From an uncultured bacterium (lineage in GTDB: Bacteria; Krumholzibacteriota; Krumholzibacteriia; Krumholzibacteriales; Krumholzibacteriaceae): 64,000 nt of DNA. The DNA is taken from assembly GCA_963813815.1 (NCBI GenBank), contig CAWFAD010000012.1, positions 147,590 through 211,589 on the forward strand. The letters run 5' to 3'. The notes under the pieces were generated by a model. The model made no database searches and had not been told where the DNA came from. It was given only the letters and a program-made list of their open reading frames with translations. Position 1 is the stretch's first letter. Each line of letters begins with the position of its first letter. The position numbers and the translations under genes are program-made. This document shows positions 1 through 64,000 of this stretch, piece by piece.

Positions 1-339
1 GAACGCGGCGATTGCTTCCTCGCGCGTTCCGTAGGGCCGAAGCAGCGTGCTGAACTCGAGGAGCTCGAAAACCTCTCTCACGTCCGGATGCATGGCCGTG
101 AGCTTGATGTCTCCCCCCCGCTGGCGTATCCCCTTGATCTCGCCCACGAAAATCCCCCAGCCCGCGGAGCTGATGTAATTCACCTCGCTGAGATCGGCGA
201 CAATGCGAACGGTGTTCGACGCGACGAGCTCGTTGAACGTATCCTCGAGAAACTGCGCCGTGCCCGAATCGATGATGCCACCGAGCTTCAGGACGACGAC
301 GTTCTCCACGTACTCTTCGCTAATAACGAGCTTGTCCAT
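1..339 (-). CDS. STAS-domain anti-sigma-factor antagonist (SpoIIAA/RsbV-like); 3' end runs off the window
   Basis: My own translation of the minus strand from ATG at 339: MDKLVISEEYVENVVVLKLGGIIDSGTAQFLEDTFNELVASNTVRIVADLSEVNYISSAGWGIFVGEIKGIRQRGGDIKLTAMHPDVREVFELLEFSTLL... This shows the typical STAS layout and a DLSxVxYISSxG phospho-acceptor motif. It is absent from the ORF track because no stop lies inside the window. Confidence 0.8.
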   Translation of the reverse strand, partial: MDKLVISEEYVENVVVLKLGGIIDSGTAQFLEDTFNELVASNTVRIVADLSEVNYISSAGWGIFVGEIKGIRQRGGDIKLTAMHPDVREVFELLEFSTLLRPYGTREEAIAAF

Positions 340-384
340 TATCTGGCCAGTCCTCTCCTCTGCCCCACCCTGAATTAGCAAACT

Positions 385-1503
385 TCAGTCCAATAATGCC
401 TTTAAAAGGATAAATATTCCCTGCTTGTCGTTCTCGGACAACCGCAGGTTTTTCTGCGCCTTCTGGTAATTCCCGTTGATTTCGAGCGCCTTTTGAAAGG
501 CCTTGTTGGCCCTGTCCATGAATATCTTGCATTTTGCGGTATAGAGGATGCCGAGGCTGTTGTGCCCGTCGGCGAAGGTCGGGTTCTGGTCGACGATCTG
601 GCGCACGCTCTCGAGATGCCCCTCGATATCCTCCTCGCGTAGATTTTCGCCGTCGTACAGAAGCATCAGGTAGAGGTCGAGCACGATGTCCTCGATCCCG
701 CCCCGCTCGGAGCGGCCACCGGCGCTCTCGAGGGCCTCGTACGCGAGCTCGTACTCCTTGCCCCGAAACAGGCTTCTCGCCTCCTCGACGCGGTTGGAGG
801 CGAGGTACGGATCGAGCTGCACGGCCCGGTCGAGATTGCCGAGAAACGCCGTATCGAGATCGCGCGCGAGCTCGTAATCCTCCTTGATGATCGTGTTGAG
901 GAGAAAGGCACGTGCGAGGTTGAGGTAGGGCTCGCCGTAGTAGAGATTGAGCCCGATGGCCCGGTTGAAGCAATCAATCGCGGCGCGGCATCGGCGCTGT
1001 TTGAGGTGTATCACGCCGAGCAGGTTGTGCAGATCGGGGTACTCGGGATTGATCGCGAGGCCGTTTTCCACGGCCTTTATGGCCGCGTCGAATTTTCCGG
1101 CCTCGAAGCTGCACGAACCGATGATCAAATGAGGAAGGGAATCCTTGTTTCCCTTTTCGATCGCATGCCGCGCCTCCTGGATCGCCTCGTCCAAGAGATG
1201 GCGCCTCGCGAGCGCCTGCGCCACGCGCAGATGCGGCTTCGGATCGTCGCTCTGGCGCACGCGGTCGGTCACGCCGAGCAGAATGAGGAAGCGCCGCTTG
1301 TTCTCGAGATGCGCCTCCTTCGTGGCCCGGCGCAGGGCTTCCGCGGGCGCCTTGCCGTCGATGGCGACGTCCGTCGTATCGAAGGGAACGCCGTTCCTGA
1401 AGAACGAGCTCTGAATGATCCCCTTTTGAGGAAGCATGCTCGTCTGCAGAAAATACTTCCGCCCGGCGTGATCGATTTCCTCTCTCAGCTCGAACCCCGT
1501 CAC
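385..1503 (-). CDS. TPR-repeat protein
   Basis: 372-aa ORF with repeated 34-aa TPR-like helical units (AIKAVENGLAINPEYPDLHNLLGVIHL, AIDCFNRAIGLN, AFQKALEINGNYQKAQKNL). GTG start at 1503 is preceded by GGAAGGAG 5 nt upstream. Confidence 0.8.
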   Translation of the reverse strand: MTGFELREEIDHAGRKYFLQTSMLPQKGIIQSSFFRNGVPFDTTDVAIDGKAPAEALRRATKEAHLENKRRFLILLGVTDRVRQSDDPKPHLRVAQALARRHLLDEAIQEARHAIEKGNKDSLPHLIIGSCSFEAGKFDAAIKAVENGLAINPEYPDLHNLLGVIHLKQRRCRAAIDCFNRAIGLNLYYGEPYLNLARAFLLNTIIKEDYELARDLDTAFLGNLDRAVQLDPYLASNRVEEARSLFRGKEYELAYEALESAGGRSERGGIEDIVLDLYLMLLYDGENLREEDIEGHLESVRQIVDQNPTFADGHNSLGILYTAKCKIFMDRANKAFQKALEINGNYQKAQKNLRLSENDKQGIFILLKALLD

Positions 1504-1561
1504 CGGATCTCCTTCCGTGCCGCCCGGATCATGCTAGCACGGTCCGTGCGCCCGCGCCAGC

Positions 1562-2338
1562 TTACCCTTCCCTCTCCCCGCCGGCGCAGCGTGCGCCGGC
1601 GCGATCGAGGCCGAGGATCTCCTCGGTGAGATGGTAATAATCGAACGCTCCGCGCGAAAGCGGCGCGTGTTCGAATATCGTCTTCTGCCGCCCCGGGGCC
1701 TCCCGGATCGCCTGATTCGCCCTGATGACCGTTTTGAGGAGCCGGCCTCCGAAGCGCTCGCGAAGGCTCTCGAGCATGCTGTGCGCGAGCCGGGTGCGCG
1801 AATCGTAGAACGTCGGCAGCAGCCGAATCGCAATCGGTCCGCGGCCGTTCCACGCCTGGATTTCCTCGACGATCTCGGCCGTCTGCACCGCGCCCGCCTC
1901 CGCCAGATAATCCATCGAGACGGGGATGATCACCTCGTCGCAATAGGCCAGCGCGTTGATGTTGATGAGGTTCAACGACGGCGAGCAATCGCAGATCACG
2001 TAATCGCACCCCTTGAGCTGTTTCAGCGACTCGGAGAGGCGCTGCTCGCGGTTGACGCGCGAGCCGAGCGTGAGCTCGACCTCCGCGAGGCGCCGGCCGC
2101 CCGAATCGATGAAGAAGAGATTGTCGCGCACCTGGAGAATCTCGACTTCTCCCGAGGTCAGAAGGTCCGCCAGCCCGCGCTCCCCGCGGACGCCGAGGCT
2201 GAGGGCCACGCTCCGCTGCGGATCGCAATCGATGAGGAGCACCCGCTTCCCCGTGAGCGAGAGACCGTGCGACAGGCACAGCGCGGTCGTCGTCTTGCCG
2301 GTTCCGCCCTTCATGGTCATCACAGCGTACTTTTTCAT
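1562..2338 (-). CDS. ParA/MinD-family P-loop ATPase (orphan, no parB nearby)
   Basis: MKKYAVMTMKGGTGKTTTALCL carries the deviant Walker A KGGxGKT; LLIDCDPQ and CSPSLN motifs are present. I prefer ATG at 2338 over the TTG at 2350 listed in the track. Confidence 0.85.
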   Translation of the reverse strand: MKKYAVMTMKGGTGKTTTALCLSHGLSLTGKRVLLIDCDPQRSVALSLGVRGERGLADLLTSGEVEILQVRDNLFFIDSGGRRLAEVELTLGSRVNREQRLSESLKQLKGCDYVICDCSPSLNLININALAYCDEVIIPVSMDYLAEAGAVQTAEIVEEIQAWNGRGPIAIRLLPTFYDSRTRLAHSMLESLRERFGGRLLKTVIRANQAIREAPGRQKTIFEHAPLSRGAFDYYHLTEEILGLDRAGARCAGGEREG

Positions 2339-2360
2339 GCCGCAGCCCAAACGCGCCCTT

Positions 2361-5300
2361 CTACTTCTTGCCCCGCGGCTTGCGATCCGAGTTGCGCAGC
2401 CGTTTGCCGTATTCGTCCCAGCCTATCCGCGTGATGCGCTTGTCTTTGTCTTCGCGGACGTCCGTTCGCTTCTTGAAATCGATGAAAATCACTTTCTCCG
2501 GATCCGCGACCCGCTCGAGCGGTTCGAGCGGAGCGATCTTCGAGGCGCCCAGAAGCGCGTCCGCGAGATCCTGCTTCCGGTCCTCGGGCTCGGGGGCGGG
2601 CGCTCCCGCGGGCGCTCCGGGACCGGGCGCCGCCTCGGGCGGCGCGAAATCCGCGGCGCCTTTCGCCGGCGCCAGCTCCGCGAGCGCCATTTCGAGCGTT
2701 CCGTAATGCGGAATGAGCGGCTCGAAACCGAGATCGCGGAATATATTGAGAATGCTCGAGCTCATGCCGGCGATGGCGATGCGCCCGCCGGTTTCGCCGA
2801 GCTTCTGAAGATACCTGATGATGATGCCCCATCCCCCGCTCGATATGTACACCATGCGTTCGACGTCCAGAATGAGATTGAGCGGCCGCTCATCCGCGCG
2901 CCGCGAGAGCTCCGCCTCGAACGCTTCGGCCGTCGAGGAATCGACGGCGCCGTCGATCGTCACCACGACGGTCCCTCCGACCGCGCGGGCGTCGCCTGCG
3001 GAAGCGATCGCGAGCGGCGTCCCGGCGCCCTCGGTCCGCTCCGCGCGGGGAGCCGCGGCGGCCTCGTCCGGAGGCTCCTCGTCGAGGATCTCCCCATCCG
3101 CGAGCGTCGGCGCCTCGTTCTTGAAATCCTCTATCGCCTCGGCCAGAACGCCGAAGGAGCGCATGATCGAGTCGAACCCGAGCAAGCTATAGATGCCGTC
3201 GACTTCCTGATCCATGCCGAAGATCTTGAGATCGCCGCCCCGCAGTCTGATGTCCTTGATGCGCGAGGCGAACACTCCCCAGCCGCTCGAGCTCACGTAC
3301 TCGACGCGCGACATATCGATGACGATCTTCACCGCGCCGCGGTCGACGAGCCCGTCCAGAACGGAGCGGAGGTTCACGCAGCTCACCGTGTCCACGACCC
3401 CGTCGAGGTACAACACGGTGATTTCCCCCTGATCTCCGACCGTCCCCGCCTCGATCTTGAGGGCGGCCCACGACGAATCCGTCTCCGGGACCTCTCCGGG
3501 CCCCGACGCGCCGGAAGCCGCCGTGGACTGGCGCGTTTCGAGCGTTCTGAGCGGGGCCGGGCGGGCCGATTCCCTCTCGAGTCGGCTCCGCCGCTCCGCG
3601 AGCGGGAGCGAGATATAAGCCGCCGCTTCATCGACCGTCGCGAACTGGAGGATGATCTCCTGGAAGCCGAGGAGCTCGTAGATGTCGTACACCTCCGGCG
3701 ACATGCTGGCGAGCACCACGTCCCCCTCTCCCTCGCGAAGCGATTTGACCCGCCCCGTGAAGATTCCCCAACCGCCGCTCGATATGTACATCACCCCGGC
3801 GAGATCGACGATGATCTTGCGGTATCCGTACTCGTGCACGCTTTCGAGAATTCCCTCGAGCTCTCCCGCCGACGAGGAATCGAGGTGGCCGGCCACGTGC
3901 AGCACCACCACGTCCCCCGCGAGCTCCTCCGATGTGACCTCGATCGCCCGTCCTTGGCCGGTCCCGAACGACTCGCGGGCGCCCCGCCGGCGCAGCGGCG
4001 GCGCGCTCTCGCGACGGAGGGACGGCGCCGCAGCGGCCGGACGAGCTTCGGGAACGCTCGCCGGCGCCGCTTCCTCCGGGGCGGCTTCCGCGGGGGCCTG
4101 CGGCGCCCCGGCTGCCTCGGCGGCCGCCTCGGCCGGACGGCCGTGCGCGGCGACGAGCTTCTTGAACTCCTCGTCGGAAATGAACCGGTTGCGGCGCAGA
4201 TACTCGAGCCGCATTTCGTAGGTGTTGAGCCGGATGCGCTTGAGCTCGTCGTAAACGATGGCGGGCGAGAGCAGGTCGCCCTCCGCCTTTCCCTCGTTGA
4301 ACGCCGCGGTGATCTTCTTCGCGCCGTAGCGGGGATGGTCGCGAATGATCCCGAGAAGCCCCTTCCGCTGCTCGATGCTCACGCGCCGGATATCGACCTC
4401 GCGTCGCAGCGTCTTGTCCTGCAGCCCCCGCTCCCCGAGCTCCTCGAGGCGCTTCTTGTATCGATAGTAGGTCGACGGCGACACCCGCATCATCCGGCAG
4501 GCCTCGGCGACCGCCACCCCCTGCACCTCGACGAGATCGAGGAGCTTCCGCCGGATGCCGTAGAGCACCTCGTCCGCCTGGAGCTTCTCCTTGATTGCGA
4601 CCACGGTGATGTCGTCGTTCTGCGGCTGATCGCCGGTAAAGCTCTTGATGTCGTCGTTGAGGCGATCGATGAACTCCTGCGGGGCGAGACGTCCGCACTG
4701 CTTGATGAGCCTGATGAGACGCTCCTCGCCGTATTGGTTGCGAGCGCCGTTCATCGCCTCCGTCACGCCGTCCGTATAGATGACGAGCATGTCGTCCTTC
4801 TTGAGCTTGATCTTCTCGACGTCGATCGAGCGGCGGAAGAGCGTGTCGTCGGGCAGCTTGATGCCGACCGGAAATCCTCGCGGGTTGAGAAAATACGTCT
4901 CGTCCGTCTCGGCGCGGTAGAGGATCATCGGATTGTGGCCGGCCGAGGCGTAGCTGATGATGCGGTTTTTCGAATCGAGGATCGAGTAGAAGATCGTAAC
5001 GAACATGCCTTTTTTCATGTCTTCCGTCACGAAATCGTTCATGCGCGCCATGACCTCGGCGGCCGAGTGGTTGCCCCGCGCCTCCATGCGCAGAGCCGTC
5101 CGGATCATCGTCATAACGAGCGAGCCGGGCACTCCCTTGCCGGAAACGTCCGCGACGACCACCCCGAGCGTGTCGTCGTCGACCCGCACGAAGTCGTAGT
5201 AATCGCCGCCGACCTCCTTGGCGGCCCGGTAGAGGCTCGCGATGTCGTAGCCGCCGATCGTGGGGACGCGCTTCGGGAGCAGCGTCTGCTGGATTTCCTG

Positions 5301-6593
5301 CGCGACCTGCATCTCCTTGTGGAGCCGCTCCTGCTCGACGACGTTCTTCTGGGCCTCGCGGAACTTCGACGTTATCTCGTTGAAGGCCCGGGCGATCTCG
5401 CCGATTTCCTGCGGCCCCGTGATTTGGATCTCGTCGCTGAGCGAGCCCTCGCCGATGGCGCGCACGCCGTCGGTGAGCGCCTGGATCGGGCGGACGAAAA
5501 TGGCCACGAGCAGGTAGCTGAGCGCCACCCCGGCGGCGAATACGCCGACGAGTATGAGCGTCATCATGGGCCGCGGGTCGATGATATCGCCCGTCGCGAT
5601 CGCCTCGGAGATGCCCACGACGACGCGTCCGATCTCGGAGGTCTGCCCCCGCTCGGAATCGGTCAGGTAAACGGCCTGATGAAACTCGCGAATGAGACCG
5701 AGGCTGTCGTGGGCCACCGTCCGGTACGCGGCGCCGCGATCGAGCGAGCGCACCTCGGCGGGAATCGCGTACGTCGTGAGAAACTCGTCCTGCTGGTTCG
5801 AAGCGAAGATGCGCCCGTCGGCGTGCACGACGCGGATATACTTCACCTCGGGATACCGCTTTATCTGCCGCGGAATCGCATCCGTGCTGAGCTCGAGCCC
5901 GCTCACGTCGTAGGGATCCTTCGTGAGCGCGCCGACGCTCAGGCTCGCGATGGTTTCGGCGACCCGCTTGCGCTGCAGCCAGGTGTCGGCGAATCGGTCG
6001 CGCAGCTCGTTCGTCTGACGGTAGAGGAGAATCGCCCAGAGGAACACGACGAGGCCGAAGAGGCCGAGCGTCGTGCGCAACGCGAACTTGAATCGGAGCG
6101 TCGAGGTCCACTTCGGCCGCCTGATCGAGCCGAAGAGCTGCGGCCGCGCGGCGGCCGCGGCCGAGTTTTTTACCATGTAGAGGCGATTCCCCGTCGGCGA
6201 AGCCGAATAGCTCAAATTGTCCATGAGGCGGTTCATCAGGTAGATGCCGAGACCGCCCTTCTTGCCGATTTCGACATAATGGTCGAGGTCGGGCTCCTTG
6301 ACCTTGGACCAGTCGAAGGGCTCGCCGCGGTCGAAGATGCTGATCTCGACCGTGCCCGGACCCGCCTGAACGTCGATCCGGATGTCTCCGGCTTTCTCTT
6401 TGTACGCGTGTTTGATGATGTTCGTGCATGCTTCATCGACGGCGAGCTTCGTGTTGTTCGTTTCGCCCTTCGAGAATCCCGCGCGATCGCAGATGCCGGC
6501 GATGAAATCCCGGACCTCGCTCAGGTTGTTCTCGTCCGCGGGAACCTCGAGATGGAACGTCTCGCGCTCCCGCATGCGCTCGCCGCGTTTCAC
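2361..6593 (-). CDS. Multidomain membrane signalling protein: RsbW/SpoIIAB-type Ser kinase, TM, extracytoplasmic domain, TM, HAMP, PP2C/SpoIIE phosphatase, transposase-type HTH, then three STAS domains
   Basis: Uninterrupted 1,410-aa ORF. Kinase N-box EACTNIIKHAY and G-box GKKGGLGIYLMN lie at ~6166-6560. Hydrophobic segments are at ~6020-6085 and ~5495-5572. HAMP is at ~5345-5495. PP2C motifs GGDYYDF, ADVSGKGVPGS, SAGHNP, YTDGVTEA and NDDITVV lie at ~4590-5310. HTH (VAEACRMMRVSPSTYYRYKKRLEE, DHPRYGAKKI) is at ~4200-4560. STAS units are at ~3625-3950, ~3130-3470 and ~2675-2985. GTG start overlaps the upstream stop (GTGA). Confidence 0.9.
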   Translation of the reverse strand: MKRGERMRERETFHLEVPADENNLSEVRDFIAGICDRAGFSKGETNNTKLAVDEACTNIIKHAYKEKAGDIRIDVQAGPGTVEISIFDRGEPFDWSKVKEPDLDHYVEIGKKGGLGIYLMNRLMDNLSYSASPTGNRLYMVKNSAAAAARPQLFGSIRRPKWTSTLRFKFALRTTLGLFGLVVFLWAILLYRQTNELRDRFADTWLQRKRVAETIASLSVGALTKDPYDVSGLELSTDAIPRQIKRYPEVKYIRVVHADGRIFASNQQDEFLTTYAIPAEVRSLDRGAAYRTVAHDSLGLIREFHQAVYLTDSERGQTSEIGRVVVGISEAIATGDIIDPRPMMTLILVGVFAAGVALSYLLVAIFVRPIQALTDGVRAIGEGSLSDEIQITGPQEIGEIARAFNEITSKFREAQKNVVEQERLHKEMQVAQEIQQTLLPKRVPTIGGYDIASLYRAAKEVGGDYYDFVRVDDDTLGVVVADVSGKGVPGSLVMTMIRTALRMEARGNHSAAEVMARMNDFVTEDMKKGMFVTIFYSILDSKNRIISYASAGHNPMILYRAETDETYFLNPRGFPVGIKLPDDTLFRRSIDVEKIKLKKDDMLVIYTDGVTEAMNGARNQYGEERLIRLIKQCGRLAPQEFIDRLNDDIKSFTGDQPQNDDITVVAIKEKLQADEVLYGIRRKLLDLVEVQGVAVAEACRMMRVSPSTYYRYKKRLEELGERGLQDKTLRREVDIRRVSIEQRKGLLGIIRDHPRYGAKKITAAFNEGKAEGDLLSPAIVYDELKRIRLNTYEMRLEYLRRNRFISDEEFKKLVAAHGRPAEAAAEAAGAPQAPAEAAPEEAAPASVPEARPAAAAPSLRRESAPPLRRRGARESFGTGQGRAIEVTSEELAGDVVVLHVAGHLDSSSAGELEGILESVHEYGYRKIIVDLAGVMYISSGGWGIFTGRVKSLREGEGDVVLASMSPEVYDIYELLGFQEIILQFATVDEAAAYISLPLAERRSRLERESARPAPLRTLETRQSTAASGASGPGEVPETDSSWAALKIEAGTVGDQGEITVLYLDGVVDTVSCVNLRSVLDGLVDRGAVKIVIDMSRVEYVSSSGWGVFASRIKDIRLRGGDLKIFGMDQEVDGIYSLLGFDSIMRSFGVLAEAIEDFKNEAPTLADGEILDEEPPDEAAAAPRAERTEGAGTPLAIASAGDARAVGGTVVVTIDGAVDSSTAEAFEAELSRRADERPLNLILDVERMVYISSGGWGIIIRYLQKLGETGGRIAIAGMSSSILNIFRDLGFEPLIPHYGTLEMALAELAPAKGAADFAPPEAAPGPGAPAGAPAPEPEDRKQDLADALLGASKIAPLEPLERVADPEKVIFIDFKKRTDVREDKDKRITRIGWDEYGKRLRNSDRKPRGKK

Positions 6594-8500
6594 CGCGCAC
6601 CCCCCGCTCCGCCGCTGTTCTGAAGGCGCTTGCGGGCCTCCCCGATGTTCCTCAGCACGCTCTCGTTATCGGGATCGATTTCGAGAATCCGCTGCCACCG
6701 CTCGACGGCCTTCAGGTAATTCCCGTCCGTGAAATGCTTCATTCCCTCGAGATAGAGAGCGCGCACCTCCGCCTTTTCGCCGTCGCTGAGCGGGGTCATG
6801 CGCCGCTCGGCGCGCAGCAGCAGGGTTCGCGCCTCCGCGTGCTTCGGATCGATGGAGAGCAGCTCCCTGATCTGTTTCACGGCGTCCGGATACCGCCCCT
6901 CCCCGAACGACCTCACGGCGCCGTCGTAGAGCTCCGCGACCCGGAGCCGCTTGGCCGTCGTGAGATAATCCCGGCTCATCTCGTCGACTCGCTCGTTCAG
7001 CCGCTCCACGGCTGCGAGCGCCTCGGCGGATTCGGGCACGATCGTCCGGACCATATTCCACTCGCCGAGTGCGGCTGCGAGCTGTCCCTGCCGCTCGAGA
7101 TCGAGGGCCCGCTCGCGGTGCTGCGCCGCGAGGCCATCGAGCTTCTCCTCGGTCGCTCCGAGATACTCCGCCGCCTGCCCGTTCTCCGGATCGATCTCGA
7201 GGACACTCCGCCATTCCGCGCGGGCGCGGATATAATCTCCCGTGCCGTAGTATTCGAGTCCGAGACGGAAGTGACGGTTCGTGAGGGCCGCTTTTTCGGC
7301 GTCCTTCGTCCGCTGCTCTTCCGCTGCGAGAACGTCGCGCTCGACCACGCTGATGGTGTCGGCGACGGCCCGGCTCGTCGGATCGTACTCGAGGGCGATT
7401 CTGAGCTCGTCGAGCGCCTTCGCCGGCTGCCCATCGCGCCGGAACTGCTCGGCGGAGGCAATGTGGCCGGCGATCCTCCTCGTGAGCATCTGCTGGATGC
7501 GACGTTCTTCGTCGGCGAGGCGCCGCTCCTCGCGCAGCCGTATACGGTCGTCGATCGAGGATCCGATCCGGGCGGAGAGCGAGAGCGGATGCGCGCTTCC
7601 GGCCTCCTCGCGGCTCAGATAGCCGTAATCGAATCCGAAGCCGTGCCAGCCGACGCCGACCCCCGCCGTGATGCTTTGCCCGTCGTATCCGGCGCGGATC
7701 GCGAGAAAGTCCCGGAACCGGTACTCGGCCCCGGCCCGCACCTTCGTGTCGCCGCGCGCGGGAAGATCCATCTGCGCCGCCAGCACGAGCGCGGAGCTCT
7801 TTCCCAGCGCGCGGGCGTAGCCGGCGCCGATCATCACGGTGCGGTCCACGGGCTCGCTCACCGAGACGAGCTTGATCTCCGCGCCGACGATATCCTGAAG
7901 GTTGCACCCGACGCGGAGGCCCTCCAACCAGCGCGGCTGGTACACGAATCCGACGTCGAGCCCCGTGCCGGTATCCGAGAAATCTCCGACGCGCTGGCTC
8001 AGCATCTTCGCCGACGAGCCGACGGTGACCGCGCCGGCGTAACGCCACGGCAGCGTGTACGCGTAGGCGACGATCATCTGACTCTCGCGGTAGCTGAGCT
8101 CGCCCGTTTCACGGCTCCACTCGTCGAACCCGCGGATGCCCCCCGTCCCCGCCGTCATGAAGCCCGCGCCGAGGGCGCCGGCGGAGATCGTCGGATACAC
8201 GAAACCGAGAAAGTCGTATCCCGTGTCGCTCCATCCGGAAAAGAGCTGCGCGTGGCTCGCGAGCACCGCGGTGTACCGGTTGAGCGCGAGGGCGGCCGGG
8301 TTGTAGAACAACGCCGACGCGTCGTCGCCCACGGCGGAGAAGGCTCCCCCCATGGCGATCGCCCGCGCCCCCGCCCCGACGGCAAAGATCGAGCTCGTGC
8401 CGCCCGTTCCCTCCTGCGCCGCGACGCTCGACACGAGCATCGCCGAGAGCAGGACGGCGGTCAACGCCGCATACCGATGGTTCGTTCGCATACCCATCAC
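6590..8500 (-). CDS. Outer-membrane beta-barrel (PorV/FadL-like N-terminal half) fused to a C-terminal TPR domain
   Basis: Signal peptide AALTAVLLSAMLVSSVAAQE. Motif GARAIAMGGAFSAVGDDASALFYNPAAL is typical of PorV/PorQ/FadL-type barrels and is followed by alternating beta-strand patterns. The C-terminal ~300 aa are TPR-like (AKALDELRIALEYDP, ARAEWRSVLEIDPENGQA, AVERWQRILEIDPDN). Start (GTG 8500 or ATG 8497) overlaps the stop of the giant gene. Confidence 0.7.
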   Translation of the reverse strand: MMGMRTNHRYAALTAVLLSAMLVSSVAAQEGTGGTSSIFAVGAGARAIAMGGAFSAVGDDASALFYNPAALALNRYTAVLASHAQLFSGWSDTGYDFLGFVYPTISAGALGAGFMTAGTGGIRGFDEWSRETGELSYRESQMIVAYAYTLPWRYAGAVTVGSSAKMLSQRVGDFSDTGTGLDVGFVYQPRWLEGLRVGCNLQDIVGAEIKLVSVSEPVDRTVMIGAGYARALGKSSALVLAAQMDLPARGDTKVRAGAEYRFRDFLAIRAGYDGQSITAGVGVGWHGFGFDYGYLSREEAGSAHPLSLSARIGSSIDDRIRLREERRLADEERRIQQMLTRRIAGHIASAEQFRRDGQPAKALDELRIALEYDPTSRAVADTISVVERDVLAAEEQRTKDAEKAALTNRHFRLGLEYYGTGDYIRARAEWRSVLEIDPENGQAAEYLGATEEKLDGLAAQHRERALDLERQGQLAAALGEWNMVRTIVPESAEALAAVERLNERVDEMSRDYLTTAKRLRVAELYDGAVRSFGEGRYPDAVKQIRELLSIDPKHAEARTLLLRAERRMTPLSDGEKAEVRALYLEGMKHFTDGNYLKAVERWQRILEIDPDNESVLRNIGEARKRLQNSGGAGGAR

Positions 8501-11500
8501 TTCGCCACGGCGATCTTGAAGAGCGCCGATTGCGAGCCAGCCTCGACCTTGCAGAGATACACGCCGTTTCTCACCGTTTCTCCGCGGGCGTTCCGCCCGT
8601 CCCAGGGGATCTCATGCATGATCCCGTCGGCGGAGCCGGTGCCGCCCTCCTCGCCCGAGGCGATTTCCTTCGTCCAGACGAGAATGCCGGCGAGATCGTA
8701 AATGCGGATCGATACCGCCGCGTCCTCGAGCAGGAAGTAGCAAATGCGCGTTTCCTGCGATCCCGCGGCGAAGGGGTTCGGATAGTTGTGGACATAATCC
8801 TCGAAGCGCGCGCTCAGAACGGTCAGCGGACCGCTCAGGAACGAGCCGGCGATGTCCCCGCCCTGATCGTCCACGACGCCGACGCGCGATCCCGCGCCGC
8901 CGCCCTCGAGCGTGATCGAGAAAACGACGTCGGCGCTCTCTTCGATTTCGAAGCGAATCTCCCCTGCCGGGGCGTTCGCCGCGATATCGGCGGTGAGGAG
9001 CAGCGTGTCAGCGGCGCCGGGAACGACCTCGAACGCATGTCCCGCCACGATCGGCACCGGGTTCGCCTCCGAGACCGCCGCCTCGAAGCGAACCCCTCCC
9101 GCCACGAGCGCGACGCCCGACACCCGCCGCGAAGGCGGCGAGACGAGCCGGCCGGTCCCGTCCTTGATCGCCACGTAGAGCGTATCGAGCCCGATCGTGT
9201 AACCCGACGTGTTCTCGAACTCGGCGCGCATGATCGGCACGCCGGCGGCCCCCTGGGGAACGACGACCGGCGGGATGGTATCGAGGGAGGAGAGGTTCAA
9301 CATGCGCACGGCGCCCGTCTCCGTCTGCACCGGCAGGAACACTTCGCCCGTCGTCACCGCGCAGGCGAGGTTCGTGTTGACGTCCTCCGCCAGCGGCTCG
9401 ACGAACCTGATCTGCAGGTTCCCGGGGGACGTGGGCTCGGCGGGCGCGCGCACGTTCCACGCGACGGGCTCGCCCGGATAGAACGGCTTCCGGTAGGTCT
9501 CGCCCGCTCCGTCGAGATCGTAATTCTGGCCCGAGGGCAGGACGAGCTCGATCCGCGCTCCCGCCGTGTCGACGCCCGCCTCGCCCGCATTGGCCGCCGT
9601 CGCTTCGATCGTGAACGACTGATTCACGGACAGGATCCCGTCGAGCGCCCCGTCGGGACCCGATATCCGCCCGGCGAGGGCGAGAGCCGCTTTTTCGACC
9701 GCGCGCACGGCGAACACGACGCGGCGAACGGGGAGCCGCTCGCCCGAGTTGGCGTCCACGCCTCCCGCCCGTCCGACGAGCGTGTCGACCGGAGCGGCGA
9801 TCGAGGGCGCCCGAACGGTCCAATCGAGCGTTACGAGCTCTCCGGCGCCGGCTCCGACAAACTTGATCATGTCCCCCGCGACGGCGTACCCGGCGGGCGC
9901 CGAGAGCTCGGCCCACACCGAATCGGCGTTGACCGAGGGAACGAGCGCCACGCGCGCGACGAACTCCTGATCCGTCGAGAGAACGCCGTCGACGGCTCCC
10001 GCGGGGGCCGCCACGGACACCGAGCATTCGGCGATGCCTCCGGCCTCTTCCGTACGCGCGACGATGCGCGACTCGGCGGTTTGGATTGCCGCGGGCGAGC
10101 CGATATTGATGTCGTTCGGAACGGAGCTGATCGACGCCCGCAGGGTGTCGAGCGACGGAGCCGCCGGCGCTACCAGCGTCCACTCGAGCGGCGCGCCCGC
10201 GTCGAACCGCCTCGTGAGCGGATCCGCCGGATCGGCGAGGCTCATCGAGACCGGCAACGCGAGCGTCACCCTGCCCGTCGTATCGATCGCGGCTTCTCCC
10301 GCGTTTTCGACGAGAACGGTCACGACGAAGATCTGACCGGTCGAAAGCGTGTCGTCGATCGCCCCCGCCGGCGAGGTGATGGAAGCGCCGCACGCGAGGA
10401 GCGCGGCGGTTTCAATCCTCAGATTCTCGATCGACTCGACGGCCTCCGCCGGCGTCACGGGCTCTCCCGTGTTGACGGAAACCGCCTTCACGATCGAGGC
10501 GCGCAGATATTCCACGGCGCTCGACGGCGCCGCCGTCACCGCGTAGACGAAATCCCGTTCGGTTCGCGACGGCATGTAGGCGAGAGAGTCTCCCTCGACG
10601 AGGGTGCCCGAAACGCCGCTCGTCGCGAGCCTCACGAGAACGCTGTCGAGATCGTCCCCGCCCGTATTCTCCACCCGCACCGTGAGGTTGAAGGTCTGGC
10701 CGGTGTTGACGATCGACGTGTTCGCGAATGAGGCGTTGTTCGGCGCGTCGCTCGTCACGGCGACTATTCTGAGCCCGGAAGGAGGCCGCACGAGCACCGA
10801 TCCGCTCCCCGAGGCCGGCGGTCGCGGCGCCTCGGGCTCGTTGCCGTCGATCCAACCGAGCGTGGCGGCGATATCGACCGAGCCGGTATCGCGGCCCGTC
10901 GCGGCGATTCGATAGAGAAGCGTATCGGCCGCGCCTCCCTCGAGCACGAGCGGCGAGGCTCCCGACACGAAGGTCTCCGGCGCGATGACGAGGTACCCTC
11001 CGACCGAAACGCCGTCGATGGAGAATGCCAGATCGTCCGAAGCGGCGGCGTCGATCTCGAGCGGCGCCTCGCCGTCGTTCCGCACGCCGACATCGATGGT
11101 CCACTCGATGGTCTGTCCGGCGTTCACCGCCTCCTGCGAAGGGGTGACGGCGGTCACGACGAGCGCCGCCGGTCTCTGTATCACGGCCAGCGCCGTATCA
11201 TCCACGGCGGCGTCGAACAGCACGTAATCGCTCTCACCCGAGTTGGCGTCGACGGCCGAGCGGATGCGCGCCGTGAAAATCTCCGAGCCCTCGCCATCCG
11301 CGGTCACGAGAAACGTGTCGGAAGCCGACGCGAACCCGGCGATGGCATCGATGAAGACGAGGGTGTCGGCGATGGCGGACGAGCCCGAACCCTCGAGCGC
11401 GACGCCGACGTTCTCGACTCGCGCCTCGCCGCCGTTCGCAACTTCGGCGACGACGACGAACTGCTGCCCCGAGTCGACGTACGGCGCGCGCGGAGCCGCG

Positions 11501-14500
11501 GTGGCCGCGAGCGCGACCGCCAGCCGGGCCTGCGCCTGCACGCGGATCGAGCCCGAACCCGAGCCGTCGAGCCGCGTGTCGTAGGAACGATGAACGCCGT
11601 TGTTGTTCTCCACGAGCTCGACGTCCGCATGGAGCTCGATGTCGGCGCCCGCGGGAATCTCCGGCGTCGGAGAAACGGAGAACACGAGGTGGCGGCATTC
11701 GCCGCCCGGCAGATCGAGCCCCCCCTCGACGAACGCCGGCGGCCGCGCATGGGCGAGCGGCAGACCCTCGTCGCGGTAGACGCGCGCGCTGTCGGGGATG
11801 AGCGTGAGATCAGCCTCCCCCGCGTTGCAGACCTCGCACGCGATCTGCCACGGGGTCGTTTGCGCCGAGGTCACGGTCGCCCGCGAGGGCGCGCTCGAAA
11901 CGACGGCGGGATCGCCGGGCAGCTCGACCATGACGTGGCTGAAACCGCCGCTATAGGTATCGTCAGAGACGGTGAGATTGCTGTTGACGTCGGTGCCCGT
12001 CACCGTTCCGTTCACGAGGGCGATGCCCGGGGTCGAACCCGTGGAGGTCACCGTGAAGAGGAGACTGTCGACCGCCCCTCCCGGAAGAATGGCGCCTCCG
12101 ATGCCCGAGAGCGCCGCCGGGCGTACGACGGTATATTCATACGTCCGGTCTCCCACCCCGACGATCGTAAAGGTGAGGAAGGTCTTCGCCGCCGCGAGAT
12201 CGAGGGAAACGGACGCCTCGCCGCTGTTCCGGAGCTTCATCCATACGTTCCACGGCTCCGTCTGGGAGCGGGTCACCGATTGAGGCGTGACGATGCCGCT
12301 GATACCGAGCTGGGGCGCCTGCTCCACGAGAACGGAATCGGGCGAGAGCGGCAGCACGGTCGAGAACGGATTGCCGTTCTCCTCCCCGACGAGCCGGATG
12401 AACGCGGCGTGCCTGCCGAGCGAGAGAGCGACGTCGACGAGCGCGGCGTCGAAGAGCAGCGTTTGCTGGCTCGCGCTCGGCAGCACGTTGGGGGACACGT
12501 CCGAAAGCGACGTGCGGACGGTGTCGCCGTCGGCGTCGCCGAAGCTGAGCGTCGTCGCCGAGCGATCGAGCGTGAGGGTCGAGCGCAGACCGGCATCCGC
12601 GGCGATAGCCGCCTCGAACGAGACGCTCGTGCCGCTGCTCGCGGCGAGTGGAGCGAGGCTTCCCGTCACGTACGACGGATCGGGAGGCAGCTCGAACGTG
12701 ACGGTATCCTCCGGCGCCGCCCGCGACGCGAAGACGTGCCGGTCGCTCGTCGTTTCCACGGCGAGAACGGAGCCCGCGAGCGCCAGCGTTCCCGGAGAGA
12801 TCATTCCCGTCGTCGACACGGTGAACACGAGCCGCCCCGCGGCGCCGCCGCGCAGAACGGTTCCGCCCTCGACGAGCGCGAGCGGATTGTCGATGACGAA
12901 CCCCGATCCCCCCGGAATCACGACCCGGGTCGAATCGATCCGCCCCAGCTCGAGCGCCGCGTCCGACTGCCCGGTGTTGCGCACTTCCATTTCGACGCTC
13001 CACGCGCGATCCTGCGATACGGTCACGGGATTCTGGAGCGGCGTGATGCGGGAGATCGCGAGCGCGGCGGGCGTCTGCACGAGCACGTCCCCGCTGATTC
13101 CCTGATCGCCGCTCGCGAGAGAAATAATCCTGCCGCTCGTGAGCTCCGTGCCCCGGACGGTCGACTCGACGACGCAGGGTCCGGCGACCGAGCCGCTCCG
13201 GTCGATCCGCCAGCGGAGCGTATCCGTCGATCCTCCCTCGAGCACGACGCCGCCTCCGGCGAGCTCGACCGGCGGAACGACGATGAAATCGCCCGAGGTC
13301 GAGAAGGCGATAAAGCTGGCCGCCGGATCGAGATCGAGCCCGAGGTCGGATTGACCGGCGTTCCGCACCGCCACGTCGCAGAACCAATCCTTCGTCTGAA
13401 GCGCCGTGACCGTGTCCGTCGAGGCCGTGACGGCCGCGAAGACGAGGCTCGCCGGCGTCTGCACGAGATAGCTCCCCTTGCCTCCGTACTCGGTCGTGGC
13501 GAGCAACGAAGCGCCGCTATTGAGATCCCGCCCCGCGAGAGCGGATTCGATGACGATCGTGCCCGTCGTCATGGCCCCGGAGGGATTGTCATCGAGCCTC
13601 ACGAGAATCGCGCGCGTTTCGCCGCCGAGGAGAGAGTCGACATTGGGCGTGAAATCGAGCGGCGCGAGGATGCATTCCCCCGTCACATCGACCGGCCCGG
13701 CGAGGAGGCGCATGGAAAAGCTCTCGAGGCGCACGGTGGCTCCGCCGTTGTTCCTGACCTGCACGCTCGCGAACCAGGGGGTCGCCTGATCCGCCGTGAC
13801 CATGGGGGCGGGCAGCACCGTCGTGCTCGTGATGGCGAGCTGCGAGGGCTCTTGTACCCCGACGCTATCGGCGAGCGCGAAGATCGACGCGAAACGGAGG
13901 CCGTTCTCGGATCCTCCGATCGCGAGTGAAGGCGGGTAGCTCCCGACGGCCATGTCTGAGGGCACGACGGCCGCTCTGAAATAGAGCGTCGCGACGCCGG
14001 GATCGATCGTTCGCCCGCGCGTCGCGTCGAGGGAGGCGGCATACGTCAGGGAGCCGTCCGTGAAGGTGAACCACGTCGAGTCGGGATCGCAGAGGACGCT
14101 CGCGCCCCCCGAGTTGGCCACGCCGACACCGAACGAGACGTCGCTCTGCTTGCTCACAACCGCCGGGGCGAGAGTGCCTATCACGTACGAGACCGCCGCG
14201 GGATCCACGACCCTCATCTCGTCGGAGAGAACGAGCGTCGTATCGAAAAACCCGCCGTTTTCGGTTCCGCGGAGCCGCACCGCGACAGGCCAGCTTCCCG
14301 CGTCCATGGCCGTAGGCACAGAGACCGGCGGAAACACGAGCGCCGTGGCCGTGTTGCCCGGGATCGCCCCCGCGTAACCGAGCGGGACGGAAACGGCGTC
14401 GGCTCCGTCCGTGAAGGAGAGCCTCGTCTCCGACGGATCGAGTATGAGCGCCGCGTCGCCGGCGTTGCGCACGGAGAGGGAGAACGAATGCGTCTGCCCT

Positions 14501-17500
14501 CGCGATACGGTGTCCGGATCGAGCGTGGAGGCGACGTAGGACAGCGACGCCGCCGCCTGCACGAAGATGACCGACACGTTCGGATAGGCCGTTTGATCCT
14601 GCACCTGCGAGCCGTTGGCCTGCGCGGTGATCGACGCGTCGATCGTGTCGAAACCGAGCGGAGAGTAGCCGAGAGCGAATATATCATGACGGTAGAGCCG
14701 CTCCGCCCCCGGAGCGAGATCGTCCGGAAGCGGCGGATTCCAATCGCCGGCCATACCGTAGAAACCATTCGCGAACTTCAACGTTATGTCGATCACCGAC
14801 ACCGTCGAGCCGCCGCCGTTGCGCACGCGCACGTCCACGGTGAACGTGTCCCCCCGGCTCACGATCGCTTTCTCGGAAACGACCTGCAGGATGTCGACGT
14901 CCGAGACCGATACCGAATTCGATCCGGCGCTGAACTCGCCGCGGTACGAGAAACCGTAGATATCGTTCCCCGCGAGCGCCACGCGCGGCGTGTACGTGCC
15001 GCCGAGCAGGCCGGCGGGAACGACGACCGTTTGGAAGTCGAGCGTATCGGTCGCGGAGCCCCGCAGAAACGCGGGTGCCGCGAGATGAGCCTCGTAGACG
15101 TGTCCGAGACTGTCCGCGAACGATATGGTCGTCGCGGTCGAAAGGTACGTTCCCGTCGGACTCGTGTTGGAGGTCGAGCAGCGGAACTGAGCCGGCTCCG
15201 TGGGAAGGAGATGCCGCGGCGCGAGGTAGCCCGCATAGAGGCAAACGGGCGCCGGAGCGAACACCACGGCCACCGATCCGACCGCGCTTCCAGTGACGCT
15301 CTGGAACTCGACCGTCGAAACGGCCGGCGAGGTCGCGGAACGAACGAAGACGGACACCGCGCCGCTCGCCTCCGTCTGGCGCTCGACGGTGAGCGGCGTC
15401 GAGGGATCCTTGTCTTCGCTGATGACCGTTCCGGCGGAGGCCGTGACGCGCACGAGGGTGCCCGGCGCGACGACGTTGCCGTAGACATCGCGTATCGCCC
15501 CCGTGCTGATGGCGCTCGTGCTCGTGCCGTTCGCCGTGATGGTGTCGGGGATCACCGTCGCGATGCCGATCGCCCCGCTCGGCGCCTCGGGCGACACCGT
15601 GATCGTGCCGCTGTAGCTCGTGGCGCCCCCGGCGAGCGTCCGGGCCCGGAGAACGAGGAGCTCCGCGACGGTATCCCGGGCGCTCGCGGTCGCGCGGCCG
15701 GCCGACAGCGTGACCGGGTTTACGGCGAACGTCGCGGAGCCGTCGCTCGCGAGCAGCACCCGGGTCGTGTCGTCGTCGAACGCTTCGTTCCCGTACCCGT
15801 CGTACGCGATTATCTCGACGGCGAAGCTCTCCCCCGCCTTTTTGGCGAAACCGTCCGGAATGACGTCGAACCGGGCGATGGTGCCCGCGATCGTCCCGAC
15901 GTCGAACACGACCTGCTCGAGCAGGGGCGGCGAGGCGTCGAGAATGGAGGCCGAAACCGAATTGACGCCGGCATTCGCGTCGGTCGTGAGCGCGCAGAGC
16001 GCCGCGCCGCCGGCGTCCGTGAGAACGAGCCCGTCGTTCGCGGCGCCGGTGCCGTCCCAGAGGACCGGGGATCCGCCGAGATCGCTCGTGACCTGAAAGC
16101 GAACGATCTCGTCCGGCGCGGCGTTGCCGTACCGGTCCGTCACGCGGGCCCTGAGATCGACGGAAGCCCCCGCGATGACCCCGGAGGTGTCTCCGTTGAC
16201 CTCGACGACGCGGTAGGCGGCCGCCGGTTCGATCGCGATCTCCGCGCTCCAGGGAGCGAGCGTATCTCCGGCGAGCGAGAGGACGGCGATGCGGTTCGCC
16301 CCCGCCGTCGAATCGAAAGCCGTGAACGAGGAGACGCCCGCGAGAAGCGTCATGACATCCGGGGTGAAATCGATCGACGCGCGCTCGGCCACCGCCCTGA
16401 GCCCGGTGCTCGAATCGGTATCGATCAGGTTACCGTAAACGTCGTACGCCGCGACCTCGCAGGTGAACATTTCTCCGGCCGTGAAGGACGTTCCGGGCAG
16501 CGACAGCGCGACACGGTCGATGGCGCTCCGCGGAACGGTCGTCACGGTGAATCCCTGCGTCTCGAGACCCTCGGGACTCGCGTCGAGAATGGCGGCGCGC
16601 GCCCGATTCGTCCCGCAGAGCGTATCCGTGCGGAACCAAGCCCGAGCGACGCCCGCAGCGTCGCTCACCGCGAGCGGCGACGAGATCGCCCCGCCGCCTT
16701 CCTGCACGGTAAAGAACACGCTGTGGCCGTCGACCGTGTTGCCGTACGCGTCGAGCACACGCGCGGCGAGACGCACCGAATCCCCCACGGCGACTCCCGA
16801 GCTGTCCCCGCCGATCTTCACGAGCTGGTAGGCCGCTGCGTTGCCCACGGAGACGGCGCCGCTATACCCCTTGACGGCATTGCTCACGCTCGAGACCTCG
16901 ACGCGGATGGGCTCCGCCACGGTGTACCGGAAATTGGCGCCGGCAAAGAGCCCGTTCACGAGCGTTCCGCTCGCGGGCGAAAGGGCGCTCGAGGCCGTCT
17001 GTGTGCTGTCGGAAGCCTCGACGGCCCTGAAATCGACCGTATAGCCGGCGGAGGCGACCCGGTTGCCGTAGAGATCGCGCGCCTCGGCCGTGACGGCGAA
17101 CTCCGCCCCCGCGACCGCAGCGGCGGGAGCGGTGACGACGTAGGAGCTCACGACATCGTTCGCCACGATGAGAATCGGAATCTGCGCCGGCGCGAGGACC
17201 GCCGCTTCGTCCAGAGCGTCGATCTGCCATGAGCCGGCCCGCGTGCCTCGACCGTAGATGATAACGGCTCCCGAGGCGAGGTCCGCTTCGGTGATCGTCG
17301 CGCCGAAATCGCTCAAGCTGAACGAGAAGCCGCCGTCGACCGACGCTTGGAGAAGTATGCGGCTCGAGTTCGCGAGGTCCCGGTTGCCGTTCCCGTCGAC
17401 CGCCTCGACGACGAAGGAGAAGGTGATGCCCGCCTGCGACGTCGCCCCGGCGAGAACGGTCGCCCGCAGATCGGTCGCCCCGCTCGAAACGGACGAATAG

Positions 17501-20500
17501 ACGGCGTCGACGACGCTGGCGGAAGATACGGTGTTCGTGTAAGCGTCGATGGCGTCTTGCGCCCCGGCCGAGGCGGGGGCATGATACGTGACCGAAACGG
17601 TGCCGGTGCTATCGCTCGTGCCGCGGCGCATCGACAGAGTGAGCTCTTCCGTCGTGCTGCCGGCCGCTGCGCTCAGATAGCCGTCGGCGGGAGTGTCCTT
17701 GATGTAGATCGTGACGTTTTCGTTGAAAACGAGGTTGTTGAAACCGTCCCGGAGCGTGGCCGTTACGGTCGTTTCCGTGTTCACCGTCACCGGCTTGCTC
17801 GCGGGGGCGAGCGCGACGGAGGCGACAGGTCCGTGATCGGTCGTCGCCGTGAAGACCGCTTCGCGAACGGTCCCGGTGGAAATCGCCGCCGTCGCTTCGT
17901 TCGTGTTGAGACCGGCGACCGTTCCGAGCCGCCAGTATTCGCAGGATGCCGTTCCCGCGCCGCCCGTGACCGCCGTGGTCTGCACGCCCGCGAGCGCGAC
18001 GCTCGCGTCGATCGCGCCGCCCCCCGCCGTGGCGGCGAAGGCCACCGTGACGCCGGGCACCCGGTTTCCGAATGCATCCTCGACCGCGACGACGAGCTGC
18101 AGCGGCACCGGCGTATTGACGACCGCCCGCTGTCCGTCTCCGCTCACGGCGTAGACTCTATCCGCGCCCGCCGGAGAAACGGCGAGCGCCGTGGCGGACG
18201 CCGACGACACGCCGCCACTCGCCGCGGCGATCGTGATCGACTCCGCCAGGCGGTCCGTGATGAGGAGCTCCGCGTCCCCGCCGTCGATCGAGACGAACTG
18301 ATAGGTCACGGTATCGCCGGCTTCGGACACGATGAAGCCCGCGGCGTTTCCGAGCCCCCACGTCGCCTCGTCGGCGGCCGCGGCCCTCACCGGATATACT
18401 TTGACCGTTCCGGCGAACGAGGTGAGCTTGTTGTTGTTGGCGTCCCGGGCGTCGATCGACACCGCCGCGGGAACCCCGGCCGTAGCCGTCCCGCCGTGCG
18501 TGACGATAAAGTGGTGGAGCGCTCCCGCCGTAAACGCCACGGGTACGACGTCATCGAGGAGAGCGCCTCCCGCGCGCGCCCGGATGCTCTTTATCTCCGC
18601 CACGGTCGACCGGACGCTCCCGGCCGCCCGGCCGTCCGCGCCCGTCACGACCGAGGGCTGAGCAATAGTGTTGCCGCTTCCCGTGCATTCGAGGGTCACG
18701 AGAACGCCGGGGATCGGATTCGAATCGGCGTCGCGCACGTACACGGTCACGATCACGGCATCCGCGCCGTCGGCGATGATCGCCGTTTTGTCGACCTGGA
18801 TCTCGGAAACTACCGGGTCGAAGGGGCCCGGCACAAAGCTCACGGCGGCTCCCGCCGTGACGAGCGCACCGTCCACGCGAGCCCGAATCGTTTTCGTCTC
18901 GGCGACGGTCGATTTCACGCCGCCCCTCGCAAGGCCGTCCGGGCCCGTGAGCCCGACCGGCTGCCGTATGTCGTTCCCGCTCCCCGTGCACTCGAGCGCC
19001 ACGACGCTCCCCGAGATCGGGTTCCCTTCCCCATCCCGAACAGTCACCGTCACGAGCACGGAATCGGCGCCGTCGGCCGTGATCGTCGTCTTGCTCACAT
19101 CGAGGTCGGATACGTCAGGAGAGAAAGGCCCCGCCGCGAACGTGACAGGAATGCTCTCCGCCAAATAAACCGCGTCAACGAGCGCGCGTATCGTCTTACC
19201 CTCGGCCGCGGTCGATTTCACGCTTCCAACGGCCCGGCCCAGTACGTCGGTGAGGCTCCCCGGCTGCCGGATCGAGTTCTCCGTTCCCGTGCACACGATC
19301 GTCACGGCCTTGCCCGAGATCGGGTTCCCCTGCCCGTCCCGGACAGTCACCGTCACAACGATCGAGTCCACCCCGTCCGCCGTCGCCGTCGTCTTGCTCA
19401 CCGCAATGTCCGACACCGACGGATCAAACGGTCCCGTCACGAACGAGACGGGAATGCTCTCCACCAGGTAAACCGCGTCAACGAGCGCGCTGATCGTCTT
19501 CCCCTCGGCCGCGGTCGATTTCACGCTTCCAACGGCCCGGCCCAGTGCGTCGGTGAGGCTCCCCGGCTGCCGGATCGAGTTCTCCGTTCCCGTGCACTCG
19601 AGCGCCACAACGCTCCCCGAGATCGGGTTCCCCTGCCCGTCACGAACAGTCACCGTCACAACGATCGAGTCCACCCCGTCCGCCGTCGCCGTCGTCTTGC
19701 TCACCGCAATGTCCGACACCGACGGATCAAACGGACCCGTCACAAAGCTCACCGCCACGAGCTCCGTCAGATATATCCCGTTCGCTCGAGCGCGTATCGT
19801 CTTGCCCTCCGCCACCGTCGACGCCACGCTCCCCACCGCCACCCCACTCGCGTTCGTCACCGCACCCGGCTGCCGTACGTCGTTCCCGCTCCCCGTGCAC
19901 TCGAGCGCCACAACGCTCCCCGAGATCGGGTTCCCCTGCCCGTCACGAACAGTCACCGTCACAACGATCGAGTCCACCCCGTCCGCCGTCGCCGTCGTCT
20001 TGCTCACCGCAATGTCCGACACCGACGGATCAAACGGACCCGTCACAAAGCTCACCACCACCTGCTCCGTCAGATATATCCCGTTCGCTCGAGCACGTAT
20101 CGTCTTGCCCTCCGCCACCGTCGACGCCACGCTCCCCACCGCCACCCCACTCGCGTTCGTCACCGCACCCGGCTGCCGTACGTCGTTCCCGCTCCCCGTG
20201 CACTCGAGCGCCACGACGCTCCCCGAGATCGGGTTCCCCTCCCCGTCTCGAACAGTCACCGTCACAACGATCGAGTCCACCCCGTCAGCCGTCGCCGTCG
20301 TCTTGCTCACCGCAATGTCCGACACCGACGGATCAAACGGACCCGTCACAAAGCTCACCGCCACGAGCTCCGTCAGATATATCCCGTTCGCTCGAGCGCG
20401 TATCGTCTTGCCCTCCGCCACCGTCGACGCCACGCTCCCCACCGCCACCCCACTCGCGTTCGTCACCGCACCCGGCTGCCGTACGTCGTTCCCGCTCCCC

Positions 20501-23361
20501 GTGCACTCGAGCGCCACGACGCTCCCCGAGATCGGGTTCCCCTGCCCGTCTCGAACAGTCACCGTCACAACGATCGAGTCCACCCCGTCAGCCGTCGCCG
20601 TCGTCTTGCTCACCGCAATGTCCGACACCGACGGATCAAACGGACCCGTCACAAAGCTCACCGCCACCTGCTCCGTCAGATATATCCCGTTCGCTCGAGC
20701 GCGTATCGTCTTGCCCTCCGCCACCGTCGACGCCACGCTCCCCACCGCCACCCCACTCGCGTTCGTCACCGCACCCGGCTGCCGTACGTCGTTCCCGCTC
20801 CCCGTGCACTCGAGCGCCACGACGCTCCCCGAGATCGGGTTCCCCTGCCCGTCCCGAACAGTCACCGTCACAACGATCGAGTCCACCCCGTCCGCCGTCG
20901 CCGTCGTCTTGCTCACCGCAATGTCCGACACCGACGGATCAAACGGACCCGTCACAAAGCTCACCGCCACGAGCTCCGTCAGATATATCCCGTTCGCTCG
21001 AGCGCGTATCGTCTTGCCCTCCGCCACCGTCGACGCCACGCTCCCCACCGCCACCCCACTCGCGTTCGTCACCGCACCCGGCTGCCGTATGTCGTTCCCG
21101 CTCCCCGTGCACTCGAGCGCCACGACGCTCCCCGAGATCGGGTTCCCCTGCCCGTCTCGAACAGTCACCGTCACAACGATCGAGTCCACCCCGTCAGCCG
21201 TCGCCGTCGTCTTGCTCACCGCAATGTCCGACACCGACGGATCAAACGGACCCGTCATAAAGCTCACCGCCACCTGCTCCGTCAGATATATCCCGTTCGC
21301 TCGAGCGCGTATCGTCTTGCCCTCCGCCACCGTCGACGCCACGCTCCCCACCGCCACCCCACTCGCGTTCGTCACCGCACCCGGCTGCCGTATGTCGTTC
21401 CCGCTCCCCGTGCACTCGAGCGCCACGACGCTCCCCGAGATCGGGTTCCCCTCCCCGTCCCGAACAGTCACCGTCACAACGATCGAGTCCACCCCGTCCG
21501 CCGTCGCCGTCGTCTTGCTCACCGCGATGTCCGACACCGACGGATCAAACGGACCCGTCACAAAGCTCACCGCCACGAGCTCCGTCAGATATATCCCGTT
21601 CGCTCGAGCGCGTATCGTCTTGCCCTCCGCCACCGTCGACGCCACGCTCCCCACCGCCACCCCACTCGCGTTCGTCACCGCACCCGGCTGCCGTATGTCG
21701 TTCCCGCTCCCCGTGCACTCGAGCGCCACGACGCTCCCCGAGATCGGGTTCCCCTCCCCATCCCGAACAGTCACCGTCACAACGATCGAGTCCACCCCGT
21801 CCGCCGTCGCCGTCGTCTTGCTCACCGCGATGTCCGACACCGACGGATCAAACGGACCCGCCACGAAGACCGCCTCGAGGTCATGGGCGACGTATATACC
21901 TCCGCTCGAGGCAGTGACCGTCTTGCTCTCGGCCACGAGCGAGCGAATCGAGCCGCTCGCGAGACCGTTCACGTCCGTCGCTGCGGCGGGCTGGATGATC
22001 GTGTTGCCGCTTCCCGTCGCCTCGAATGCGACGGTCGCCCCCTCGATGCCGTTCGAAAACTCGTCGAGGATATGCGCGGCGAGCGGAACGGAATCGACCC
22101 CGTCCGCGACGGCGCTCGGGTCGCTCGAGACGATATCCGAAACTACCGGATCGTATGGGGCGTGATCGATGTAGATCGCGGCGGAGGCGGCCTCGAGCGT
22201 CGGAAAGACCCCGTCCTGATCGAGCAGGCCGAGGATGTAGGGAATGACGAGCTCCTTCAGGGTGTTGCGATAGTCGAGAGAGATGGAATACGAGCCGCTC
22301 GGAATAACGATCTGCGCGATCGGAGTCGAGTGATCGCCCGTCGTGTAAAAGCTCCCCGGCTGGCCGAAAAGCGAGATGGTCTGGCTGCTCGAAACAGGGC
22401 TCGGGTTGCCGAAGGCGTCCTCCACGAGCAGCCGGTACCTCACGTAGTCGCCCGCGACGGCGAGCGTATCCGCCGGCGCAACGAGGAGACGGAATGGCGT
22501 GCCGGGCAGGACGGTGATGCTCTGCTGCGGGTCGGCCCAATCCTGCCCCACTGCCGATGCCGTGATGGTCTTGACGCCCGCGACCGTATCGCGATAGTAG
22601 AAAGAGACGGTATCGGTTCCAACCGCAATCGTCACCGTATCGGTATCCGAAAAGCCCGCGCCCCCGAGATGCGAGAATCGTCCGGTAGGGGCGCTCGACG
22701 AAAGATACACGTCCAGATCCGCGGAAACGGGCGTTGAGTTCCCAAAGGCATCCACGGAGGAGAGACGAATCACGCTGCTTTCCGAGTCAGCCGGAAAGAC
22801 GCGCGGCGGAGTGACGAACGCGATCCCCGCGGTCGGGCCGCCCACGACGACATCGAGGGTCGGCGACGATGCGATGGGCACCCGAGGGCCCGGAGTGTTG
22901 GGATCTGAGCGCACCAGGAAAGGGACGTTGCTCTCGGGATAGGTCTGCGCCCTCGCCGCGCCGCCCGGATTCACTGAAACGTCGCCGTATATGACCGCCA
23001 CCGTCTGCCCCAAGCCGAGGGTCGTAATGTTGACGATAATGCTTTGCCCCGAGATCGTGATAGCCGGCGTTCCGAGAGTCCCGGCCGTCGAAGCCCTCAC
23101 GTAGCCAGCCACCAATGAGCTCAATATTTGCGGCGGACTCCATCCATCGGGAATAACGACCTCGATCGAGCCGACGGAGAATGTCTCCGCGCTCGTGTAA
23201 GTAATGGTCCACGTGCCATACGTGCCGACTATGACATCCGCCGACGGGCTGATGACGGCCGTGCCCGATCCCTCGGCGGCCCGAGCGCCAGGCCCGGCGA
23301 GCGCCGAGAGGACGAGCAACGCAATGAGCAGCGGAATGATTCTGGGGAATTGTTTTTTCAT
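8497..23361 (-). CDS. Giant (4,954 aa) secreted adhesin-like protein: signal peptide, Ig-like domains, 12 Big_1-type repeats, many CARDB-like modules, C-terminal Por_Secre_tail/FlgD-Ig-type sorting domain
   Basis: One continuous ORF. I chose ATG at 23361 (MKKQFPRIIPLLIALLVLSALAGPGARA, a classic signal peptide) rather than 23517. It carries recurrent V-x-N-x-G motifs. The C-terminus reads NYPNPFAAGSQETRICYFLL..VSIRIYDLAGILV..WDGRNARGETVRNGVYLCKVEAG. Confidence 0.9.
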   Translation of the reverse strand: MKKQFPRIIPLLIALLVLSALAGPGARAAEGSGTAVISPSADVIVGTYGTWTITYTSAETFSVGSIEVVIPDGWSPPQILSSLVAGYVRASTAGTLGTPAITISGQSIIVNITTLGLGQTVAVIYGDVSVNPGGAARAQTYPESNVPFLVRSDPNTPGPRVPIASSPTLDVVVGGPTAGIAFVTPPRVFPADSESSVIRLSSVDAFGNSTPVSADLDVYLSSSAPTGRFSHLGGAGFSDTDTVTIAVGTDTVSFYYRDTVAGVKTITASAVGQDWADPQQSITVLPGTPFRLLVAPADTLAVAGDYVRYRLLVEDAFGNPSPVSSSQTISLFGQPGSFYTTGDHSTPIAQIVIPSGSYSISLDYRNTLKELVIPYILGLLDQDGVFPTLEAASAAIYIDHAPYDPVVSDIVSSDPSAVADGVDSVPLAAHILDEFSNGIEGATVAFEATGSGNTIIQPAAATDVNGLASGSIRSLVAESKTVTASSGGIYVAHDLEAVFVAGPFDPSVSDIAVSKTTATADGVDSIVVTVTVRDGEGNPISGSVVALECTGSGNDIRQPGAVTNASGVAVGSVASTVAEGKTIRARANGIYLTELVAVSFVTGPFDPSVSDIAVSKTTATADGVDSIVVTVTVRDGEGNPISGSVVALECTGSGNDIRQPGAVTNASGVAVGSVASTVAEGKTIRARANGIYLTEQVAVSFMTGPFDPSVSDIAVSKTTATADGVDSIVVTVTVRDGQGNPISGSVVALECTGSGNDIRQPGAVTNASGVAVGSVASTVAEGKTIRARANGIYLTELVAVSFVTGPFDPSVSDIAVSKTTATADGVDSIVVTVTVRDGQGNPISGSVVALECTGSGNDVRQPGAVTNASGVAVGSVASTVAEGKTIRARANGIYLTEQVAVSFVTGPFDPSVSDIAVSKTTATADGVDSIVVTVTVRDGQGNPISGSVVALECTGSGNDVRQPGAVTNASGVAVGSVASTVAEGKTIRARANGIYLTELVAVSFVTGPFDPSVSDIAVSKTTATADGVDSIVVTVTVRDGEGNPISGSVVALECTGSGNDVRQPGAVTNASGVAVGSVASTVAEGKTIRARANGIYLTEQVVVSFVTGPFDPSVSDIAVSKTTATADGVDSIVVTVTVRDGQGNPISGSVVALECTGSGNDVRQPGAVTNASGVAVGSVASTVAEGKTIRARANGIYLTELVAVSFVTGPFDPSVSDIAVSKTTATADGVDSIVVTVTVRDGQGNPISGSVVALECTGTENSIRQPGSLTDALGRAVGSVKSTAAEGKTISALVDAVYLVESIPVSFVTGPFDPSVSDIAVSKTTATADGVDSIVVTVTVRDGQGNPISGKAVTIVCTGTENSIRQPGSLTDVLGRAVGSVKSTAAEGKTIRALVDAVYLAESIPVTFAAGPFSPDVSDLDVSKTTITADGADSVLVTVTVRDGEGNPISGSVVALECTGSGNDIRQPVGLTGPDGLARGGVKSTVAETKTIRARVDGALVTAGAAVSFVPGPFDPVVSEIQVDKTAIIADGADAVIVTVYVRDADSNPIPGVLVTLECTGSGNTIAQPSVVTGADGRAAGSVRSTVAEIKSIRARAGGALLDDVVPVAFTAGALHHFIVTHGGTATAGVPAAVSIDARDANNNKLTSFAGTVKVYPVRAAAADEATWGLGNAAGFIVSEAGDTVTYQFVSIDGGDAELLITDRLAESITIAAASGGVSSASATALAVSPAGADRVYAVSGDGQRAVVNTPVPLQLVVAVEDAFGNRVPGVTVAFAATAGGGAIDASVALAGVQTTAVTGGAGTASCEYWRLGTVAGLNTNEATAAISTGTVREAVFTATTDHGPVASVALAPASKPVTVNTETTVTATLRDGFNNLVFNENVTIYIKDTPADGYLSAAAGSTTEELTLSMRRGTSDSTGTVSVTYHAPASAGAQDAIDAYTNTVSSASVVDAVYSSVSSGATDLRATVLAGATSQAGITFSFVVEAVDGNGNRDLANSSRILLQASVDGGFSFSLSDFGATITEADLASGAVIIYGRGTRAGSWQIDALDEAAVLAPAQIPILIVANDVVSSYVVTAPAAAVAGAEFAVTAEARDLYGNRVASAGYTVDFRAVEASDSTQTASSALSPASGTLVNGLFAGANFRYTVAEPIRVEVSSVSNAVKGYSGAVSVGNAAAYQLVKIGGDSSGVAVGDSVRLAARVLDAYGNTVDGHSVFFTVQEGGGAISSPLAVSDAAGVARAWFRTDTLCGTNRARAAILDASPEGLETQGFTVTTVPRSAIDRVALSLPGTSFTAGEMFTCEVAAYDVYGNLIDTDSSTGLRAVAERASIDFTPDVMTLLAGVSSFTAFDSTAGANRIAVLSLAGDTLAPWSAEIAIEPAAAYRVVEVNGDTSGVIAGASVDLRARVTDRYGNAAPDEIVRFQVTSDLGGSPVLWDGTGAANDGLVLTDAGGAALCALTTDANAGVNSVSASILDASPPLLEQVVFDVGTIAGTIARFDVIPDGFAKKAGESFAVEIIAYDGYGNEAFDDDTTRVLLASDGSATFAVNPVTLSAGRATASARDTVAELLVLRARTLAGGATSYSGTITVSPEAPSGAIGIATVIPDTITANGTSTSAISTGAIRDVYGNVVAPGTLVRVTASAGTVISEDKDPSTPLTVERQTEASGAVSVFVRSATSPAVSTVEFQSVTGSAVGSVAVVFAPAPVCLYAGYLAPRHLLPTEPAQFRCSTSNTSPTGTYLSTATTISFADSLGHVYEAHLAAPAFLRGSATDTLDFQTVVVPAGLLGGTYTPRVALAGNDIYGFSYRGEFSAGSNSVSVSDVDILQVVSEKAIVSRGDTFTVDVRVRNGGGSTVSVIDITLKFANGFYGMAGDWNPPLPDDLAPGAERLYRHDIFALGYSPLGFDTIDASITAQANGSQVQDQTAYPNVSVIFVQAAASLSYVASTLDPDTVSRGQTHSFSLSVRNAGDAALILDPSETRLSFTDGADAVSVPLGYAGAIPGNTATALVFPPVSVPTAMDAGSWPVAVRLRGTENGGFFDTTLVLSDEMRVVDPAAVSYVIGTLAPAVVSKQSDVSFGVGVANSGGASVLCDPDSTWFTFTDGSLTYAASLDATRGRTIDPGVATLYFRAAVVPSDMAVGSYPPSLAIGGSENGLRFASIFALADSVGVQEPSQLAITSTTVLPAPMVTADQATPWFASVQVRNNGGATVRLESFSMRLLAGPVDVTGECILAPLDFTPNVDSLLGGETRAILVRLDDNPSGAMTTGTIVIESALAGRDLNSGASLLATTEYGGKGSYLVQTPASLVFAAVTASTDTVTALQTKDWFCDVAVRNAGQSDLGLDLDPAASFIAFSTSGDFIVVPPVELAGGGVVLEGGSTDTLRWRIDRSGSVAGPCVVESTVRGTELTSGRIISLASGDQGISGDVLVQTPAALAISRITPLQNPVTVSQDRAWSVEMEVRNTGQSDAALELGRIDSTRVVIPGGSGFVIDNPLALVEGGTVLRGGAAGRLVFTVSTTGMISPGTLALAGSVLAVETTSDRHVFASRAAPEDTVTFELPPDPSYVTGSLAPLAASSGTSVSFEAAIAADAGLRSTLTLDRSATTLSFGDADGDTVRTSLSDVSPNVLPSASQQTLLFDAALVDVALSLGRHAAFIRLVGEENGNPFSTVLPLSPDSVLVEQAPQLGISGIVTPQSVTRSQTEPWNVWMKLRNSGEASVSLDLAAAKTFLTFTIVGVGDRTYEYTVVRPAALSGIGGAILPGGAVDSLLFTVTSTGSTPGIALVNGTVTGTDVNSNLTVSDDTYSGGFSHVMVELPGDPAVVSSAPSRATVTSAQTTPWQIACEVCNAGEADLTLIPDSARVYRDEGLPLAHARPPAFVEGGLDLPGGECRHLVFSVSPTPEIPAGADIELHADVELVENNNGVHRSYDTRLDGSGSGSIRVQAQARLAVALAATAAPRAPYVDSGQQFVVVAEVANGGEARVENVGVALEGSGSSAIADTLVFIDAIAGFASASDTFLVTADGEGSEIFTARIRSAVDANSGESDYVLFDAAVDDTALAVIQRPAALVVTAVTPSQEAVNAGQTIEWTIDVGVRNDGEAPLEIDAAASDDLAFSIDGVSVGGYLVIAPETFVSGASPLVLEGGAADTLLYRIAATGRDTGSVDIAATLGWIDGNEPEAPRPPASGSGSVLVRPPSGLRIVAVTSDAPNNASFANTSIVNTGQTFNLTVRVENTGGDDLDSVLVRLATSGVSGTLVEGDSLAYMPSRTERDFVYAVTAAPSSAVEYLRASIVKAVSVNTGEPVTPAEAVESIENLRIETAALLACGASITSPAGAIDDTLSTGQIFVVTVLVENAGEAAIDTTGRVTLALPVSMSLADPADPLTRRFDAGAPLEWTLVAPAAPSLDTLRASISSVPNDINIGSPAAIQTAESRIVARTEEAGGIAECSVSVAAPAGAVDGVLSTDQEFVARVALVPSVNADSVWAELSAPAGYAVAGDMIKFVGAGAGELVTLDWTVRAPSIAAPVDTLVGRAGGVDANSGERLPVRRVVFAVRAVEKAALALAGRISGPDGALDGILSVNQSFTIEATAANAGEAGVDTAGARIELVLPSGQNYDLDGAGETYRKPFYPGEPVAWNVRAPAEPTSPGNLQIRFVEPLAEDVNTNLACAVTTGEVFLPVQTETGAVRMLNLSSLDTIPPVVVPQGAAGVPIMRAEFENTSGYTIGLDTLYVAIKDGTGRLVSPPSRRVSGVALVAGGVRFEAAVSEANPVPIVAGHAFEVVPGAADTLLLTADIAANAPAGEIRFEIEESADVVFSITLEGGGAGSRVGVVDDQGGDIAGSFLSGPLTVLSARFEDYVHNYPNPFAAGSQETRICYFLLEDAAVSIRIYDLAGILVWTKEIASGEEGGTGSADGIMHEIPWDGRNARGETVRNGVYLCKVEAGSQSALFKIAVAK
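18534..22170 (-). repeat. Tandem array of twelve 303-bp (101-aa) Big_1-like Ig-domain repeats inside the giant CDS; about 7-9 units are near-identical (~19,300-21,870)
   Basis: The same strings recur at exactly 303-bp offsets (cacaaagctc at 19741, 20044, 20347 and so on). The protein unit is GPFDPSVSDIAVSKTTATADGVDSIVVTVTVRDG[EQ]GNPISGSVVALECTGSGND[IV]RQPGAVTNASGVAVGSVASTVAEGKTIRARANGIYLTE[LQ]VAVSF. Confidence 0.92.
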
Positions 23362-23655
23362 CTTTCGAATCCGGCTCCCGGCCCTGTTTTCGCAGCTGAT
23401 TCGGAAAATTCGCAAGGTGTGTGCCAACACCCCGTTAACTGCTGAAACGCCGGGAAAAGGGCCCGGGCTTTCAGGGAAGACGGCTCGCCGCGAGAATCTC
23501 CGAATGCCACTGAGCATCGTAACTGATTCCGGGACAAGCAGTTAACACCATTCCTTGGAGCTGGTTCGAAGCGGCGTAATCCCTCTTCGCCGCGGACTTC
23601 ACCGGATGAACGATCCGCGGCGTCCGCTATCACGGCCCGGCATCGCCACACGCTG

Positions 23656-23684
23656 AAAATAGCAAACTCCCGGGCAAATCGCAA
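23656..23684 (-). promoter_or_regulatory. Candidate sigma-70-type promoter for the giant gene (TTGCGA-N17-TATTTT)
   Basis: Minus-strand reading gives TTGCGA tttgcccgggagtttgc TATTTT, located ~290 nt upstream of ATG 23361 in a 466-bp intergenic gap. Confidence 0.4.
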
Positions 23685-23827
23685 CACCGCCGCCATTCTT
23701 AACTTTTTGAAATATCGATTATTATGCGGCTCCGCGCAGCCGCCGGAGCGCTCCGGCGGAGGCCGCCGGCCGTGCAGCCGACCGAATGAATTCCGCCGCG
23801 GAGAGCGGAGCTCGAAGGCCCGCTCGA

Positions 23828-24220
23828 TCACGGTCCGACCACGACCACGGAATTGTACCCCCCGAAGCCGTCCTTTTCGCGCTCGGGGTTGCCCGGGTCA
23901 GGAAGCCATCTCTCTCCGTCGACAACGTACTTGTATTCGTACCGGCCGGGCCCGAGCGGAAGCACGACCGTCCACAGCCCGGTCCCTTCTCGATCGAAGA
24001 GCGGATCCGCGCCGGGCGACCATCCGTTGAAATCGCCCGCGATCGCCACCCTCTGAACCTTGGGCAAATAGAGGCTGAAGCGCGTCCCCCCCTCGACGGG
24101 CTCCGGTCCGGCGGCGCCGCCGCCTTGGCCGATGCCGGGATATCCCGTGCCGCACGCGGGCAGAAGCGCCGCGGCGATCACGACGAGAGCAAGAGCCAGT
24201 TTCTTCGGCGTTCGTTTCAT
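23828..24220 (-). CDS. Lipoprotein with CBM48/AMPK-beta glycogen-binding-like (E-set) domain
   Basis: Lipobox LLPAC. Domain signature FSLYLPKVQRVAIAGDFNGWSP...GLWTVVLPLGPGRYEYKYVVDGERWLPDPGNP. Confidence 0.75.
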   Translation of the reverse strand: MKRTPKKLALALVVIAAALLPACGTGYPGIGQGGGAAGPEPVEGGTRFSLYLPKVQRVAIAGDFNGWSPGADPLFDREGTGLWTVVLPLGPGRYEYKYVVDGERWLPDPGNPEREKDGFGGYNSVVVVGP

Positions 24221-24223
24221 GAT

Positions 24224-24631
24224 TCACGGCACGATGAGCAGGTTCGCCTTTCCTCCTCTCCCGTCATCCACGATCCGCGGGTTATCCGGATCGAAAAGCC
24301 ATTCCGACTCGTTCAGGAGAAATCGATAGCGATAGCGGCCCGGCTCGAGGCGCACCGTGATCTCCCAGACCCCGTCCTCCTCCGCGTTCTTCATGAGACC
24401 GACGAGAACCTCTCCCCCTTCCGCGTCGCCGCGCGCCCAGTTGTTGCCCGCCCAGTCTCCCGCGATCTGGACGGTTCGGGCCGAGGGGCTCTTCACGCGG
24501 AAGGTGATCTCGTCCCCCGATATCACGGGCGAGGCGACGCGGCGTTCGAGCAGGCCTCCGCATGAGCCCGCCGCGCCGATCAAGGCCAGGAGGGCGCCGA
24601 TCGCCAACCCAATCGACGTTCCGATGCGCAT
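24224..24631 (-). CDS. Lipoprotein with CBM48/AMPK-beta-like domain (paralog of 23828-24220)
   Basis: Lipobox-like AGSCG. Signature ITFRVKSPSARTVQIAGDWAGNNW...GVWEITVRLEPGRYRYRFLLNESEWLFDPDNP. Only 3 nt separate it from the next gene. Confidence 0.75.
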   Translation of the reverse strand: MRIGTSIGLAIGALLALIGAAGSCGGLLERRVASPVISGDEITFRVKSPSARTVQIAGDWAGNNWARGDAEGGEVLVGLMKNAEEDGVWEITVRLEPGRYRYRFLLNESEWLFDPDNPRIVDDGRGGKANLLIVP

Positions 24632-24654
24632 GAGCCGATTATACTCCGGCGTCG

Positions 24655-26595
24655 TCAGAATGTAAAACCCGCTTGCAGGGTCACGAGCCAGTCGTCCGCG
24701 AGCGCCTCCTCGGCGTCGAGCAACCTTCTCACGGCCGCCTGCTCCCCCAGCGCGGCGAGGACGCCGAACGGGTTACGCTCCTCGAGGTAACGCTCGCGCC
24801 CCCATGCGGCATAATCCCACAGCCATCGATCGAACGCATAGGGGGCGACGCCGCACCCGACGAGGCACCAGCAGGAGGAGGCGATCTTCGCGTGCAGCCC
24901 GAGAAACGCAGCGACAAAATCGCCCCGAGTCTCGCCGTAGCCATAGGATACCCCGCGCATGTCCAGAATGAGCGCGGCGCGCGGGTGAACGAACGTTCCA
25001 TTCGACAAACGGACCTCGACCGTGCGCGGGGAATACACCCCCGCGCCCGAGCGGTGTCTGACATCCACGGCCGTGCCGGATCCCCAGGAAAGACCGTCGA
25101 ACGGCTCCCGTCTCCAGGCGAGCGACATATGGATCTCGCGCAGCTCGCGCGAGGAGAGGAACGGCAGCCGGTCGAGCGTGACGCCGTCGCCGTCGAGCCA
25201 GAAATTCTCCGCCGACAGCCACCAGCGGTTCCCGGCGCCCGAGGCGCCGTAGATCTCGATCTCGCCCGCGAGCGTCGCCTCGAACGCTCCCCCTTCGTAC
25301 GAGATCTCGCCGCCGACATTCTCCCTGGTATGCTCCGGGGCGACGGCGGCGAGCTCCTCTATCACGTCGCGCGCGAACGTCGCGCGCGCGTCCACGCGAG
25401 CGCCGTCGCGAGAGACTCCGACGATGAATCGATATCCTCTCTCCCACTCGCGCTCGATGGACGACGGCGCGAACGTATCGGCGACGGAGGTCAAAGCTGC
25501 GGCGGCGATCCGATCGCTCCCTCCGAGCATGAACGCCCCCTCCAATCGCCAACCCTCCTCTCCTGGAATCTCGATGCGCCCACCCCACATTTCCACCCTT
25601 TCGTACCCTCGGCACATCGTTCCGGCGCTCTCCGGGTCCGGCCACGCCCCCGCCATCGTCCTTCGGTCGAGACGGTACAGGGCCTGGAGCCGGGCCGAAC
25701 CGGCCTTCGCCTCCACCCGCGCGCCGAACGCGTCGGCGTCGAGCATTTCTCTTTTCGCCGACGAATCCCCCGCCGACGCCATTCCCTCGAGCCCGCAGCC
25801 GCATCCACCGAGGCGGTTCGCATAGACGATCCGGGCATCGAGACCCCCGACGAGCCTGCCCGTGAATCCGGCGCCGCGGCTCATGAGCCCGGCAGGGTAA
25901 TCGTACGGTCCGATCCGGCCGAAGAGCGGAAGAGCCTCTCCGTCCTCGGCGAGCGCGGAGGCGGACCTATTGAAAAGGTGAATCGTGCGGCCGCCGAAAT
26001 CGTACGCAGCGGATCCTCTCGCGAGGAACGAAGCGCCATCGAGGGCTTGCTCATCCCCCGCGCGAGCGTCGAACCCGACGGTGCAATCCATGCTCGCCCG
26101 CTCGTCGAACGAGCCGGCGACGCGGACGGAACCGCCGAGCGTCGCCTCTTCCGGCCGGGCGGCGAGGCGGATCTCCCCGCCGATCCCGATACGCTCGCGC
26201 TCACGGGTTCGCTCGGAGCGGGAGTCGGCGCTGAGCAGGAGCTCGAGACCTCCCGGCGACTCGAGAATCGTAAAGCACGAGTTGCCGTCGGCATCCGCGC
26301 AGGGATTATCCGGATCCGCCGTCGAGACGCCGTCCGCGACGAAGCGGTATCGGTAGGAACCCGGAACGAGATAGAGCCGGATTTCGAAAACGCTGTCGAG
26401 GACCGCCATGAGATCGACCGTCGGGTTCCATCCGTTGAAATCGCCGACGAGGTAGACCCTCGCGGCGCCCTCCGCCCGCAGACGGAACACGACCTCCTCC
26501 TCGTCGACCGATACGGAAGCGCCGGCCGGCCCCGCCGAGAGGAGGACGATGAGGACGGCCGCGGCTATCGTGCGAAGGGGGTTCACGGCGTTCAC
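24655..26595 (-). CDS. Secreted protein: N-terminal CBM48-like domain plus a large putative outer-membrane beta-barrel
   Basis: Signal peptide AAAVLIVLLSAGPAGAS. Signature VVFRLRAEGAARVYLVGDFNGWNP...FEIRLYLVPGSYRYRFVADGVSTADPDNP. The rest is ~520 aa rich in alternating Gly/aromatic residues ending ...TLQAGFTF (OMP-like terminal Phe). GTG start overlaps the upstream stop (GTGA). Confidence 0.7.
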   Translation of the reverse strand: MNAVNPLRTIAAAVLIVLLSAGPAGASVSVDEEEVVFRLRAEGAARVYLVGDFNGWNPTVDLMAVLDSVFEIRLYLVPGSYRYRFVADGVSTADPDNPCADADGNSCFTILESPGGLELLLSADSRSERTRERERIGIGGEIRLAARPEEATLGGSVRVAGSFDERASMDCTVGFDARAGDEQALDGASFLARGSAAYDFGGRTIHLFNRSASALAEDGEALPLFGRIGPYDYPAGLMSRGAGFTGRLVGGLDARIVYANRLGGCGCGLEGMASAGDSSAKREMLDADAFGARVEAKAGSARLQALYRLDRRTMAGAWPDPESAGTMCRGYERVEMWGGRIEIPGEEGWRLEGAFMLGGSDRIAAAALTSVADTFAPSSIEREWERGYRFIVGVSRDGARVDARATFARDVIEELAAVAPEHTRENVGGEISYEGGAFEATLAGEIEIYGASGAGNRWWLSAENFWLDGDGVTLDRLPFLSSRELREIHMSLAWRREPFDGLSWGSGTAVDVRHRSGAGVYSPRTVEVRLSNGTFVHPRAALILDMRGVSYGYGETRGDFVAAFLGLHAKIASSCWCLVGCGVAPYAFDRWLWDYAAWGRERYLEERNPFGVLAALGEQAAVRRLLDAEEALADDWLVTLQAGFTF

Positions 26596-28115
26596 ATGCC
26601 TCCGAGGGAATAGCGTCCCGAGATGACGAGCGATCTCTCTTCCGGCGGGGCGAGCGGCTCATCCCCGAACCGGATAGCGGCCTCCTCGAAGCCCGGCGCG
26701 AACGATCCCGCGGCGACGGTCAGAAGAAATCGTTCGTGCGGCCTCAGATCCAAGCCGACGCTGTACCGGGTCGTGCCGCCTCCGAAGAGGTAGAGCGCGC
26801 CTCCCGCGGTGAGGGTTCCCGTGAGCCTCATCGAGCTTCGGGCGAGGAACGCAACCTCGTTCCCGTCTCCCGCGTCGTCGATCCGCGTCACGAGACTCGT
26901 TCGCGCCAGTCTCGCGTCGCTCGCGATCGAAACGACGAACGACGATCGCTTCCCGTCGGCGGCGAGGATCCTGCCCGAGAGCTCGAGACCGCCCCGGCAG
27001 CGCGCCCGCGCCTCGGCGGCGAGGCGCCGGCCTTCGCCCGTGTCCCGGCGGCCGTTCGACGCGTCTATCGAGAGAAGGGCGTCCCTCTTCAGCGGCCGCC
27101 ACCACGCGAGCACGCTCGCCTCGTCGGTCCCCGGCGCGAGCTCTCCCTGGGGATTCGCGAAGGAGGCGCCGACGAAGCGATAGGCGGGGACGAATCCGGC
27201 CGAGCCGAAGCGCCCCGCTCGAAACGAAAACCCCTCGATCCCGGCGGAGAACGCGTCGTTCTCCGAAAAAACGGCCGACGGGGCGCCGGGCTCGAAGCGC
27301 TCGAAATCGAGATCGAAAAACGAATCGTCCCGGAGATCGTCCCATCTGCCGCGCCGCGAGCGCGCGAGCTCGGCGACGAGAGCGATTCCGCGCGCCGCGG
27401 CTCCGATATCGACGCCAACCGTCACGGCGTCCCCGGCGGCGATCGACCGGACCTCGGAGAGAAGGGCCCCAGCCCGGATGCGCCCTCCCCCCGCCGCTTC
27501 GATTCGCAGCAGGCGGAACACGTCGACGCCGCCATGAAAGAGCGGAAGCCCCCCCACCGTCTCCGCCGCCTCCCGATCTCTCGCGGCGCTCTCGATATAT
27601 TCGATACGCACCCGCGGGATCACGCGCGCGACGATCCTCGCGCCCTCCGCCCTCCCCTCGAGCAGCGCCGACTCATCCGAAACGATCTCCATGAGCCGGT
27701 GGTTCGTGCGGAATTGCCGCTCCCGCAGAAACAATCGTCCCTCGATCGCACCCCCGGGCAGAGCGAACGCGGCGTGCCCCTGATCGAGCATGAAGCGATT
27801 CTCGAAACCCCATCCCGCGAGACGGCGGCCCGAGGCGCCCTTGAGAAACACCGACACGCCTCCCCGGGGGCGCAGCTCGCCCATTGCCGCGAGCCGGTCG
27901 GCGAGATGCGAGGCGGATTCCTCTTCGTTCCACGGGAAGGCGGCTGATGACCGGACGACGTCGAGCCGCGCCGAGTAGACGGCGCCCCAGACGAAGCGCG
28001 GCAGAGAATCCGCGGCGGCCTCGGCGCATCGAGCCGCGGCCGGGAGGCCGCAGAGCGCGAGGCAGGCCGCGACGAGACCGGCCGTCCAGGCGATCCCTCG
28101 AGTCCGCATCCTCAT
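26592..28115 (-). CDS. Secreted hypothetical protein, possible outer-membrane beta-barrel
   Basis: Start chosen at ATG 28115 (MRMRTRGIAWTAGLVAACLALCGLPAARCAEA, signal-peptide-like), which overlaps the upstream stop as ATGA. The longer 754-aa track ORF overlaps the upstream gene in another frame. I recognise no family. Confidence 0.6.
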   Translation of the reverse strand: MRMRTRGIAWTAGLVAACLALCGLPAAARCAEAAADSLPRFVWGAVYSARLDVVRSSAAFPWNEEESASHLADRLAAMGELRPRGGVSVFLKGASGRRLAGWGFENRFMLDQGHAAFALPGGAIEGRLFLRERQFRTNHRLMEIVSDESALLEGRAEGARIVARVIPRVRIEYIESAARDREAAETVGGLPLFHGGVDVFRLLRIEAAGGGRIRAGALLSEVRSIAAGDAVTVGVDIGAAARGIALVAELARSRRGRWDDLRDDSFFDLDFERFEPGAPSAVFSENDAFSAGIEGFSFRAGRFGSAGFVPAYRFVGASFANPQGELAPGTDEASVLAWWRPLKRDALLSIDASNGRRDTGEGRRLAAEARARCRGGLELSGRILAADGKRSSFVVSIASDARLARTSLVTRIDDAGDGNEVAFLARSSMRLTGTLTAGGALYLFGGGTTRYSVGLDLRPHERFLLTVAAGSFAPGFEEAAIRFGDEPLAPPEERSLVISGRYSLGGM

Positions 28116-29041
28116 CGCCAATCTCTCTCCCGCGCCGCGAAGATCACTCCCTCGCAGAAAAGGCTCCACGTGACGCCGTCCGCCCCCTCGTTCGCGAACG
28201 AGACACCCGCCCGCAGCCGGGATCCGGTCCAGCGAAGCCCGCCCGTCGCGTCGCCGTCCGAGAGGCCGAAGATGAGCTCGACCGGCAGAGCCGCGCGGGC
28301 GCTCACTCCGAAATGCCCCTTCGTCTCGCCGCCCACAGCGCTCCGCGCGATCGAAAGCACGATCGTGTTTTCCCAGAAATAGGAGACGCCCCAACGAGCC
28401 GTCCTCCCCCAGCGGAGGGGACCGGCGTCGTCGGCGCCGCGATCGAACAGGTTGCCCGCGGCGTACCCGAACGAGATGGCGGGAAGCGGGCGGACGACGA
28501 TTCCGAGATCGGCGCTCGCCGGCGACCACTCGCCGCCGTCCTCGAGCGGCGATGCGGCTCCGCCGGTCCTTCCGGCGACGGCGGCGGCCCCGATCGCGAT
28601 GTACGATCCCTGCGTGCCGGCGAGGAGGGTGCGCGCGGCGCCCGCCGCTATGAAATCCTCGCTCGAGAGCGGCCCAGCGAGCCGGTACCAACCGAGGCCG
28701 CAGATCGCGGGCCCGGCGTTTCCGGCTATCGCGAGGCGCGTTTCGCGCGCGTGCGCCTTCGCGGAAGGCTCGGCGTAATCGGCATACGACTCGAGCCCCC
28801 CGATCGAAACGAGACCGGCGGGATTCACGAAGAGCGCGCCGGCGCCCCCCGCGCACGCGACGGTGGCCCCGCCGGCGGCCGTCGAGAGCGCCGCGAGGGC
28901 CGCCCGGTCGAAGCGGGCGAGCGCCGGAGCGGCGTTCGCGAGCGGAATCGACGCGATCGCGCAGAGGAAAATCGCGCCGGAGAGAGGGCGCGATCCGCCG
29001 ATCCGGCGCCCGCCCCGGTTTCCGTCAATCATCCGCCTCAT
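28112..29041 (-). CDS. Secreted hypothetical protein, PorV/FadL-like small beta-barrel
   Basis: Signal peptide IFLCAIASIPLANA. GGAGALFVNPAGL resembles the N-terminal motif of the 6590-8500 barrel. The sequence is Gly/Ala-rich with alternating strand patterns. Confidence 0.6.
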   Translation of the reverse strand: MRRMIDGNRGGRRIGGSRPLSGAIFLCAIASIPLANAAPALARFDRAALAALSTAAGGATVACAGGAGALFVNPAGLVSIGGLESYADYAEPSAKAHARETRLAIAGNAGPAICGLGWYRLAGPLSSEDFIAAGAARTLLAGTQGSYIAIGAAAVAGRTGGAASPLEDGGEWSPASADLGIVVRPLPAISFGYAAGNLFDRGADDAGPLRWGRTARWGVSYFWENTIVLSIARSAVGGETKGHFGVSARAALPVELIFGLSDGDATGGLRWTGSRLRAGVSFANEGADGVTWSLFCEGVIFAARERDWR

Positions 29042-29512
29042 CGATTCGCTTGAGCCCCTCGAGAATGAGGTAATCGAGCTTGACGTCGAGGAGAATGTCC
29101 TCGTCCTGCGGAGCGCAATCCTTCATAAAGAGAAACGATCCCTGCTTCCACGCGAGCACCTCGTACACGACCTCTTTCATGAGCTCGTGAATGGCGGACA
29201 CGAGCGTGTCGTGATCGATGAGCTTGCGCGCTATGAGGGTGTTTCCGATGCGTCCGGAATGCTTGGCGTCGGCGTGCTCGCGGAGCACGGCGTTGAGATC
29301 CTTGCGTTCGATCCAGCCCTTCTCGATCAGGAATTCGCCGAGCTTTTCTTCCGCGAATCGATCGTCGCGCAGATGAGCTCCCCCTTCTTGAAGTAGAAGC
29401 TCGCGACGTTCTCGGGAGTCACGAACTTGAGCTCGCCCGTGATCCGCGCCATATTGGCGATCTGGATGACGAACGCCGGATCCAGTAGCGCTAGGTCCCC
29501 GCCGAAATCCAT
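29025..29512 (-). pseudogene. DUF4388 (PATAN-type) domain protein, split by one frameshift
   Basis: Two adjacent ORFs (29327-29512 and 29025-29288) read through as ...FYFKKGELICATIDSRKK|LGEFLIEKGWIERKDLNAVLREHADAK... if one A is added to the coding-strand AAAA run at 29344-29347. The GDLALLDPAFVIQ...GEL.F pattern is DUF4388-like, from memory. Confidence 0.65.
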
Positions 29513-29611
29513 GGCTCCCCCTTCCTGTCCGGAGCGGAGCGCGGCCGTCGAGCCGGGAAACTCGGGCGAGGCCGCGCTCCGCCGCGGTTTCGCACGTTTC
29601 GCTTCACCGCG

Positions 29612-32309
29612 TCAAGCCTTCAGCGCGGCCTGGGCGGCCGCGAGAATCGCGACGGGCACGCGGTACGGCGAGCAGCTCACGTAGTCGAGGCCGACGCGGT
29701 GGCAGAACGCTACCGACGAGGCTCGCCTCCGTGCTCGCCGCAGATCCCCATCTTGAGGCGGGGATTGACGGAACGGCCCTTTTCGACGCCGATCGTGACG
29801 AGGTCGCCGACGCCGTCCTCGTCGAGCACCTCGAACGGATCGGCCGGCCAGATCCCGTGCTCGAGGTAGCCGTGAGAAAGCTGCCCGTGTCGTCGCGGCA
29901 GATGCCGAGCGCCGTCTGCGTGAGATCGTTCGTGCCGAACGAGCAGAAGTCGGCGACCTCGGCGATCTCATCGGCGCGAATGCAGGCCGCGCGGGGGAGC
30001 TCGATCATCGTGCCGCACAGGTACGCGACGGAGGGCTCCTCGGCGGCGACGCGCTCGGTCAGCTCGCGCAGCCGCGCGAGCTCCTCGCGGAAGCCGACGA
30101 GCGGATGCATGATCTCGACGAGCGGCGCCTCCCCCGCCCGAGCCTCCACGGCTGCCGCTGCGCGCACGATCGCCCGCACCTGCATCTCGTAGATCTCGGG
30201 GAACTGGAGGCCGAGCCGGCAACCCCGGGTGCCCGAGCATCGGATTCGCCTCGTGGAGCTCGAAGATGCGGTGCCGCATCGCGTCGCTCGTTGCTTCTTC
30301 CGGCGAGGGCAAGAACTCGTGCAACGGCGGGTCGAGGAGGCGAATCGTGACGGGGAAGCCCGCCATCGCCTCGAAGATGCCCTCGAAGTCGGTCTGCTGC
30401 ACCGGGAGGAGCTCGGTCGAGCGCCGCGCGCCGCTCGCTCTCGGTCGACGCCAGGATCATCTCCTGCACGATCGGGAGCCGATCGGGCGCCATGAACATG
30501 TGCTCGGTGCGGCAGAGGCCGATCCCCTCGCGCCGAACTCGACCGCCTTGGCGGCATCCTCGGGCGTGTCGGCGTTCGCGCGCACTCGGAGGCGGCTGAA
30601 CTCGTCGGCCCAGCCCATGAGCTCGTCGAAATCCCGGTACAGCGCCGAGGCGTCCCCTCGAGGGTCTTGTCGATGATCACCTGGAGCACCTCGGACGGCT
30701 TCGTGTCGATCTTTCCGGCGATCACCTCGCCCGTCATGCCGTCGATCGAGATATGCTCCCCCTCGCCGATGACGCGGCCGCCGACCGTGATCGTGCGTTT
30801 CTTGTAATCGATGGAAAGATCCTTCGCCCCGACGACGCACACCTTCCCCATCTGACGGGCGACGAGCGCCGCATGAGAGGTGGCGCCCCCCGTGGCGGTG
30901 AGAATGCCGGCCGCGGCGCTCATTCCCCGGATGTCCTCCGGGCTCGTTTCGACGCGCACGAGGATGACTCGCTCACCGCGCCCCGCCCACTCCTCGGCGT
31001 CCGCGGCGTTGAATACGACCTTGCCCGTCGCGGCTCCCGGGCCGGCGTTGATGCCCTTCGCGACGAGCCGTCCTTCCCGGCAGGCCCGATCCTTCCCCGC
31101 GGGGTCGAAGACGGGCCGCAGAAACTGGTTGAGTTGCTCGGGCTGAATCCGGCGGATCGCCTCCTCCTTCGTGATGAGCCCCTCGCGCACCATGTCGATC
31201 GCGATCTTGATGGCGGCGAATCCGGTGCGCTTCCCCGATCGCGTCTGGAGAATCCAGAGGCGGCCCTTCTGTATCGTGAACTCGAGGTCCTGCATGTCGG
31301 CGTAATGGAGCTCGAGGGCCCGGCGGACTTCCTCGAGGGCCTCGTAGATCGCGGGCATCTCATCCTCGAGAGAGACGAGGTCGCACTCCCCCTTCTGCCG
31401 GCGGTTGATCGGCTGCGGCGTTCGGATGCCGGCGACGACGTCCTCCCCCTGCGCCTTGATGAGGTACTCGCCGTAGAAAACGTTCTCGCCCGTCGCCGGG
31501 TTCCTCGTAAAGGCGACGCCGGTGCCCGAATCGTCTCCGAGATTGCCGAAGACCATCGCCTGCACGTTCACCGCCGTACCCCACGAGTCGGGTATGCCGT
31601 TGAGCCGCCGGTAGGTCTTGGCGCGATCGTTGTTCCACGAGTTGAACACGGCGCCGATCGCCTTCCAGAGCTGCTCCATGGGATCGGACGGAAACTCCAT
31701 CCCGAGGGCCGAGCGAATCATGTCGCGGTAGCGCCGTATGAGATCGACGAGATCGGCGACGCTGAGCTCGACGTCTTTCTCGACGCCGGCCTCGCGCTTC
31801 TTCGCGGCGAGTATCTCCTCGAAGGGATCGTGGTCGTCCTTGTTCGCGGGCTTCAGCCCGAGCACGACGTCGCCGTACATCTGGATGAAGCGCCGGTAGC
31901 AGTCGTAGGCGAACCGCTCGTCCCCCGTGCTGGCGGCCAGCGCCTTGACCGTCTCGTCGTTGAGACCGAGGTTCAGCACCGTGTCCATCATGCCGGGCAT
32001 GCTGGCGCGCGCGCCCGAGCGGATCGAGAGAAGCAGCGGATTGCTCTTCGCGCCGAATCGCGCATCCATCTCCTTCTCGACCTTCTTCAGGTTCTCCGCG
32101 ATCTCGGTCTCGATCCCCGAAGGGTACGCGCCCCCGTTCAGGTAGAAATGCGTACAGACCTCGGTCGAGATCGTGAAGCCGGCCGGCACCGGGATGCCGA
32201 GGTTCGTCATCTCCGCGAGCCCCGCTCCCTTGCCCCCCAGAAGCTCCTTCATGGAGCGGTTCCCCTCGGCCTTGCCTCCGCCGAAGAAATACACGTGCTT
32301 GGCCTTCAC
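29612..32309 (-). pseudogene. ppdK: Pyruvate, phosphate dikinase, N-terminal ~550 aa intact, C-terminal ~350 aa broken by six frameshifts
   Basis: Motifs GGKGAGLAEM, TGGATSHAALVARQMGK (catalytic His loop), [25 protein letters not shown] and VSCSPYRVP are all present but spread over three frames. Pieces appear in track ORFs 29604-32372, 30457-30840, 30059-30499, 29968-30402 and 29612-29971. Likely start is GTG 32309, preceded by GGAGG 6 nt upstream. Confidence 0.85.
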
Positions 32310-32477
32310 GGAAGACCTCCTATTCGATTTTTTATCAATGGGTTGCACCGATATCGAACGGGCGTTTTTCATGCTGTCAATGTATAGCGCAGCGGGAGAA
32401 AAACGGCAAGATAATTATGCGCCGCCGACCCTCAGGGCCCCGCCGGCTCCTCGAGCGCTTCCCGCCCCGCGCGTGGG

Positions 32478-34232
32478 TCATTTTACGTGGATCACCTTGA
32501 GGCGGGAGCTGATCTCGGCCGAAGAGGCGACCAGAAAATAGACGCCGCTCGCCACGCGTCGCCCCGCCTCGTTCGTCCCGTCCCACGAAACGCTCCACGC
32601 CTCGCAGGAGGGCCGCCCGCTCGCCAGCGTCCGCACGAGAGCGCCCCGGCAATCGTACACCCTGACCGTGACCGGCGCGAGCGCCGGCGATACGTACTGC
32701 GCGCGCGTCGATCCGCTGAAGGGGTTGGGGAACGGGGCGCCCGTCGCGAGCGTGGCCGGCCAGCCGGCGGCGAGCGTCGCGCTCGGCAGGCCGTAGCCGT
32801 ACGTGTTGTCCGGAAAACCGCTCCGGGAGGCGGTCGCGCGGAGGACCGATCGCATCTCCACCGGATCCCAGTCCGGATGCAATTCGAGAAGCTGCGCGCA
32901 GATCCCCGCGACGAGCGGGGCCGCGAAGGACGTTCCGTTGTAGTAACCGAACCCGGTCGTATCGGGATAGGCGACGCTCCGGGCAGGGTATCCCATGGCG
33001 ACGAAATCGGGCTTGATGCGCCCGTCCGCCGTCGGCCCGCGGGAGCTGAAGTACGCTATCTCTCCTCCGCAGTCGACGGCGCCCACGGCGATCACGCTGT
33101 CCCCGTCGGCCGGGGCGACGATCCCCCCGGTCCCGAGATTTCCGACCGAGTTCACGACGACGATTCCGTGGGAGACGGCGATATCCGCCGCCCGCGTGCA
33201 GAGAGGCGTCTCGCCGTCGAGATCGGACTGCGCGTACCAGTCCGAGTACCCGAGCGAGCTCGTGACGATATCCGCGCCCGCGCTGTCGGCCCACTCGATG
33301 CCGGCGATCCAGTTATCCTCCTCCCGCACGATCTCTTCATCGATGATCTCGGTTTTGGCGAGAAGGTAGCGCGCTCCCCAGGCGGGGCCGTAGAGATTGC
33401 CGTCGCTCCGCCCCGCGATGACGCCCAGAACGAGCGTGCCATGCCGGTCCTGGTAGAAGGGGTCGCCGGCCTCGTCCGACACATTGGAGTCGCCTTGAAC
33501 GAAATCCCATCGCGCCTCGACGCCCACGCCTCCGAGCGCCTCGTGATCGAGACGAAATCCGGAATCGAGAATCGCGACGAGGACGGGACCTCCCCCTCCC
33601 GCGGCGCCGGACGCGTTGACGCCGTCATCGAGGAGCTCAATGGCCCCGATCTGCTCGAGCTGGCATCGGCTGAGGCCGTAGGGGTCCTCGAGCGCCGGCG
33701 CGAGCTCGCCGGGTAGAACCGGCATGAGAGGCGGCTCGATGCCGGGGTCGCGCGGAACGCTTTCCGAAGCCACGCAATCGATGCGGACGACGAACGGTTC
33801 CGCCGCGAGGGCGGGAAGAGACGAGATCCGCACGTCCGCGCTCACGGCATTGAAGTACCGCGACGCGTGGCGGACACGCTCGACGTGCCCGCGGAGACGA
33901 TCGACGCAGAGCGGATCGACGGGAAGGTCGCTTTCATCGCTCGGGGACGCGCCCCGAAGCGCGCGCCGGCCGGCGGCCCTCGACGACATCCGCGGCGCGG
34001 CCGAACCCGCCGGGGCGCCGGATCGATCGCCGAGAAATATCCAGAGGGCCAGTATCTCGTCGGGGGCCGCGGTTTCGAGCCGCGAAAACACGCGAGGCGT
34101 CGCGACCCGCGAGAGCGCCCCGCTGCGCTCCTGCGGCGCGCTCTCCGCGCGCGGGAAAGCGAACGGGAGGATCATTCCCGCGCCCGCGAGGAGGCGGATG
34201 AGCCCGTGGAATCCCGTCGTGCGATTCTTCAT
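32478..34232 (-). CDS. Subtilisin-like S8 serine peptidase with C-terminal Por_Secre_tail/FlgD-Ig-type sorting domain
   Basis: Catalytic triad contexts VAILDSGF, HGTLVLGVIAG and GTSFAAPLVAG. C-terminus PFPNPFSGSTRAQY..VTVRVYDCRGALV..WDGTNEAGRRVASGVYFLV. ATG 34232 overlaps the upstream stop (ATGA). Confidence 0.85.
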   Translation of the reverse strand: MKNRTTGFHGLIRLLAGAGMILPFAFPRAESAPQERSGALSRVATPRVFSRLETAAPDEILALWIFLGDRSGAPAGSAAPRMSSRAAGRRALRGASPSDESDLPVDPLCVDRLRGHVERVRHASRYFNAVSADVRISSLPALAAEPFVVRIDCVASESVPRDPGIEPPLMPVLPGELAPALEDPYGLSRCQLEQIGAIELLDDGVNASGAAGGGGPVLVAILDSGFRLDHEALGGVGVEARWDFVQGDSNVSDEAGDPFYQDRHGTLVLGVIAGRSDGNLYGPAWGARYLLAKTEIIDEEIVREEDNWIAGIEWADSAGADIVTSSLGYSDWYAQSDLDGETPLCTRAADIAVSHGIVVVNSVGNLGTGGIVAPADGDSVIAVGAVDCGGEIAYFSSRGPTADGRIKPDFVAMGYPARSVAYPDTTGFGYYNGTSFAAPLVAGICAQLLELHPDWDPVEMRSVLRATASRSGFPDNTYGYGLPSATLAAGWPATLATGAPFPNPFSGSTRAQYVSPALAPVTVRVYDCRGALVRTLASGRPSCEAWSVSWDGTNEAGRRVASGVYFLVASSAEISSRLKVIHVK

Positions 34233-35143
34233 GCTCGCTTGCGCCGGGTCGATGCGTTCCGGAAACGGCCGATTCGAAGGTACCGGGCGACGTTCGCCCC
34301 CGGATCGATCTTCGGCACGATGAACTTCCGCTCCGTCGTCATGATGACCGTGACCCCCGGGCCGTGGCCGCCGACGACGCACGAAGCGTGCGCGATGACG
34401 CCGATCGAAAGGGCGCCGCCGCGGATCGAGCGGCCGAACCTGCAGTCGGCGTCGCGGATCGCGACGACGTCCCCGAGCCGGAGGCTCTGGAGACCGTAGC
34501 GCTGAACGATGCCGGCGCCCGAAATCTGAACGTCGAAGTCGCCGCTGAAGCTGTGGCGCGATCCCATGCCCGATCCCATGATCGAGGCCGGGATCACGTG
34601 CGTGACCGGAACGACGAGGTTCCCGTCCCGGGTCACGATCCCCATCGCGCCGAGGAGCCCCGGATCGACGCTCATGACGTGAACGCCCGGATGGCTTTGC
34701 AGCCGAAGCCCCTGCCCGACGGTTCGAATCTGGATGCGATCCCCGATCACGAGCTTGTCGAGCACGGCCGGCGGAAAATCGATGATGACGTGCTCCACCC
34801 CGCCGTGCTTTCCCGTGACCGTTCCCCGTCCGTGGATCGCCTCTCCGCTTACGACGCGCGCCTCGTTGCCGATGCACGTGAGGATGCTGAGCGCCCCGAG
34901 GCTCGTGCCGTCCCGTTCCTTGTCGTCGAGCGTGACGCTCACGCCGGGTTCGATGTGGTCCCCCGCCGCGCAGATCGCCGAATCGCCGACCTTGACGTTA
35001 TACGTGATGCCGCCGGTGCCCGGAAGCACGCTGATCGAGCCGCCCGGGTCGACGAGATAGGGGTTCTTGAGCGCGATGCGGGGATGCGATATCGCCCCGA
35101 GCACCGCTTTCACGACGCAGTCCTTCGCGTTCGTTCTGAGCAT
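34229..35143 (-). CDS. Conserved hypothetical protein (resembles DUF4438 family, from memory)
   Basis: 304-aa ORF MLRTNAKDCVVKAVLGAISHP...GTGGITYNVKVGDSA... with coding-like composition and an ATG start. Family assignment is unverified. Confidence 0.55.
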   Translation of the reverse strand: MLRTNAKDCVVKAVLGAISHPRIALKNPYLVDPGGSISVLPGTGGITYNVKVGDSAICAAGDHIEPGVSVTLDDKERDGTSLGALSILTCIGNEARVVSGEAIHGRGTVTGKHGGVEHVIIDFPPAVLDKLVIGDRIQIRTVGQGLRLQSHPGVHVMSVDPGLLGAMGIVTRDGNLVVPVTHVIPASIMGSGMGSRHSFSGDFDVQISGAGIVQRYGLQSLRLGDVVAIRDADCRFGRSIRGGALSIGVIAHASCVVGGHGPGVTVIMTTERKFIVPKIDPGANVARYLRIGRFRNASTRRKRA

Positions 35144-35278
35144 CGGTATCCCTTCGCTTCCGGCGTCGCCGCGCGGGGTCTTTCATCGGGGAATTCGAGA
35201 CGCAATCGTCGCAGAAACCGGCCCTTCTGTCAAGGCGCAAGGCGCCGGCGGGCCATGGCCCGCCGGGCGAAAAAAAGG

Positions 35279-35310
35279 AAAAAAAAGCCGCTTCCGTTTC
35301 CGGAAGCGGC
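35279..35310 (-). terminator. Rho-independent terminator after the 35334-36596 gene
   Basis: Perfect 10-bp stem GCCGCTTCCG/CGGAAGCGGC (35287-35310) with a 4-nt loop, followed on the minus strand by T8 and then CC-T7. Confidence 0.8.
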
Positions 35311-35333
35311 TTTTGATCGCGCTTCGCCGGCGG

Positions 35334-36596
35334 TCACCGGATGACGACGAGGCGCCCGTACATGTCATCGCCCCCGGCCCCCTCCACCCGGTAGATGTAC
35401 ACGCCCGAGCACACATCCCCGCCTTCCTTGTTCTTGACGTCCCACGAGACGACGCCGTCGTCGCCGTCCGCGCTCACGTGGCGGTACTCCCAGACCAGAT
35501 CTCCCGACACCGTGAAGATCTTGACCTCGGCATCCCCCGGCACGTTGAAGAACTTGATCGTCCCATCCGGGAAATTGTGATAGGAGGGCGACGTTGCGGC
35601 GGAGGTGCCCGTCCGGTACGGATTCGGCACGGCGTATATCCTGTCGACGCTCTCGGGGGCGTCCACCGTCATGACGACCTCGTGGGCGACATCCTCGCAC
35701 TCGACCGGCTCGCCGGGGATCTCGGGGGCCTCCGGATCCTCGTCGCAGATGAAATTGTCGGTCTTGTTGAAGAGGAACTTTCCCTTGAAATACCCCTTGT
35801 CGAAGCAGCTCACGTGGTAATAGTAGGTGAATCCGACGAAAACGTCGTCGTCGACGATCTCGTAATATGGCCGCCCCCCGCCGTCGACCTTCGGCCACTC
35901 GAGAAAGTAGAGCGAGTCGGCTCTCTCGCCGAGGAGGTACGCGTCGTCGCGGGAGAGCTCCGAGATGATCACCATGTGGCTCGGCACCGGCGAGAGGCCG
36001 CGCCAGACGTGGAAGCCTTCGTACGTCTGAAGATCGATCTCGAAGTAAGCGGGGGCTTCATCCCAGGTCGTATCGACGACGCCGTCGCTGAAGCTCAAGC
36101 TGATGCCGAGATCGAGATCGACTCCGCTCTCGAGTCCCTCGAGCACGAGCGGTATGGGGCTTCCCACCGTATAGTAGAGGGATCCGAGATTGAACTCCTT
36201 CGCGTAGGAATCGAAGCGATCGACGACCTCGGCGCGCATGCGGATGGACGGCGTGTACGCGACGGTGTCCCGAGTCGCCGCGCCGACGCGCGATATCTTG
36301 ACGGTGCGATCGATTACGCCTCCGTAAACGCCGGCGACGCCCACGCGCGACACGGCCGGATCGTTCACGTACCAGTTGCTGAAATCGCGGGAGCCGGATA
36401 CCGACGCGACGTCCTCGGCGGGCGGATACCATCTGACGAGGATCGCCGAACCTTCGCGACGAACGTAGACCGAGTCGGGCGGAACGATGGCGAGCCGCAT
36501 CGTGTCGATCGCGCTTTGCGCCCAAGCATCGGAGCCGGCGATGGCTATCCCGAGCAGCACGAACGCGAGCACCGTTCCCCGTCGAATACGATTCAC
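35334..36596 (-). CDS. Secreted hypothetical protein with C-terminal Por_Secre_tail/FlgD-Ig-type sorting domain
   Basis: GTG start at 36596 is preceded by AAGGAGG 4 nt upstream. Signal peptide VLAFVLLGIAIAGSDAWAQ. C-terminus VPNPY...VKIFTVSGDLV..WDVKNKEGGDVCSGVYIYRVE. Confidence 0.7.
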   Translation of the reverse strand: MNRIRRGTVLAFVLLGIAIAGSDAWAQSAIDTMRLAIVPPDSVYVRREGSAILVRWYPPAEDVASVSGSRDFSNWYVNDPAVSRVGVAGVYGGVIDRTVKISRVGAATRDTVAYTPSIRMRAEVVDRFDSYAKEFNLGSLYYTVGSPIPLVLEGLESGVDLDLGISLSFSDGVVDTTWDEAPAYFEIDLQTYEGFHVWRGLSPVPSHMVIISELSRDDAYLLGERADSLYFLEWPKVDGGGRPYYEIVDDDVFVGFTYYYHVSCFDKGYFKGKFLFNKTDNFICDEDPEAPEIPGEPVECEDVAHEVVMTVDAPESVDRIYAVPNPYRTGTSAATSPSYHNFPDGTIKFFNVPGDAEVKIFTVSGDLVWEYRHVSADGDDGVVSWDVKNKEGGDVCSGVYIYRVEGAGGDDMYGRLVVIR

Positions 36597-36631
36597 CGTG
36601 CCTCCTTTTTCAGCGCCCCCGCCGTGAAACG

Positions 36632-38905
36632 TCACGGGGCGAGAATCTGCCATTCTCTGAATATCGTGTTCATGATCGAATCGACCTGCGCGCGGTTGAA
36701 ATACCAGAGCTCGAACCCCAAATGGAAGCTCGGCGCAGCGACCTCGATACCGGTTTCGGCGTCGGGCACGACGTCCGCGTACTTCGTCACGAACACCGAG
36801 ATCGCCGTCTTGTCGAGGACCGAAAGGGTGCTCTTCGAGCGCATCCGGAAGATCGGATGGAAGCAGGGCTGGTTCCTCGTGTAGTTCTGGTCCATCCAGT
36901 ACTTCGGATCGTAGATTTCGGCGAGCGTGAAGCCGCCCGGACGGCTGTCCGTGAGCGGGGGGTTCAGGTAGAAGTACGATGTCGGCAACGTAACATTTGA
37001 CCACAGGTAGAGCCGCTCCGGAAAACCGGGAATGCTGTCGTGCCATGCATCCGTCGTACGATAGCCGTTGGCCATGCAATCGAAGTTCTTGACCTTTCTC
37101 GGCGGCATGCCCTCATCGGTGCGGATCGTGCCGAGGATCTTGTCCAGCATCGAGATGCAATAGTCCTTGAACGGGAACGAGTTCACGCCGCTCGTATCCC
37201 CCTCGCATCCGGTTCTGTTCCCGGTGATCTCGCATTTGAGGCTCATGGGATAGCTCTGGGCGAGCGTCGGGAGACACGCGGCGAGCCCGCCGGTGCGCTC
37301 CGAGTTGCCCTCGGTGAGGAGATGCCCTCCCTTTGCGAGAAAGAGCGAGAGATAGTTCACCGTCAGCTTGGCTCCCGCGGTCACCTGGCTTTCGGGCGTG
37401 AAGAGAATCACGTTGTCCCAGCATCCGTTGTCGAGCGCCGACGAGTAGGTCCAAATGATGTTCTTGTAGCGTCCGATGTACGAGATGAGCGGAGGCCGAG
37501 CGTTGTTGACGTAGTAAACGTCGTATACGTCCCGTGCTTGGTCGAATCCGGCCGTTCTCTTGCAGTACGTGAGCCAGAAATCGTCGTGTTCCTTCTCGTT
37601 CGGCAGCATGTAGTTGACCTGCACGAAATCAGAAGACGGGAAGTCGTCGACCCAGAGCAGATTGCGATCCATGGTGAAGGGCACGATGTTGATCTCGATC
37701 TGTCCGAGCGTCTCGGTCCCCGCGTTGTCGATGACCCGCACGAAGAGCGTGTGCACTCCCGAGTACCAGGTAGCCGTGCAGGCACGGATAAACGGGGAGC
37801 ATTCGGAATCCCAGTCGCTCGGATTGTTCACGTCGGAGACGTCCCACCCGTACTGGTAGCAGACGATTTCGCCGCCGTAGCTTTCGGCGGTGGCCTCCCA
37901 GCGGAAGTTGAGCGTGACGCCCGGAGGTATGTCGCGCTTCTCGGCATTCAGGTTCGTGCCGAGGAACTGAAAGGTTCCGAGAAACGGCTCGGAGATGTTG
38001 AGCGTCGGGCCGGCCTGCTCCGACACGATGAACTGCCGCACGTTGGATTCGCGGTCGAAAATGCTCGTGACCGCTCCCGCCTCGTCCTTCGCCTGAACGG
38101 CGAAGATATGCGAGCGGTTCAACTCGAGAACCTCGTCGTCGCCGAGAATCGTGAGGCGCCCCGAATCCCCCTCCGCTCGATACCAAATCCACGATTGCCA
38201 TTTGTCTTCGTAGCGTTCGGGGTGGTCGTTGAGGTCGGCGACGATGTCGAAGGTCGCGTCGTATACGCCGAGGGGATTGATGAGGAGACTGTACAGGTAC
38301 CGGATGGAATCGGGATCCTGCGTGTTGTCGGGCGAATCGATCGGGTCGCGGCCCGTCCATCCGAAAGTGATGATGCGGCTAAGAACCTGGACGGAGGTGG
38401 TCGATGGAGGCCGGGGACGATCGATCGTAACGAACGGAGCGAGCGTCCACGCGGTGAACGAGCGGTACACGGGCACCGAGCGCTTTCCCTGCAAGTCGAC
38501 GGCGCGCAGGAAGAAGGTGTGCGTCTTGTCGTACCGCGTATAGAGCGTGGTGCCGATGATCACGTTCCGGGAGGTGTCGTCGGCCGAAACCCTGAAGACG
38601 CTGTCGTGAGCGACGGTTTGCATCCACTTGTCGAGACCCGTCGTATCCTCTTGATTGAACCCGATCGGATCGCCCGCGGCCACGACGAACTCGTACGCCG
38701 TCACCTCGCCGTCGGGATCCCAACCGCCCCAGTAGAAATGCACCTGATATCCCGTCGTGTCCCCTTCCACGGGGCCGCTCGAAAGCCAGACTTCGGGCGG
38801 CAGGTTCTGGCCCCGTTCCCCGATGAGGGTGTTCTCGCACCCGAGCCCCACGGCGAGCGCGGCGAGCGCCGCGAGGACGCCGATACGCAGCAACGACGGT
38901 TTCAT
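36632..38905 (-). CDS. Large lipoprotein of unknown function (paralogous N-terminus with 38964-40922)
   Basis: MKPSLLRIGVLAALAALAVGLGCEN carries a lipobox. Shared motif YQVHFYWGGWDPDGEVTAYEF. No family recognised. Confidence 0.75.
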   Translation of the reverse strand: MKPSLLRIGVLAALAALAVGLGCENTLIGERGQNLPPEVWLSSGPVEGDTTGYQVHFYWGGWDPDGEVTAYEFVVAAGDPIGFNQEDTTGLDKWMQTVAHDSVFRVSADDTSRNVIIGTTLYTRYDKTHTFFLRAVDLQGKRSVPVYRSFTAWTLAPFVTIDRPRPPSTTSVQVLSRIITFGWTGRDPIDSPDNTQDPDSIRYLYSLLINPLGVYDATFDIVADLNDHPERYEDKWQSWIWYRAEGDSGRLTILGDDEVLELNRSHIFAVQAKDEAGAVTSIFDRESNVRQFIVSEQAGPTLNISEPFLGTFQFLGTNLNAEKRDIPPGVTLNFRWEATAESYGGEIVCYQYGWDVSDVNNPSDWDSECSPFIRACTATWYSGVHTLFVRVIDNAGTETLGQIEINIVPFTMDRNLLWVDDFPSSDFVQVNYMLPNEKEHDDFWLTYCKRTAGFDQARDVYDVYYVNNARPPLISYIGRYKNIIWTYSSALDNGCWDNVILFTPESQVTAGAKLTVNYLSLFLAKGGHLLTEGNSERTGGLAACLPTLAQSYPMSLKCEITGNRTGCEGDTSGVNSFPFKDYCISMLDKILGTIRTDEGMPPRKVKNFDCMANGYRTTDAWHDSIPGFPERLYLWSNVTLPTSYFYLNPPLTDSRPGGFTLAEIYDPKYWMDQNYTRNQPCFHPIFRMRSKSTLSVLDKTAISVFVTKYADVVPDAETGIEVAAPSFHLGFELWYFNRAQVDSIMNTIFREWQILAP

Positions 38906-38963
38906 GTTTCCCCGGACCTCCTCATCCCATCTTGCGGCTGGGATATCGAAACGCTTCAACAAG

Positions 38964-40922
38964 CTACCTCACGAGCTTCAGATACACGGTGCCGTTGCGG
39001 CCGACACGCCTCGCGTAGTTCGCGAAAAAGTAATCCGTCGTGATCCAGTTATCCGCCGGAATTACGACGCCGAGGCTATCGAACGTCGGGCTTTTTCCCC
39101 GAATGCCCTCGCTGAACATCTCCGTATCCTTGACGTCGGATCCGGTCACGTTGATGTACTGAGTCCCGAAAAAGGCGGGCGGATTCGCCACCACCGAATC
39201 GGTCTGCGCAAAAAGCTCCTCCGGCGTATCCACGTAGGGGACCGTTATGCTGAACGACACCTCCTGCGTGCACGTATTGAGCGGCTTGTCGAACTGCCAT
39301 TCCCCCTCGCGGTAAAACGCGAGATCCTGATCCGGATCGGTCACGTAGTAACGCCACGCCTTGATGCCGGAGCCGATCCGATCCCGTTTGTCGTCATGCC
39401 CGCCGACCACGATGTGCCACTTGTAGTATTTCGTGATCGAAACGCCAAGGACGGTCTTGAGGTCGTACGGGCATACGAGATCGCCCAGCGAGCCGCGGAG
39501 CGGCGCGAGCCAGCTGAACCGGATCGTATCGTTATCCGAGTAGTGGAAGAGGGTCGTCGTCCTTTGGTCGAAAAAGCCCGTTATCATGCTGTCGATCGAT
39601 GGAACGAAGTTCCCGCTGAACGTCACCACGGCCGGCGTTCCGTCGGGCCGGCTCTGCTCGTCGTACGATCGCGCCAGGAACCGGTATTCGAACGAGCCCA
39701 CCCGCATCGTCGTCGAATCGACGTCGCGGTTGATGTCCTCGACGTCCGCGTTGGGGTTGGTGTCCTCGGGGGTCTTGAGCGGATACCACGGCGACAGCTT
39801 GTCCGCGGTCGGCAGTCCGCTCTCGGAGATCGACCAGCGGTTGTACTGAAACTGGAACCGGATGGGCAGCGGGGGATTCTCGTACTGCAGGTCGTCCTTG
39901 GGATCGTCCCATCCGCGGTACCGCATGCGAAGGCGCGCGTTGTACGGAAGGGTGTCCGGAATGCCGTCGCTGAAATCGACCGACAGGCTCTCCGGAAGAC
40001 CGGTCGAGGCCGGCCAGTAAAAGCAATCGCCGCGCAGAATCTCGGTGTCCGGATCGTGGTTGACGACGACGCGGCAGACCCCCTCGCCGGTGATGATGTC
40101 GGATCTGGAAAGCGCGCCGGCCTCGTCACGGGCAATGACCTTGAAGTTGAACGCTCCGCTCGGCAGAACCTCGGCGCCGGTGTTGGGGAGCACGACCGAT
40201 ACGACCTCGTCCTGCCTCTCCGGTATGAGCCAATCGACGGTGCCGTCGCCGTCGTAGTCCGGATACACGACGCCGCCGTAGCTCCAGCGATACCCCGTGA
40301 TGACGTTGTTCACGGTCGTCCCGAGGAACTTGACCGTAAAGGGAGCGAACATGCTGATGGTATCGAGCGCGCTCGGATCGTAGGGCACGTCTCCGGCGCC
40401 GAAATTCAGCCAGAACTGAACCTTCGGAATCCCCCGGACGCGGGCGAAGAACTGAATCCGGGCCGGGCTGGGGTCGATGCGTCCGCCGTCGTCGATCGAC
40501 GCCACATGAAAGGCCTGCCGGTTGATCATGGCGAGCTTGACGTCGTCGAATCCCTTGAAAATGATCACGGTGTCGGTCTTCGTGGTGAACCGTCCGCGCA
40601 GGTAGTCGGCGATGCGCTGCTCCGGATTCCAGTCGCGCAGCTCCGTGTCGGGATTGCCTTCGGGATCGAGGGTGAGCAGGGTGTCGGATATGTACCAGAT
40701 GTAGCGCTTGACCGTTCCGTCATTGTCCGTCCCGTGCCAGAACATGTGGACGCGATAGTCCGTCGCGGTCGTCTCGGTCGGCGAGTTCGTGAGATACGTC
40801 CCTGGCGCCTGATTGCGGTCGAGCGGTTCCGGCTCGCGCCGGCACGCGGGAAGGAGCATGAGGAGAACGAGCGCGGCCGCGAGCGCGGCCTCAACTGCGA
40901 ACAATGCCTTCATCCGTCCCAT
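38964..40922 (-). CDS. Large lipoprotein of unknown function
   Basis: MGRMKALFAVEAALAAALVLLMLLPAC carries a lipobox. Shared motif YRVHMFWHGTDNDGTVKRYIW. A promoter lies directly upstream. Confidence 0.75.
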   Translation of the reverse strand: MGRMKALFAVEAALAAALVLLMLLPACRREPEPLDRNQAPGTYLTNSPTETTATDYRVHMFWHGTDNDGTVKRYIWYISDTLLTLDPEGNPDTELRDWNPEQRIADYLRGRFTTKTDTVIIFKGFDDVKLAMINRQAFHVASIDDGGRIDPSPARIQFFARVRGIPKVQFWLNFGAGDVPYDPSALDTISMFAPFTVKFLGTTVNNVITGYRWSYGGVVYPDYDGDGTVDWLIPERQDEVVSVVLPNTGAEVLPSGAFNFKVIARDEAGALSRSDIITGEGVCRVVVNHDPDTEILRGDCFYWPASTGLPESLSVDFSDGIPDTLPYNARLRMRYRGWDDPKDDLQYENPPLPIRFQFQYNRWSISESGLPTADKLSPWYPLKTPEDTNPNADVEDINRDVDSTTMRVGSFEYRFLARSYDEQSRPDGTPAVVTFSGNFVPSIDSMITGFFDQRTTTLFHYSDNDTIRFSWLAPLRGSLGDLVCPYDLKTVLGVSITKYYKWHIVVGGHDDKRDRIGSGIKAWRYYVTDPDQDLAFYREGEWQFDKPLNTCTQEVSFSITVPYVDTPEELFAQTDSVVANPPAFFGTQYINVTGSDVKDTEMFSEGIRGKSPTFDSLGVVIPADNWITTDYFFANYARRVGRNGTVYLKLVR

Positions 40923-40979
40923 AGTTCCCTTCTTTATGTCTTGTAAATCGCGCGCAACCAACATCCCAACGCTATATGT

Positions 40980-41007
40980 AATATAGGATTTAATACCGCC
41001 CTGTCAA
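40980..41007 (-). promoter_or_regulatory. Near-consensus sigma-70-type promoter (TTGACA-N16-TATATT)
   Basis: Minus-strand reading gives agTTTGACAgggcggtattaaatccTATATTaca, ~60 nt upstream of ATG 40922 and just downstream of a terminator. Confidence 0.55.
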
Positions 41008-41066
41008 ACTGATTTTCACGGGGGGCGAGGGGGGCCGAAAGGCGTTCCGCGGCGGGGTTCGGAGGC

Positions 41067-41100
41067 AAAAAAAGGAGCCGGGAGCTGAGCTCCCGGCTCC
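41067..41100 (-). terminator. Rho-independent terminator after the 41137-44234 gene
   Basis: Perfect 12-bp stem GGAGCCGGGAGC/GCTCCCGGCTCC (41074-41100) with a 3-nt loop, followed on the minus strand by T7. Confidence 0.85.
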
Positions 41101-41136
41101 TGCCAGGTCAATCAGTGAGACCCGGTCGACGCCATG

Positions 41137-44100
41137 CTACCGCAGCATGACCATCTTCTTGGTCTGGCTGAAGTCCTTGGTCTCCATCTTGTAGAAGTAG
41201 ATGCCGCTCGCAACAGCGCCGCCACGGTCGTTCATGCCGTCCCAGGCGATGTTGTAGGAGCCCGCATCCTTCACGCCGTCAACGAGCGTGCGCACGAGCT
41301 GCCCGGCGACGTTGTAGATCTTCAACGTCACAAAGCCCTTCTCCCGCATGTCGATCCGGATGGTCGTCGACGGGTTGAAGGGGTTCGGGAAGTTCTGCGC
41401 GAGCGCGTAGGCCGACGGAGTCTCGTTGCCCGAAATCACGAGGTTCGTCTCGTTCTGCATCCAGACGAGCACGTCGTTCGCGATTTCGAACTTGTCCATC
41501 GGCACCGTGTTGACGTCGTCACGAACGTACGAGAAGCTGAACCCGAACCACATGGTGCGGACCGGGAACCCGCTCGTGTTCGTGGTCGCCTTCGAGATGG
41601 CGGCGTAGAAGTTCGTTCCGAGGTACGACGGATACGTCAGGGCGTACTTTCCGCCGGCCGTCTTCTCGAGGCAGTCGAACTGGTTGATGACGAAGCAACC
41701 GCCGAAGGCGTACAGCTTGTCGGGCACGCCGCTGTGAACGAAGATGCCCGAGTCCGGTGTTGCCCGTGAGAAGCGGCGTCACGACGCCGCCGCTCAACCG
41801 GCCGCCCGTCTCTTCGAAGTAGCTCGTCGCGACGTAGTCGACGCCGCACCAGGAGCTCATGAGGAGAAGCGCGGAGCCGCCGGCCGCGCCGTCGAGGTCA
41901 AAGGCGATGTCGTCGCCGCAGACCCAGAGGCCGCACTGGTGCTCCGAGAGGCTCATCCAGTCGACGAGCATCTGGCAGTCGTTCGCCTTGTCGCTGTGGG
42001 CCGTGCCCTCGCTGATCGTCACGGACTCGAGATCGCCGCAATCCCACACGATCGTCTCGTACGTGCTTCTCAGCTGATAGTTCTTCGCACGGCTTCCCGG
42101 ACCGTTCGAAACGCCCGAGCTCGGGGCGTTCACGTCGTAGATGTCGATCTTGGCGTCCGGCAGAGCGAGCACGGCGTCGAACACCGGCAGCCAGTACTGC
42201 TCGACCGAGCCGAGGAACGATCCACGACCGGTGAAGTCGTCCACGAAGAGCACGTCGGTGTTGAGCGTCGGGAAACAGGTCCACTCGAAGTACGGCGGGC
42301 CCGAGCGCGAGTAGCGCGGGTAGCGCCGACGTGACGTTCTTCGCATCCACGGCCGTGAAGTAGAAATCAATCTTGTAGCCGCGGGTGAAGAGCTCGTCGT
42401 TGAGGTCGACCATGAACTTGCCTTCGACGAGGCCAGCGCCCGTCCGGGCCGAGTCGCACTGGATCTTCGTCCAGACGCCGCTCGTGCTCACGTAGTTGAA
42501 GTTCACGAACGTCTCCGGATCGTCGTCGATGAGAACCGATCCGGCGAGCGACGCACCGGTGAGATTCGGCTTCGTCGGCGCGGGGCCGATGTAGGTCGCC
42601 TTCACGTTGATGTACACGGCTGCGCCGCCGAAGGTGTTGTCCTCTTTGAGCCCGTTCGCGAGAAGCGACGTGCAATCGACCACGAGCGAGTCGCCCGGAT
42701 GAATGACCGGGTTGTCGCCCGCGAAGATGTCGTTCGCCGCGTCGCAGCGGACGTAGCTCTCGATGTTGTACTCAGCCTCGGGGAAGTTGTCCTGGAAGAA
42801 ATCCAGGTCGCGGTATCCCCACTGCGGACCGGCGGTCCGGTACCGGTACAGACGCACGTTGTCGATCCAGGGCGACGGAGTGTGCGCCGCGCAGTTGCCG
42901 TACGTGTTGTACCAGGCGTCGCACATGTCCGAGCAACCGATTCTGAGCTGCACCGGATCGTTGCTGCCGATGAACTTGCTCACGTCGGCGCCCGTATAGA
43001 TGTAATCCATGTCGGGGCCGTAGTAAACGAAGTTATCGTCCGCCCACTGGCCGGGGCACCCGTCGATGATCGACCGGACGGACCACGTGTAGAACACGAG
43101 GTTCGAGAGCGGCAGATCGCGGTACGAGGTGAACCGGAGAATGGCTCCGCCGAGCGCGTTCAGATCGGTCGAAGTGATAGTGCCATCCTGAACGTTGTTG
43201 CACGCCGTCGAGTACATCGTCATGTTGATGACCGGCGATACGATGCCCTCATCCTGGCACGGAGCGCTGGTGCCGCCGGGGCCCGTGCAGAACGGGGTAT
43301 CGAAGAGACCCGGATAGCTCGTGCTGATCTCGCCGGAGCCGACGAAGAACACAACCTGCGTGGCGAAGTTGTCGCCGCACGGATCCTTGTCGGACAGGTT
43401 GTTGTAGAGGCCGGCGAAGCTGCCGTACGGAGTCTCCGGACGCGCGTGCCAGATCCCCGCGTCGGTCGCGTTGACGGCCGCGGCCTCGAAGTTTTCGTAC
43501 AGGTTGAGGGACGCGGCGTCCTGAATGCGCAGCGCGTCGACGATGGACGCGCCGTTCGTGTTCCACAGGCCGTCCTGATCGCTCCAGGCGCCGTCGGCCG
43601 TAAAGTGGAAGCGAAGCTTCGTCCGAGCCTGCGTCGTGTACACGAACACGGTCCCCGTCGTGTCACCGAGGTCGTCGAACTCCGCGAGCTCCACCCAGTT
43701 GCCGCCGCCGCCGTCGTATTCGATCCGCGTGTAATCGTATCCAGGCTCCGAATCCCATCTCAGCATGTACGAGAAGGTGATCGTGCCCTGGAATGCGAAC
43801 GGATCGCTCGTCAGCATCTGGTTCCAGTAGTTGCCGTAGCCAGGCGCGTACTCCCACGAACAGAGGTACGGATCAACGAGATTCTCGCGGCAACCGCACC
43901 ACATCGACTTCAAGCCCTCGAGCGGAAGCCAGTCGGTGCCGAGGCCGGCGAAATCGTCCACGTGGAAGAACGTATCAACCTGAGCCGTGTTATCGAGCTT
44001 GGTCCAGCCCTGCCAGCTATTCGTCTCGAACGTGTACCAGACCATGCAGTACGTATCCACGGCGGCGGACTCGTAGAGACCGCGCAGACCAGGATCGACC

Positions 44101-44234
44101 GACTCGAGCGACTCTTCGCTCGACCAGTCTCTCATGGGACGCTTGCCAGGATTCGTTACTTCGCGGGCTGCGACCGAGCCGATGAGCAGGGCAACAAAGC
44201 AGACGCCTAGTAAGAGTACTAGTGCCTTTCTCAT
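41137..44234 (-). pseudogene. ~1,030-aa secreted protein with C-terminal Por_Secre_tail sorting domain, interrupted by two frameshifts
   Basis: Three overlapping track ORFs (41898-44309, 41519-42370, 41137-41727) join into one protein. It begins MRKALVLLLGVCFVALLIGSVAA (ATG 44234) and ends QNFPNPFNPSTTIRI..LKIYNVAGQLV..WDGMNDRGGAVASGIYFYKME. Frame changes lie at ~42325-42330 and ~41745-41748. Confidence 0.75.
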
Positions 44235-44517
44235 TATTGTTTTCCCCCCATCGTTAAGAAAACAACGATGTGTATCTACCGCACAACGAATTGAAGGATC
44301 TCCAAGCAAAGTGCCAAACCCCCTTTATATCGAATCATGTTGTATTTCATCACCTCCTTCCACGATCCGATGGCAAGCAGGGCTTCTTCCGTCAGAGTTC
44401 CGAAACTTAGTGTCGAGTAAGCCTGGTTCTCCAAACGGCGGTGGGGGTTGTAACCCCGCTACATAAAGGAGGCAGACCCTCTCGGGTATTCCTCCACTCT
44501 GCTTGCGAGACAGGGAG

Positions 44518-44547
44518 AGTGTAGCACGGATTTTGGACCGGTGTCAA
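44518..44547 (-). promoter_or_regulatory. Candidate sigma-70-type promoter (TTGACA-N18-TACACT) for the 41137-44234 gene
   Basis: Minus-strand reading gives ctcTTGACAccggtccaaaatccgtgcTACACTctc. It would give a ~275-nt leader. Confidence 0.5.
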
Positions 44548-44603
44548 GAGCAACTTCGGAGCGAACCGAGAGTGAAATAAAGATTTTTGACGCCGAGGGG
44601 AGG

Positions 44604-46763
44604 CTATTCCCCGGCAATCGACGAGAAGTCGACGAAGAGCATGAACACCATATAACAGCTTAGCAGAAAAGCGATTCTGTTATTCCTCAATTTTTCGTCC
44701 TCGCAATTAACGAGAACGTCGTTGAAGTAATTATTAATGAAAGGCGCAAGCGATTTCAGAATATCCAAAGAGAGCTCCACCGCTCCAGAACGCCGGGCCT
44801 CCCGCAGCAGGGCGCAGGCAAGGCAGATTTCTTCGTAGAGCTTTCTCTCCGCTTCGGCCGCGAAGAGAGAGGAAGAAAAGGCGAGATCCTGCTCGCGCCG
44901 CTCGGCGAGCCCGTCGAGCGCCTTGAGGCCGAGCTCCCGCGTGTAGCCCGAGCGCTTCTGTTTCGGAATGATATTGGCGACGCGCTTCATGGCGAGAACG
45001 AAGGAAGAGAGGTTCCCCTCCGCCCGCATCCGCTGCAGGTCCCTCGCCATCGCCGCGACCGCTCCGGGAAACTCCCACGGAGCGGCGAGAACGGCCGCGA
45101 CGAGATCGTGGTCGTTCCCCTCTCCGCGGAGCGTGGTGTGGAGCCGCTGCGAGTAGAGCTCCCGGATCGCCGAGGCGAGATCATTCCGGCTCCGCTTCGA
45201 AAGCGAAGCGGACTCCCCGAAGAGATCGAGGCTCGTGTTCACGGCATCCGCGATCGAGAACCTCGCCCCCGTCTCGAGAGCGATCCGCATGACGCCGAGG
45301 GCCTGCCGCCGAAGCCCGTAGGGGTCCTGCGAACCGGTGGGCTCGAACCCGGCGATGAAGCAACCCGTGATCGTGTCGATCTTGTCGGCGAGCGCGACGA
45401 GCGTGGCCACGGGGCCGCGGGGAAGGCGGTCTCCCGCGAAACGCGGGAGGTAGTGCTCGAAAACCGCGTCGGCCACGTCCTCGCTTTCACCCGAGGCTCG
45501 GGCGTATTCGCGCCCGATATATCCCTGGAGCGCGGTGAATTCCTTTCCGTCCTTCACCATCTCGCTCGCGAGATCGGCCTTCGCGAGCGAGGCCGCGCGG
45601 GCGACGTGCGCCTCGATCCGCTCCCCTTCCACCCCCCACATCTCCCGGATGGACAGCGCGAGCGCTCCGACGCGCCGCGACTTGTCGGCGAGGCTTCCGA
45701 GACCCTCGAGCCACACGATCCCCGCGAGCTTCCCGGCCATGCTCTCGAACGGCTTCGCCGTGTCTTCCTCGTAGTAGAACACGGCGTCATCGAGGCGGGC
45801 CCGCAAAACGCGCTCGTACCCCCGCACGATTCCCGCGGCGTTCCTGCGCACGCCGTCGGCGAAAGCGACGAAGGACGGCAGCAGGGCTCCGTCGTCTCCG
45901 GCGATCGAGAAGTAGCGTTGGTGGCTCTTGAGCGCGGTGACGATCACCTCGCGGGGGAGTTTGAGAAACGAGGGATCGTACGATCCGGCGAGCGCGACGG
46001 GGCGCTCGAGCAGATTCGCGACGATCGACACGAGCTCGTCGTCCTCGACGAGGCGCCCCCCGGCCCGGGCGGCGAGGCGCTCGGCCCCGGTCCGGACGAT
46101 CGCTCTCCGTTCGGCGGGGTCGAGGATGACGCCGTTGCGCTTCATGAGCGAGAAGTACCGCGCCGGCGACTCCACCGGCGTCGACGCCCTGAAGAGCGGC
46201 GAGAGCCTCGTGCGGCGGCCCGCCGCGAGGCCCGCGGCCCGCACCCGCAGGATGTCCGGTCCGTAGAGGCAGAGAATCCAGCGAATCGGCCTCGCGAAGA
46301 CGGTTCCGACCGCCCCCCAGCGCATGATCTTGGGGCTCCGCAGCGAGGCGATCCACGCCGGCGCGATCTCCCGCAGGACCGCCGCGGACGGCCGTCCCTC
46401 GACGCGCTTCACGGCGGCGAGGTATTCGCCGCGCTCCGTCTCGACGCGCGAGAGGCTCTCGGGCGCCATTCCCTGCGACTTCGCGAATCCCTTCGCCGCC
46501 GCGGTGTAGCTTCCGTCGGGGGCGATCGCGGCCTTCACCGGAGGGCCGACGACCTTGCTTTCGAGAGTCGCCTGCCGCTCGGCGACGCCCCGCAGATGCA
46601 CGACGAGACGCTTCGGCGTGCCGAGCACGGCGACGCCGTCGCGCTCGATACGACTCGCGTCGAGCGAGGAGCCGACCGCCGCGCCGAGCTGCGAGAGGAG
46701 GTCGTCGAGATACCCGCTCGGGAGGTTCTCGCATCCGATCTCGAGGAGAAAATCCCGTTTCAC
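44604..46763 (-). CDS. glyS: Glycine--tRNA ligase beta subunit
   Basis: [15 protein letters not shown]-terminus, ~719 aa, immediately after glyQ. GTG 46763 is preceded by AAGGAG and overlaps the glyQ stop (GTGA). The longer 999-aa track ORF is an out-of-frame extension across glyQ. Confidence 0.9.
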
Positions 46764-47656
46764 TTCCGCTCCTTTGCGGGGGAGTTCGCGCGCGCCATGA
46801 GTGGAAAACCGAGCAGCTCGCGCCCGGCGACGTACGCGCCGGCCGTCTGCCGCGCGAGATCGCGGATACGGGCGATGTAGCTCGTCCGCTCCGATACGCT
46901 CACCGCGCCCCGCGCGTCGAGGACGTTGAAGAGATGCGAGCACTTGACGACGCAATCGTACGCGGGGAGGATGAGTCCCTCCCCGAGAAGCCTGATCGTT
47001 TCGCGCTGGAACCGGTCGAACATGTCGAAGTAGAACGACGTGTCCGCCGCCTCGAAGTTGAACCGGCTCCATTGACGCTCCGCCTCGCGGCCGAGGTCTC
47101 CCCACGTCACGCCGCCCCCCCACTCGACCTCCATGATGTCGTCGACCCCTTGCAGGTACATGCAGATCCGCTCGAGACCGTACGTGATCTCCGCCGAGAT
47201 CGGATCGAGCTCCATGCCTCCCGCCTGCTGGAAATAGGTGAACTGCGTGATCTCCATCCCGTCGAGCCAGACCTCCCAACCGAGCCCCGCGGCCCCGAGC
47301 GTCGGGGACTCCCAGTCGTCCTCGACGAGACGGATGTCGTGCGAGCGCGGATCGATGCCGAGCGCGGAGAGCGAGCCGGCATAGAGGGGAAGGATATCGG
47401 CGGGGGAGGGTTTCATGATCACCTGAAACTGGGTGAACTGCTGGACGCGGTTCGGGTTCTCGCCGTAACGGCCGTCCTTCGGACGCTTGGAAGGCTCGAT
47501 GTACGCCGCCTTCCAGGGTTCGGGGCCGAGAACGCGGAGAAAGGTCGACGGATTCATCGTTCCGGCTCCGACCTCCGAGTTGTACGGCGTGAGAATGAGG
47601 CATCCCCGCGCGGCCCAGAACCGCTCGAGCGAGGCCACCACCTGCTGAAAGGTCAC
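46760..47656 (-). CDS. glyQ: Glycine--tRNA ligase alpha subunit
   Basis: Strong identity to the GlyQ core: [70 protein letters not shown] 47656 overlaps the recO stop. Confidence 0.92.
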
Positions 47657-48411
47657 TGGCCGCTCACCCCCTTGCACAGACGCAACGCGTTCGGCAACCG
47701 GTATCCCTCGACGTGGTTCGCGAACAGACGGTGCAGGAGCTCCCCGACCTCCCGGCGCTCGTCTCTGCCGAGCGCTCCGCGCCGCGCCGCGGCGAATCCT
47801 TCTCTCGCTATCAGCGAGAGACCGGCCGCCGCGCCGGACGACAGGACGCCCCCAGCGGCTCCGAGGCACGCCGCGCAGCTCACGTGCCCGCTCGCCGGAT
47901 CGACGGCGAACCTCTCGCCGGCGAGCTCCCTGCCGCAGATTCCGCATTCGCCGAGCGAGGGAAGCGAGCCGGCGAGCGCCAGCACGCCGATCTCGAGGGC
48001 GTAGAAGAGCGCCCACGGATCCTCCGCGGACGGCGCGAGCCGCATGAACTCCTCGATGAGGTCGAAGAGCCTCTCATCCGCGTCCCTCCCGACGACGGAG
48101 CGATCGATGATCTCGAGCCCCGCTTGGAAGATGCAGAGCCGCTCGAGATCGTCCGCCGGTCCCCCGCAGCTCTCCGCGGCGTCGCACTCCTTGAGAATCT
48201 GGAGCCCTCCGTCCGGCCGGAAATAAAACACCGTTTCGCAGACGCCCCCCGGGAAGAGGGCCCCGCGAAGCGGGCTCCGCTGGCGCCGCGCCCCCTTCGC
48301 CAGCAAGCGGAGCTTTCCGTGCGATCGCGTGAGGGCCACCACGATGACGCTCGACTCCCCGTACTCGTAGGTTCTCAGCACCACGGCGCGATCCTTCACG
48401 ATATCCTTCAT
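47653..48411 (-). CDS. recO: DNA repair protein RecO
   Basis: [42 protein letters not shown] has an N-terminal OB-fold pattern. Cys cluster CGICG...CAAC is present. 252 aa from ATG 48411 (ATGA overlap). Confidence 0.85.
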
Positions 48412-49058
48412 CGAGGAAGCGCTCCGTTCTCCGCCGTCCGGTGGGCGTCCGGCACGACGGCCCCGCCCGAGATGATCACCTTGAAGGCCTCCTGCACCGA
48501 GAGATCGGTCGGGAGCGCGTCCTCCGGCGGCACGATGACGAGAAATCCGCTCGTTGGGTTCGGCGAGGTCGGGATAAAGACGGCGAGCATGCTCTCGCCG
48601 GTTTCCTTCCGCGTCTTCAAACGCCAGTTCGCCGTGACGAAGCCGAGCATGTACATGTTGGGCCTCGGGTACTCGACGATCACGACGCGATCGAAAACGC
48701 TCCGCTCCTCCTTGAGAAACACCTCGCTGATCTGCTTGATGGCCAGATAAACGCCGCGCACCATCGGGATCCTCTCGAGCCCACCCTCGAGCCACCGGAC
48801 GAGGGTGCGCCCGAATATGCCGCCGCCCAACACCCCGGCCGCGAGCACGATGACGACCACCCCGAGGAACCCCAGCCCCGGAATGTCGAGATACGGATGA
48901 CGTGCGCTCAGGGGCTTCAGGATGCCGTCCACCCACACGAAAATGCGGTAGAGCACGTACACCGTCAGAACGGTCGGCAGTGTGATGAGCAGCCCCGTGA
49001 AAATTTTCCGCCTGAACCATTTCAGGAATCTTTGCCCGGCGCGGCGTCGTCCAGCCAT
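48408..49058 (-). CDS. DUF502-family membrane protein
   Basis: Two N-terminal TM helices (FTGLLITLPTVLTVYVLY, GLGFLGVVVIVLAAGVL), followed by a conserved ...PNPTSGFLV... motif that I associate with DUF502. Confidence 0.65.
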   Translation of the reverse strand: MAGRRRAGQRFLKWFRRKIFTGLLITLPTVLTVYVLYRIFVWVDGILKPLSARHPYLDIPGLGFLGVVVIVLAAGVLGGGIFGRTLVRWLEGGLERIPMVRGVYLAIKQISEVFLKEERSVFDRVVIVEYPRPNMYMLGFVTANWRLKTRKETGESMLAVFIPTSPNPTSGFLVIVPPEDALPTDLSVQEAFKVIISGGAVVPDAHRTAENGALPR

Positions 49059-50257
49059 ATGATCACCTCGGCGATGCGTTGTCCCTCGAGCCGTCCCACC
49101 CGGAACCGCATCCCCTCGTACGCCACCTCTTCCCCCTCGTCCGGAACGCGGCCGATCAAGTTATAGATAAATCCGCCGAGCGTGTCAACGTCATCGGCCG
49201 GAAGCGAGATCCCGAGCAGCCCGTTGAGCCTTTCGATCGCGGCGCGCCCGGCCACCGCGTACTGCCGCGGGCCGATCTGGCGCGCCAGCGGCGGCTCGTG
49301 ATCGTACTCGTCGAGGATCTCCCCGACGATCTCCTCGAGAATGTCCTCGAGGGTCACGATGCCGGAGGTTCCCCCGTATTCGTCGACGACGATCGCGATG
49401 TGATTCTTTTCGCGCTGAAACTCGCGCAGCAGCGCATCGATCTTCTTTCCCTCGGGGACGAAGTGAGCCTCGCGGACGATCCGGAGCCGTCCCAAGTGCA
49501 CGTCCTCGTCCCCCGGCGGTATCTTGAGGAGATCCTTCACGTAGAGCATCCCGACGACCCGGTCGATCGCGCCGTCCGTGACCGGCACGCGCGAATGCCC
49601 GGCGCTCGAAACGCGGCGACGGGCCTCGGCGAGCGTCGTATGGACGTCGATGGCGAAGATGTCGATGCGCGGCACCATGACCTCGCGCACCTTCTTGACG
49701 CCGAACTCCTGTATGCTCCTGATGAGCGAGCTCCCCTTGTGCTCGATGAAACCCTCCGCGTGGGTGTCCCGCGGGGGGGAAAACAGGAAAAAGGGAGAGG
49801 CGATCTCCCGGGGAAGGTTGGGAAACGCGAGCCCGATGAGCCGCAGAAACAGCCCCGCCACGGGCCGGAACACGAGGTACACCGGCATGAGGGGCCAGGA
49901 GACGGCGGCGGCGACGCGCGCGGGGGACATCGTCGCGAAGCCGAATCCAGCGACGATCACGGCGATCACGGACACCACTATCGCCGCGACGGCGACGGCC
50001 GCGTGGAGCATGTTTCCCTCCGCGGCGATCCAGCCGTGCAGACTGACGGCCATGCAGGAGATGAGAAGTGCCTCGAGGCCGAGCAGCGTGAGGATGAGAT
50101 GCAGCCGCCCGCGATGCATGATGAGCGCGAACGAAGCCCCGCGCATCCCCGCGGGAAAGGCTTCCTTTTCGTGAACGCGCGACAGCATCGCGAAGGCGGC
50201 GAACCCCGCGGAGACGATGAACTGGCACGCGTAGAGAACTCCGAGACTCACGATCAT
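49022..50257 (-). CDS. CNNM/TlyC-family protein (DUF21 TM domain, CBS pair, CorC_HlyC domain)
   Basis: N-terminal multi-TM region. [14 protein letters not shown]...GHSRVPV (CBS). [29 protein letters not shown] and the C-terminal transporter-associated domain. Confidence 0.85.
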
Positions 50258-50296
50258 CCGATCGCCACTCCCCCCGCGCCGCCCCTCCGGCGGCGC

Positions 50297-50758
50297 TCAG
50301 GCAAAGAGCCTCTCGATCACGCGGGCGGAAAGACGGCCGCCGAGCAGCCGCCGCTCCGCCGATTCCATGCTCCGCTCCTCGGCGGCGGTGCCGTGCCGGC
50401 GCCCCCCGAGATGCAGGAGCCCGTGGACGACGAGCCGCACCGCGTACGCCCGGGGCGGGACGCCTCGCCTCCCCGCCCCCCGCTCGAGGGACGCCCAGCA
50501 GAGGCATATTTCGCCGAGCGGCGTCTCGCCGCGCGGACCCGGAGCGCCCGGATACGGAAAGGTGAGTATCTCGGCGGCTCCCCTTCGCCCCTTGTAGCGG
50601 CGATTGAGAGAGGCCATGCGGCGCTCGCCGACGAGCGCGACCGCCACCGCGCGTCCGCGAGGACGAAGCGGCGCCGCGAGCGCGCGCAGGGTTTCCCCGA
50701 TCCGATCGATCTCGCTCCGCCCGCGGACTCGCCGGGAACCGTCGATCACGATCCTCAT
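50297..50758 (-). CDS. ybeY: rRNA maturation endoribonuclease YbeY
   Basis: Metal-binding spacing HGLLHLGGRRH (H-x3-H-x5-H). 153 aa. Sits in the conserved position between pgpH and tlyC-like genes. ATGA overlap with the pgpH stop. Confidence 0.8.
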   Translation of the reverse strand: MRIVIDGSRRVRGRSEIDRIGETLRALAAPLRPRGRAVAVALVGERRMASLNRRYKGRRGAAEILTFPYPGAPGPRGETPLGEICLCWASLERGAGRRGVPPRAYAVRLVVHGLLHLGGRRHGTAAEERSMESAERRLLGGRLSARVIERLFA

Positions 50759-53001
50759 GAGGGCTCCCCTCCCTCGGACGCCGAGCCCTCCCCGCGCTGC
50801 CCCGGATAGGCGATGCGGGGATGGAACACGCTCGTGAGGAGCTGGATGAACTTCTCGCGGATCACGGCGATGTCGTTCAACGTCAGCCCGCTCTCGTCGA
50901 GCTCGCCGTCGGCGGTGCGCATCTCGATGATCTTCTGAACGATCGCCCGAATCTTCGGAACCGTCGGATCGCGGAGCGACCTCACCGCCGCCTCGCAGGA
51001 ATCGGCGAGCATGATGAGGGCGGTTTCCTTGGAGCGAGGTCTCGGCCCGGGATAACGGAAATCGTCGGCGTTGACGCTGTCGTTCGAATCGTACTCGAGC
51101 GCCTTCTGGTAGAAATAGGCCATCACCGTGCGCCCGTGATGCTCGCGGATCGCCTCCACGATGATCCGGGGAAGCTTTTCGCTCCGCGCGAGCTCGACCC
51201 CTTCCTTCACGTGAGCGACGAGTATAATGGCGCTCATCCGCGGCGCGAGCTTTTCGTGCTTGTTCTCCCGCTCCCCCGTGTTCTCGAAGAAGTACTCCGG
51301 CTTCGAGAGCTTGCCGATGTCGTGGTAGTAGGCGCCGACCCGCGCCTCGAGCCCGTTCGCCCGGACTTCGCGGGCCACCGTCTCGACGAGATTGCCGACC
51401 ATGAGCGAATGGTGGTACGTGCCCGGAGCCTCCATGATGAGCCGGCGCAGCAGCGGCCGGTTGAGGTCGCTCAGCTCCATGAGCGTGAAATTCGTCGTGA
51501 GATCGAACAGCGATTCGAAGACGGGCAGGAGAAACATGACCATGATGGTGCAGACGAGCGCGTTGGCGATTCCGAACGCCACATCCCGGGCGAACGCGGC
51601 GGGCGAGATCCCCTCGGCGACTCCGAATCCCGCGATGCCGATGACGTACGCGGCCGACACGGAGAAGAACACCGTGTAGAAGCTCCGCCGGTCGCGCAGG
51701 TGGGCTATGCTGATGATGCCCGCCGCGCCCGCCATGAGCGCCGTAAAAGCGTACCCCGCCGGAAGCGCCGTGTTGACCACGATGAGAAACGACGCGAAGA
51801 GGGTGAGCAGCACCGCGGCGTGCACGCCGAAGAGCGAGGTCGACAGAAGCGCCACGAAAGCCGTGGGAATGAGCCGCGCGTCGAGAGAGGGAAGCCGCAT
51901 GACGATCGCCGTCAGGACGAGGTACAGGGCGATGATGATGAACGCGAGCGTCGCGCGGTCCCGCTCGGCGGCGAGCCGCGGTTCGAAGCGACGCAGGGCC
52001 AGCGCGAGCAGGGCGAGGAGCGAGGCTATCCGGAGCCCCTTGCCGAACACGAGCCAGAGCCGTCCCCCGATCGACGTGGCGAGCTCGCGCGCCATCCGCT
52101 TCTGCTCCATCGCCTGCAGGATGGCGACCTGGCGCGCCGCCACCCGGTCGTGCCTCGCCACGATCCGCGTGCCCCGCGAGACGGTGAACGAGCGGTCGAC
52201 CGACCGCATCGCCTCGTCGCGGCGCTTCTTCGTCTCGGCCACGTCGAACACGAGGTTGGCCGTGAGGTTGGCGCGAAGGACGGAGTGAAAGAGGCGCGCC
52301 GCCTTCTCGTTCTGGGGAAAAATCTTGCGCCCCTCGGCCATGATGACGGTCTCGAGATCGTTCTGATCGACGAGCGAGGCCGCGGAAACGAGCGACTCGT
52401 CCTCCTCGGAGATCACGGTGATGCGATCGTAGGCGCGACGCCGGAGCGGGGCGCCGTCGTTTACGATCCCCCGCTGCAGGAGCGATTTCTGGAGCCGGGC
52501 GCTCTCCGTTTGCATCCGGGCGCGGATCGAGCCGTCGACGAGGAGCTCCACCGCCTCCCTCCGCATCTCGGGCGCGGCGGCCTTGATGCGCGATACCTTC
52601 TCGCGAACCGATTGATCGGACTCCGCGATCTCCCTGATCCGCTCGAAGAGCCCCTTGAGATCGTCGGGGAGATGTTTCGCGGCGCCTTCCTCGCGCACGA
52701 ACACGGGCGGAATCTCGATGGCGGCCTTCGCCCGCCCGAGATCCACCTCGTGATCGGGAAGCGGCACGTCGAAGCCGAACGGGGCGACGATGTCGACGTC
52801 CGCCACGTCGCCCTCCGAGAACCGCACGCTCTTCTGCTTGTGCCCCGGGGGAAAGAGGACGAGCGAAAGGACGAGTATCGCCGCCAGGTAGACGAGCGGC
52901 AGGCGCCCGCGGCGAAACAGAGCGGCGGGATTGAAACGGCTGGACGAGGCGCCCGGGGACGCTTCGCCCCGCTCCCCGGCGCGCGCGAGGCGGCTAGTCA
53001 T
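50755..53001 (-). CDS. pgpH: 7TM-HD membrane phosphohydrolase (PgpH/YqfF-like, putative cyclic-di-AMP phosphodiesterase)
   Basis: N-terminal extracytoplasmic domain, seven hydrophobic helices and HD-domain motifs YHHSLMVGNLV...GAYYHDIGK. Start is either ATG 53001 (8-nt overlap with phoH) or 53028. Confidence 0.8.
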   Translation of the reverse strand: MTSRLARAGERGEASPGASSSRFNPAALFRRGRLPLVYLAAILVLSLVLFPPGHKQKSVRFSEGDVADVDIVAPFGFDVPLPDHEVDLGRAKAAIEIPPVFVREEGAAKHLPDDLKGLFERIREIAESDQSVREKVSRIKAAAPEMRREAVELLVDGSIRARMQTESARLQKSLLQRGIVNDGAPLRRRAYDRITVISEEDESLVSAASLVDQNDLETVIMAEGRKIFPQNEKAARLFHSVLRANLTANLVFDVAETKKRRDEAMRSVDRSFTVSRGTRIVARHDRVAARQVAILQAMEQKRMARELATSIGGRLWLVFGKGLRIASLLALLALALRRFEPRLAAERDRATLAFIIIALYLVLTAIVMRLPSLDARLIPTAFVALLSTSLFGVHAAVLLTLFASFLIVVNTALPAGYAFTALMAGAAGIISIAHLRDRRSFYTVFFSVSAAYVIGIAGFGVAEGISPAAFARDVAFGIANALVCTIMVMFLLPVFESLFDLTTNFTLMELSDLNRPLLRRLIMEAPGTYHHSLMVGNLVETVAREVRANGLEARVGAYYHDIGKLSKPEYFFENTGERENKHEKLAPRMSAIILVAHVKEGVELARSEKLPRIIVEAIREHHGRTVMAYFYQKALEYDSNDSVNADDFRYPGPRPRSKETALIMLADSCEAAVRSLRDPTVPKIRAIVQKIIEMRTADGELDESGLTLNDIAVIREKFIQLLTSVFHPRIAYPGQRGEGSASEGGEPS

Positions 53002-54037
53002 GGCTCCCGTCCGCCGGCGGCCCCCCACCCTCCACCGGGGCCGAAGCCGGAGAGCCGGCGGCGCCCGGGCGTTCGAAGCGCCCCGCGCGGGCGCTCCAGG
53101 CGCCGATGATGAGCTTCACGAGCCGGTGGCGAACGACGTCCTCTTCGCCGAAAGTCACGAACTCGATCCCCTCGACGCCGGCGAGGATTTCGCGCGCGGC
53201 CACGAGCCCCGAGCGCGACGGGTCGGCGAGATCGATCTGCGTGACGTCGCCGGTGACGATCGCCTTGGACCCTTCGCCGAGTCTCGTGAGAAACATCTTC
53301 ATCTGGCCGACGCTGCAGTTCTGCGCCTCGTCGAGAATCGCGAACGCGTTCTCGAGCGTGCGTCCGCGCATGTACGCGAGCGGCGCTATCTCGACGGCGC
53401 CCGTTCCGATCATGCGCGCGATCCGGTCGGCTCCCAGCATGTCGCGGAGCGCGTCGAAGATCGGCCGCAGATAGGGCTCGATCTTCTCCTGCAAATCGCC
53501 CGGAAGGTACCCGAGGTTCTCTCCCGCTTCGACCACCGGCCGCGATATGAAGATGCGCTCGATGGCGCCGCTCTTGAGACCCGCGAGCGCCGAGGCGATG
53601 GCGAGGTAGGTCTTTCCCGTTCCGGCCGGTCCGATGGCGAAGACGATGTCGTGGGATGCTATGGCGTCGATGTAATCCTGCTGGTGGGCGCTTCTCGCGA
53701 CGACTCCGCGCCGTCTCGCCGGGGAGTAGAAAACGCTCGCCGTCTCCTCCCGGGGCGCCGCCCTCCCGATCCTCCCGCCCCCGCCGATCGCGGTGAGGAC
53801 GTCGCCCTCGGTCACCGGACGCCCACCGCCTGCGATCTCGATGAGCCTCTCGACGACGCGCGTGAGCTGCTCGACGCGGCGCGGGGAGCCCGTGATGACG
53901 ATCTCGTCTCCGCGCAGAGCGATCCGCTCGTCGAAATGCTCCTCGATGAGGCGCAGGTTTCGGTCCCCCACCCCGAGGAGGCGCACCGGGTCGATCCCCG
54001 CGATCGATACGAGCCGCCGTTTGAAGTCGCGTTTCAC
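52994..54037 (-). CDS. phoH: PhoH-like ATPase
   Basis: Walker A GPAGTGKTYLA, plus PGDLQEKIEPYLRP, LAYMRGRTL and AILDEAQN. GTG start. Confidence 0.9.
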   Translation of the reverse strand: MKRDFKRRLVSIAGIDPVRLLGVGDRNLRLIEEHFDERIALRGDEIVITGSPRRVEQLTRVVERLIEIAGGGRPVTEGDVLTAIGGGGRIGRAAPREETASVFYSPARRRGVVARSAHQQDYIDAIASHDIVFAIGPAGTGKTYLAIASALAGLKSGAIERIFISRPVVEAGENLGYLPGDLQEKIEPYLRPIFDALRDMLGADRIARMIGTGAVEIAPLAYMRGRTLENAFAILDEAQNCSVGQMKMFLTRLGEGSKAIVTGDVTQIDLADPSRSGLVAAREILAGVEGIEFVTFGEEDVVRHRLVKLIIGAWSARAGRFERPGAAGSPASAPVEGGGPPADGSHD

Positions 54038-54118
54038 GGCACCCCCGAAACACGAGAACTCCTGGCCCCTTCCGCGGAAGCCAAGAGTTCCCGTTCCGAG
54101 CCTCTCACGAGCTCCGTA

Positions 54119-54820
54119 TCACTGCAGCGTATCCGGCCGCGGTATCACGAGCTCCTGGGCGGGGAAGATGAGATCGGGATCCCGTATCAGGTCCCGGTTC
54201 GCCTCGTAGATGAGGGGCCATTTGCTGTAATCGCCGTAAATCTCCCAATAGCCCGCGATCCTGCTGAGCCATTCGTCCTGCGCGACCGTGTATTGATACG
54301 GATGTTCGCGAGGAATGGTGAGCTCCCAGCCCGCGAGCACCCAGTCGGGATCCTCGATGAGCTGCTTGTTGCTGCGGTAGATGCGGGGCCACTTGAGGGG
54401 ATCCTTGTAAATCTCCTCCTTCGACGCGAGCGTCCAGAGGCATTCGCCGTACTGGAGCTTCCACGTCGCCGGAAGCTTCTCGAGCTCCTGAAGCTGCTTG
54501 GAGAGCTCGTCGATCTCCGTCGCATAGGCGGTGTATTCGCGCTCGGCGTCGCGCACCTCGCGCGTCAGACGCTTGATTTTTTCCTTGTTGCCCTCGAGCT
54601 CGGCCTCCGCATTCTTCGACCGGTCTTGCAGCGCGTCGAACTCGGAGGAGAGCGCCTTGCAGTACGCCTCTCTATCGCTCTTCGAGAGCTTCCCGTACTC
54701 CGTATCCTCGTAATACTCGCCCTTCGTGATATCAACAGGTCTCGCCTTGTAGCCGCTGCAGCCCGTGATTGCGAGGAGCGCGGGAAGGACCCCGAACAAC
54801 ACGATGCTTCTCATACGCAT
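54119..54820 (-). CDS. Lipoprotein with coiled-coil segment and two LysM-like domains
   Basis: Lipobox LAITGC. Heptad-rich central region. Two repeats of ...W.LA.....Y.D..KWP.IY..N..LI.DPD.....EL.IP. Confidence 0.7.
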   Translation of the reverse strand: MRMRSIVLFGVLPALLAITGCSGYKARPVDITKGEYYEDTEYGKLSKSDREAYCKALSSEFDALQDRSKNAEAELEGNKEKIKRLTREVRDAEREYTAYATEIDELSKQLQELEKLPATWKLQYGECLWTLASKEEIYKDPLKWPRIYRSNKQLIEDPDWVLAGWELTIPREHPYQYTVAQDEWLSRIAGYWEIYGDYSKWPLIYEANRDLIRDPDLIFPAQELVIPRPDTLQ

Positions 54821-54841
54821 ATTCGCGACACTCCTTGCAGG

Positions 54842-55132
54842 CTATTCCCTGCCGCTCCCCTTCTTGAGATCGTCCACCTTCTTGCGCAATTCGGCCGGCT
54901 TTTCCTTGATCTGTTCGATGTCGCCCTTCTTGCCGGCGAGCTTCTTCTCGAGCTCGGCCACGTTTTTCGCCGTCTCCGCCGCTTCCTGTTCGTATGTCTC
55001 CGCGTCGAGCCGCGTCTCGTCGAGCGTCACGAGACTGGTCTGGCACGGCGGAGCCTCCCCGCATCCTCCGGAAAAGAGGGCGACGGCGAGGAGGAGGAAC
55101 ATACTGCATGCCCCCAAACCGCGCAATTTCAT
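54842..55132 (-). CDS. Small coiled-coil lipoprotein
   Basis: MKLRGLGACSMFLLLAVALFSGGC carries a lipobox. ATG 55132 is preceded by AAGGAG 9 nt upstream. Charged helical remainder. Confidence 0.55.
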   Translation of the reverse strand: MKLRGLGACSMFLLLAVALFSGGCGEAPPCQTSLVTLDETRLDAETYEQEAAETAKNVAELEKKLAGKKGDIEQIKEKPAELRKKVDDLKKGSGRE

Positions 55133-55241
55133 AACTCCCACTCCTTCTTACGGTTATACTTGACGATGTATAGTAACTACGTTAATAACGCTTCGACGCA
55201 AAGTCAAGGAAAAAGCCCGCCCCCTCCGCCGCCGGACCCGG

Positions 55242-57038
55242 CTACCCGCGGCGCCCCTCGTCCTTCTTGATCGCGATGTGTAGATCGTCGAGCAGCTCCG
55301 GTTCGACTTCGGACGGAGCGCCCTCCATGAGGGAGGCGGCGCTCGCCGTTTTCGGGAAGGCGATATAATCCCGTATCGACGAGCCTCCCCCCATGAGCAT
55401 GGCGATGCGATCGACGCCGAGGGCGATTCCCCCGTGCGGCGGCGCGCCGTACTGGAACGCCTCGAGCAGAAACCCGAAGCGCTTGGCGGCCTCCTCGCGC
55501 GGAATGCCGATGATCTCGAAGAGCCGCTCCTGCAGCTCGCGGCGATGGATGCGGATGCTTCCCGATCCGAGCTCGGTGCCGTTGCAGACGAGATCGTACA
55601 GGTGGCCGCGAACGGAGCCGGGGTCGGCGTCGAGACGCGCGATATCCTCCTCGAGCGGCATCGAGAATACGTGGTGAGCGGGCTCCCATCCGCCCCCCTC
55701 CGCCCTCACAAAGAGGGGAAACCGGTTCACCCAGAGGAACCGCCGCTCCTCCGAACCGGAGACGAGGTGAGCCCTGCCGATATGGAGCCGCAGCTCCGCG
55801 AGCGACCTCGAAACGATCTCCGGGGTTCCCGAGACGAGCAGTATGAGCGCCGGGCCCCGGGCCGAGAAGACGCCGCGCAGGCTCGCGATCGAGCCTTCGT
55901 CGAGAAACTTCGCGATCGAGGAGCTCGTCCCCGACTCCTCGCATTTCACCCAGACGAGACCGCCGGCCCCCGCGCCCTTCGCGATCGTCTCGAGGTCGGC
56001 GATCTGGCGGCGCGAGAAAGACGCGCCCCGCTCGAAACTGATCCCCCTCACGACCCCTCCCCCCTCTATCGCCGACCGGAAAACGCCGAACGCGCTCCCG
56101 CGGAAGAGGTCGCTGCAGTCCCGTATCTCGAGGCCGAACCTGAGATCCGGCTTGTCGCTGCCGTAGAGGCTCATCGCCTCGCAGTAATCCATCCTCGGGA
56201 AGGGAAGGGTGAGCTTCACGCCGGCCGTCGCCTCCCAGATCACGGCCATGAGGCGCTCGACCACGTCGAACACGTCCTCCTCGGTGATGAAGCTCATCTC
56301 GATATCGATCTGCGTGTGCTCGGGCTGGCGATCGGCGCGGAGATCCTCGTCGCGCAGGCAGCGGGCGAGCTGAAAATATCGGTCGAATCCCGCGACCATG
56401 AGTATCTGTTTGTAGAGCTGCGGGCTCTGGGGAAGCGCGTAGAACTTGCCGGGCTGGAGCCTGCTCGGCACGAGGTAGTCGCGGGCTCCCTCGGGCGTGC
56501 GGCGCACGAGCATCGGCGTCTCGATCTCGAGAAACCCCTCGCTCGAGAGAAACCGGCGCACGCCGAGCGTGAGATCGTGGCGCATGGCGAGGTTGCGCTG
56601 CAGCGGCTCGCGCCGGAGGTCGAGGTAGCGGTAGCGCAGGCGCAGGTCCTCGTTCGCCTGAACGTCCGTCGTAACGGTGAAGGGCGGCACTTCGCTGCGG
56701 TTGAACACGGCGGCCTCCGCGGCGACGACCTCGATCTCGCCCGTCTTCATCCCCGCGTTAACCATCTCGGCCGGCCGCCCCCGCACGACGCCCTCGCAGG
56801 CGATGACGTCCTCCGCGCGAAGCGAGTGGAAGAGCTCGTGAAGCCCGGCCGCGCCCGACTCGACGACGAGCTGGACGACGCCCGTCCGATCCCAGAGATC
56901 GAGAAAGGTGAGCCCGCCAAGCTCGCGGACCCTCTTTACCCATCCGGCCAGCACGACGCGCGACCCGTCGTCGCGGGCGCACACCTCGCCGCACCGGTGC
57001 GTGCGCTTCCATCTGTCACTGTACCGTTCGAGACCCAT
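55242..57038 (-). CDS. aspS: Aspartate--tRNA ligase
   Basis: FLDLWDRTGVVQLV (OB fold), QSPQLYKQILMVAGFDRYFQLARCLRDEDLRADRQPEHTQID (motif 2 region) and GGIALGVDRIAML (motif 3). Confidence 0.92.
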   Translation of the reverse strand: MGLERYSDRWKRTHRCGEVCARDDGSRVVLAGWVKRVRELGGLTFLDLWDRTGVVQLVVESGAAGLHELFHSLRAEDVIACEGVVRGRPAEMVNAGMKTGEIEVVAAEAAVFNRSEVPPFTVTTDVQANEDLRLRYRYLDLRREPLQRNLAMRHDLTLGVRRFLSSEGFLEIETPMLVRRTPEGARDYLVPSRLQPGKFYALPQSPQLYKQILMVAGFDRYFQLARCLRDEDLRADRQPEHTQIDIEMSFITEEDVFDVVERLMAVIWEATAGVKLTLPFPRMDYCEAMSLYGSDKPDLRFGLEIRDCSDLFRGSAFGVFRSAIEGGGVVRGISFERGASFSRRQIADLETIAKGAGAGGLVWVKCEESGTSSSIAKFLDEGSIASLRGVFSARGPALILLVSGTPEIVSRSLAELRLHIGRAHLVSGSEERRFLWVNRFPLFVRAEGGGWEPAHHVFSMPLEEDIARLDADPGSVRGHLYDLVCNGTELGSGSIRIHRRELQERLFEIIGIPREEAAKRFGFLLEAFQYGAPPHGGIALGVDRIAMLMGGGSSIRDYIAFPKTASAASLMEGAPSEVEPELLDDLHIAIKKDEGRRG

Positions 57039-57039
57039 G

Positions 57040-58308
57040 TCACATCCGTTCCCGGCGCACCGCCGCCTCGATGCGCCCGGCGCACTCGGCGGGGGTCAGC
57101 GTCTCCTGCAATCCCGTCGCGAGGTCCTTGAGCGCGACCGTTCCGGGCGCGAGCTCCTCGAGGCCTGCGATCACCGCGAAGCGGGCGCCCAGCGCGGAGG
57201 CGGCCCCGAGCTGCTTCTTGAACCCGCGGCCGGAAAGATCGACCACGGCCGACGCTCCCCGTGCGCGCAGGTCGCGCGCGAGGGAAAGCATCCCGGCCGC
57301 GAGCCCCTCGTCGACGACGATGCAGTACGCGTCCGTCGTCGAAGAGGGCCTGAACCCGGGGGCCGATTGCGGCAGTATCTCCAGCAGCCGCTCGAGGCCG
57401 GCGGAAAATCCCACGGCCGGCACGCTCGGCCCGCCGCAATCCTCGGCGAGGCCGTCGTAACGCCCTCCGCCGCAGAGGGCGTTCTGGGCGCCGAGGGCCG
57501 GGTGCAGGATCTCGAAGGCCGTTTTCGTATAGTAATCGAGCCCGCGCACGAGCAGCGGATCGAGAACGAAGGGGATCCCCATCTCGCGGAGCATCCGCTG
57601 GAGGGATTCGAAATGGCTGCGGCAGGAGCCGCACAGATGCGCCGTGATGAGCGGCAGCTTTTCCTTGACGGGCCCGCATTCCTTGCAATCGAAGATGCGG
57701 AGCGGATTCACGGCCGTGCGGCCCGCGCACGCCGCGCAGAGCTCCGAGACGCGGGATGCGAGAGCCTCGGAGAGAACCTTCCTGAACGCGGGGCGGCATT
57801 CCGGGCAGCCGACGCTGTTGAGCCTCACCTCGAGCGGCGGAAAACCGATCTCGCGATAGAGCCCGAGCGCCACGTCGATGATCTCGGCATCGATGGCGGG
57901 GCCGGGAGAGCCGATCGCCTCGGCGCCGATTTGGTGGAACTGGCGGTACCTGCCCGCCTGCGGCCTGTCATAGCGGAACATCGGACCGATATAATAGAAA
58001 CGGCTGACGCCCCCCGCGCGCTGAAGACCGTTCTCGAGGTACGCGCGCATCACGGGAGCGGTGTTCTCGGGGCGGAGGGTGAGGCTGCGTCCCTTCTTGT
58101 CGGTGAAGGTGTACATCTCCTTGGTGACGATGTCGGTCGCTTCCCCCACCGTGCGCACGAAGAGCTCCGTCGCCTCGAAGACGGGCGTGCGGATCTCGCC
58201 GTAGCCGCAGCGCCCGAGGTACGCCGCGAGCGCGAGCTCGACCTTGCGCCAGAGCTCCATGCTCTCGCCGAAGAAGTCGTTCGTTCCGCGCGGTCTCGTG
58301 AATTTCAT
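57040..58308 (-). CDS. hisS: Histidine--tRNA ligase
   Basis: RGTNDF, MYTFTDKKGRSLTLRPENTAPVMRAY, RFYYIGPMFRYDRPQAGRYRQFHQIG and GGGRYDGL. ATG 58308 (ATGA overlap). The longer track ORF is an out-of-frame extension. Confidence 0.92.
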   Translation of the reverse strand: MKFTRPRGTNDFFGESMELWRKVELALAAYLGRCGYGEIRTPVFEATELFVRTVGEATDIVTKEMYTFTDKKGRSLTLRPENTAPVMRAYLENGLQRAGGVSRFYYIGPMFRYDRPQAGRYRQFHQIGAEAIGSPGPAIDAEIIDVALGLYREIGFPPLEVRLNSVGCPECRPAFRKVLSEALASRVSELCAACAGRTAVNPLRIFDCKECGPVKEKLPLITAHLCGSCRSHFESLQRMLREMGIPFVLDPLLVRGLDYYTKTAFEILHPALGAQNALCGGGRYDGLAEDCGGPSVPAVGFSAGLERLLEILPQSAPGFRPSSTTDAYCIVVDEGLAAGMLSLARDLRARGASAVVDLSGRGFKKQLGAASALGARFAVIAGLEELAPGTVALKDLATGLQETLTPAECAGRIEAAVRRERM

Positions 58309-58736
58309 GATGCTCCGGCGCTCCGGCCATCCGTCCGCTCGAGACGCATGCCGACGAGAATCCCGGCGAGGAGCCCCGTGGCGTCGGCCGCGAAATCCAG
58401 CACGCTCATGTGCCGCCCGGGGATGAGCCCCTGATAGAGTTCGTCGAGGCCGGCGATGAGGAGCCCCGTCGCCAGCACGAGGAGAACGACCGGGGCCTCG
58501 CGCCGCTCGGCTCCTCCGAGGAGCCCGTGCCGGAACAAAACCGCGAGAACGAGGTACTCGCCGAAATGCGCGACCTTGTCGAATCCCGGCGGCAGTCCGA
58601 CGGCATCGCTCGTCAGCGTCGGAATCGAGGAGACCCCGAAGATGAGGACCACCCACATGATGAGCGGCAGCCACCGCCGTATTCGCGTCCAGCGAGCCGT
58701 ATTCGCCTCCCTGCCGTCGCTCGATGCGGACGGCAA
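58305..58736 (-). CDS. VanZ-like membrane protein
   Basis: Four hydrophobic helices with DKVAHFGEYLVLAVL and DELYQGLIPGR motifs typical of the VanZ family. The listed start is TTG and the true start is uncertain. Confidence 0.55.
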   Translation of the reverse strand: MPSASSDGREANTARWTRIRRWLPLIMWVVLIFGVSSIPTLTSDAVGLPPGFDKVAHFGEYLVLAVLFRHGLLGGAERREAPVVLLVLATGLLIAGLDELYQGLIPGRHMSVLDFAADATGLLAGILVGMRLERTDGRSAGAS

Positions 58737-58767
58737 TTCATTGATCTAGGGGTCCCGGAGAAGCCGG

Positions 58768-59742
58768 TCAACCGCTTCCGCGCTGTCCCTGTCCATCCGG
58801 CCGCTCCCCCGCCTCCGGGTCGCGCCCATCGAGAGGGGGAACCGGCGCCCTCAGCGACTCGATGCGCCGGAGATCGGCTTCGCGCGTCTCGTAGAGCCCC
58901 GCGAAGCCCGCCGCGGCGAGCTCCCGCCGCAGCGAGCGCGGAGCTTGATCGTACGCCCTGCGGAGGGCGCGCGCGAAGCTTTTCATCTCCGGCGTGTACC
59001 GGTCCGAATCGCAGGCGACGACGAGCTCGGGGACCGCTTCGCCCTCGAGCAGGATGTCGATCTCGGCCTCGTTGACGACGCCCGCCGCCTCGAGGTTCGC
59101 CAGGCGCTCGAGCGACACTCCTCCGGCGTCGTAAACGCCGTGAATGACGGCGAGCACGGTCCTCTCGTCGCGCGGACGCTCGCCCGAAAAGGCGATCGCC
59201 CCTCCCGAAAGGTTCACGCCCGCGGTCTCGAGCGCTTGGTACGGAGCGAGAAAACCCGCCGCCGATCCCGGAGCCGAAAAGATGACGCGCGGAGACTCGG
59301 GGAGGGCGCCCGCGCCGCGGCGCACGACCACGGCGCTCCGCGAGTACCGGTGCGCCTCCCGCTCCGCGACGAGGAGGGGGCACACGAGCTCCCCCGCGGC
59401 GAGCCGCCGTGAAACGGCCATGGTCGGCACGAGGTAGAGATCGCACCGCTCGAGCGTCGCATCCGGGGCGAGGTAGCGCCATCGAATGTCCCCGCGCCCT
59501 TTCTCACGGCAGTAGTCCGCGAGCGATTCGAGGGCCGCGTGCGAGCGGGTCGAATCGAAGGCGGAGACGCCGATCACGACCCGCAGGTGCGCGAGATCGG
59601 TCGAGCGGACGAAGAGGGCCCCCGCGGCGATCGCCACGATCGCCGCGAAAACGATTGCCGACGCCCACCGGTTGAGATAATCCGAAACGAGGCTGTACCG
59701 CTGTTCGCGCTTGCCGTTCGACGCCGCACGTTCGCCGATCAT
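58768..59742 (-). CDS. Membrane-anchored periplasmic-binding-like protein (PhnD/type-2 PBP-like)
   Basis: 324-aa ORF with an N-terminal TM anchor (AIVFAAIVAIAAGALFV). Weak resemblance to phosphonate-type substrate-binding proteins. Family unverified. Confidence 0.45.
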   Translation of the reverse strand: MIGERAASNGKREQRYSLVSDYLNRWASAIVFAAIVAIAAGALFVRSTDLAHLRVVIGVSAFDSTRSHAALESLADYCREKGRGDIRWRYLAPDATLERCDLYLVPTMAVSRRLAAGELVCPLLVAEREAHRYSRSAVVVRRGAGALPESPRVIFSAPGSAAGFLAPYQALETAGVNLSGGAIAFSGERPRDERTVLAVIHGVYDAGGVSLERLANLEAAGVVNEAEIDILLEGEAVPELVVACDSDRYTPEMKSFARALRRAYDQAPRSLRRELAAAGFAGLYETREADLRRIESLRAPVPPLDGRDPEAGERPDGQGQRGSG

Positions 59743-59746
59743 GATC

Positions 59747-60688
59747 CTACCGTTTCGCCGATACCGTAACGTCGAAGGATTTCACCGACAGCCGGAAGCT
59801 GTCGATGCCGACGGGCAGAATAACCTCGGGCTCGATGACGAGCGCCCCGCGGCTCCCGGCGGGTATGCTGAGGATAATCGACACCTCTTCCGCGGTGAGG
59901 CTCGCGATGAGGTCCTCGGGGCCCTCGACGGTGAGATCCGCGCTCGCCGGCGCGCAGACGGCCTCGTACCCCTCCTCGATCTGGAGGAGCGTCGGCGCGA
60001 TCCCCTCGATGACGCGCTCCGCGCGGCGGGCGATGGCGAGCTCGACGATCACCGAGCGGGGCTCGATCTCGATCCCCCGGGGGCGGACGATCGGCGTCTC
60101 GAGCGACACCTTCCCGCGACGATTCGTGACGTCGATCGTCTCCGTGAGAACCTCGGTCAGCGACCGCATGGCGTTCGCCGGTCCGCGCGCTATGACGCGG
60201 TCGGGGGTAATGGACGGCTGGCCGACGAGGATGAGCCCGGGGGGAAGCGTTCCGCGGAAAACGGCGCGCACGGGAATCGGCCCGCTCACACGCCGTTCGA
60301 GCTCGATCGAGAGAATTCGGGGCGAGTTGATCGAAACTTCGTCGGACGCGATCCCTTCGGGGAGCGTGATCATCCCCTTCGAGAGCGGCACCGTGAGATG
60401 CGGCCCCTGCGTCCCCGCGAGATCGACCGTGAGACGCGCGTTGCCGAAGAGGCGGACCTTGAGGAGGTCGCTCCGCGCGCCCCGCATCGTGACCTCGATA
60501 CTCCGGGGAATATCGTTGACGACGGTGAGGCTCTCGGGAATGTTGACGATCTCGAGGGGTATTTTCACCGTCTCCTTTCCCTCCATCTGAGCGGTCACGT
60601 AGAACCAGAGCAGCACGGCGAAGACGATCGAGACGATCTTGAGCCCGATGTTCGCCGTCACCGCGCGCGTTACGCTATCCCATCTCAT
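59747..60688 (-). CDS. YbbR-domain protein (CdaR-like)
   Basis: N-terminal anchor IGLKIVSIVFAVLLWFYV followed by three repeats of the YbbR-type pattern (V.V..V....P.g......P..V.V.G). Confidence 0.65.
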   Translation of the reverse strand: MRWDSVTRAVTANIGLKIVSIVFAVLLWFYVTAQMEGKETVKIPLEIVNIPESLTVVNDIPRSIEVTMRGARSDLLKVRLFGNARLTVDLAGTQGPHLTVPLSKGMITLPEGIASDEVSINSPRILSIELERRVSGPIPVRAVFRGTLPPGLILVGQPSITPDRVIARGPANAMRSLTEVLTETIDVTNRRGKVSLETPIVRPRGIEIEPRSVIVELAIARRAERVIEGIAPTLLQIEEGYEAVCAPASADLTVEGPEDLIASLTAEEVSIILSIPAGSRGALVIEPEVILPVGIDSFRLSVKSFDVTVSAKR

Positions 60689-60697
60689 GGGCCGACC

Positions 60698-61861
60698 TCA
60701 CTCCGTCGCGGCGGAATCCGCCGCCGGCGGGTGTTTTTCGAGGAAAACCGCTATGCCGTCGGCGAGCGACCGCGCGAGCCAGCGCAGATAGCCGTCCTTG
60801 GAGACGGCCGCCGCTTCCCGGCGATTCGACAGATACCCTCCCTCGACCAGTATCGACGGCATCGAAATGCCCCGCAGGACGATGAAGTTCTTTTGCTTCA
60901 CCGTGCGGAACGGAATCGGCGGATCCTTCTGCAGCACGCGGGCGACCTCCTCCGCGAGGAGCGCGCTCTGCTGCATCGCGTTCGTGCGCGTCACGTCGAA
61001 GAGAATCGATTCGAGGTCGCCGTTCACGACGGCCCCCTGCTCCTGCACCTCCTGCATGAGGTGCTCCCGCTCGGCCACGGCCTCCGCGTTCTCGTCCACG
61101 ATCCCCTCGGGGGAGATCATGTAGAGCTCGATGCCGCTGAGCTTGGCGTCGCGGGCGCCGTTGAAATGAAGACTCACGAAGACGTCCGCCCCGTGCTCGC
61201 GGGCCTTGAGGATGCGCCGGTACCAGAGGATGTCGTAGTCGCCGTCGCGAACGAGCACCCCCGTGAATCCATGGCGCCGCTCGATCTCCTCCTTGAGCAT
61301 CCGCGCGAGCTTCAGGTTGAGCGTCTTCTCCCGGACACCGTGGTGGACCGCTCCCGGCTGGTCCCCCCCGTGCCCCGCGTCGATGGCGATCACGAACCCG
61401 GGGCTTTCCGCGACCCGCTTCCTCTCGGCCGCCCGCCGCTCGATCTCGGCGTCGCTCACGACCCGCGCGAGATCGACGACGATCCGGTGCGGTTTGCCGT
61501 CGGCGGCCTTGAGGGGAAAATGCTCGAACGCGGTCGCGCGCGGCACGTCCAGCACGACCTGAACTCCCGTCTTGAGGCGATTGACCCGGATGCGCTCGAT
61601 GACGCCGTCCCCCACCGCCGCCCCTCCGACTCCCTTCGCCGCCACGCAGGAGGGCAACTCTATCACGATTCTCTGCGGCCCGGCCACGGAGCGGATGGTA
61701 TAGCGGGCGGTAGCGCTCATATCGAGCACCACCCTCGTATGGTCGGGCGAGGTGTAAAATCGAACGTCCCGCACCGTAATCGGAGCGGAGCGGGCCTCGG
61801 GAACCGCGACGGACACGAGCCATACGAACGCGGCGGCCGCCGCGACGCGACGATCGATCAT
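60698..61861 (-). CDS. N-acetylmuramoyl-L-alanine amidase (AMIN domain plus Amidase_3)
   Basis: AMIN-like VRDVRFYTSPDHTRVVLDM. Amidase_3 motifs IAIDAGHGG, FVSLHFNG and VLRGISMPSILVEGGYLSN. ATG 61861 preferred (signal peptide AAAAFVWLVSVAVPEARS). Confidence 0.85.
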   Translation of the reverse strand: MIDRRVAAAAAFVWLVSVAVPEARSAPITVRDVRFYTSPDHTRVVLDMSATARYTIRSVAGPQRIVIELPSCVAAKGVGGAAVGDGVIERIRVNRLKTGVQVVLDVPRATAFEHFPLKAADGKPHRIVVDLARVVSDAEIERRAAERKRVAESPGFVIAIDAGHGGDQPGAVHHGVREKTLNLKLARMLKEEIERRHGFTGVLVRDGDYDILWYRRILKAREHGADVFVSLHFNGARDAKLSGIELYMISPEGIVDENAEAVAEREHLMQEVQEQGAVVNGDLESILFDVTRTNAMQQSALLAEEVARVLQKDPPIPFRTVKQKNFIVLRGISMPSILVEGGYLSNRREAAAVSKDGYLRWLARSLADGIAVFLEKHPPAADSAATE

Positions 61862-61922
61862 GCGACTCCTCTCGGGCGCCCGCCCGGATCCCGCGGCGGG
61901 GCCGCGACGGGGCGCCGGGCGG

Positions 61923-61952
61923 AGTCTAGCGGGGGAAGGCGGGCGCTGACAA
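61923..61952 (-). promoter_or_regulatory. Candidate sigma-70-type promoter (TTGTCA-N18-TAGACT) upstream of the amidase gene
   Basis: Minus-strand reading gives aTTGTCAgcgcccgccttcccccgcTAGACTccg. GAGGAG lies 4 nt before ATG 61861. Confidence 0.35.
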
Positions 61953-61989
61953 TACAATTTACCGGGTGTATCGGGGAAAGCGACGCGGA

Positions 61990-62916
61990 TCAATCGTAGC
62001 AGACGCCTTCGGGCATCACGTACTGAAGGGGATCGCGATGCACGCCACGGTGGAGCACCTCGTAATGGAGATGGCTCCCAGTCGAGTGGCCCGTGTTGCC
62101 CACGAGACCGATGACCTCTCCTCGCTTCACCTTCTGGCCGCGTGCGACGAGGACCTTTGAGAGATGCGCGTAACGGGTCTTGAAGCCGTTTTCGTGACTG
62201 ATTTCGATCATGAGTCCGTAGCCGCCGTTGCGGCCGGCCTGTCTCACGGCGCCGTCCGCGGTCGCCGTGACCGGCGTGCCCGTGCGGGCGCGATAATCGA
62301 TGCCGGGATGATGGACGCTCTCGCCGCGGAACGGATCGATCCGGCGTCCGTAGCGGCTCGACAGGAACCCGCCCCTCATCGGACGGACGGAGGGCGTGCT
62401 CAGCCGCACGTCACGCTCGCTCTCGAGAATCGAGATGATCTCGCGGTAGCTCTCGAGCTGCAGCTCCGTCTGGCGGAGGAGCCGGTCGAGGCTGGAGTCG
62501 ATGTCGCCGAATAGGCTGTCGGGGTACGCCGTTTCGAGACGCGCGAGGTCCGGTTCGGGGCCGCCCACGCCGGCCTGCCATACCTCCCCGGGAACCGGAT
62601 CGACGCTCGCGATGAGGCTGGCGCGATTGTGCAGCTCGAAGCCGACGTCCATTCGTCCCTCGATCAGCGCAACCTCCTCGCGGAAACGAGCGAGCTCGGT
62701 CCTCAACCGCTCGTTTTCGCCGCGCAGATTATCCACAGTCGCTGTGCGGACGATCTCCCCGGAACGGACGGCGACGAGCACGATCGCCGCGACGACGATG
62801 CCGGCGAGCCCCGCAACGGCGGCGATCGCGTGCGACCGCCTCACGTGCACGGCCCGAACGCCGGTATTGTCTCCGCGCTCGTAGAAAAAGCGAATATAGC
62901 GATTCATCGGCTTCAT
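61990..62916 (-). CDS. M23-family metallopeptidase with N-terminal anchor and coiled coil
   Basis: HHPGIDY and GNTGHSTGSHLHYEV (HxxxD / HxH Zn motifs). TM helix AIAAVAGLAGIVVAAIVLV. Confidence 0.85.
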   Translation of the reverse strand: MKPMNRYIRFFYERGDNTGVRAVHVRRSHAIAAVAGLAGIVVAAIVLVAVRSGEIVRTATVDNLRGENERLRTELARFREEVALIEGRMDVGFELHNRASLIASVDPVPGEVWQAGVGGPEPDLARLETAYPDSLFGDIDSSLDRLLRQTELQLESYREIISILESERDVRLSTPSVRPMRGGFLSSRYGRRIDPFRGESVHHPGIDYRARTGTPVTATADGAVRQAGRNGGYGLMIEISHENGFKTRYAHLSKVLVARGQKVKRGEVIGLVGNTGHSTGSHLHYEVLHRGVHRDPLQYVMPEGVCYD

Positions 62917-62973
62917 GCCCCGAATCCGCTCCTTCAGGCCCCGATTGTCTTGAACGGCTTTGCTCTGCTACCT

Positions 62974-63003
62974 AAGGTAGTTTCGCCGTCGAGGCCGTGT
63001 CAA
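62974..63003 (-). promoter_or_regulatory. Candidate sigma-70-type promoter (TTGACA-N18-TACCTT) upstream of the M23 peptidase gene
   Basis: Minus-strand reading gives cgcTTGACAcggcctcgacggcgaaacTACCTTagg. The -10 lies inside the palindrome CTACCTAAGGTAG. Confidence 0.35.
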
Positions 63004-63067
63004 GCGAATATTCCCCCCCGGGGGCATGAGATGCAAGGCACGTACCGGACGACCCCGGGAAGGGCCC

Positions 63068-63108
63068 AAAAACGCAAAAAGGGCGGTGAAATCGCCGTTT
63101 CACCGCCC
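63068..63108 (-). terminator. Rho-independent terminator after the sigma-factor gene
   Basis: 11-bp stem GGGCGGTGAAA/TTTCACCGCCC (63081-63108) with a 6-nt loop, followed on the minus strand by TTTTTGCGTTTTT. Confidence 0.75.
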
Positions 63109-63135
63109 TCGCTACTGCTTTTTTGCCGTTTCGGG

Positions 63136-63999
63136 TCAGTCCTGCACGTACCCCTTCAGGTACTTGCTCCGCGAGTTGTGCCGAAGCCGCAGGATCGCCT
63201 TTTCCTTGATCTGGCGGATGCGCTCCCGCGTGAGGTTCATCCGCTTGCCGATCTCTTCGAGCGTGAGCGGCTCCTCCCCCTCGAGACCGAAGTAGAGGTT
63301 GAGAATCGCGCGCTCGCGATCGGTCAGGGTGTCGAGCGCCTTCTGCATATCGTCGCTCAGGGCGTTCACGTACGTTTGCTCGTCGGGAGCCTCGAGGTTG
63401 TCGTCCGCGAGGTAGTCGACGAGCGAGTTCTCCTCCTGGTCGTTTCCGAAGGAGGCGTCGAGCGACAGATGGCTGTTCGCGATCTGCATCGTATCCCGCA
63501 CTTCGTCGTGCGGGAGCTTCAGCCGCTTGGCGATCTCGTCGACCTCGGGACTGCGCCCGAGCTCCTGATCGAGCTGCCGGGCTGCCTTCCCGATGCGGTA
63601 CAGCGTGCCGGCTCGATTGAGCGGCAGCCTTACGATGCGCGACTGCTCGGCGAGCGCCTGCAACATCGCCTGACGGATCCACCACACGGCGTAGGAGATG
63701 AACTTGTATCCGCGCTTCTCGTCGAAGCGGTACGCCGCCTTGATGAGCCCCAGATTCCCCTCGTTGACGAGATCGGCCAACGAGAGCCCCTGATTCACGT
63801 ACTGCTTCGCGATCGATACCACGAAACGGAGATTGGCCTTCACGAGATCGTGAAGCGCATGCTCGTCCCCCTTGCGAATCCGCTTCGCAAGCTCCTTCTC
63901 CTGCTCGCGCTTGAGCAGGGGGGTGTTGTTGATCTCTTTGAGGTAGAGGTCGAGGCTTCTCTCCCCCGCGTATTCGCTTCTCCTGGGATCCGGGTTCAT
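63136..63999 (-). CDS. rpoD: RNA polymerase sigma-70 family factor (RpoD-like, compact 287 aa)
   Basis: Region 2 (DLVKANLRFVVSIAKQY, LIQ-type GNLGLIKAAYRFDEKRGYKFISYAVWWIRQA), region 3 and region 4 (LTLEEIGKRMNLTRERIRQIKEKAILRL). No long region 1.1. ATG sits at 63999, next to the window edge. Confidence 0.9.
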   Translation of the reverse strand: MNPDPRRSEYAGERSLDLYLKEINNTPLLKREQEKELAKRIRKGDEHALHDLVKANLRFVVSIAKQYVNQGLSLADLVNEGNLGLIKAAYRFDEKRGYKFISYAVWWIRQAMLQALAEQSRIVRLPLNRAGTLYRIGKAARQLDQELGRSPEVDEIAKRLKLPHDEVRDTMQIANSHLSLDASFGNDQEENSLVDYLADDNLEAPDEQTYVNALSDDMQKALDTLTDRERAILNLYFGLEGEEPLTLEEIGKRMNLTRERIRQIKEKAILRLRHNSRSKYLKGYVQD

Positions 64000-64000
64000 T

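Follow-up and report, generated by a model that had tools for sequence, protein, structure and literature searches.

A giant surface-protein gene, an outer-membrane barrel gene and the genes of a phospho-switch form one tightly packed string in an uncultured member of the Krumholzibacteriota, and the core of the set is found again in about 60 environmental loci, some related and some distant. This arrangement is found far more often than chance would produce, and the module is real. Four genes make up the core: a large protein with a type-IX-like C-terminal sorting domain (CTD), a barrel-TPR protein, a transmembrane sensor (RsbW-kinase, Cache/HAMP, PP2C and usually an HTH) and a STAS protein. 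The sequence-only reading of the window (the whole 64,000-nt stretch of DNA analysed here) had proposed six co-expressed genes that may serve the secretion, positioning and regulation of an adhesin. What stands of that interpretation is the conserved, very likely co-expressed string, the PorV-like barrel and the phospho-switch; the six genes are not equal partners, and the word "adhesin" is unproven. The core probably pairs a surface cargo and its dedicated barrel with a partner switch, and its neighbours in relatives point to control of the biofilm matrix.

A tightly packed gene string and its conservation

All six genes lie on the minus strand, in the order giant CTD protein, barrel-TPR, sensor, ParA, TPR protein and STAS (Table 1). 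Their junctions fall where they had been placed at the outset. There are two 4-nt overlaps of stop and start codons on the minus strand: at 8497-8500 the stop of the giant gene (TGA, 8499-8497) overlaps the start of the barrel-TPR gene, which is either the GTG at 8500 or the ATG at 8497, and at 6590-6593 the sequence GTGA joins the GTG start of the sensor to the barrel-TPR stop. The sensor stop is then 22 nt from the ParA start, the ParA stop 58 nt from the start of the TPR gene (with GGAAGGAG as a ribosome-binding site), and the TPR gene stop 45 nt from the STAS start, with GAGGAGAGG upstream of STAS. Terminator-like hairpins had been said to be lacking in these gaps, and a terminator scan of positions 1-9000 agrees: no minus-strand site falls in any intergenic gap, all four minus-strand matches are intragenic, and the total of 9 sites is within the shuffle expectation of 5.9 +/- 2.7. 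The string runs on past position 1 of the window into a second STAS gene (145-aa) and then a conserved membrane protein of 718-725 aa; on contigs of the same organism the free STAS product is 122 aa long and the second, 145-aa STAS gene comes next.

Table 1. Features of the gene string in the window, from the STAS gene to the region upstream of the giant gene.
Feature	Position	Strand	Size	Evidence or remark
Free STAS protein, anti-sigma-factor-antagonist type	1..339	-		PF01740 63.5 bits; 113/122 codons in window
Cytoplasmic TPR protein (TPRp)	385..1503	-	372 aa	Pfam TPRs
Soj-type ParA ATPase	1562..2338	-	258 aa	AAA_31 117 bits; deviant Walker A KGGTGKT
Mega-sensor	2361..6593	-	1,410 aa	Pfam, NCBIfam, hydropathy
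PorV/PorQ-family outer-membrane beta-barrel with C-terminal helical/TPR arm	6590..8500	-	636 aa	signal peptide; NF033709, AF2
Giant secreted surface protein	8497..23361	-	4,954 aa	ORF and translation; signal peptide, Ig-like repeats, CTD
C-terminal sorting domain (CTD), T9SS type A-like / FlgD-Ig-like	8509..8784	-		TIGR04183
Tandem array in giant gene	18957..21868	-	303-nt unit	one unit = one 101-aa Big_1 domain; Tandem Repeats Finder
Non-coding leader/promoter region	23362..23827	-	466 nt	upstream of giant gene

The region upstream of the giant gene has a lower local GC, holds no ORF with coding-type GC3, and yielded no sigma-70-like promoter call. A riboswitch or structured leader was considered here and rejected: nothing in Rfam matches at E<=1, the RNA fold energy is unexceptional (z = -1.7), and the repeats are short and at chance level. 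A perfect 20-nt palindrome lies at 23740-23759, past the stop of the gene upstream.

The comparison of gene neighbourhoods, which had been named as the decisive check, came out strongly positive: the homologues are not scattered. Within the Krumholzibacteriota it covers 24 species genomes (18 complete and 6 contig-truncated loci) and 8 complete metagenome contigs, and in all loci that are long enough the order, the strand and the tiny gaps are unchanged. Over about 18-24 species the median gaps along the string are 6, 0, 2, 79 and 47 nt, the overlapping stop and start codons are conserved from species to species, and the order is kept at 47-80% protein identity. Sensor orthologues (49-86% identity) lie 3' of the barrel gene in every locus of the phylum. 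ParA orthologues hold the same position at 59-79% identity, with -4 to 6 nt between sensor and ParA.

Beyond the phylum the core persists at 20-33% identity, over a GC range of 0.38-0.71 and with different flanking genes each time. It is present in 7 genome loci from Ignavibacteriales, Zixibacteria and FCB bacteria, in 11 metagenome loci found through the TPR protein, and in all 7 loci of sufficient length that were sampled after an exhaustive HMM search (GC 0.38-0.71), where the order runs CTD protein, barrel-TPR, sensor, STAS. The sequence-only reading had claimed co-expression, and one conserved, tightly packed same-strand string with no terminator-like sites in its gaps is what was found. 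Such a string makes co-expression and functional coupling very likely, and the genes of the window are, as judged from their sequence and arrangement, almost certainly co-transcribed.

What surrounds the core differs between lineages. In type S and type I loci, STAS is followed directly by a GAF-GGDEF cyclase and then by Wza, Wzz, TPRp, a tyrosine autokinase and an XrtA-type deacetylase (TIGR03006 337 bits, cutoff 276). The tyrosine autokinases of this polysaccharide block score 143-166 bits to TIGR01007 (cutoff 108); those directly beside TPRp in L028 and L130 (166 and 143 bits) are true BY-kinases. The core half and the polysaccharide half are rearranged in two loci (L127, L128) and are still adjacent. 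In three others (L134, L135, L142) the polysaccharide block occurs without the first three genes of the core. One of these, L135, has STAS-GGDEF-Wza-TPRp-kinase directly after RNaseY-YmdB-FolD; in L028 and L162, the CTD protein, barrel-TPR and sensor genes are inserted after the same RNaseY-YmdB flank and before the STAS gene (FolD was confirmed in L162). The first three genes thus behave as one unit of gain and loss. Seven other lineages have the four-gene core alone, followed by housekeeping genes, and the Krumholzibacteriota cluster, the window included, shows neither a GGDEF gene nor Wza or Wzz in 10 kb of downstream sequence.

ParA and a free TPR protein accompany the core only in Krumholzibacteriota and one other lineage, and at least 18 loci with the four-gene core lack ParA altogether. 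The six genes are therefore not equal partners: four are the core, and ParA and the free TPR protein are lineage-specific add-ons. The three STAS domains fused to the sensor are likewise a feature of the Krumholzibacteriota. The module has evolved in a modular way, the core having recruited either a c-di-GMP/polysaccharide-export block or the ParA and TPR pair.

Proteins of the core and its add-ons

The giant gene has its ATG at 23361, after which comes MKKQFPRIIPLLIALLVLSALAGPGARA, and the mechanical ORF extends to 23517. The protein has a hydrophobic segment at residues 3-29 (hydropathy), as expected of a Sec signal peptide. Its Pfam matches include Big_1 at 1e-198, with 13 Big_1/Invasin_D3 Ig-like stretches, as well as CARDB (beta-sandwich repeats) and FlgD_ig. 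The tandem array holds 9.6 copies with 93% matches and coincides with a strongly negative GC skew at 18-22 kb. At the C-terminus the CTD passes TIGR04183 (T9SS type A sorting domain, Por_Secre_tail) marginally, at 25.0 bits against a cutoff of 23; it also matches the CTD ends of PorU, PorZ and M6-like T9SS models, and PF13860 (FlgD_ig) at 22.9 bits, under the cutoff of 27. No type B CTD model is among the matches on the C-terminal 500 residues. One giant homologue (P0131) bears the NCBI name "T9SS type A sorting domain-containing protein". A protein search for giant homologues gave contig-truncated fragments only; sizes were taken from locus look-ups, over which the CTD proteins range from 1,069 to at least 5,988 aa. 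In 12 Krumholzibacteriota loci the entire 10-kb upstream flank is collinear with residues ~1630-4954, at 43-64% identity. The label "adhesin" is unproven: this identity, held phylum-wide over the C-terminal 3,300 aa, is above what we, by our own judgement, would expect of a fast-evolving adhesin. None of the core T9SS genes SprA/Sov, PorK/L/M/N and PorU came up when the remaining large ORFs of the 64-kb window were scanned with Pfam and NCBIfam.

The PorV-like barrel proposed from the letters is borne out by both sequence and predicted fold. The barrel occupies residues 40-312 and the helical/TPR arm residues 316-629; the match to NF033709 (PorV/PorQ family) covers residues 40-311 at 108.5 bits, over the cutoff of 90, and is accompanied by TPR_2/TPR_11. 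In the AF2 model (pLDDT 83.7) strands run from 77 to 312, with long helices and TPRs after them. The best PDB matches are 8gl6_F (E 6e-11) and 6h3i_F, with a target TM-score of 0.62-0.66, ahead of FadL and TodX; both are chain F entries of type 9 translocon complexes of F. johnsoniae, a chain which we take to be PorV. The narrower models are not reached: the PorV equivalog NF033710 gives 38.2 bits (cutoff 250), the PorQ equivalog NF033711 69.1 bits (cutoff 220) and the PorP/SprF model TIGR03519 16 bits (cutoff 90.55). Because the PorV and PorQ equivalog cutoffs are not attained, the barrel is filed as a member of the family only, and not as PorV or PorQ. The TPR arm is presumably periplasmic. 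There are 133 close homologues of about 630 aa, and when 1.84 billion representative proteins were searched exhaustively with an HMM, 874 matched at E<=1e-30; many of the best-scoring ones are full-length barrel-TPR fusions. In the great majority of barrel-TPR loci with upstream sequence, a CTD lies directly 5' of the barrel; a few (e.g. L026) have no CTD match at the threshold used, and a fringe fusion in Spirochaetia (L071, 20% identity) has no sensor downstream.

The sensor combines both activities of a partner switch in one chain. Its N-terminal half consists of an RsbW-type Ser kinase (aa 17-142), TM1 (170-194), a periplasmic Cache-like region and TM2 (340-374); its C-terminal half has HAMP (363-406), PP2C/SpoIIE (472-668), a transposase-type HTH (681-795), three STAS domains (~890-1310) and a basic, Lys/Arg-rich tail. 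The kinase scores 107 bits to PF13581 (HATPase_c_2), with N, G1 and G2 boxes DEACTNIIKH, FDRGEPF and GGLGIYLM, and the phosphatase 174.6 bits over the full model of PF07228 (SpoIIE), with the metal-binding motifs GGDYYD, ADVSGKG, YTDG and NDDITVV. SiaA is the best phosphatase match of the PP2C region. The kinase domain also scores to RsbW and SpoIIAB models, and the STAS domains are above the SpoIIAA and anti-sigma-antagonist cutoffs. The HTH region matches HTH_28/29, and no solved relative of it was found. When the free STAS protein is aligned to SpoIIAA it has a serine where the variant chain 1tid_B has alanine (YISSAGWG vs FMDSSGLG), a position that we take to be that of the phospho-acceptor serine. 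All five STAS domains, including the three fused to the sensor, retain the motif Y[IV]SSxGWG in 28 loci. The phospho-switch of the sequence-only reading is thus well founded at the level of sequence: the kinase and phosphatase domains are complete, and the STAS proteins keep a putative phospho-acceptor serine.

ParA is a Soj-like protein with AAA_31/CbiA domain matches. Its best solved relative is a "segregation protein", 1wcv (E 3.6e-39, residues 2-244), presumably Thermus thermophilus Soj, and it falls below the equivalog NF041546 (87.7 bits, cutoff 180). No ParB gene lies beside it; the next gene is that of the TPR protein. In type I loci its orthologues have 48-55% identity and the sensor and ParA genes overlap. 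The possibility that ParA is a degenerate tyrosine autokinase from the polysaccharide block was considered and rejected, given its Soj-like character and a TIGR01007 score of 28.8 bits against the cutoff of 108; the window ParA has 26% identity over 140 aa to a true BY-kinase, and type I loci carry both proteins.

TPRp consists of an N-terminal four-strand beta-meander, a long helix, a TPR solenoid and an invariant C-terminal amphipathic tail (...NDRQGIFILLKALLD), with no hydrophobic segment by hydropathy. Its AF2 model has a pLDDT of 91.3, and a fold search that included the N-terminal domain returned generic TPR proteins only. All of its 211 homologues are about 372 aa long. It is collinear over its full length (E 4e-24) with a 373-aa protein encoded between Wzz and a tyrosine kinase in Ignavibacteriales and Zixibacteria; the idea that it arose by splitting from the TPRs fused to some sensors, a Rosetta-stone argument, met with weak and generic TPR similarity only (E about 1e-4 over 80-110 aa).

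Known systems, a proposed mechanism and its rivals

A very large CTD surface protein gene followed by a FadL-like barrel gene (PorV/PorQ/PorP group) recalls SprB-SprF and PG1035-PorP-PorE. PorE contains a TPR domain, and PorQ keeps PorZ at the surface by its uncleaved, type-A-like CTD, which is the anchoring role proposed here. PorP-PorE-PG1035 and SprF-SprB form complexes, and in P. gingivalis the partner of PorP is PorE, which is periplasmic and associated with the outer membrane (PMC9143113); cognate PorP/SprF shuttles are encoded beside their own cargo (PMC12618676). There are multiple distinguishing characteristics: the TPR of the window is fused to the barrel rather than borne by a separate lipoprotein, the CTD is type A-like and not type B, the barrel is PorV/PorQ-type and not PorP/SprF, and the window-type organisms lie outside the Bacteroidota. 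The family match to NF033709 and the translocon chain F barrel as best structural match tie the protein to PorV and PorQ, from which it differs by an extra 320-residue C-terminal TPR arm; unlike PorV, a general shuttle, it appears dedicated to one neighbour. To our knowledge, no cargo-barrel pair of Bacteroidota is linked to a kinase/phosphatase sensor.

The switch half has relatives of its own. Rv1364c of Mycobacterium tuberculosis carries sensor, PP2C, RsbW-type kinase and STAS in one polypeptide, and is cytoplasmic with PAS input and a single STAS. The window sensor is a similar all-in-one fusion of sensor, phosphatase, kinase and STAS substrate domains, but the domain order differs, and Rv1364c has neither an HTH nor envelope partners. 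In HsbR-HsbA-HsbD and SiaABCD of Pseudomonas, a PP2C/kinase pair controls a STAS-like protein, which activates aggregation and a diguanylate cyclase. Type S and type I loci resemble these systems in having a GAF-GGDEF gene right after STAS, whereas the window cluster lacks a cyclase and the Pseudomonas systems lack a cargo-barrel pair. SypE of Vibrio fischeri, like the window sensor, joins an N-terminal RsbW-like kinase and a C-terminal PP2C in one chain and has a serine of a small STAS protein as its target. Where SypE has its central REC input, the window sensor has no REC match but two TM segments, a Cache-like loop and HAMP; it further adds the HTH and, in Krumholzibacteriota, the three fused STAS domains. 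SypE acts as kinase and phosphatase on the STAS protein SypA and controls a polysaccharide biofilm at a step after transcription (PMC3610818), unphosphorylated SypA promoting matrix production through a non-transcriptional target in syp, a polysaccharide-export locus (PMC3610818, PMC4517449, PMC8256260). The CTD protein and the PorV-like barrel that go with the window switch have no counterpart in syp. A PP2C/STAS module also controls a glycosyltransferase elsewhere (PMC13555669).

We think it probable, with considerable room for doubt, that the core is a widespread four-gene trans-envelope module in which a cargo and its dedicated shuttle/anchor (SprB-SprF-like) are wired to a SypE/SypA-like partner switch. 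This reading draws on comparative evidence, from carrier organisms that are all uncultured. The first gene encodes a large Sec-exported surface protein with a type-IX-like CTD, here expanded to ~5,000 aa of Ig-like domains. By analogy with SprF for SprB, the barrel would bind its neighbour's CTD and serve as that protein's private shuttle and cell-surface anchor. Its TPR arm would hang in the periplasm and report cargo or fibre status to the periplasmic loop of the sensor, contact between arm and Cache loop being a guess from adjacency and topology. The sensor may then toggle between kinase and phosphatase activity and so set the phosphorylation state of STAS, as SypE does on SypA, and unphosphorylated STAS, the HTH of the sensor, or both would alter how matrix functions are expressed or how active they are. 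Elsewhere, the functions concerned would be the GAF-GGDEF cyclase and the Wza/Wzz/tyrosine-kinase polysaccharide exporter encoded next door; in Krumholzibacteriota, the Soj-like ParA and the cytoplasmic TPR scaffold may organise the complex spatially.

Given that the core lies beside a diguanylate cyclase and a polysaccharide-export block in relatives, these neighbours point to matrix or biofilm control rather than adhesin positioning. A biofilm-matrix regulator proper, in which STAS acts on c-di-GMP synthesis and polysaccharide export (cf. HsbA on HsbD, SiaC on SiaD) and the CTD protein is a proteinaceous matrix component, is possible, though we lean against it. It would explain the fixed order from STAS through the cyclase to the deacetylase in type S and type I loci, the continued adjacency of the two halves in L127 and L128, and the match of the PP2C region to SiaA; it fits poorly with the missing cyclase and export genes downstream in Krumholzibacteriota, with the seven lineages that have only the core ahead of housekeeping genes, and with the polysaccharide blocks that lack the first three genes. 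Doubtful, too, is a six-gene machine whose orphan ParA would use the nucleoid as a track to place the adhesin secretion apparatus, or else the sensor complex, along the cell, with the TPR protein as adaptor. ParA is an ATPase of the Soj type over its full length, its deviant Walker A is intact and ParB is not encoded next to it; it is always directly 3' of the sensor and occurs solely beside HTH-bearing sensors, and the Lys/Arg-rich tail of the sensor and the invariant amphipathic tail of TPRp are in keeping with such a role. ParA/MinD ATPases position protein cargos (PMC11407121), and one is reported to influence TatA dynamics (preprint, bioRxiv 10.1101/2025.07.02.662783). The likeness to PpfA, McdA and BcsQ (PMC11407121) lies in a small Soj-like ParA without ParB in an operon for a large non-DNA assembly, but in most lineages the window-type ParA is dispensable for the module. 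Its absence from the 18 or more core-bearing loci mentioned above marks it as accessory rather than a core part. Six of those loci (L163-L168) have HTH-bearing sensors, and an exclusive co-occurrence of HTH and ParA was rejected on that ground. The usual neighbours of TPRp in other lineages are, moreover, a tyrosine autokinase and Wzz, not ParA. A positioning role for ParA is pure inference.

We regard as unlikely a canonical partner switch, in which the membrane-tethered RsbW is an anti-sigma factor and dephosphorylated STAS frees a sigma factor encoded elsewhere for the operon or a regulon. The scores of the kinase to RsbW and SpoIIAB and of STAS to the SpoIIAA and antagonist models suit it, and release of a sigma factor is the textbook mechanism of the family (PMC8256260, PMC11619594). 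However, in none of the ~60 loci examined is a sigma factor encoded within the cluster or next to it, many fused kinase-phosphatase/STAS systems, SypE/SypA among them, target non-sigma partners (PMC3610818, PMC8256260), and the sensor's own HTH could be the output. That the genes are neighbours through shared ancestry or chance only, without functional connection, is hardly credible. The evidence is all comparative and many loci come from related uncultured lineages, so their counts are not independent events; even so, order is kept across the phylum at the identities given above, the core survives at 20-33% identity among new flanks, the first three genes come and go together, and the stop/start overlaps are conserved.

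Returning to the cargo-barrel pair wired to a partner switch, a more far-reaching version can be put forward, which we consider rather improbable as a whole. Here the core would be an unrecognised trans-envelope circuit: signals from the fibre (its occupancy, load or ligand state) would pass through the TPR arm to the Cache loop, STAS phosphorylation would autoregulate fibre and matrix, and the module would possibly provide a self-contained route of secretion and anchoring in phyla possibly devoid of the canonical T9SS core. If that were true, it would be the first partner switch wired directly to a type-IX-style cargo shuttle.

What the module may mean

The sequence-only reading knew of no described system of this composition, and our literature search likewise turned up no published description of the module, no paper linking Krumholzibacteriota with type IX secretion, and none linking type IX secretion with partner switching, STAS, RsbW or SpoIIE; the module is apparently undescribed. 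Work on type IX secretion and its cargo shuttles has been confined almost wholly to Bacteroidota, and partner-switching phospho-relays have mostly been examined as cytoplasmic switches of stress or sporulation. The module joins both fields, and it is conserved in Krumholzibacteriota, Ignavibacteriales, Zixibacteria and many environmental lineages. If the coupling is functional, it would offer a testable route by which a giant surface fibre is sensed or controlled from inside the cell, give the large, unannotated family of "TPR repeat proteins" a role, and provide an envelope-linked example of STAS acting on non-sigma targets, as SypA does.

Gene string and its conservation in Krumholzibacteriota

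Within the window's first 23.4 kb, the six minus-strand genes all show coding-type third-position GC (0.79-0.86), and they are packed as the sequence-only reading had described. The giant stop overlaps the barrel-TPR start (AAGTGATGG at 8497-8500), the barrel-TPR stop overlaps the sensor start (GGTGAAAC at 6590-6593), and the ParA, TPR and STAS starts follow after exactly 22, 58 and 45 nt. Upstream of the TPR and STAS starts lie purine-rich ribosome-binding sites. The gaps were also said to lack terminator-like hairpins: a terminator scan placed no minus-strand site in any of them, with a total count not above shuffles. The initial observation is thus confirmed as a whole (coordinates, junctions, gaps and terminator scan). 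The 466-nt non-coding stretch 5′ of the giant gene has an unremarkable fold and no Rfam match.

A scan with one genome per GTDB species gave 24 Krumholzibacteriota loci, onto which the window proteins were mapped by tblastn and phmmer. Every locus long enough carries, in order on one strand, the giant C-terminus, barrel-TPR, sensor (with HTH and three STAS domains), ParA, TPR protein, STAS, a second STAS and a 718-725-aa membrane protein. This order was found in 18 complete loci and six truncated by contig ends, with no gene loss where sequence was available (locus counts are not independent evolutionary events, and every locus is from an uncultured organism); eight further complete copies came from metagenomes, scanned with the TPR protein as the anchor. 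Median intergenic gaps are 6, 0, 2, 79 and 47 nt. A nanopore assembly with frameshifts (L023, CAWIIQ010000001.1) was left out; each of its genes for barrel, sensor and TPR protein is split into two to five frames, probably through homopolymer sequencing errors and not as pseudogenes. Contigs with a TPR protein identical to that of the window continue past window position 1: the STAS gene has 122 codons, and next come a STAS gene of 145 codons and genes for a 718-aa protein, a redoxin-domain protein and a lamin-tail-domain protein. The string is therefore real and truncated at the window edge. Its genes make up a conserved and closely packed unit, which both supports and extends the earlier proposal of a single functional gene string. 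The 718-725-aa protein has no Pfam or NCBIfam match; its DRSRSM motif is similar to a vWA MIDAS site.

Coordinates of the genes and features discussed (window unless another locus is named)
Feature	Location	Strand	Remarks
Giant gene	8497-23361	minus	ATG at 23361, followed by a typical signal sequence; mechanical ORF to 23517
Tandem array in giant gene	18957-21868		303-nt unit
Barrel-TPR gene	6590-8500	minus	636 aa
Sensor gene	2361-6593	minus	1,410 aa
ParA gene	1562-2338	minus	
TPR gene	385-1503	minus	conserved C-terminus at 385-450
STAS gene	start 339	minus	crosses window edge
Palindrome	23740-23759		20 nt
Two tandem small proteins and the preceding promoter match	23828-24631 and 24638-24666	minus	proteins of 130 and 135 aa
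AMPK1_CBM/CBM48 gene	24655-26595		
Large ORFs (666-803 aa)	26592-28856, 36632-38962, 38964-40964, 41898-44309	minus	coding-type GC3
S8 subtilase	32478-34877	minus	
Membrane protein, locus L004	19103-21280		N- and C-terminal hydrophobic stretches
Membrane protein, locus L020	19141-21290		N- and C-terminal hydrophobic stretches
Por_Secre_tail protein, locus L130	14497-16050		517 aa
DUF7901 protein, locus L130	16359-19004		881 aa

The surroundings offer several separate observations. The minus strand holds 29 of 31 confidently coding ORFs across window 1-64000 (GC3-based call), an unusually long co-oriented run. Just 5′ of the giant's leader lie two tandem small proteins with lipoprotein-like N-termini, which by eye resemble glycogen-binding (CBM48-like) modules; the next upstream gene has an AMPK1_CBM/CBM48 domain. 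The sigma-70-like promoter match that precedes them (TTTACA-17-TATAAT, 11/12) is the only strong one in the area. About 70 nt past the stop codon of the lipoprotein gene upstream stands a perfect palindrome, CCGCCGGAGCGCTCCGGCGG, with no T-run after it, which might act as an operator or form a terminator-like stem. Four large ORFs had zero Pfam or NCBIfam matches; the last three lie within a low-GC stretch at 36-46 kb (0.60-0.62 against about 0.67 elsewhere) that may be an island.

Proteins of the string

The giant protein (4,954 aa) has 13 Big_1/Invasin_D3 domains followed by CARDB-like beta-sandwich repeats. Near-identical domains, 9.6 of the 13, form a tandem array (93% matches) that coincides with strong negative GC skew (-0.15 to -0.32), and its copy number could be mis-assembled or strain-variable. 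The last ~90 residues pass the type A sorting-domain model of type IX secretion systems (T9SS) marginally (25.0 against 23). At 12 loci the entire 10-kb upstream flank is a single block aligned with giant residues ~1630-4954 (43-64% identity, almost no length change); judged from this alignment, conservation is unusually high for a presumed adhesin. Elsewhere in the window, an S8 subtilase ends in a FlgD-Ig-like/T9SS-like sorting domain (PF13860, 34 bits) and has no adjacent barrel gene; other secreted proteins that the genome encodes therefore also use this type of C-terminal sorting domain (CTD). No core T9SS genes were found within the 64-kb window.

The barrel-TPR protein belongs to the PorV family and carries an additional TPR arm. 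Its score exceeds the cutoff of the PorV/PorQ family model (108.5 against 90) and falls below all three of the PorV, PorQ and PorP equivalog models. A confident AlphaFold model (pLDDT 83.7) has a beta-barrel at 77-312 and then ~310 residues made up of long helices and TPR pairs. Among solved structures it best matches chain F, which we take to be PorV, of both Flavobacterium johnsoniae type 9 translocon structures; FadL and TodX rank below. Because outer-membrane barrels with an even strand number have both termini in the periplasm, the TPR arm should hang into that compartment. Homologues of about 630 aa are 48-81% identical and come from Krumholzibacteriota or Krumholzibacteria wherever labelled.

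The sensor begins with an RsbW-type kinase domain (107 bits). Hydrophobic helices at 170-194 and 340-374 flank a Cache-like loop and are followed by HAMP, a SpoIIE/PP2C phosphatase (175 bits), a transposase-type HTH (681-795), three STAS domains and a Lys/Arg-rich tail. To judge from their motifs, kinase and phosphatase are apparently intact. The wide conservation of the HTH suggests that the membrane sensor binds DNA directly, possibly for autoregulation. Aligned to SpoIIAA, the free STAS has serine where the variant chain 1tid_B has alanine, presumably the phospho-acceptor position; this serine is kept in five STAS domains per Krumholzibacteriota system across 28 loci. ParA is Soj-like: its closest solved relative over the full length is 1wcv (E 4e-39), which we take to be Thermus thermophilus Soj. 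It carries KGGTGKT and has no adjoining ParB. The TPR protein lacks a signal peptide, and its model (pLDDT 91) combines a small beta-meander, a long helix and a TPR solenoid, for which a fold search gave generic matches only. Its last ~25 residues (KAQKNLRLxENDRQGIFILLKALLD) are almost invariant among 20 diverse orthologues; the tail is amphipathic by eye and may be membrane-targeting or partner-binding.

A four-gene core with variable neighbours

Ignavibacteriales, Zixibacteria and other FCB-group MAGs carry full-length barrel-TPR fusions (28-31% identity). Upstream of each is a ~1,240-aa protein that shares homology with the giant's C-terminus in its CTD and its C-terminal ~750 residues, and downstream a 680-aa RsbW-Cache-HAMP-PP2C sensor with a STAS gene next, except at one locus (L026) and in one contig-limited case. 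When 1.84 billion representative proteins were searched exhaustively by HMM, 874 matches reached E<=1e-30, and many of the best-scoring were single full-length matches of 600-680 aa. Eight were looked up, of which one (L161) lies on a short contig ending inside the sensor gene. The other seven, with GC from 0.38 to 0.59, share an identical layout (7/7): a CTD protein (1,069 to at least 5,988 aa), barrel-TPR, an RsbW-(Cache/HAMP)-PP2C sensor (684-1,302 aa; HTH in six, usually with extra C-terminal TPRs) and a STAS protein (212-242 aa). The next genes are unrelated housekeeping genes in six of the seven and a GGDEF and polysaccharide-export block in L162. The extra TPRs, seen after the HTH where present in sensors of several distant lineages (L163, L165-L168), have only generic similarity to the free TPR protein. 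A fringe fusion (L071, 20% identity) has no sensor, and barrel-only PorV-like genes at other loci lack the switch, several still lying directly 3′ of a CTD protein; the CTD search in relatives was single-sequence phmmer and is probably incomplete.

Four architectures can be told apart. Type K is that of the window, in Krumholzibacteriota. Type I (GC about 0.5) runs from barrel-TPR through a 940-aa sensor with HTH, ParA, STAS, GAF-GGDEF, Wza, Wzz, a TPR-protein orthologue and a tyrosine autokinase to an XrtA-type polysaccharide deacetylase; its ParA is 48-55% identical to that of the window, and the ParA start overlaps the sensor stop. Type S is this layout minus HTH and ParA. Type 0 consists of STAS, GGDEF, Wza, TPR protein and kinase; the CTD protein, the barrel and the sensor are absent. 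At L135 a type 0 block directly follows RNaseY-YmdB-FolD, and at L028 and L162 CTD protein, barrel-TPR and sensor stand between the RNaseY-YmdB flank (FolD confirmed in L162) and the STAS gene; these three genes are therefore gained or lost as one unit. Two genes 3′ of the polysaccharide block of L130 (type I), for a Por_Secre_tail and a DUF7901 protein, indicate that CTD proteins and XrtA-like polysaccharide genes are also interleaved there.

The TPR protein usually neighbours Wzz and a true bacterial tyrosine autokinase (BY-kinase; TIGR01007 143-166 bits against 108), and in Krumholzibacteriota ParA instead. ParA and BY-kinases are both deviant-Walker-A P-loop ATPases; that ParA is a decayed tyrosine kinase is ruled out by its Soj-like character. 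ParA was seen only beside HTH-bearing sensors, most of which lack it.

Proposed working

The sequence-only reading had proposed a six-partner secretion, positioning and regulation module. That composition is not supported, since in several other lineages the four-gene core stands without ParA and the TPR protein. Nor is the positioning role as worded: ParA can be placed only as an accessory, and its constant place after the HTH sensor would fit nucleoid-based positioning (PMC11407121). The barrel would bind its neighbour's CTD as a private shuttle and anchor, in analogy to SprF-SprB and PorP-PorE-PG1035 (PMC9143113, PMC12618676). The Cache loop of the sensor may communicate with the periplasmic TPR arm, because their adjacency is invariant (in Krumholzibacteriota often with overlapping stop and start codons) and their compartments match. 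Like SypE with SypA, the sensor could then toggle the phosphorylation of STAS (PMC3610818). What the switch controls would be matrix-related, given that cyclase and exporter adjoin in types S and I and that PP2C/STAS modules act on polysaccharide synthesis (PMC13555669).

The literature searched contained nothing linking type IX secretion with partner switching, or Krumholzibacteriota with type IX secretion. Each part is of a known kind, namely a cargo paired with its shuttle in T9SS style, a partner switch like SypE/SypA and an orphan ParA; as a conserved combination they appear to be undescribed.

Follow-up and report, generated by a model that had tools for sequence, protein, structure and literature searches.

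A conserved membrane protein with an RsbW-type kinase, a PP2C phosphatase, a helix-turn-helix module and three STAS domains in Krumholzibacteriota

Is a complete partner-switching circuit encoded in one membrane protein, and what would such a switch control? The question is raised by a long ORF in a 64-kb stretch of DNA from an uncultured Krumholzibacteriaceae bacterium (hereafter the window). As shown in Table 1, the ORF is uninterrupted, as a first-pass annotation had reported; it lies on the minus strand, starts with GTG and encodes 1,410 amino acid residues. Its GC3 of 0.86 passes the coding filter used here (GC3 >0.75 / GC2 <0.55), whereas a 1,536-aa ORF on the opposite strand (2013..6623, +) fails it and is therefore read, by this filter, as a shadow ORF, antisense to the gene and due to the high GC content. 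All motifs quoted in the annotation were present in the translation, and a Pfam profile search, which it had suggested, recovered the kinase, HAMP, PP2C, HTH and three STAS domains (the last as three stretches, E 3.9e-51). From the N- to the C-terminus, the order is RsbW-type kinase, TM helix, Cache-like periplasmic domain, TM helix, HAMP, PP2C, bipartite HTH and three STAS domains.

Table 1. Features of the 1,410-aa ORF and its neighbouring genes. Coordinates are window positions.
Feature	Coordinates	Strand	Evidence or remark
Whole ORF, kinase/phosphatase/HTH/3xSTAS inner-membrane protein	2361..6593	-	1,410 aa; GC3 0.86; N-terminus agrees with homologues
RsbW/SpoIIAB-type Ser kinase (HATPase_c_2), aa 17-142	6168..6545	-	Pfam E 8.5e-31
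TM helix 1, aa ~170-194	6012..6086	-	Kyte-Doolittle peak 2.07
Periplasmic sensor domain, Cache/PDC-like, aa ~195-339	5577..6011	-	sCache_3_2 below cut-off; model; low conservation
TM helix 2, aa ~340-367	5493..5576	-	Kyte-Doolittle peak 2.53
HAMP, aa 363-406	5376..5507	-	Pfam 41.2 bits vs cut-off 25; near-invariant sequence
PP2C/SpoIIE phosphatase, aa 472-668	4590..5180	-	Pfam E 2.9e-51
Bipartite HTH module, aa 681-806	4176..4553	-	Pfam above gathering scores; transposase N-terminal matches; AF2/Foldseek
STAS domain 1, aa ~884-995, predicted acceptor Ser939 in YISSGGWG	3609..3944	-	Pfam
STAS domain 2, aa ~1046-1158, predicted acceptor Ser1102 in YVSSSGWG	3120..3458	-	Pfam STAS_2 1063-1141
STAS domain 3, aa ~1200-1303, predicted acceptor Ser1252 in YISSGGWG	2685..2996	-	third STAS stretch
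Conserved C-terminal tail, aa ~1363-1410 (D..IR..GW..YG..L + basic end)	2364..2507	-	invariant residues; hhalign
Stand-alone STAS gene, probable trans substrate, motif DLSEVNYISSAGWG	1..339	-	C-terminus cut by window start
TPR protein, 372 aa, conserved cluster member	385..1503	-	Pfam TPR; size and position kept in L001-L003
ParA/MinD/BcsQ-like P-loop ATPase, 258 aa (KGGTGKTT)	1562..2338	-	AAA_31 E 1e-33, CbiA, BcsQ; NCBIfam partial
PorV/PorQ-family outer-membrane barrel (aa 40-311) + periplasmic TPR, 636 aa, signal peptide	6590..8500	-	
Giant Big_1/Invasin_D3 repeat protein, 5,006-aa ORF	8497..23517	-	Big_1 E 1e-198, 13 stretches
Sigma-54-type -24/-12 element TGGCACACACCTTGC	23412..23426	-	~50 nt upstream of giant gene's signal-peptide start

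Such a chain might be an assembly chimera, or a frameshifted series of separate kinase, phosphatase, transposase-HTH and STAS genes, and both the likeness of its HTH to IS481/IS630 transposase N-termini and the occurrence of STAS as a separate gene in other phyla are in keeping with that. However, the same full-length architecture (1,380-1,550 aa, 45-82% identity) was found in over 120 protein clusters that come independently from various assemblies and sources, so that an assembly fusion, named in the annotation as what might undo its reading, is excluded, as is a hidden frameshift. Three fused STAS blocks occur in the loci of about 20 GTDB species, coding GC3 is uniform, the HTH residues are invariant, and Pfam and NCBIfam scans of the protein gave no transposase catalytic domain. 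We assign a negligible probability to the artefact explanation, which, within the reach of sequence data, is already refuted because independent assemblies conserve the architecture; on these data the protein is confirmed as a real and widely conserved membrane signalling protein.

The kinase domain matched RsbW best in a sequence search of the PDB (6M36, E 1.9e-18), with SpoIIAB next. Its N-box (E54/N58), G1 (D88xG90) and G2 (GGLG, 113-116) residues were invariant in 65 homologues, and the domain was modelled by AF2 at a pLDDT of about 90. The two hydrophobic helices, described earlier as bracketing a domain of about 150 aa, flank one of about 145 aa. TM helix 1, part of one long helix (166-224) in the AF2 model, is preceded by a basic stretch, and the N-terminus is cytoplasmic. 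Between the helices, sCache_3_2 (aa 207-295) scored 23 bits, under the Pfam cut-off of 28.4; in an FCPU426 homologue it scored 33.5 bits, above the cut-off. The sensor domain was modelled as helices and five strands (pLDDT 80-93) and is the least conserved stretch of the whole protein. A helical linker of ~40 aa (model helix 395-437) joins HAMP to PP2C, whose metal-binding residues D464, D482, D608 and D660/D661 were invariant in 65 sequences. The ORF product is an inner-membrane signalling protein, with the kinase and the HAMP-PP2C-HTH-STASx3 portion both cytoplasmic and the Cache-like domain on the periplasmic side. The AF2 model (1,165 residues) had a pTM of 0.34 and a poorly modelled PP2C, and is therefore uninformative on kinase access to the STAS serines in cis.

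The phosphorylatable Ser was said to be kept in all three STAS domains, and this holds. STAS1 aligned with SpoIIAA (1TH8_B, E 5.8e-10), and S939 aligns with the SpoIIAA phospho-acceptor Ser (PDB 1TH8_B compared with the Ser-to-Ala variant 1TID_B). S938/S939 of STAS1 and S1101/S1102 of STAS2 were invariant in 65 homologues. STAS3 is the most divergent copy (28-32% identity to STAS1 and STAS2); in a 17-sequence alignment its D1243, Y1249, S1252, G1254, W1255 and G1256 were invariant. An unusual SS[AG]GWG motif is common to all STAS copies of the cassette. The catalytic residues listed above and all three acceptor serines are thus conserved, and the kinase and phosphatase activities and the acceptor sites are predictions.

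The HTH module follows PP2C in 74/74 loci with an invariant recognition helix, and is part of the invariant core. Its first subdomain is of HTH_28/29/23 type (recognition helix SPSTYYRYKKR) and its second is HTH_32-like; HTH_29, HTH_28 and HTH_23 all exceed their gathering scores at aa 681-727, and HTH_32 extends to aa 781. NCBIfam matches were to IS481/IS630 transposase N-terminal regions, and no sequence relative of the module was found in the PDB. The AF2 model (pLDDT 80) gave as top Foldseek matches the Pax5/Pax6 paired domains on DNA and the DNA-binding domains of TnsB, SETMAR, Mos1 and Mu, all at non-significant E-values of 0.13-2. The modelled fold resembles those of DNA-bound paired and transposase DNA-binding domains, and DNA binding is predicted. 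Subdomain 2 is homologous to the C-terminal extension of stand-alone STAS proteins (hhalign Prob 96.9; negative controls blank). The C-terminal tail of the large protein, with D1384, G1391, W1392, Y1395, G1396 and L1399 invariant, also matched these extensions (hhalign Prob 96.8, E 2e-10; negative controls gave nothing), and is a vestige of the winged-helix-like extension found on stand-alone STAS proteins in other phyla.

Among GTDB species representatives, no fewer than 569 loci encode a relative, and the kinase-TM-HAMP-PP2C-HTH core is conserved across many candidate phyla of the FCB superphylum. The three-STAS fusion is lineage-specific, being found only in Krumholzibacteriota and Latescibacterota. 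The core of Eisenbacteria, FCPU426, Zixibacteria, Ignavibacteria, Calditrichota and KSB1 stops at the HTH, in some cases with a tail or TPR beyond it, and a single STAS is encoded by a separate gene downstream. A STAS substrate, fused or separate, follows the core in every locus examined. Krumholzibacteriota and Latescibacterota also retain two more stand-alone STAS genes. In the window, the STAS gene at 1-339 carries an ISSAGWG motif, has an equivalent position in three homologous loci (L001-L003), each with two stand-alone STAS genes, and is 71% identical to the first of those in L001. The circuit is therefore not complete within one protein, contrary to what had been proposed.

The first-pass annotation overlooked the gene context, with a giant T9SS cargo and PorV/PorQ-TPR genes upstream and ParA-like, TPR and STAS genes downstream. 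The giant protein has an N-terminal signal peptide (its true start is probably the signal-peptide Met at nt 23361), a YPNPF...KIAVAK C-terminus and a T9SS type A C-terminal sorting domain (TIGR04183, 24 bits vs cut-off 23). Its stop overlaps the start of the PorV/PorQ-TPR gene (NF033709, 108.5 bits vs cut-off 90; Pfam TPR), the stop of which overlaps the start of the large gene by 4 nt (GTGA). A PorV/PorQ-TPR homologue lies directly upstream of the core gene in 70/70 loci, PorV_fam also exceeding its cut-off in 5 other lineages, and in every locus examined the core gene is directly behind the genes for a giant T9SS-sorted repeat protein and PorV/PorQ-TPR. The ParA-like ATPase gene starts 22 nt past the stop of the large gene. 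It adjoins that gene in Krumholzibacteriota/Latescibacterota and lies between core and STAS genes in Zixibacteria/Ignavibacteria. The cluster is headed by a sigma-54-type promoter, the sole match in 64 kb (0.04 expected), with a counterpart at the equivalent place in 5 Eisenbacteria loci. Gene context is the best clue to function.

No curated family spans the whole protein (NCBIfam gave domain-level or sub-threshold matches only), and a literature search found no published description of it. To this extent the architecture is undescribed, as had been suggested; its kinase-sensor-PP2C order is already present in Vibrio fischeri SypE, with an N-terminal RsbW-like kinase, a central sensor and a C-terminal PP2C in one chain (PMC3610818). 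SypE, rather than Rv1364c as put forward earlier, is therefore the closest precedent. It acts on SypA, a STAS-only protein (PMC3610818; PMC8256260). SiaA combines two TM helices, HAMP and PP2C, and works with SiaB and SiaC towards a non-sigma output (PMC7647112).

Analogy with SypE/SypA, RsbU/V/W and SiaABC suggests a dimeric bifunctional enzyme. The kinase domain would phosphorylate Ser939, Ser1102 and Ser1252 in the protein's own STAS domains, and also the matching serine in each of the two stand-alone STAS proteins whose genes lie downstream; PP2C would strip the phosphate. A periplasmic cue at the Cache-like domain would pass through TM2, HAMP and the helical linker, as has been described for PPM phosphatases coupled to HAMP domains and coiled coils (PMC12143880), and would shift the kinase/phosphatase balance. 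The state of either the giant cargo or the PorV/Q-like protein's periplasmic TPR arm might serve as such a cue.

For the output, a classical anti-sigma switch would have the RsbW-like domain sequester at the membrane a sigma factor encoded elsewhere, to be displaced by dephosphorylated STAS, with the HTH as an accessory. The kinase is closest to the bona fide anti-sigma kinases RsbW and SpoIIAB and has RsbW NCBIfam matches, and the STAS domains exceed the cut-off of the anti-sigma antagonist superfamily model. However, its RsbW equivalog score is under the cut-off (90.9 vs 145), and SypE, SiaB and BtrW have the same kinase type without obligate sigma-factor holding. As noted earlier, no sigma or anti-sigma gene was found in a scan of window ORFs that covered about 0.4-44 kb and 44.6-60.7 kb, nor a sigma gene among those listed in the 10-kb flanks of L001-L003, although one could be encoded outside the 64 kb visible. 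A sigma output also leaves unexplained the invariant DNA-binding module of the core (74/74 loci) and the homologous extension of the STAS proteins, and we consider it improbable. Somewhat less unlikely, yet still doubtful, is a SypA-like post-transcriptional output, in which unphosphorylated STAS, fused and free, would bind a non-DNA partner (the ParA/MinD-like ATPase, the TPR protein or the T9SS machinery) and control whether, or where, export or positioning of the giant adhesin takes place; the HTH would do no more than anchor or autoregulate. The SypE/SypA pair, which belongs to a surface-polysaccharide locus, exerts its effect after syp has been transcribed, on an unknown target (PMC3610818), and the position of the ParA-like gene agrees with such an output. 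That gene was, however, undetected by tblastn in Eisenbacteria, FCPU426, Calditrichota and KSB1 loci and is thus not a universal partner; conservation extends far more widely for the HTH and for the STAS-linked winged-helix-like domain. Sigma-54-type promoters require an AAA+ enhancer-binding protein, which the large protein is not; a different activator is thus needed, as fits a post-transcriptional output, and a simple model of autoactivation of the operon by the HTH is unsupported.

We give about an even chance to a bifunctional sensor of the SypE type, which would set the phosphorylation of STAS and have a non-sigma output, probably via its own HTH, tied to the adhesin/T9SS cassette. That SypA, the closest analogue, acts after transcription counts against the proposed output. 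In its most speculative step, STAS phosphorylation would control, with no sigma factor, DNA binding at the membrane by the paired/transposase-like module of the same chain; in other phyla, the homologous winged-helix-like extension that the STAS protein bears would also take part in the output. DNA binding would in turn regulate the sigma-54-driven adhesin/T9SS cassette, or else other targets, at the level of expression.

The first-pass annotation, made from the sequence alone, had described a single uninterrupted ORF of 1,410 aa that carries a kinase, a membrane sensor, a HAMP linker, a PP2C phosphatase, an HTH block and three STAS domains. This ORF is real. It lies on the minus strand, which the annotation had not given, and starts with GTG. 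Every motif quoted there was found in the translated ORF, and the kinase, HAMP, PP2C, HTH and STAS domains were all recovered with Pfam (see the table). A 1,536-aa ORF on the opposite (+) strand failed the GC3/GC2 coding filter and is therefore read as an antisense shadow ORF of 66% GC DNA; the minus-strand frame passed the same filter with a GC3 of 0.86. Among 5.8 billion proteins searched there are more than 120 clusters of 1,380-1,550 aa, labelled Krumholzibacteriota or Latescibacterota, which match the large protein over its full length at 45-82% identity with an identical Pfam set. As the same layout occurs in clusters from NCBI, JGI, ENA and Logan, a chimera or assembly fusion of separate genes is ruled out. 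There is no curated family for the full length, since NCBIfam gave only domain-level matches or matches far below the cut-offs. The anti-sigma antagonist superfamily TIGR00377 matched the STAS part above its cut-off with 154.5 bits, and the matches to RsbW, SiaA and the IS481 N-terminus were far under theirs.

Coordinates of genes, domains and promoter elements in the window and in related loci (L-numbers)
Location	Feature	Position	Strand	Remarks
Window	Stand-alone STAS gene	1-339	(-)	Cut by window edge; ISSAGWG motif as in large protein
Window	TPR protein	385-1503	(-)	372 aa
Window	ParA/MinD/BcsQ-like ATPase	1562-2338	(-)	KGGTGKTT; begins 22 nt past large gene
Window	Large gene	2361..6593	(-)	Start overlaps stop of PorV/Q-TPR gene (GTGA)
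Window	PorV/Q-TPR protein	6590-8500	(-)	636 aa; overlaps stop of giant gene
Window	Giant Big_1/Invasin_D3 repeat protein	8497-23517	(-)	5,006-aa ORF; at least 13 repeats, CARDB, T9SS type A C-terminal domain
Window	Sigma-54-type -24/-12 element	23412-23426	(-)	TGGCACACACCTTGC
Window	10-nt inverted repeat	23434-23443 / 23537-23546		GTTAACTGCT / AGCAGTTAAC
Window	Dyad	23674-23684	(-)	TTGCGATTTGC
Window	Small tandem genes	23831-24223 and 24227-~24650	(-)	Just upstream of giant-gene promoter; CBM48-like lipoproteins (CBM48/E-set glycogen-binding resemblance judged by eye)
Window	Gene with AMPK1_CBM and CBM_48 Pfam matches	24655-26595
Window	Subtilase (Peptidase_S8)	32478-34877	(-)	C-terminal FlgD_ig-type domain
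Window	Four or five large ORFs	35334-44309	(-)	581-803 aa; no Pfam match
Large protein	HATPase_c_2 kinase	aa 17-142		Pfam, E 8.5e-31
Large protein	TM helices	~aa 170-194 and 340-367		Hydropathy
Large protein	sCache_3_2	aa 207-295		Pfam, sub-threshold
Large protein	HAMP	aa 363-406		Pfam
Large protein	SpoIIE/PP2C phosphatase	aa 472-668		Pfam, E 2.9e-51
Large protein	HTH_28/29/23/32	aa 681-781		Pfam
Large protein	STAS, three stretches			Pfam, E 3.9e-51
L025, L027, L037, L051, L053	Sigma-54-type elements, Eisenbacteria	1615-1629, 1736-1750, 740-754, 630-644, 835-849
L065, L079, L034, L072	STAS with C-terminal extension	13314-14027, 4041-4739, 13700-14503, 14499-15170		About 90 others
L079, L072	Large ORF with C-terminal TPR (Calditrichota, KSB1)	211-3936, 9950-14263
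L001	Cluster genes past the window's left edge	17211-23697		Also in L002, L003 and Eisenbacteria loci

The residues expected of a partner switch are conserved. In alignments of 17 and of 65 sequences the N, G1 and G2 boxes of the kinase (E54, N58, D88, G90, G113-G116), the metal-binding aspartates of the PP2C domain (D464, D482, D608, D660/D661) and the HTH recognition helix are invariant; conservation along the protein is lowest in the periplasmic domain. The motif Y-I/V-S-S-x-G-W-G is invariant in each STAS domain (S939 and S1102 among the 65 sequences, S1252 listed among the 17 only). Among solved structures the kinase is closest to RsbW (6M36, E 1.9e-18) and then to SpoIIAB, and STAS1 has its best alignment with SpoIIAA. 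Ser939 lines up with the residue that is Ser in 1TH8_B and Ala in 1TID_B; we take this to be the phospho-acceptor site, and its counterparts in STAS2 and STAS3 are S1102 and S1252. The large protein contains an RsbW/SpoIIAB-type GHKL Ser kinase, a PPM phosphatase with its metal-binding aspartates and STAS antagonists with predicted acceptor Ser residues at the start of helix 2, as partner-switching systems do.

An AF2 model of aa 1-1165 was confident for the kinase, the periplasmic domain, HAMP, STAS1 and STAS2. Because PP2C was poorly modelled and the pTM was 0.34, the interdomain packing was set aside and per-domain secondary structure alone was used. The periplasmic domain consists of helices and a five-stranded sheet (pLDDT 80-93) in a PDC/Cache-like pattern. 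A separate model of aa 668-835 (pLDDT 80) shows a linker between two subdomains of three helices each. Foldseek ranks highest the DNA-bound paired domains of Pax5 and Pax6 and the DNA-binding domains of the transposases TnsB, SETMAR, Mos1 and Mu, with probabilities up to 0.95 and E-values of 0.13-2. As all Foldseek E-values exceed 0.1 and comparison of the HTH region with PDB sequences gave chance matches only, the likeness to paired and transposase domains rests mainly on Pfam. The HTH also matches the N-termini of IS481 and IS630 in NCBIfam, the IS481 model at positions 2-109 of 284 with 53 bits against a cut-off of 224. Insertion of a transposase as the origin of the ORF was rejected, since the HTH part alone matches and Pfam found no DDE/rve catalytic domain in the large protein. 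A reading of the first HTH as a sigma mimic was also dropped, the Sigma70_r4 and ECF region-4 matches in two homologues being sub-threshold. We regard the HTH as a recruited bipartite DNA-binding module of predicted transposase/paired type and not as a mobile element.

The large gene belongs to a cassette together with the gene of a giant T9SS cargo, a PorV/Q-TPR gene and one or more STAS genes. In the giant protein the C-terminal Por_Secre_tail domain passed its threshold marginally (TIGR04183, 24 bits against a cut-off of 23), and partial matches to other T9SS-related models together with a YPNPF...K C-terminus back a sorting domain of type A. The annotated ATG of its gene at 23517 is probably too far upstream, and the true start is placed at the Met at nt 23361 because a clear predicted signal peptide begins there. 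GC skew is -0.15 to -0.32 at 18-22 kb, within the repeat region of this gene. The PorV/PorQ barrel forms the N-terminal half of the next protein (NF033709, 108.5 bits against a cut-off of 90), and about 300 aa of TPR repeats form the C-terminal half. Downstream of the large gene, the longest mechanical ORF, 1500-2279, was discarded for the ParA-like ATPase gene, as its frame is not the coding one and Pfam gave no match to it. Further along the window, the subtilase is probably a second T9SS-sorted protein, judging from its C-terminal domain. The block of large ORFs at 35334-44309 has a GC content of 0.60-0.62, against about 0.67 elsewhere in the window. The remaining genes are PPDK, DUF4438 and the housekeeping genes glyS, recO, corC, 7TM-HD, phoH, aspS and hisS. 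The Pfam gene scan covered about 0.4-23.8 kb, 24.65-44 kb and 44.6-60.7 kb of the window.

Gene context was compared through homologous loci. Three of them (L001-L003, 47-59% identity) share one gene order: giant Big_1 protein, PorV/Q-TPR protein, large protein, ParA-like ATPase, TPR protein, STAS, second STAS, an unknown protein of ~725 aa, an LTD (lamin-tail domain) protein of ~550 aa and two more unknowns of ~260 and 560 aa. The last four are further conserved cluster genes that lie past the left edge of the window, and none of their products has a match in NCBIfam.

In a scan of GTDB species representatives at least 569 stretches encode relatives. The best 80 of these come from Krumholzibacteriota, Latescibacterota, Eisenbacteria, FCPU426, Zixibacteria, Ignavibacteria, Calditrichota and KSB1, a few of them with odd MAG labels. 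Fragments of the window proteins served as tblastn queries against these 80 loci. In all 70 loci with enough upstream sequence the kinase is immediately preceded by a PorV/Q-TPR homologue, the HTH follows PP2C in 74 of 74, and the C-terminus of the giant protein is found upstream of the PorV/Q-TPR gene in nearly all. In five other lineages the upstream gene matches PorV_fam above the NCBIfam cut-off (94-142 bits). Outside Krumholzibacteriota and Latescibacterota the large ORF stops after the HTH or, in some cases, after a further acidic tail or TPR repeats, and a single separate STAS gene is adjacent or lies behind the ParA gene. In Zixibacteria and Ignavibacteria the ParA-like gene stands between the core gene (kinase to HTH) and the STAS gene; in Calditrichota and KSB1 a long acidic low-complexity stretch follows the HTH, and then C-terminal TPR repeats, not STAS. 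Three fused and two free STAS domains occur only in the lineages of the window, in about 20 loci. A stand-alone STAS gene is present in the same locus throughout, cut by the edge in the window, as two genes in L001-L003 and as one in each other lineage examined. Every carrier seen is a MAG, and a search for cultured carriers with a Caldithrix-like core protein as query also gave MAGs only.

The free STAS proteins of Eisenbacteria, Zixibacteria, Ignavibacteria, Calditrichota and KSB1 have a conserved C-terminal extension of ~70 aa, with consensus ...NPDSGMFQIIKTLNTPRFGNIKLGWFEMRKYLKQLNLDSKKKR, which has no match in Pfam. In hhalign profile-profile comparisons this extension proved homologous both to HTH subdomain 2 of the large protein (Prob 96.9, E 1.4e-10) and to the short tail conserved at the C-terminus of the window protein (Prob 96.8, E 2e-10); there was no match in two control comparisons. 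Because extension and tail are homologous, STAS3 with its tail looks like an absorbed STAS-winged-helix gene. From these profile comparisons, the kinase/phosphatase and its substrate look to bear related modules of helix-turn-helix type.

Upstream of the giant gene a sigma-54-type -24/-12 element was found, the sole match in 64 kb (0.04 expected). In all five Eisenbacteria loci that reach the 5′ end of the giant gene, one match to TGGCAY-N5-TTGC lies just upstream. Since the element is found in the window and in Eisenbacteria, the cassette appears to be sigma-54-dependent in at least two phyla. The five Eisenbacteria loci also have in common a dyad TTGCRAWTYGCA (GCATTGCGAATTGCAATGC in L053), ~115-130 nt upstream of the -24 element. 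The window dyad lies ~250 nt upstream of its -24 element and is without window-wide significance. The shared dyad may be an enhancer or operator. Neither the large protein nor any window ORF scanned matched the AAA+ Sigma54_activat domain of enhancer-binding proteins, and the gene for the AAA+ activator of the cassette must lie elsewhere. Right upstream of the sigma-54 element is a perfect inverted repeat of two 10-nt arms, 93 nt apart, at about chance level for the region. Scans upstream of the giant gene for sigma-70-type promoters, terminators and repeats yielded no convincing candidate.

Partner switching, a textbook mechanism, is carried out by separate proteins in RsbU/RsbV/RsbW and SpoIIE/SpoIIAA/SpoIIAB, where its output is a sigma factor that the kinase sequesters and whose gene usually belongs to that operon. 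The large protein shares the three domain families of these systems with their catalytic and acceptor residues, whereas here they are placed in a single membrane chain with an embedded, putative DNA-binding module. In regulators of the ToxR/CadC type one chain combines DNA binding in the cytoplasm, anchoring in the membrane and sensing in the periplasm, with an N-terminal OmpR-type winged helix and without enzymatic domains. The large protein is predicted to combine the same three functions, but its HTH is bipartite and paired/transposase-like and follows PP2C. Rv1364c of M. tuberculosis, a soluble protein, likewise has phosphatase, anti-sigma kinase and anti-anti-sigma (STAS) in one chain. 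The first-pass annotation had given its order as phosphatase, kinase and single STAS; in PMC12143880 a PAS domain stands in front (PAS, PPM, kinase, one STAS). The order in the large protein is different, namely kinase, TM sensor with two TM helices, HAMP, PPM, HTH and three STAS.

In SypE of V. fischeri a single chain runs from an RsbW-like Ser kinase at the N-terminus through a central input module to a PP2C domain at the C-terminus, and its substrate is the STAS protein SypA of the same locus, which builds a cell-surface structure (PMC3610818; PMC8256260). The large protein resembles SypE in architecture, its kinase and PP2C also flanking an input module, and the cassette resembles SypE/SypA in having its STAS substrate in the same locus and no known sigma target. 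SypE is cytoplasmic with a REC input and has neither HTH nor fused STAS, whereas the large protein has both and takes its input through a TM helix, a Cache-like domain, a second TM helix and HAMP; no Response_reg domain was found in it with Pfam. SiaA of P. aeruginosa has two TM helices, HAMP and PP2C and acts in a partner switch with a non-sigma output, in which the kinase SiaB and the substrate SiaC are separate, the acceptor is Thr and the output is the diguanylate cyclase SiaD (PMC7647112; PMC8457831). Its layout resembles aa 170-668 of the large protein, and the SiaA model NF038263 matches aa 338-667 with 82.4 bits (E 2.7e-23), short of the equivalog cut-off of 700. Unlike SiaABCD, the large protein has kinase and STAS fused and a predicted Ser acceptor. 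Among the window ORFs scanned there is no GGDEF gene. T9SS shuttle proteins are treated in PMC12618676. As in T9SS cargo and PorV/PorQ systems, the giant protein has a type A sorting domain and the barrel gene is next to it; the barrel differs from known ones in its C-terminal TPR arm and in being dedicated to the cassette.

The anatomy, conservation and synteny of the cassette are established, and its mechanism is inferred from precedents. By analogy with SypE/SypA, with SiaABC and with the HAMP and coiled-coil route to PPM phosphatases (described in PMC12143880), the large protein would be a dimeric bifunctional Ser kinase/phosphatase. A periplasmic cue would set the balance of the two activities, which would add phosphate to five STAS domains and remove it again, the three of its own chain in cis and the two free ones in trans. 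That STAS stands apart in six lineages and is fused in triplicate in two speaks for the STAS domains as substrates of the kinase/phosphatase.

The weak step is the output. We favour the built-in putative DNA-binding module, since it belongs to the invariant core and shares homology with the STAS extension; the sigma-54 promoter speaks against a simple scheme in which the HTH activates its own cassette. Nearly as likely, the STAS domains have a SypA-like target other than DNA, for example the ParA-like ATPase or the secretion machinery. A distant sigma factor, the output of the classical systems, is possible. None is encoded nearby, as had been noted before: neither the window ORFs scanned nor the flanks of L001-L003 hold a sigma-70-family gene that could be the cognate factor. 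If the built-in module is the output, the cassette could be a sigma-less switch, in which the sigma factor is replaced by a paired/transposase-derived DNA-binding module within the kinase-phosphatase and a homologous winged-helix-like module on STAS. Transcription would then be membrane-tethered and phosphorylation-gated, and would report the export or attachment state of the giant T9SS adhesin through the PorV/Q-like TPR arm in the periplasm, in much of the FCB superphylum. Taken as a whole, we consider this extended scheme rather unlikely.

The first-pass annotation had taken the architecture as not described. This is true of the combination but not of its parts, for which the SypE plan, the SiaA plan and the Rv1364c fusion are precedents: the kinase-sensor-phosphatase chain is the plan of SypE, and TM-HAMP-PP2C is that of SiaA. 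New are the union of these plans in one protein, the Cache-like membrane input, the embedded paired-like HTH, the triple STAS fusion in two phyla and the strict tie to a giant T9SS cargo and a PorV/Q-TPR protein. In the literature we found no description of the architecture or of the cassette in the carrier phyla, no report that links T9SS to STAS or partner switching and, outside Bacteroidota, no account of how T9SS cargo is regulated. As all carriers seen are MAGs, immediate testing is confined to heterologous biochemistry and the practical value is limited for now. Several non-canonical partner switches, such as that of SypA, have no known output, and the cassette offers a candidate case, in which the putative DNA-binding module, itself invariant, could be an output other than a sigma factor. 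As the cassette occurs in hundreds of uncultured FCB species, it is probably a major envelope or adhesion control module there.

Follow-up and report, generated by a model that had tools for sequence, protein, structure and literature searches.

A conserved outer-membrane gene module carrying CBM48 domains, with a possible role in alpha-glucan capture by FCB-group bacteria

CBM48/AMPK-beta domains are known from GlgB, pullulanase, SEX4 and AMPK-beta, attached to an enzyme or a kinase subunit, whereas in the locus described here they stand alone on lipoproteins or are fused to an outer-membrane barrel. The locus lies in a window of 64,000 nucleotides (the whole stretch of DNA analysed) from an uncultured bacterium. 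No glycoside hydrolase or sugar transporter was found in this window, which counts against reading the locus as an alpha-glucan system. The question is what such domains do in the cell envelope, and whether they serve a glycan or the giant protein encoded beside them.

A five-gene cassette and its setting

The first-pass annotation described five overlapping or near-abutting genes, and their coordinates, common minus strand and all four junctions were confirmed (Table 1). Read on that strand, the stop codon of A overlaps the start of B in an ATGA (28112-28115), the stop of B overlaps the start of C in a GTGA (26592-26595), and gaps of 23 nt and 3 nt separate C from D and D from E. The expectation that the cassette would be conserved as a unit was borne out, as the same order recurs with strict synteny in all Krumholzibacteriota loci whose length allows it to be seen. 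This order is far beyond chance, and the genes of the module are inherited together.

Table 1. Features of the cassette and its surroundings, in window coordinates
Feature	Position	Strand	Description
1410-aa ORF	2361..6593	-	HATPase_c_2, sCache, HAMP, SpoIIE phosphatase, HTH and three STAS domains; conserved downstream of A'-TPR
A'-TPR, 636 aa	6590..8500	-	full-length A paralogue (aa 15-314, PorV/PorQ family) with C-terminal coiled-coil/TPR region
Giant secreted protein, ~4954 aa from MKKQFPR	8497..23361	-	optional cassette neighbour
Intergenic gap between E and giant gene, 466 nt	23362..23827	-	similar-size gap in orthologous L001 and L002
Gene E, 130 aa	23828..24220	-	predicted lipoprotein; CBM48 keeping the glucan-binding residue set
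Gene D, 135 aa	24224..24631	-	predicted lipoprotein; CBM48 with inserted loop
Gene C, 646 aa	24655..26595	-	signal peptide, CBM48, predicted 22-strand beta-barrel, helical insert, terminal Phe
Gene B, 507 aa	26592..28115	-	signal peptide; predicted beta-rich protein, new family
Gene A, 309 aa	28112..29041	-	signal peptide; predicted divergent PorV/PorQ/FadL-type outer-membrane barrel
PatA_N/DUF4388 gene	29031..29512	-	directly upstream of A, overlapping A start; position conserved

The PatA_N/DUF4388 gene is split by a 1-nt frameshift near 29343, where an independent assembly carries one extra base. At the other end of the neighbourhood, the 1410-aa ORF encodes a probable partner-switching regulator, judging from its domains, and may itself represent several genes joined through frameshifts; its orthologues in locus L087 are separate genes (863 aa, STAS and STAS).

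CBM48 domains and the barrel of gene C

The signature originally noted in C, D and E corresponds to a genuine CBM48 domain in all three proteins, although the strict pattern fits none of them exactly, that of D being interrupted by an inserted loop (GDWAGNNW...GDAEGGEVLVGLM). Against Pfam gathering cut-offs of 26.8 bits for AMPK1_CBM (PF16561) and 22.4 bits for CBM_48 (PF02922), the respective scores were 44 and 27 bits for C (aa 25-111, nt 26263-26523), 29.5 and 26.9 bits for D, and 34.7 and 43.2 bits for E. All three are therefore members of the CBM48/AMPK-beta group by Pfam, rather than carrying unrelated Ig-like domains, and share 33-35% pairwise identity in these domains (BLASTP E-values 1e-12 to 1e-15). 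D and E are predicted bacterial lipoproteins with one CBM48 domain each, as had been proposed, with lipoboxes of ...AAGSC and ...LLPAC respectively, the Cys and a lipobox-like context being conserved in 11 orthologues of each.

The residues contacting glucan in AMPK-beta1 are W100, K126, W133 and N150. Aligned to an approximate AMPK sequence, E has the same Trp/Lys/Trp/Asn set at W67, K97, W105 and N123; across the 17 sequences of the E family both Trp and the Asn are invariant, and K97 nearly so. When searched against the PDB, the E-family profile matched only alpha-glucan CBM48 proteins (pullulanase, AMPK-beta, GlgB and SEX4), with E-values down to 2.8e-11.

Retention of this set is weaker in the other two proteins, and this counts against an alpha-glucan reading. 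The D family keeps the first Trp and the Asn, replaces Lys with Arg, and has the second Trp in some orthologues only, while the CBM48 of C keeps the first Trp alone, the second being absent. CBM48-like folds have also been assigned to enzymes with substrates other than alpha-glucans, namely GH9 cellulases of Fibrobacter (PMC6851124), a further point against that reading.

Structure prediction gave a clear picture of C. The AlphaFold2 model, built from 52 sequences (pLDDT 86.2, pTM 0.74), contains 22 long strands; the barrel they form spans aa 134-645 and is interrupted ahead of its last strand by a helical insert (aa 599-634). The protein combines a signal peptide, a closed antiparallel barrel in the model, and a C-terminal aromatic beta-signal, ending in ...LQAGFTF with alternating hydrophobic residues; the final Phe that had been noted for the fusion protein, F646, is invariant in 52 homologues. 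With high confidence, C is predicted to be an outer-membrane barrel of 22 strands that lacks a plug and carries an Ig-like CBM48 at its N-terminus. Under the even-strand topology rule this domain should lie in the periplasm, which weighs against the alpha-glucan reading. The barrel is matched by no model in Pfam or NCBIfam, and the searches made for large outer-membrane barrels carrying a fused CBM48 returned neither a curated family nor a paper.

Assignment of C to the TonB-dependent transporters or SusC was considered and rejected, as its N-terminal domain is CBM48 and there is no Plug or TonB_dep_Rec match in Pfam at E <= 1. Foldseek found generic resemblance only to 22-strand TonB-dependent transporters (TM 0.3-0.43, 5-12% identity). 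In its proposed role C would be closer to the LamB maltoporin and the CymA cyclodextrin channel, as a TonB-independent outer-membrane passage for alpha-glucan oligomers, yet it has 22 strands rather than 18 (LamB) or 14 (CymA), is alone in carrying a fused CBM48, and shows no sequence or specific fold match to either.

Genes A and B and the link to type IX secretion

A and B were first described as two signal-peptide proteins of barrel-like composition. Both have N-terminal signal-peptide-like segments; the barrel assignment is supported for A by homology to the PorV/FadL superfamily, whereas B is a candidate barrel. The A family (62 representatives of about 290-310 aa) carries a conserved hatch motif, ARSxAMGGAFxxLADDxSALFxNPAG, that aligns with the hatch of TodX and PorV. 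Its profile found PorV (6h3i_F) as the best PDB match (E-value 0.0039), followed by TodX/CymD, and matches to Toluene_X, UPF0164 and TraF_2 occurred in 16, 15 and 13 of 49 members (best 1.6e-6). The window's own protein A has no direct Pfam match and no NCBIfam match at E <= 1, and falls below the 90-bit curated cut-off of the PorV/PorQ family model (NF033709), which is exceeded by A'-TPR (108.5 bits) and the A-like protein of L025 (91.8 bits), that of L026 scoring 43.8 bits. Because the A-family profile joins A to A'-TPR (E-value 1.6e-30) and to the L025 protein (5e-58), A is a divergent PorV/PorQ relative by transitivity rather than by direct membership. On these similarities A is classed as a divergent PorV/PorQ/FadL-type barrel, of the kind used in type IX secretion (T9SS), and not as an anonymous one.

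The comparison with the T9SS shuttle and anchor barrels PorV, PorQ and PorP/SprF, which act in the pairs PorU-PorV, PorZ-PorQ and SprB-SprF, extends to gene context. A shares their FadL-like N-terminal NPA hatch motif, here too the barrel gene directly adjoins genes whose products end in T9SS-type C-terminal domains, and, as in SprB-SprF, a giant adhesin built of repeats is encoded alongside. A differs in being shorter (~270 aa mature, against ~370-400) and in always occurring with genes for B, C and lipoproteins bearing CBM48, for which T9SS offers no counterpart. The paralogue A'-TPR, whose C-terminal region has TPR matches in Pfam, resembles the Treponema pallidum FadL orthologues TP0548, TP0859 and TP0865 (UPF0164), in which a FadL-type barrel is followed by a C-terminal helical/TPR extension (PMC8407342). 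The layout of barrel and presumably periplasmic TPR region is shared, but the TPR region of A'-TPR is much longer (~320 aa), its genomic context is different, and the similarity is sub-threshold; the A'-TPR orthologue in L087 also has a weak UPF0164 match.

Protein B represents a new, beta-rich family and is a candidate outer-membrane barrel. Searches of Pfam, NCBIfam and the PDB with 17 members gave no match, neither this family nor the C barrel was described in the literature searched, and sequence comparison showed no relationship between B and the C barrel. Its period-2 amphipathicity is similar to that of C and A, and remote homologues in other modules (hhalign 94%, E-value 1e-7) end in Phe, Tyr or Trp; the B of this window ends in ...YSLGGM. 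The AlphaFold2 model, from six sequences, consists entirely of hairpins, but is unreliable at pLDDT 35.6.

In the giant protein, ~13 Big_1/Invasin_D3 repeats and a CARDB-like region are accompanied by a T9SS type A sorting domain at the C-terminus, this domain scoring 26.8 bits against TIGR04183 (cut-off 23 bits) at residues 206-297 of its last 300; the S8 protease at 32478-34877 reaches 20.6 bits, under the same cut-off. As the giant has a type A sorting domain and A is of PorV/PorQ type by sequence, A may anchor it. This invites the explanation that the cassette is a dedicated T9SS accessory of the giant adhesin, with A and A'-TPR receiving or anchoring it through its C-terminal domain, B and C forming the rest of the platform, and the CBM48 domains acting as structural or protein-binding Ig-like modules. 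The giant's sorting domain and A'-TPR both score above threshold, the giant gene is flanked by two PorV-like barrels, and it follows E wherever the flank reaches (L002, L004-L013, L015, L085, L086, L090 and L096; in L001 it begins after E and is cut off by a scaffold gap). Dedicated shuttle barrels with genetically linked cargo are moreover known (PMC12618676, PMC9143113).

Several observations nevertheless make this explanation unlikely. Firstly, L087 is the exception to the rule, with the order PatA_N-X-A-B-C-D-E-A'TPR-SpoIIE(/STAS), in which the A'-TPR gene comes directly after E and the giant gene is absent; the suggestion that the cassette accompanies the giant holds in many loci, but as an optional association. 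Secondly, outside the phylum the module is found beside alpha-glucan enzymes and not beside a giant gene. Thirdly, the conserved glucan-binding residues of E would be needless in a purely structural role. Fourthly, 466 nt separate E from the giant gene; a search of this gap for a terminator-like site found none.

Neighbours of the module in other lineages

Diverged A-B-C-D modules, including one in a Fibrobacteraceae MAG, lack the giant neighbour and adjoin genes for GH13 amylases, GH57 enzymes, pullulanase, debranching enzyme and maltodextrin-type ABC transporters. Their homology to the cassette is supported for the A-like proteins (E-values 1e-49 to 1e-89), the C-like barrels (up to 4e-24) and the B-like proteins (in addition to the profile comparison above, phmmer 6e-18 for L088). 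Alpha-glucan genes were counted in seven module loci not of the Krumholzibacteriota type, within the available flanks: L025 has a GH57 with glucodextranase module, a solute-binding protein (SBP) and two permeases; L026 has two GH13 genes, one product bearing five CBM48 domains; L088 has pullulanase, GH13 enzymes and CBM20; L091 has a GH13; L092 has a debranching enzyme, GH13, an ABC transporter and multi-CBM48 proteins; L095 has an SBP and a GH57-like C-terminal module; and L129 has two GH13 genes. The statement that no catalytic partner is present is therefore correct for this locus, but not for homologous modules elsewhere, and the usual association of CBM48 with enzymes holds at the family level.

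This neighbourhood sample is small, and the searches behind it started from the CBM48 motif or from A. It is conceivable that the module is a general envelope complex, porin or structural, that has no glycan specificity, its adjacency to amylases being incidental or a product of the CBM48-seeded search; no alpha-glucan gene was found on the short contigs of L093, L094 and L096, or in the Krumholzibacteriota loci examined. Yet protein A, itself devoid of CBM48, was the route to several of the alpha-glucan loci, the association was seen in seven independent loci, and E conserves the canonical binding residues, so this explanation is judged distinctly improbable. A reversal of direction, in which the module would export or anchor an alpha-glucan made by the cell (a glycogen-like capsule or exopolysaccharide), with C as the pore and its periplasmic CBM48 guiding the nascent chain, is the least credible reading. 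It would suit a wide plugless barrel with a CBM48 predicted to face the periplasm, and there are no TonB/ExbBD genes beside the Krumholzibacteriota cassette, but no locus has glycosyltransferase, Wza/Wzc-type or synthase genes nearby, and the neighbouring genes instead encode hydrolases (GH13, GH57, pullulanase and debranching enzyme) as well as ABC systems of importer type that include solute-binding proteins.

In other lineages, a gene for a protein ending in a domain of T9SS type often comes before the module. Proteins with FlgD_ig-type C-terminal domains are encoded directly upstream of A in L025, L026, L086, L087, L088 and L090-L092, and tblastn searches of L094 and L096 likewise located protein X on the upstream side of A.

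A candidate apparatus for alpha-glucan capture

As the module lies beside starch-degrading enzymes in related bacteria, it probably functions in alpha-glucan capture or import, rather than only serving the giant protein. We therefore hold, with moderate confidence, that the cassette is an outer-membrane complex for alpha-glucan binding, capture and uptake, conserved as a module of FCB-group bacteria. The first-pass proposal of a carbohydrate-binding outer-membrane complex is thus retained in part: the CBM48 domains are real, the proteins are predicted to belong to the envelope, and C is modelled as a large beta-barrel. Genes conserved next to the cassette in Krumholzibacteriota encode PPDK, an S8 protease, a PatA_N protein and the giant adhesin, and so function may have shifted in this lineage.

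In the proposed mechanism, the lipoproteins D and E, together with the CBM48 of C, would keep chains of starch, glycogen or maltodextrin at the outer membrane, and the wide barrel of C would be their conduit, gated by conserved loops and the helical insert instead of a TonB-dependent plug. Glucan binding by the CBM48 of C on the periplasmic side could serve as a ratchet. B would be a further membrane subunit, and A, like PorV/PorQ, would keep a T9SS C-terminal-domain protein at the surface; in Flavobacterium, T9SS substrate genes are genetically linked to dedicated shuttle barrels (PMC12618676). In many lineages the partner of A may be the ~410-aa protein X, encoded just upstream, which this lineage would have lost, leaving the giant adhesin as the nearest protein with a T9SS-type C-terminal domain.

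The module would thereby be a TonB-independent functional analogue of the Bacteroides Sus outer-membrane apparatus (SusC, SusD, SusE, SusF and SusG), built from different parts. Sus and the cassette's relatives are both outer-membrane modules within alpha-glucan utilisation loci, with a 22-strand barrel, small lipoproteins of starch-binding Ig-like modules, and multi-CBM GH13 enzymes as neighbours. Unlike SusC, C lacks both plug domain and TonB box (Foldseek TM ~0.4); the cassette has no SusD-like lid, its binding modules are CBM48 rather than of SusE/F type, and it adds a CBM48 at the barrel's N-terminus, a PorV-like barrel and protein B, none of its proteins being homologous in sequence to Sus proteins.

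A bolder formulation, which we advance tentatively and regard as doubtful, is that X-A-B-C-D/E constitutes a hitherto unrecognised outer-membrane glycan-import machine of non-Bacteroidota FCB phyla, in which a plugless, TonB-independent 22-strand channel with a fused periplasmic CBM48 ratchet, CBM48 lipoproteins and B as a new large subunit would be combined with a PorV-like barrel recruiting a T9SS-delivered surface protein.

The five genes are a conserved, undescribed outer-membrane module, and dozens of proteins annotated as "glycogen-binding domain-containing" or "hypothetical" can now be read as parts of a single unit. To our knowledge, little has been established about how FCB groups beyond Bacteroidota (among them Fibrobacterota, Krumholzibacteriota and many candidate phyla) bring fragments of polysaccharides through the outer membrane, and the module is a concrete, testable candidate for this function. 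Its steady pairing with a PorV-like barrel, often together with a T9SS-type C-terminal-domain protein, suggests that T9SS parts have been reused in nutrient-uptake complexes. If the glycan-import machine is real, it would be a functional replacement for SusCD that ties type IX secretion directly to nutrient uptake, coupled in Krumholzibacteriota to a giant adhesin.

Organisation and conservation of the cassette

The five genes A to E are close-packed on the minus strand of the window (see table), and the junctions read by the first-pass annotation were borne out: A and B overlap at ATGA, B and C at GTGA, and the gaps between C and D, and D and E, are 23 nt and 3 nt respectively. The grouping of these genes into a single cassette also held, as the order S8 protease-PPDK-PatA_N-A-B-C-D-E-giant gene was found in every long-enough Krumholzibacteriota locus, a set spanning 12 species-representative genomes as well as several contigs from metagenomes, with protein identity down to about 30%. 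All five cassette ORFs aligned with orthologues over their full length, and no indels were found in the portions of A-E covered by an independent assembly. Upstream, single-base frameshifts interrupt PatA_N (one, near 29343) and PPDK (at least four). A near-identical strain, assembled independently from short reads of a freshwater metagenome, has an extra base at both 29343 and 30653, and hence these frameshifts are probably assembly indel errors, rather than signs of pseudogenes.

Coordinates of the cassette, its neighbours in the window, and accessory genes of homologous loci
Feature	Locus	Coordinates	Strand	Size
A, PorV-like barrel	window	28112-29041	minus	309 aa
B, new family	window	26592-28115	minus	507 aa
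C, CBM48 and barrel	window	24655-26595	minus	646 aa
D, CBM48 lipoprotein	window	24224-24631	minus	135 aa
E, CBM48 lipoprotein	window	23828-24220	minus	130 aa
PatA_N/DUF4388 gene, upstream, overlapping A start	window	29031-29512	minus	
PPDK	window	29604-32372	minus	
S8 protease	window	32478-34877	minus	
ORF with FlgD_ig/T9SS-like C-terminal domain	window	35334-37079	minus	
ORF with FlgD_ig/T9SS-like C-terminal domain	window	near 41176-41493	minus	
Non-coding gap between E and giant gene	window	23362-23827		466 nt
Giant gene, downstream of E	window	8497-23361	minus	~4954 codons
A'-TPR, after giant gene	window	6590-8500	minus	636 aa
Regulatory ORF, after A'-TPR	window	2361-6593	minus	1410 aa
X, upstream of A	L088	8772-10004		
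X, upstream of A	L090	8772-10004		
X, upstream of A	L091	8772-10004		
X, upstream of A	L092	8739-10004		
X, upstream of A	L087	8869-9984		
CarboxypepD_reg-rich protein	L088	15223-18135		
CarboxypepD_reg-rich protein	L092	15162-17732		
CarboxypepD_reg-rich protein	L093	about 5190-7420		

Neither an Rfam family nor a terminator-like site was found in the non-coding gap after E, which measures about 370-490 nt in two orthologous loci (L001 and L002) and may hold a separate promoter and leader for the giant gene. Rfam and tRNA scans of the whole window returned no matches. A sigma-70-like TTTACA-17-TATAAT site (24638-24666, minus; near-consensus, at 11 of 12 positions) stops 7 nt short of the start codon (ATG) of D, where GC is ~68%, but such sites were not enriched relative to shuffled sequence (one observed, 0.5 expected). 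The regulatory ORF combines an anti-sigma-type HATPase_c_2 kinase, sCache, HAMP, a SpoIIE phosphatase, an HTH and three STAS domains, and could regulate the cassette via partner switching. At the homologous locus L087 the same content is divided between a gene of 863 aa and two STAS genes, therefore the single ORF in the window may be either a genuine fusion or the effect of a frameshift error.

Predicted glucan-binding domains and candidate barrels

CBM_48 and AMPK1_CBM were assigned by Pfam, above gathering scores, to C (aa 25-111), D and E, with 33-35% pairwise identity between the three domains. Of the signature originally read across these proteins, the relatedness of the domains stands, while the strict pattern is approximate because D carries an inserted loop. 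A profile of 17 E-type lipoproteins matched only alpha-glucan CBM48 proteins in the PDB, with E-values down to 2.8e-11: type II pullulanase, AMPK beta, GlgB, SEX4/LSF and SIP2. The domains were also aligned to the AMPK beta1 module; relative to this reference, the glucan-contact residues W100, K126, W133 and N150 would correspond to W67, K97, W105 and N123 in the E family, all invariant or nearly so, with partial retention in D, and only the first Trp in C. The lipobox Cys of both D and E is kept in every orthologue inspected. A weak NF052315 match of a lipoprotein with three CBM48 domains, at the remote locus L025, raised the idea that D and E are relatives of T9SS plug proteins, which was rejected, as the E-family profile found no PDB plug protein at E <= 1.

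The homologues of C form 57 clusters, all of about 645 aa, and those bearing a taxon name are all from Krumholzibacteriota. The AlphaFold2 model, built from 52 sequences (pLDDT 86.2, pTM 0.74), comprises an Ig-like N-terminal domain and an antiparallel array of 22 long strands (aa 134-582 and 638-645), with a helical insert (aa 599-634) ahead of the last strand. The last residue is an invariant Phe, preceded by a tail that alternates as in an outer-membrane beta-signal. Foldseek found only a generic resemblance to 22-strand TonB-dependent transporters (TM 0.3-0.43, 5-12% identity); C itself was rejected as such a transporter, since both the plug and the TonB signature are absent. With an even number of strands, topology rules predict a periplasmic N-terminal CBM48, in which case extracellular or lumen-inserted loops should hold both the helical insert and NFWLDGD... 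(aa 458-479), the barrel's most conserved motif.

A had no match of its own in Pfam or NCBIfam, and an exhaustive HMMER search yielded 62 representative relatives, nearly all of 290-310 aa, which share the motif ARSxAMGGAFxxLADDxSALFxNPAG, known as the hatch at the N-terminus of FadL/TodX/PorV barrels. Among solved structures, the family profile matched Flavobacterium PorV best (E 0.0039), followed by TodX and CymD, and the 49 members searched individually hit Toluene_X (16/49), UPF0164 (15/49) and TraF_2 (13/49), the best at 1.6e-6. A full-length A paralogue occupies residues 15-314 of A'-TPR, matching the family profile at E 1.6e-30, and both A'-TPR (108.5 bits) and the A-like protein of L025 (91.8 bits) pass the 90-bit cut-off of the curated PorV/PorQ family model. 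Hence A is probably a divergent PorV/PorQ-type barrel, an assignment by sequence that reaches it transitively, rather than through a direct test. In A'-TPR the barrel precedes about 320 aa of coiled-coil and TPR, a layout resembling that of the FadL orthologues of Treponema pallidum, which bear TPR-containing helical extensions at their C-termini (PMC8407342).

The 17 members of the B family had neither Pfam nor PDB matches, and B was rejected as a paralogue of the C barrel (hhalign probability 1%). A homologue search with a fused A+B alignment retrieved just three proteins, and the AlphaFold2 model of B, from six close homologues, reached a pLDDT of only 35.6. Three indirect signs in the sequences point to B being a beta-barrel: its signal peptide; a period-2 amphipathicity like that of C and A, and unlike that of cytosolic controls; and the Phe, Tyr or Trp with which its remote homologues end.

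The giant adhesin and other proteins with sorting domains

The giant protein has a tandem array of about 13 near-identical Big_1/Invasin_D3 repeats, each of ~100 aa, as well as a CARDB-like region; its C-terminus bears a T9SS type A sorting domain, which scores 26.8 bits with TIGR04183 (cut-off 23). The repeats, at about 17300-22200 (minus), lie where GC skew makes a strong local excursion (-0.32 at 20-22 kb) and where the opposite strand shows long spurious ORFs. It had first been suggested that the cassette might anchor or accompany this protein, and linkage of cargo genes to their cognate shuttle barrels is established in Flavobacterium (PMC12618676). A module dedicated to anchoring the giant protein would fit their shared synteny, yet is judged unlikely. 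In L087, the order PatA_N-X-A-B-C-D-E is followed directly by the PorV-like/TPR gene, retained even here, and the SpoIIE and STAS genes; as the giant gene is absent, it is an optional insertion. The apparently shortened giant gene of the complete genome L001 was rejected as evidence of such a loss, since it enters a 100-N scaffold gap; the repeat region there is collapsed into this gap, beside an IS3-like transposase fragment.

In some lineages A is immediately preceded by X (about 410 aa), which has a signal peptide and a FlgD_ig/T9SS-like C-terminal domain ending ...VVR; its N-terminal domain, ~300 aa long, matched nothing in Pfam or the PDB. X is missing at the window locus, and L086, another homologous locus, has only a 131-aa mini-version. 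In alpha-glucan-type modules, the CBM48 lipoprotein is followed by a CarboxypepD_reg-rich protein (850-970 aa), in the slot taken by the giant adhesin in Krumholzibacteriota.

Elsewhere on the minus strand of the window, FlgD_ig/T9SS-like C-terminal domains occur on the S8 protease and on two proteins without Pfam matches, suggesting, at the level of sequence, that the genome encodes many T9SS-type substrates. ORFs between 35 and 44 kb, where GC falls to 60-62%, had no Pfam matches on either strand. Outside Bacteroidota, there are reports or proposals of T9SS-type signals and machinery in several FCB phyla (PMC11285876, PMC6851124).

Alpha-glucan gene neighbourhoods and the proposed function

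Diverged homologous modules exist outside the Krumholzibacteriota synteny, in a Fibrobacteraceae MAG (L026) and in unclassified metagenome contigs and MAGs, with A-like proteins at E 1e-49 to 1e-89, B-like proteins at 94% hhalign probability, and C-like proteins sharing the layout of CBM48, barrel and terminal Phe. Seven of these loci adjoin alpha-glucan genes: a protein with CBM48, GH57 and glucodextranase modules and an ABC sugar importer (L025); two GH13 amylases, one with five CBM48 domains (L026 and L129); a pullulanase, GH13 enzymes and a CBM20 esterase (L088); a GH13 protein with three CBM48 domains (L091); a glycogen debranching enzyme, GH13, SBP and permeases, and multi-CBM48 proteins (L092); and a maltose-type SBP and a GH57-like module (L095). 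Several were found through A, which lacks CBM48, hence the association is not solely a by-product of the search seed. Alpha-glucan export is very improbable beside these importers and hydrolases. A generic envelope complex is also rather improbable. A more distant A-like gene, in a Latescibacterota MAG (L089), has a TPR protein and ExbBD genes as neighbours and occurs there with neither B nor C.

The best-supported reading, in which belief and doubt are about evenly balanced, is that the cassette encodes an outer-membrane complex for alpha-glucan capture and uptake. Firstly, the CBM48 domains of C and of the two lipoproteins would hold the glucan chains. Secondly, the plugless 22-strand barrel of C would act as the conduit. 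Thirdly, A would anchor, in the manner of PorV or PorQ, a protein bearing a T9SS-type C-terminal domain, with B as an additional subunit. The module can be classed as a variant both of Sus-like glycan uptake and of T9SS shuttle/anchor pairs. No curated family covers B or the C barrel, and public annotation, where any exists, reads just "glycogen-binding domain-containing protein" or "hypothetical"; full-text searches covering T9SS in Krumholzibacteriota, glycogen-binding lipoproteins, FlgD-Ig C-terminal domains, and CBM48 paired with outer-membrane barrels turned up no description of the module. As a tentative and somewhat doubtful proposal, it could be a glycan import machine of a new, TonB-independent type. 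In the lineage of the window, X has been lost, there is no glycoside hydrolase near the cassette, and the gene for a giant T9SS adhesin has entered the locus; hence the function of the cassette may have drifted toward surface adhesion.
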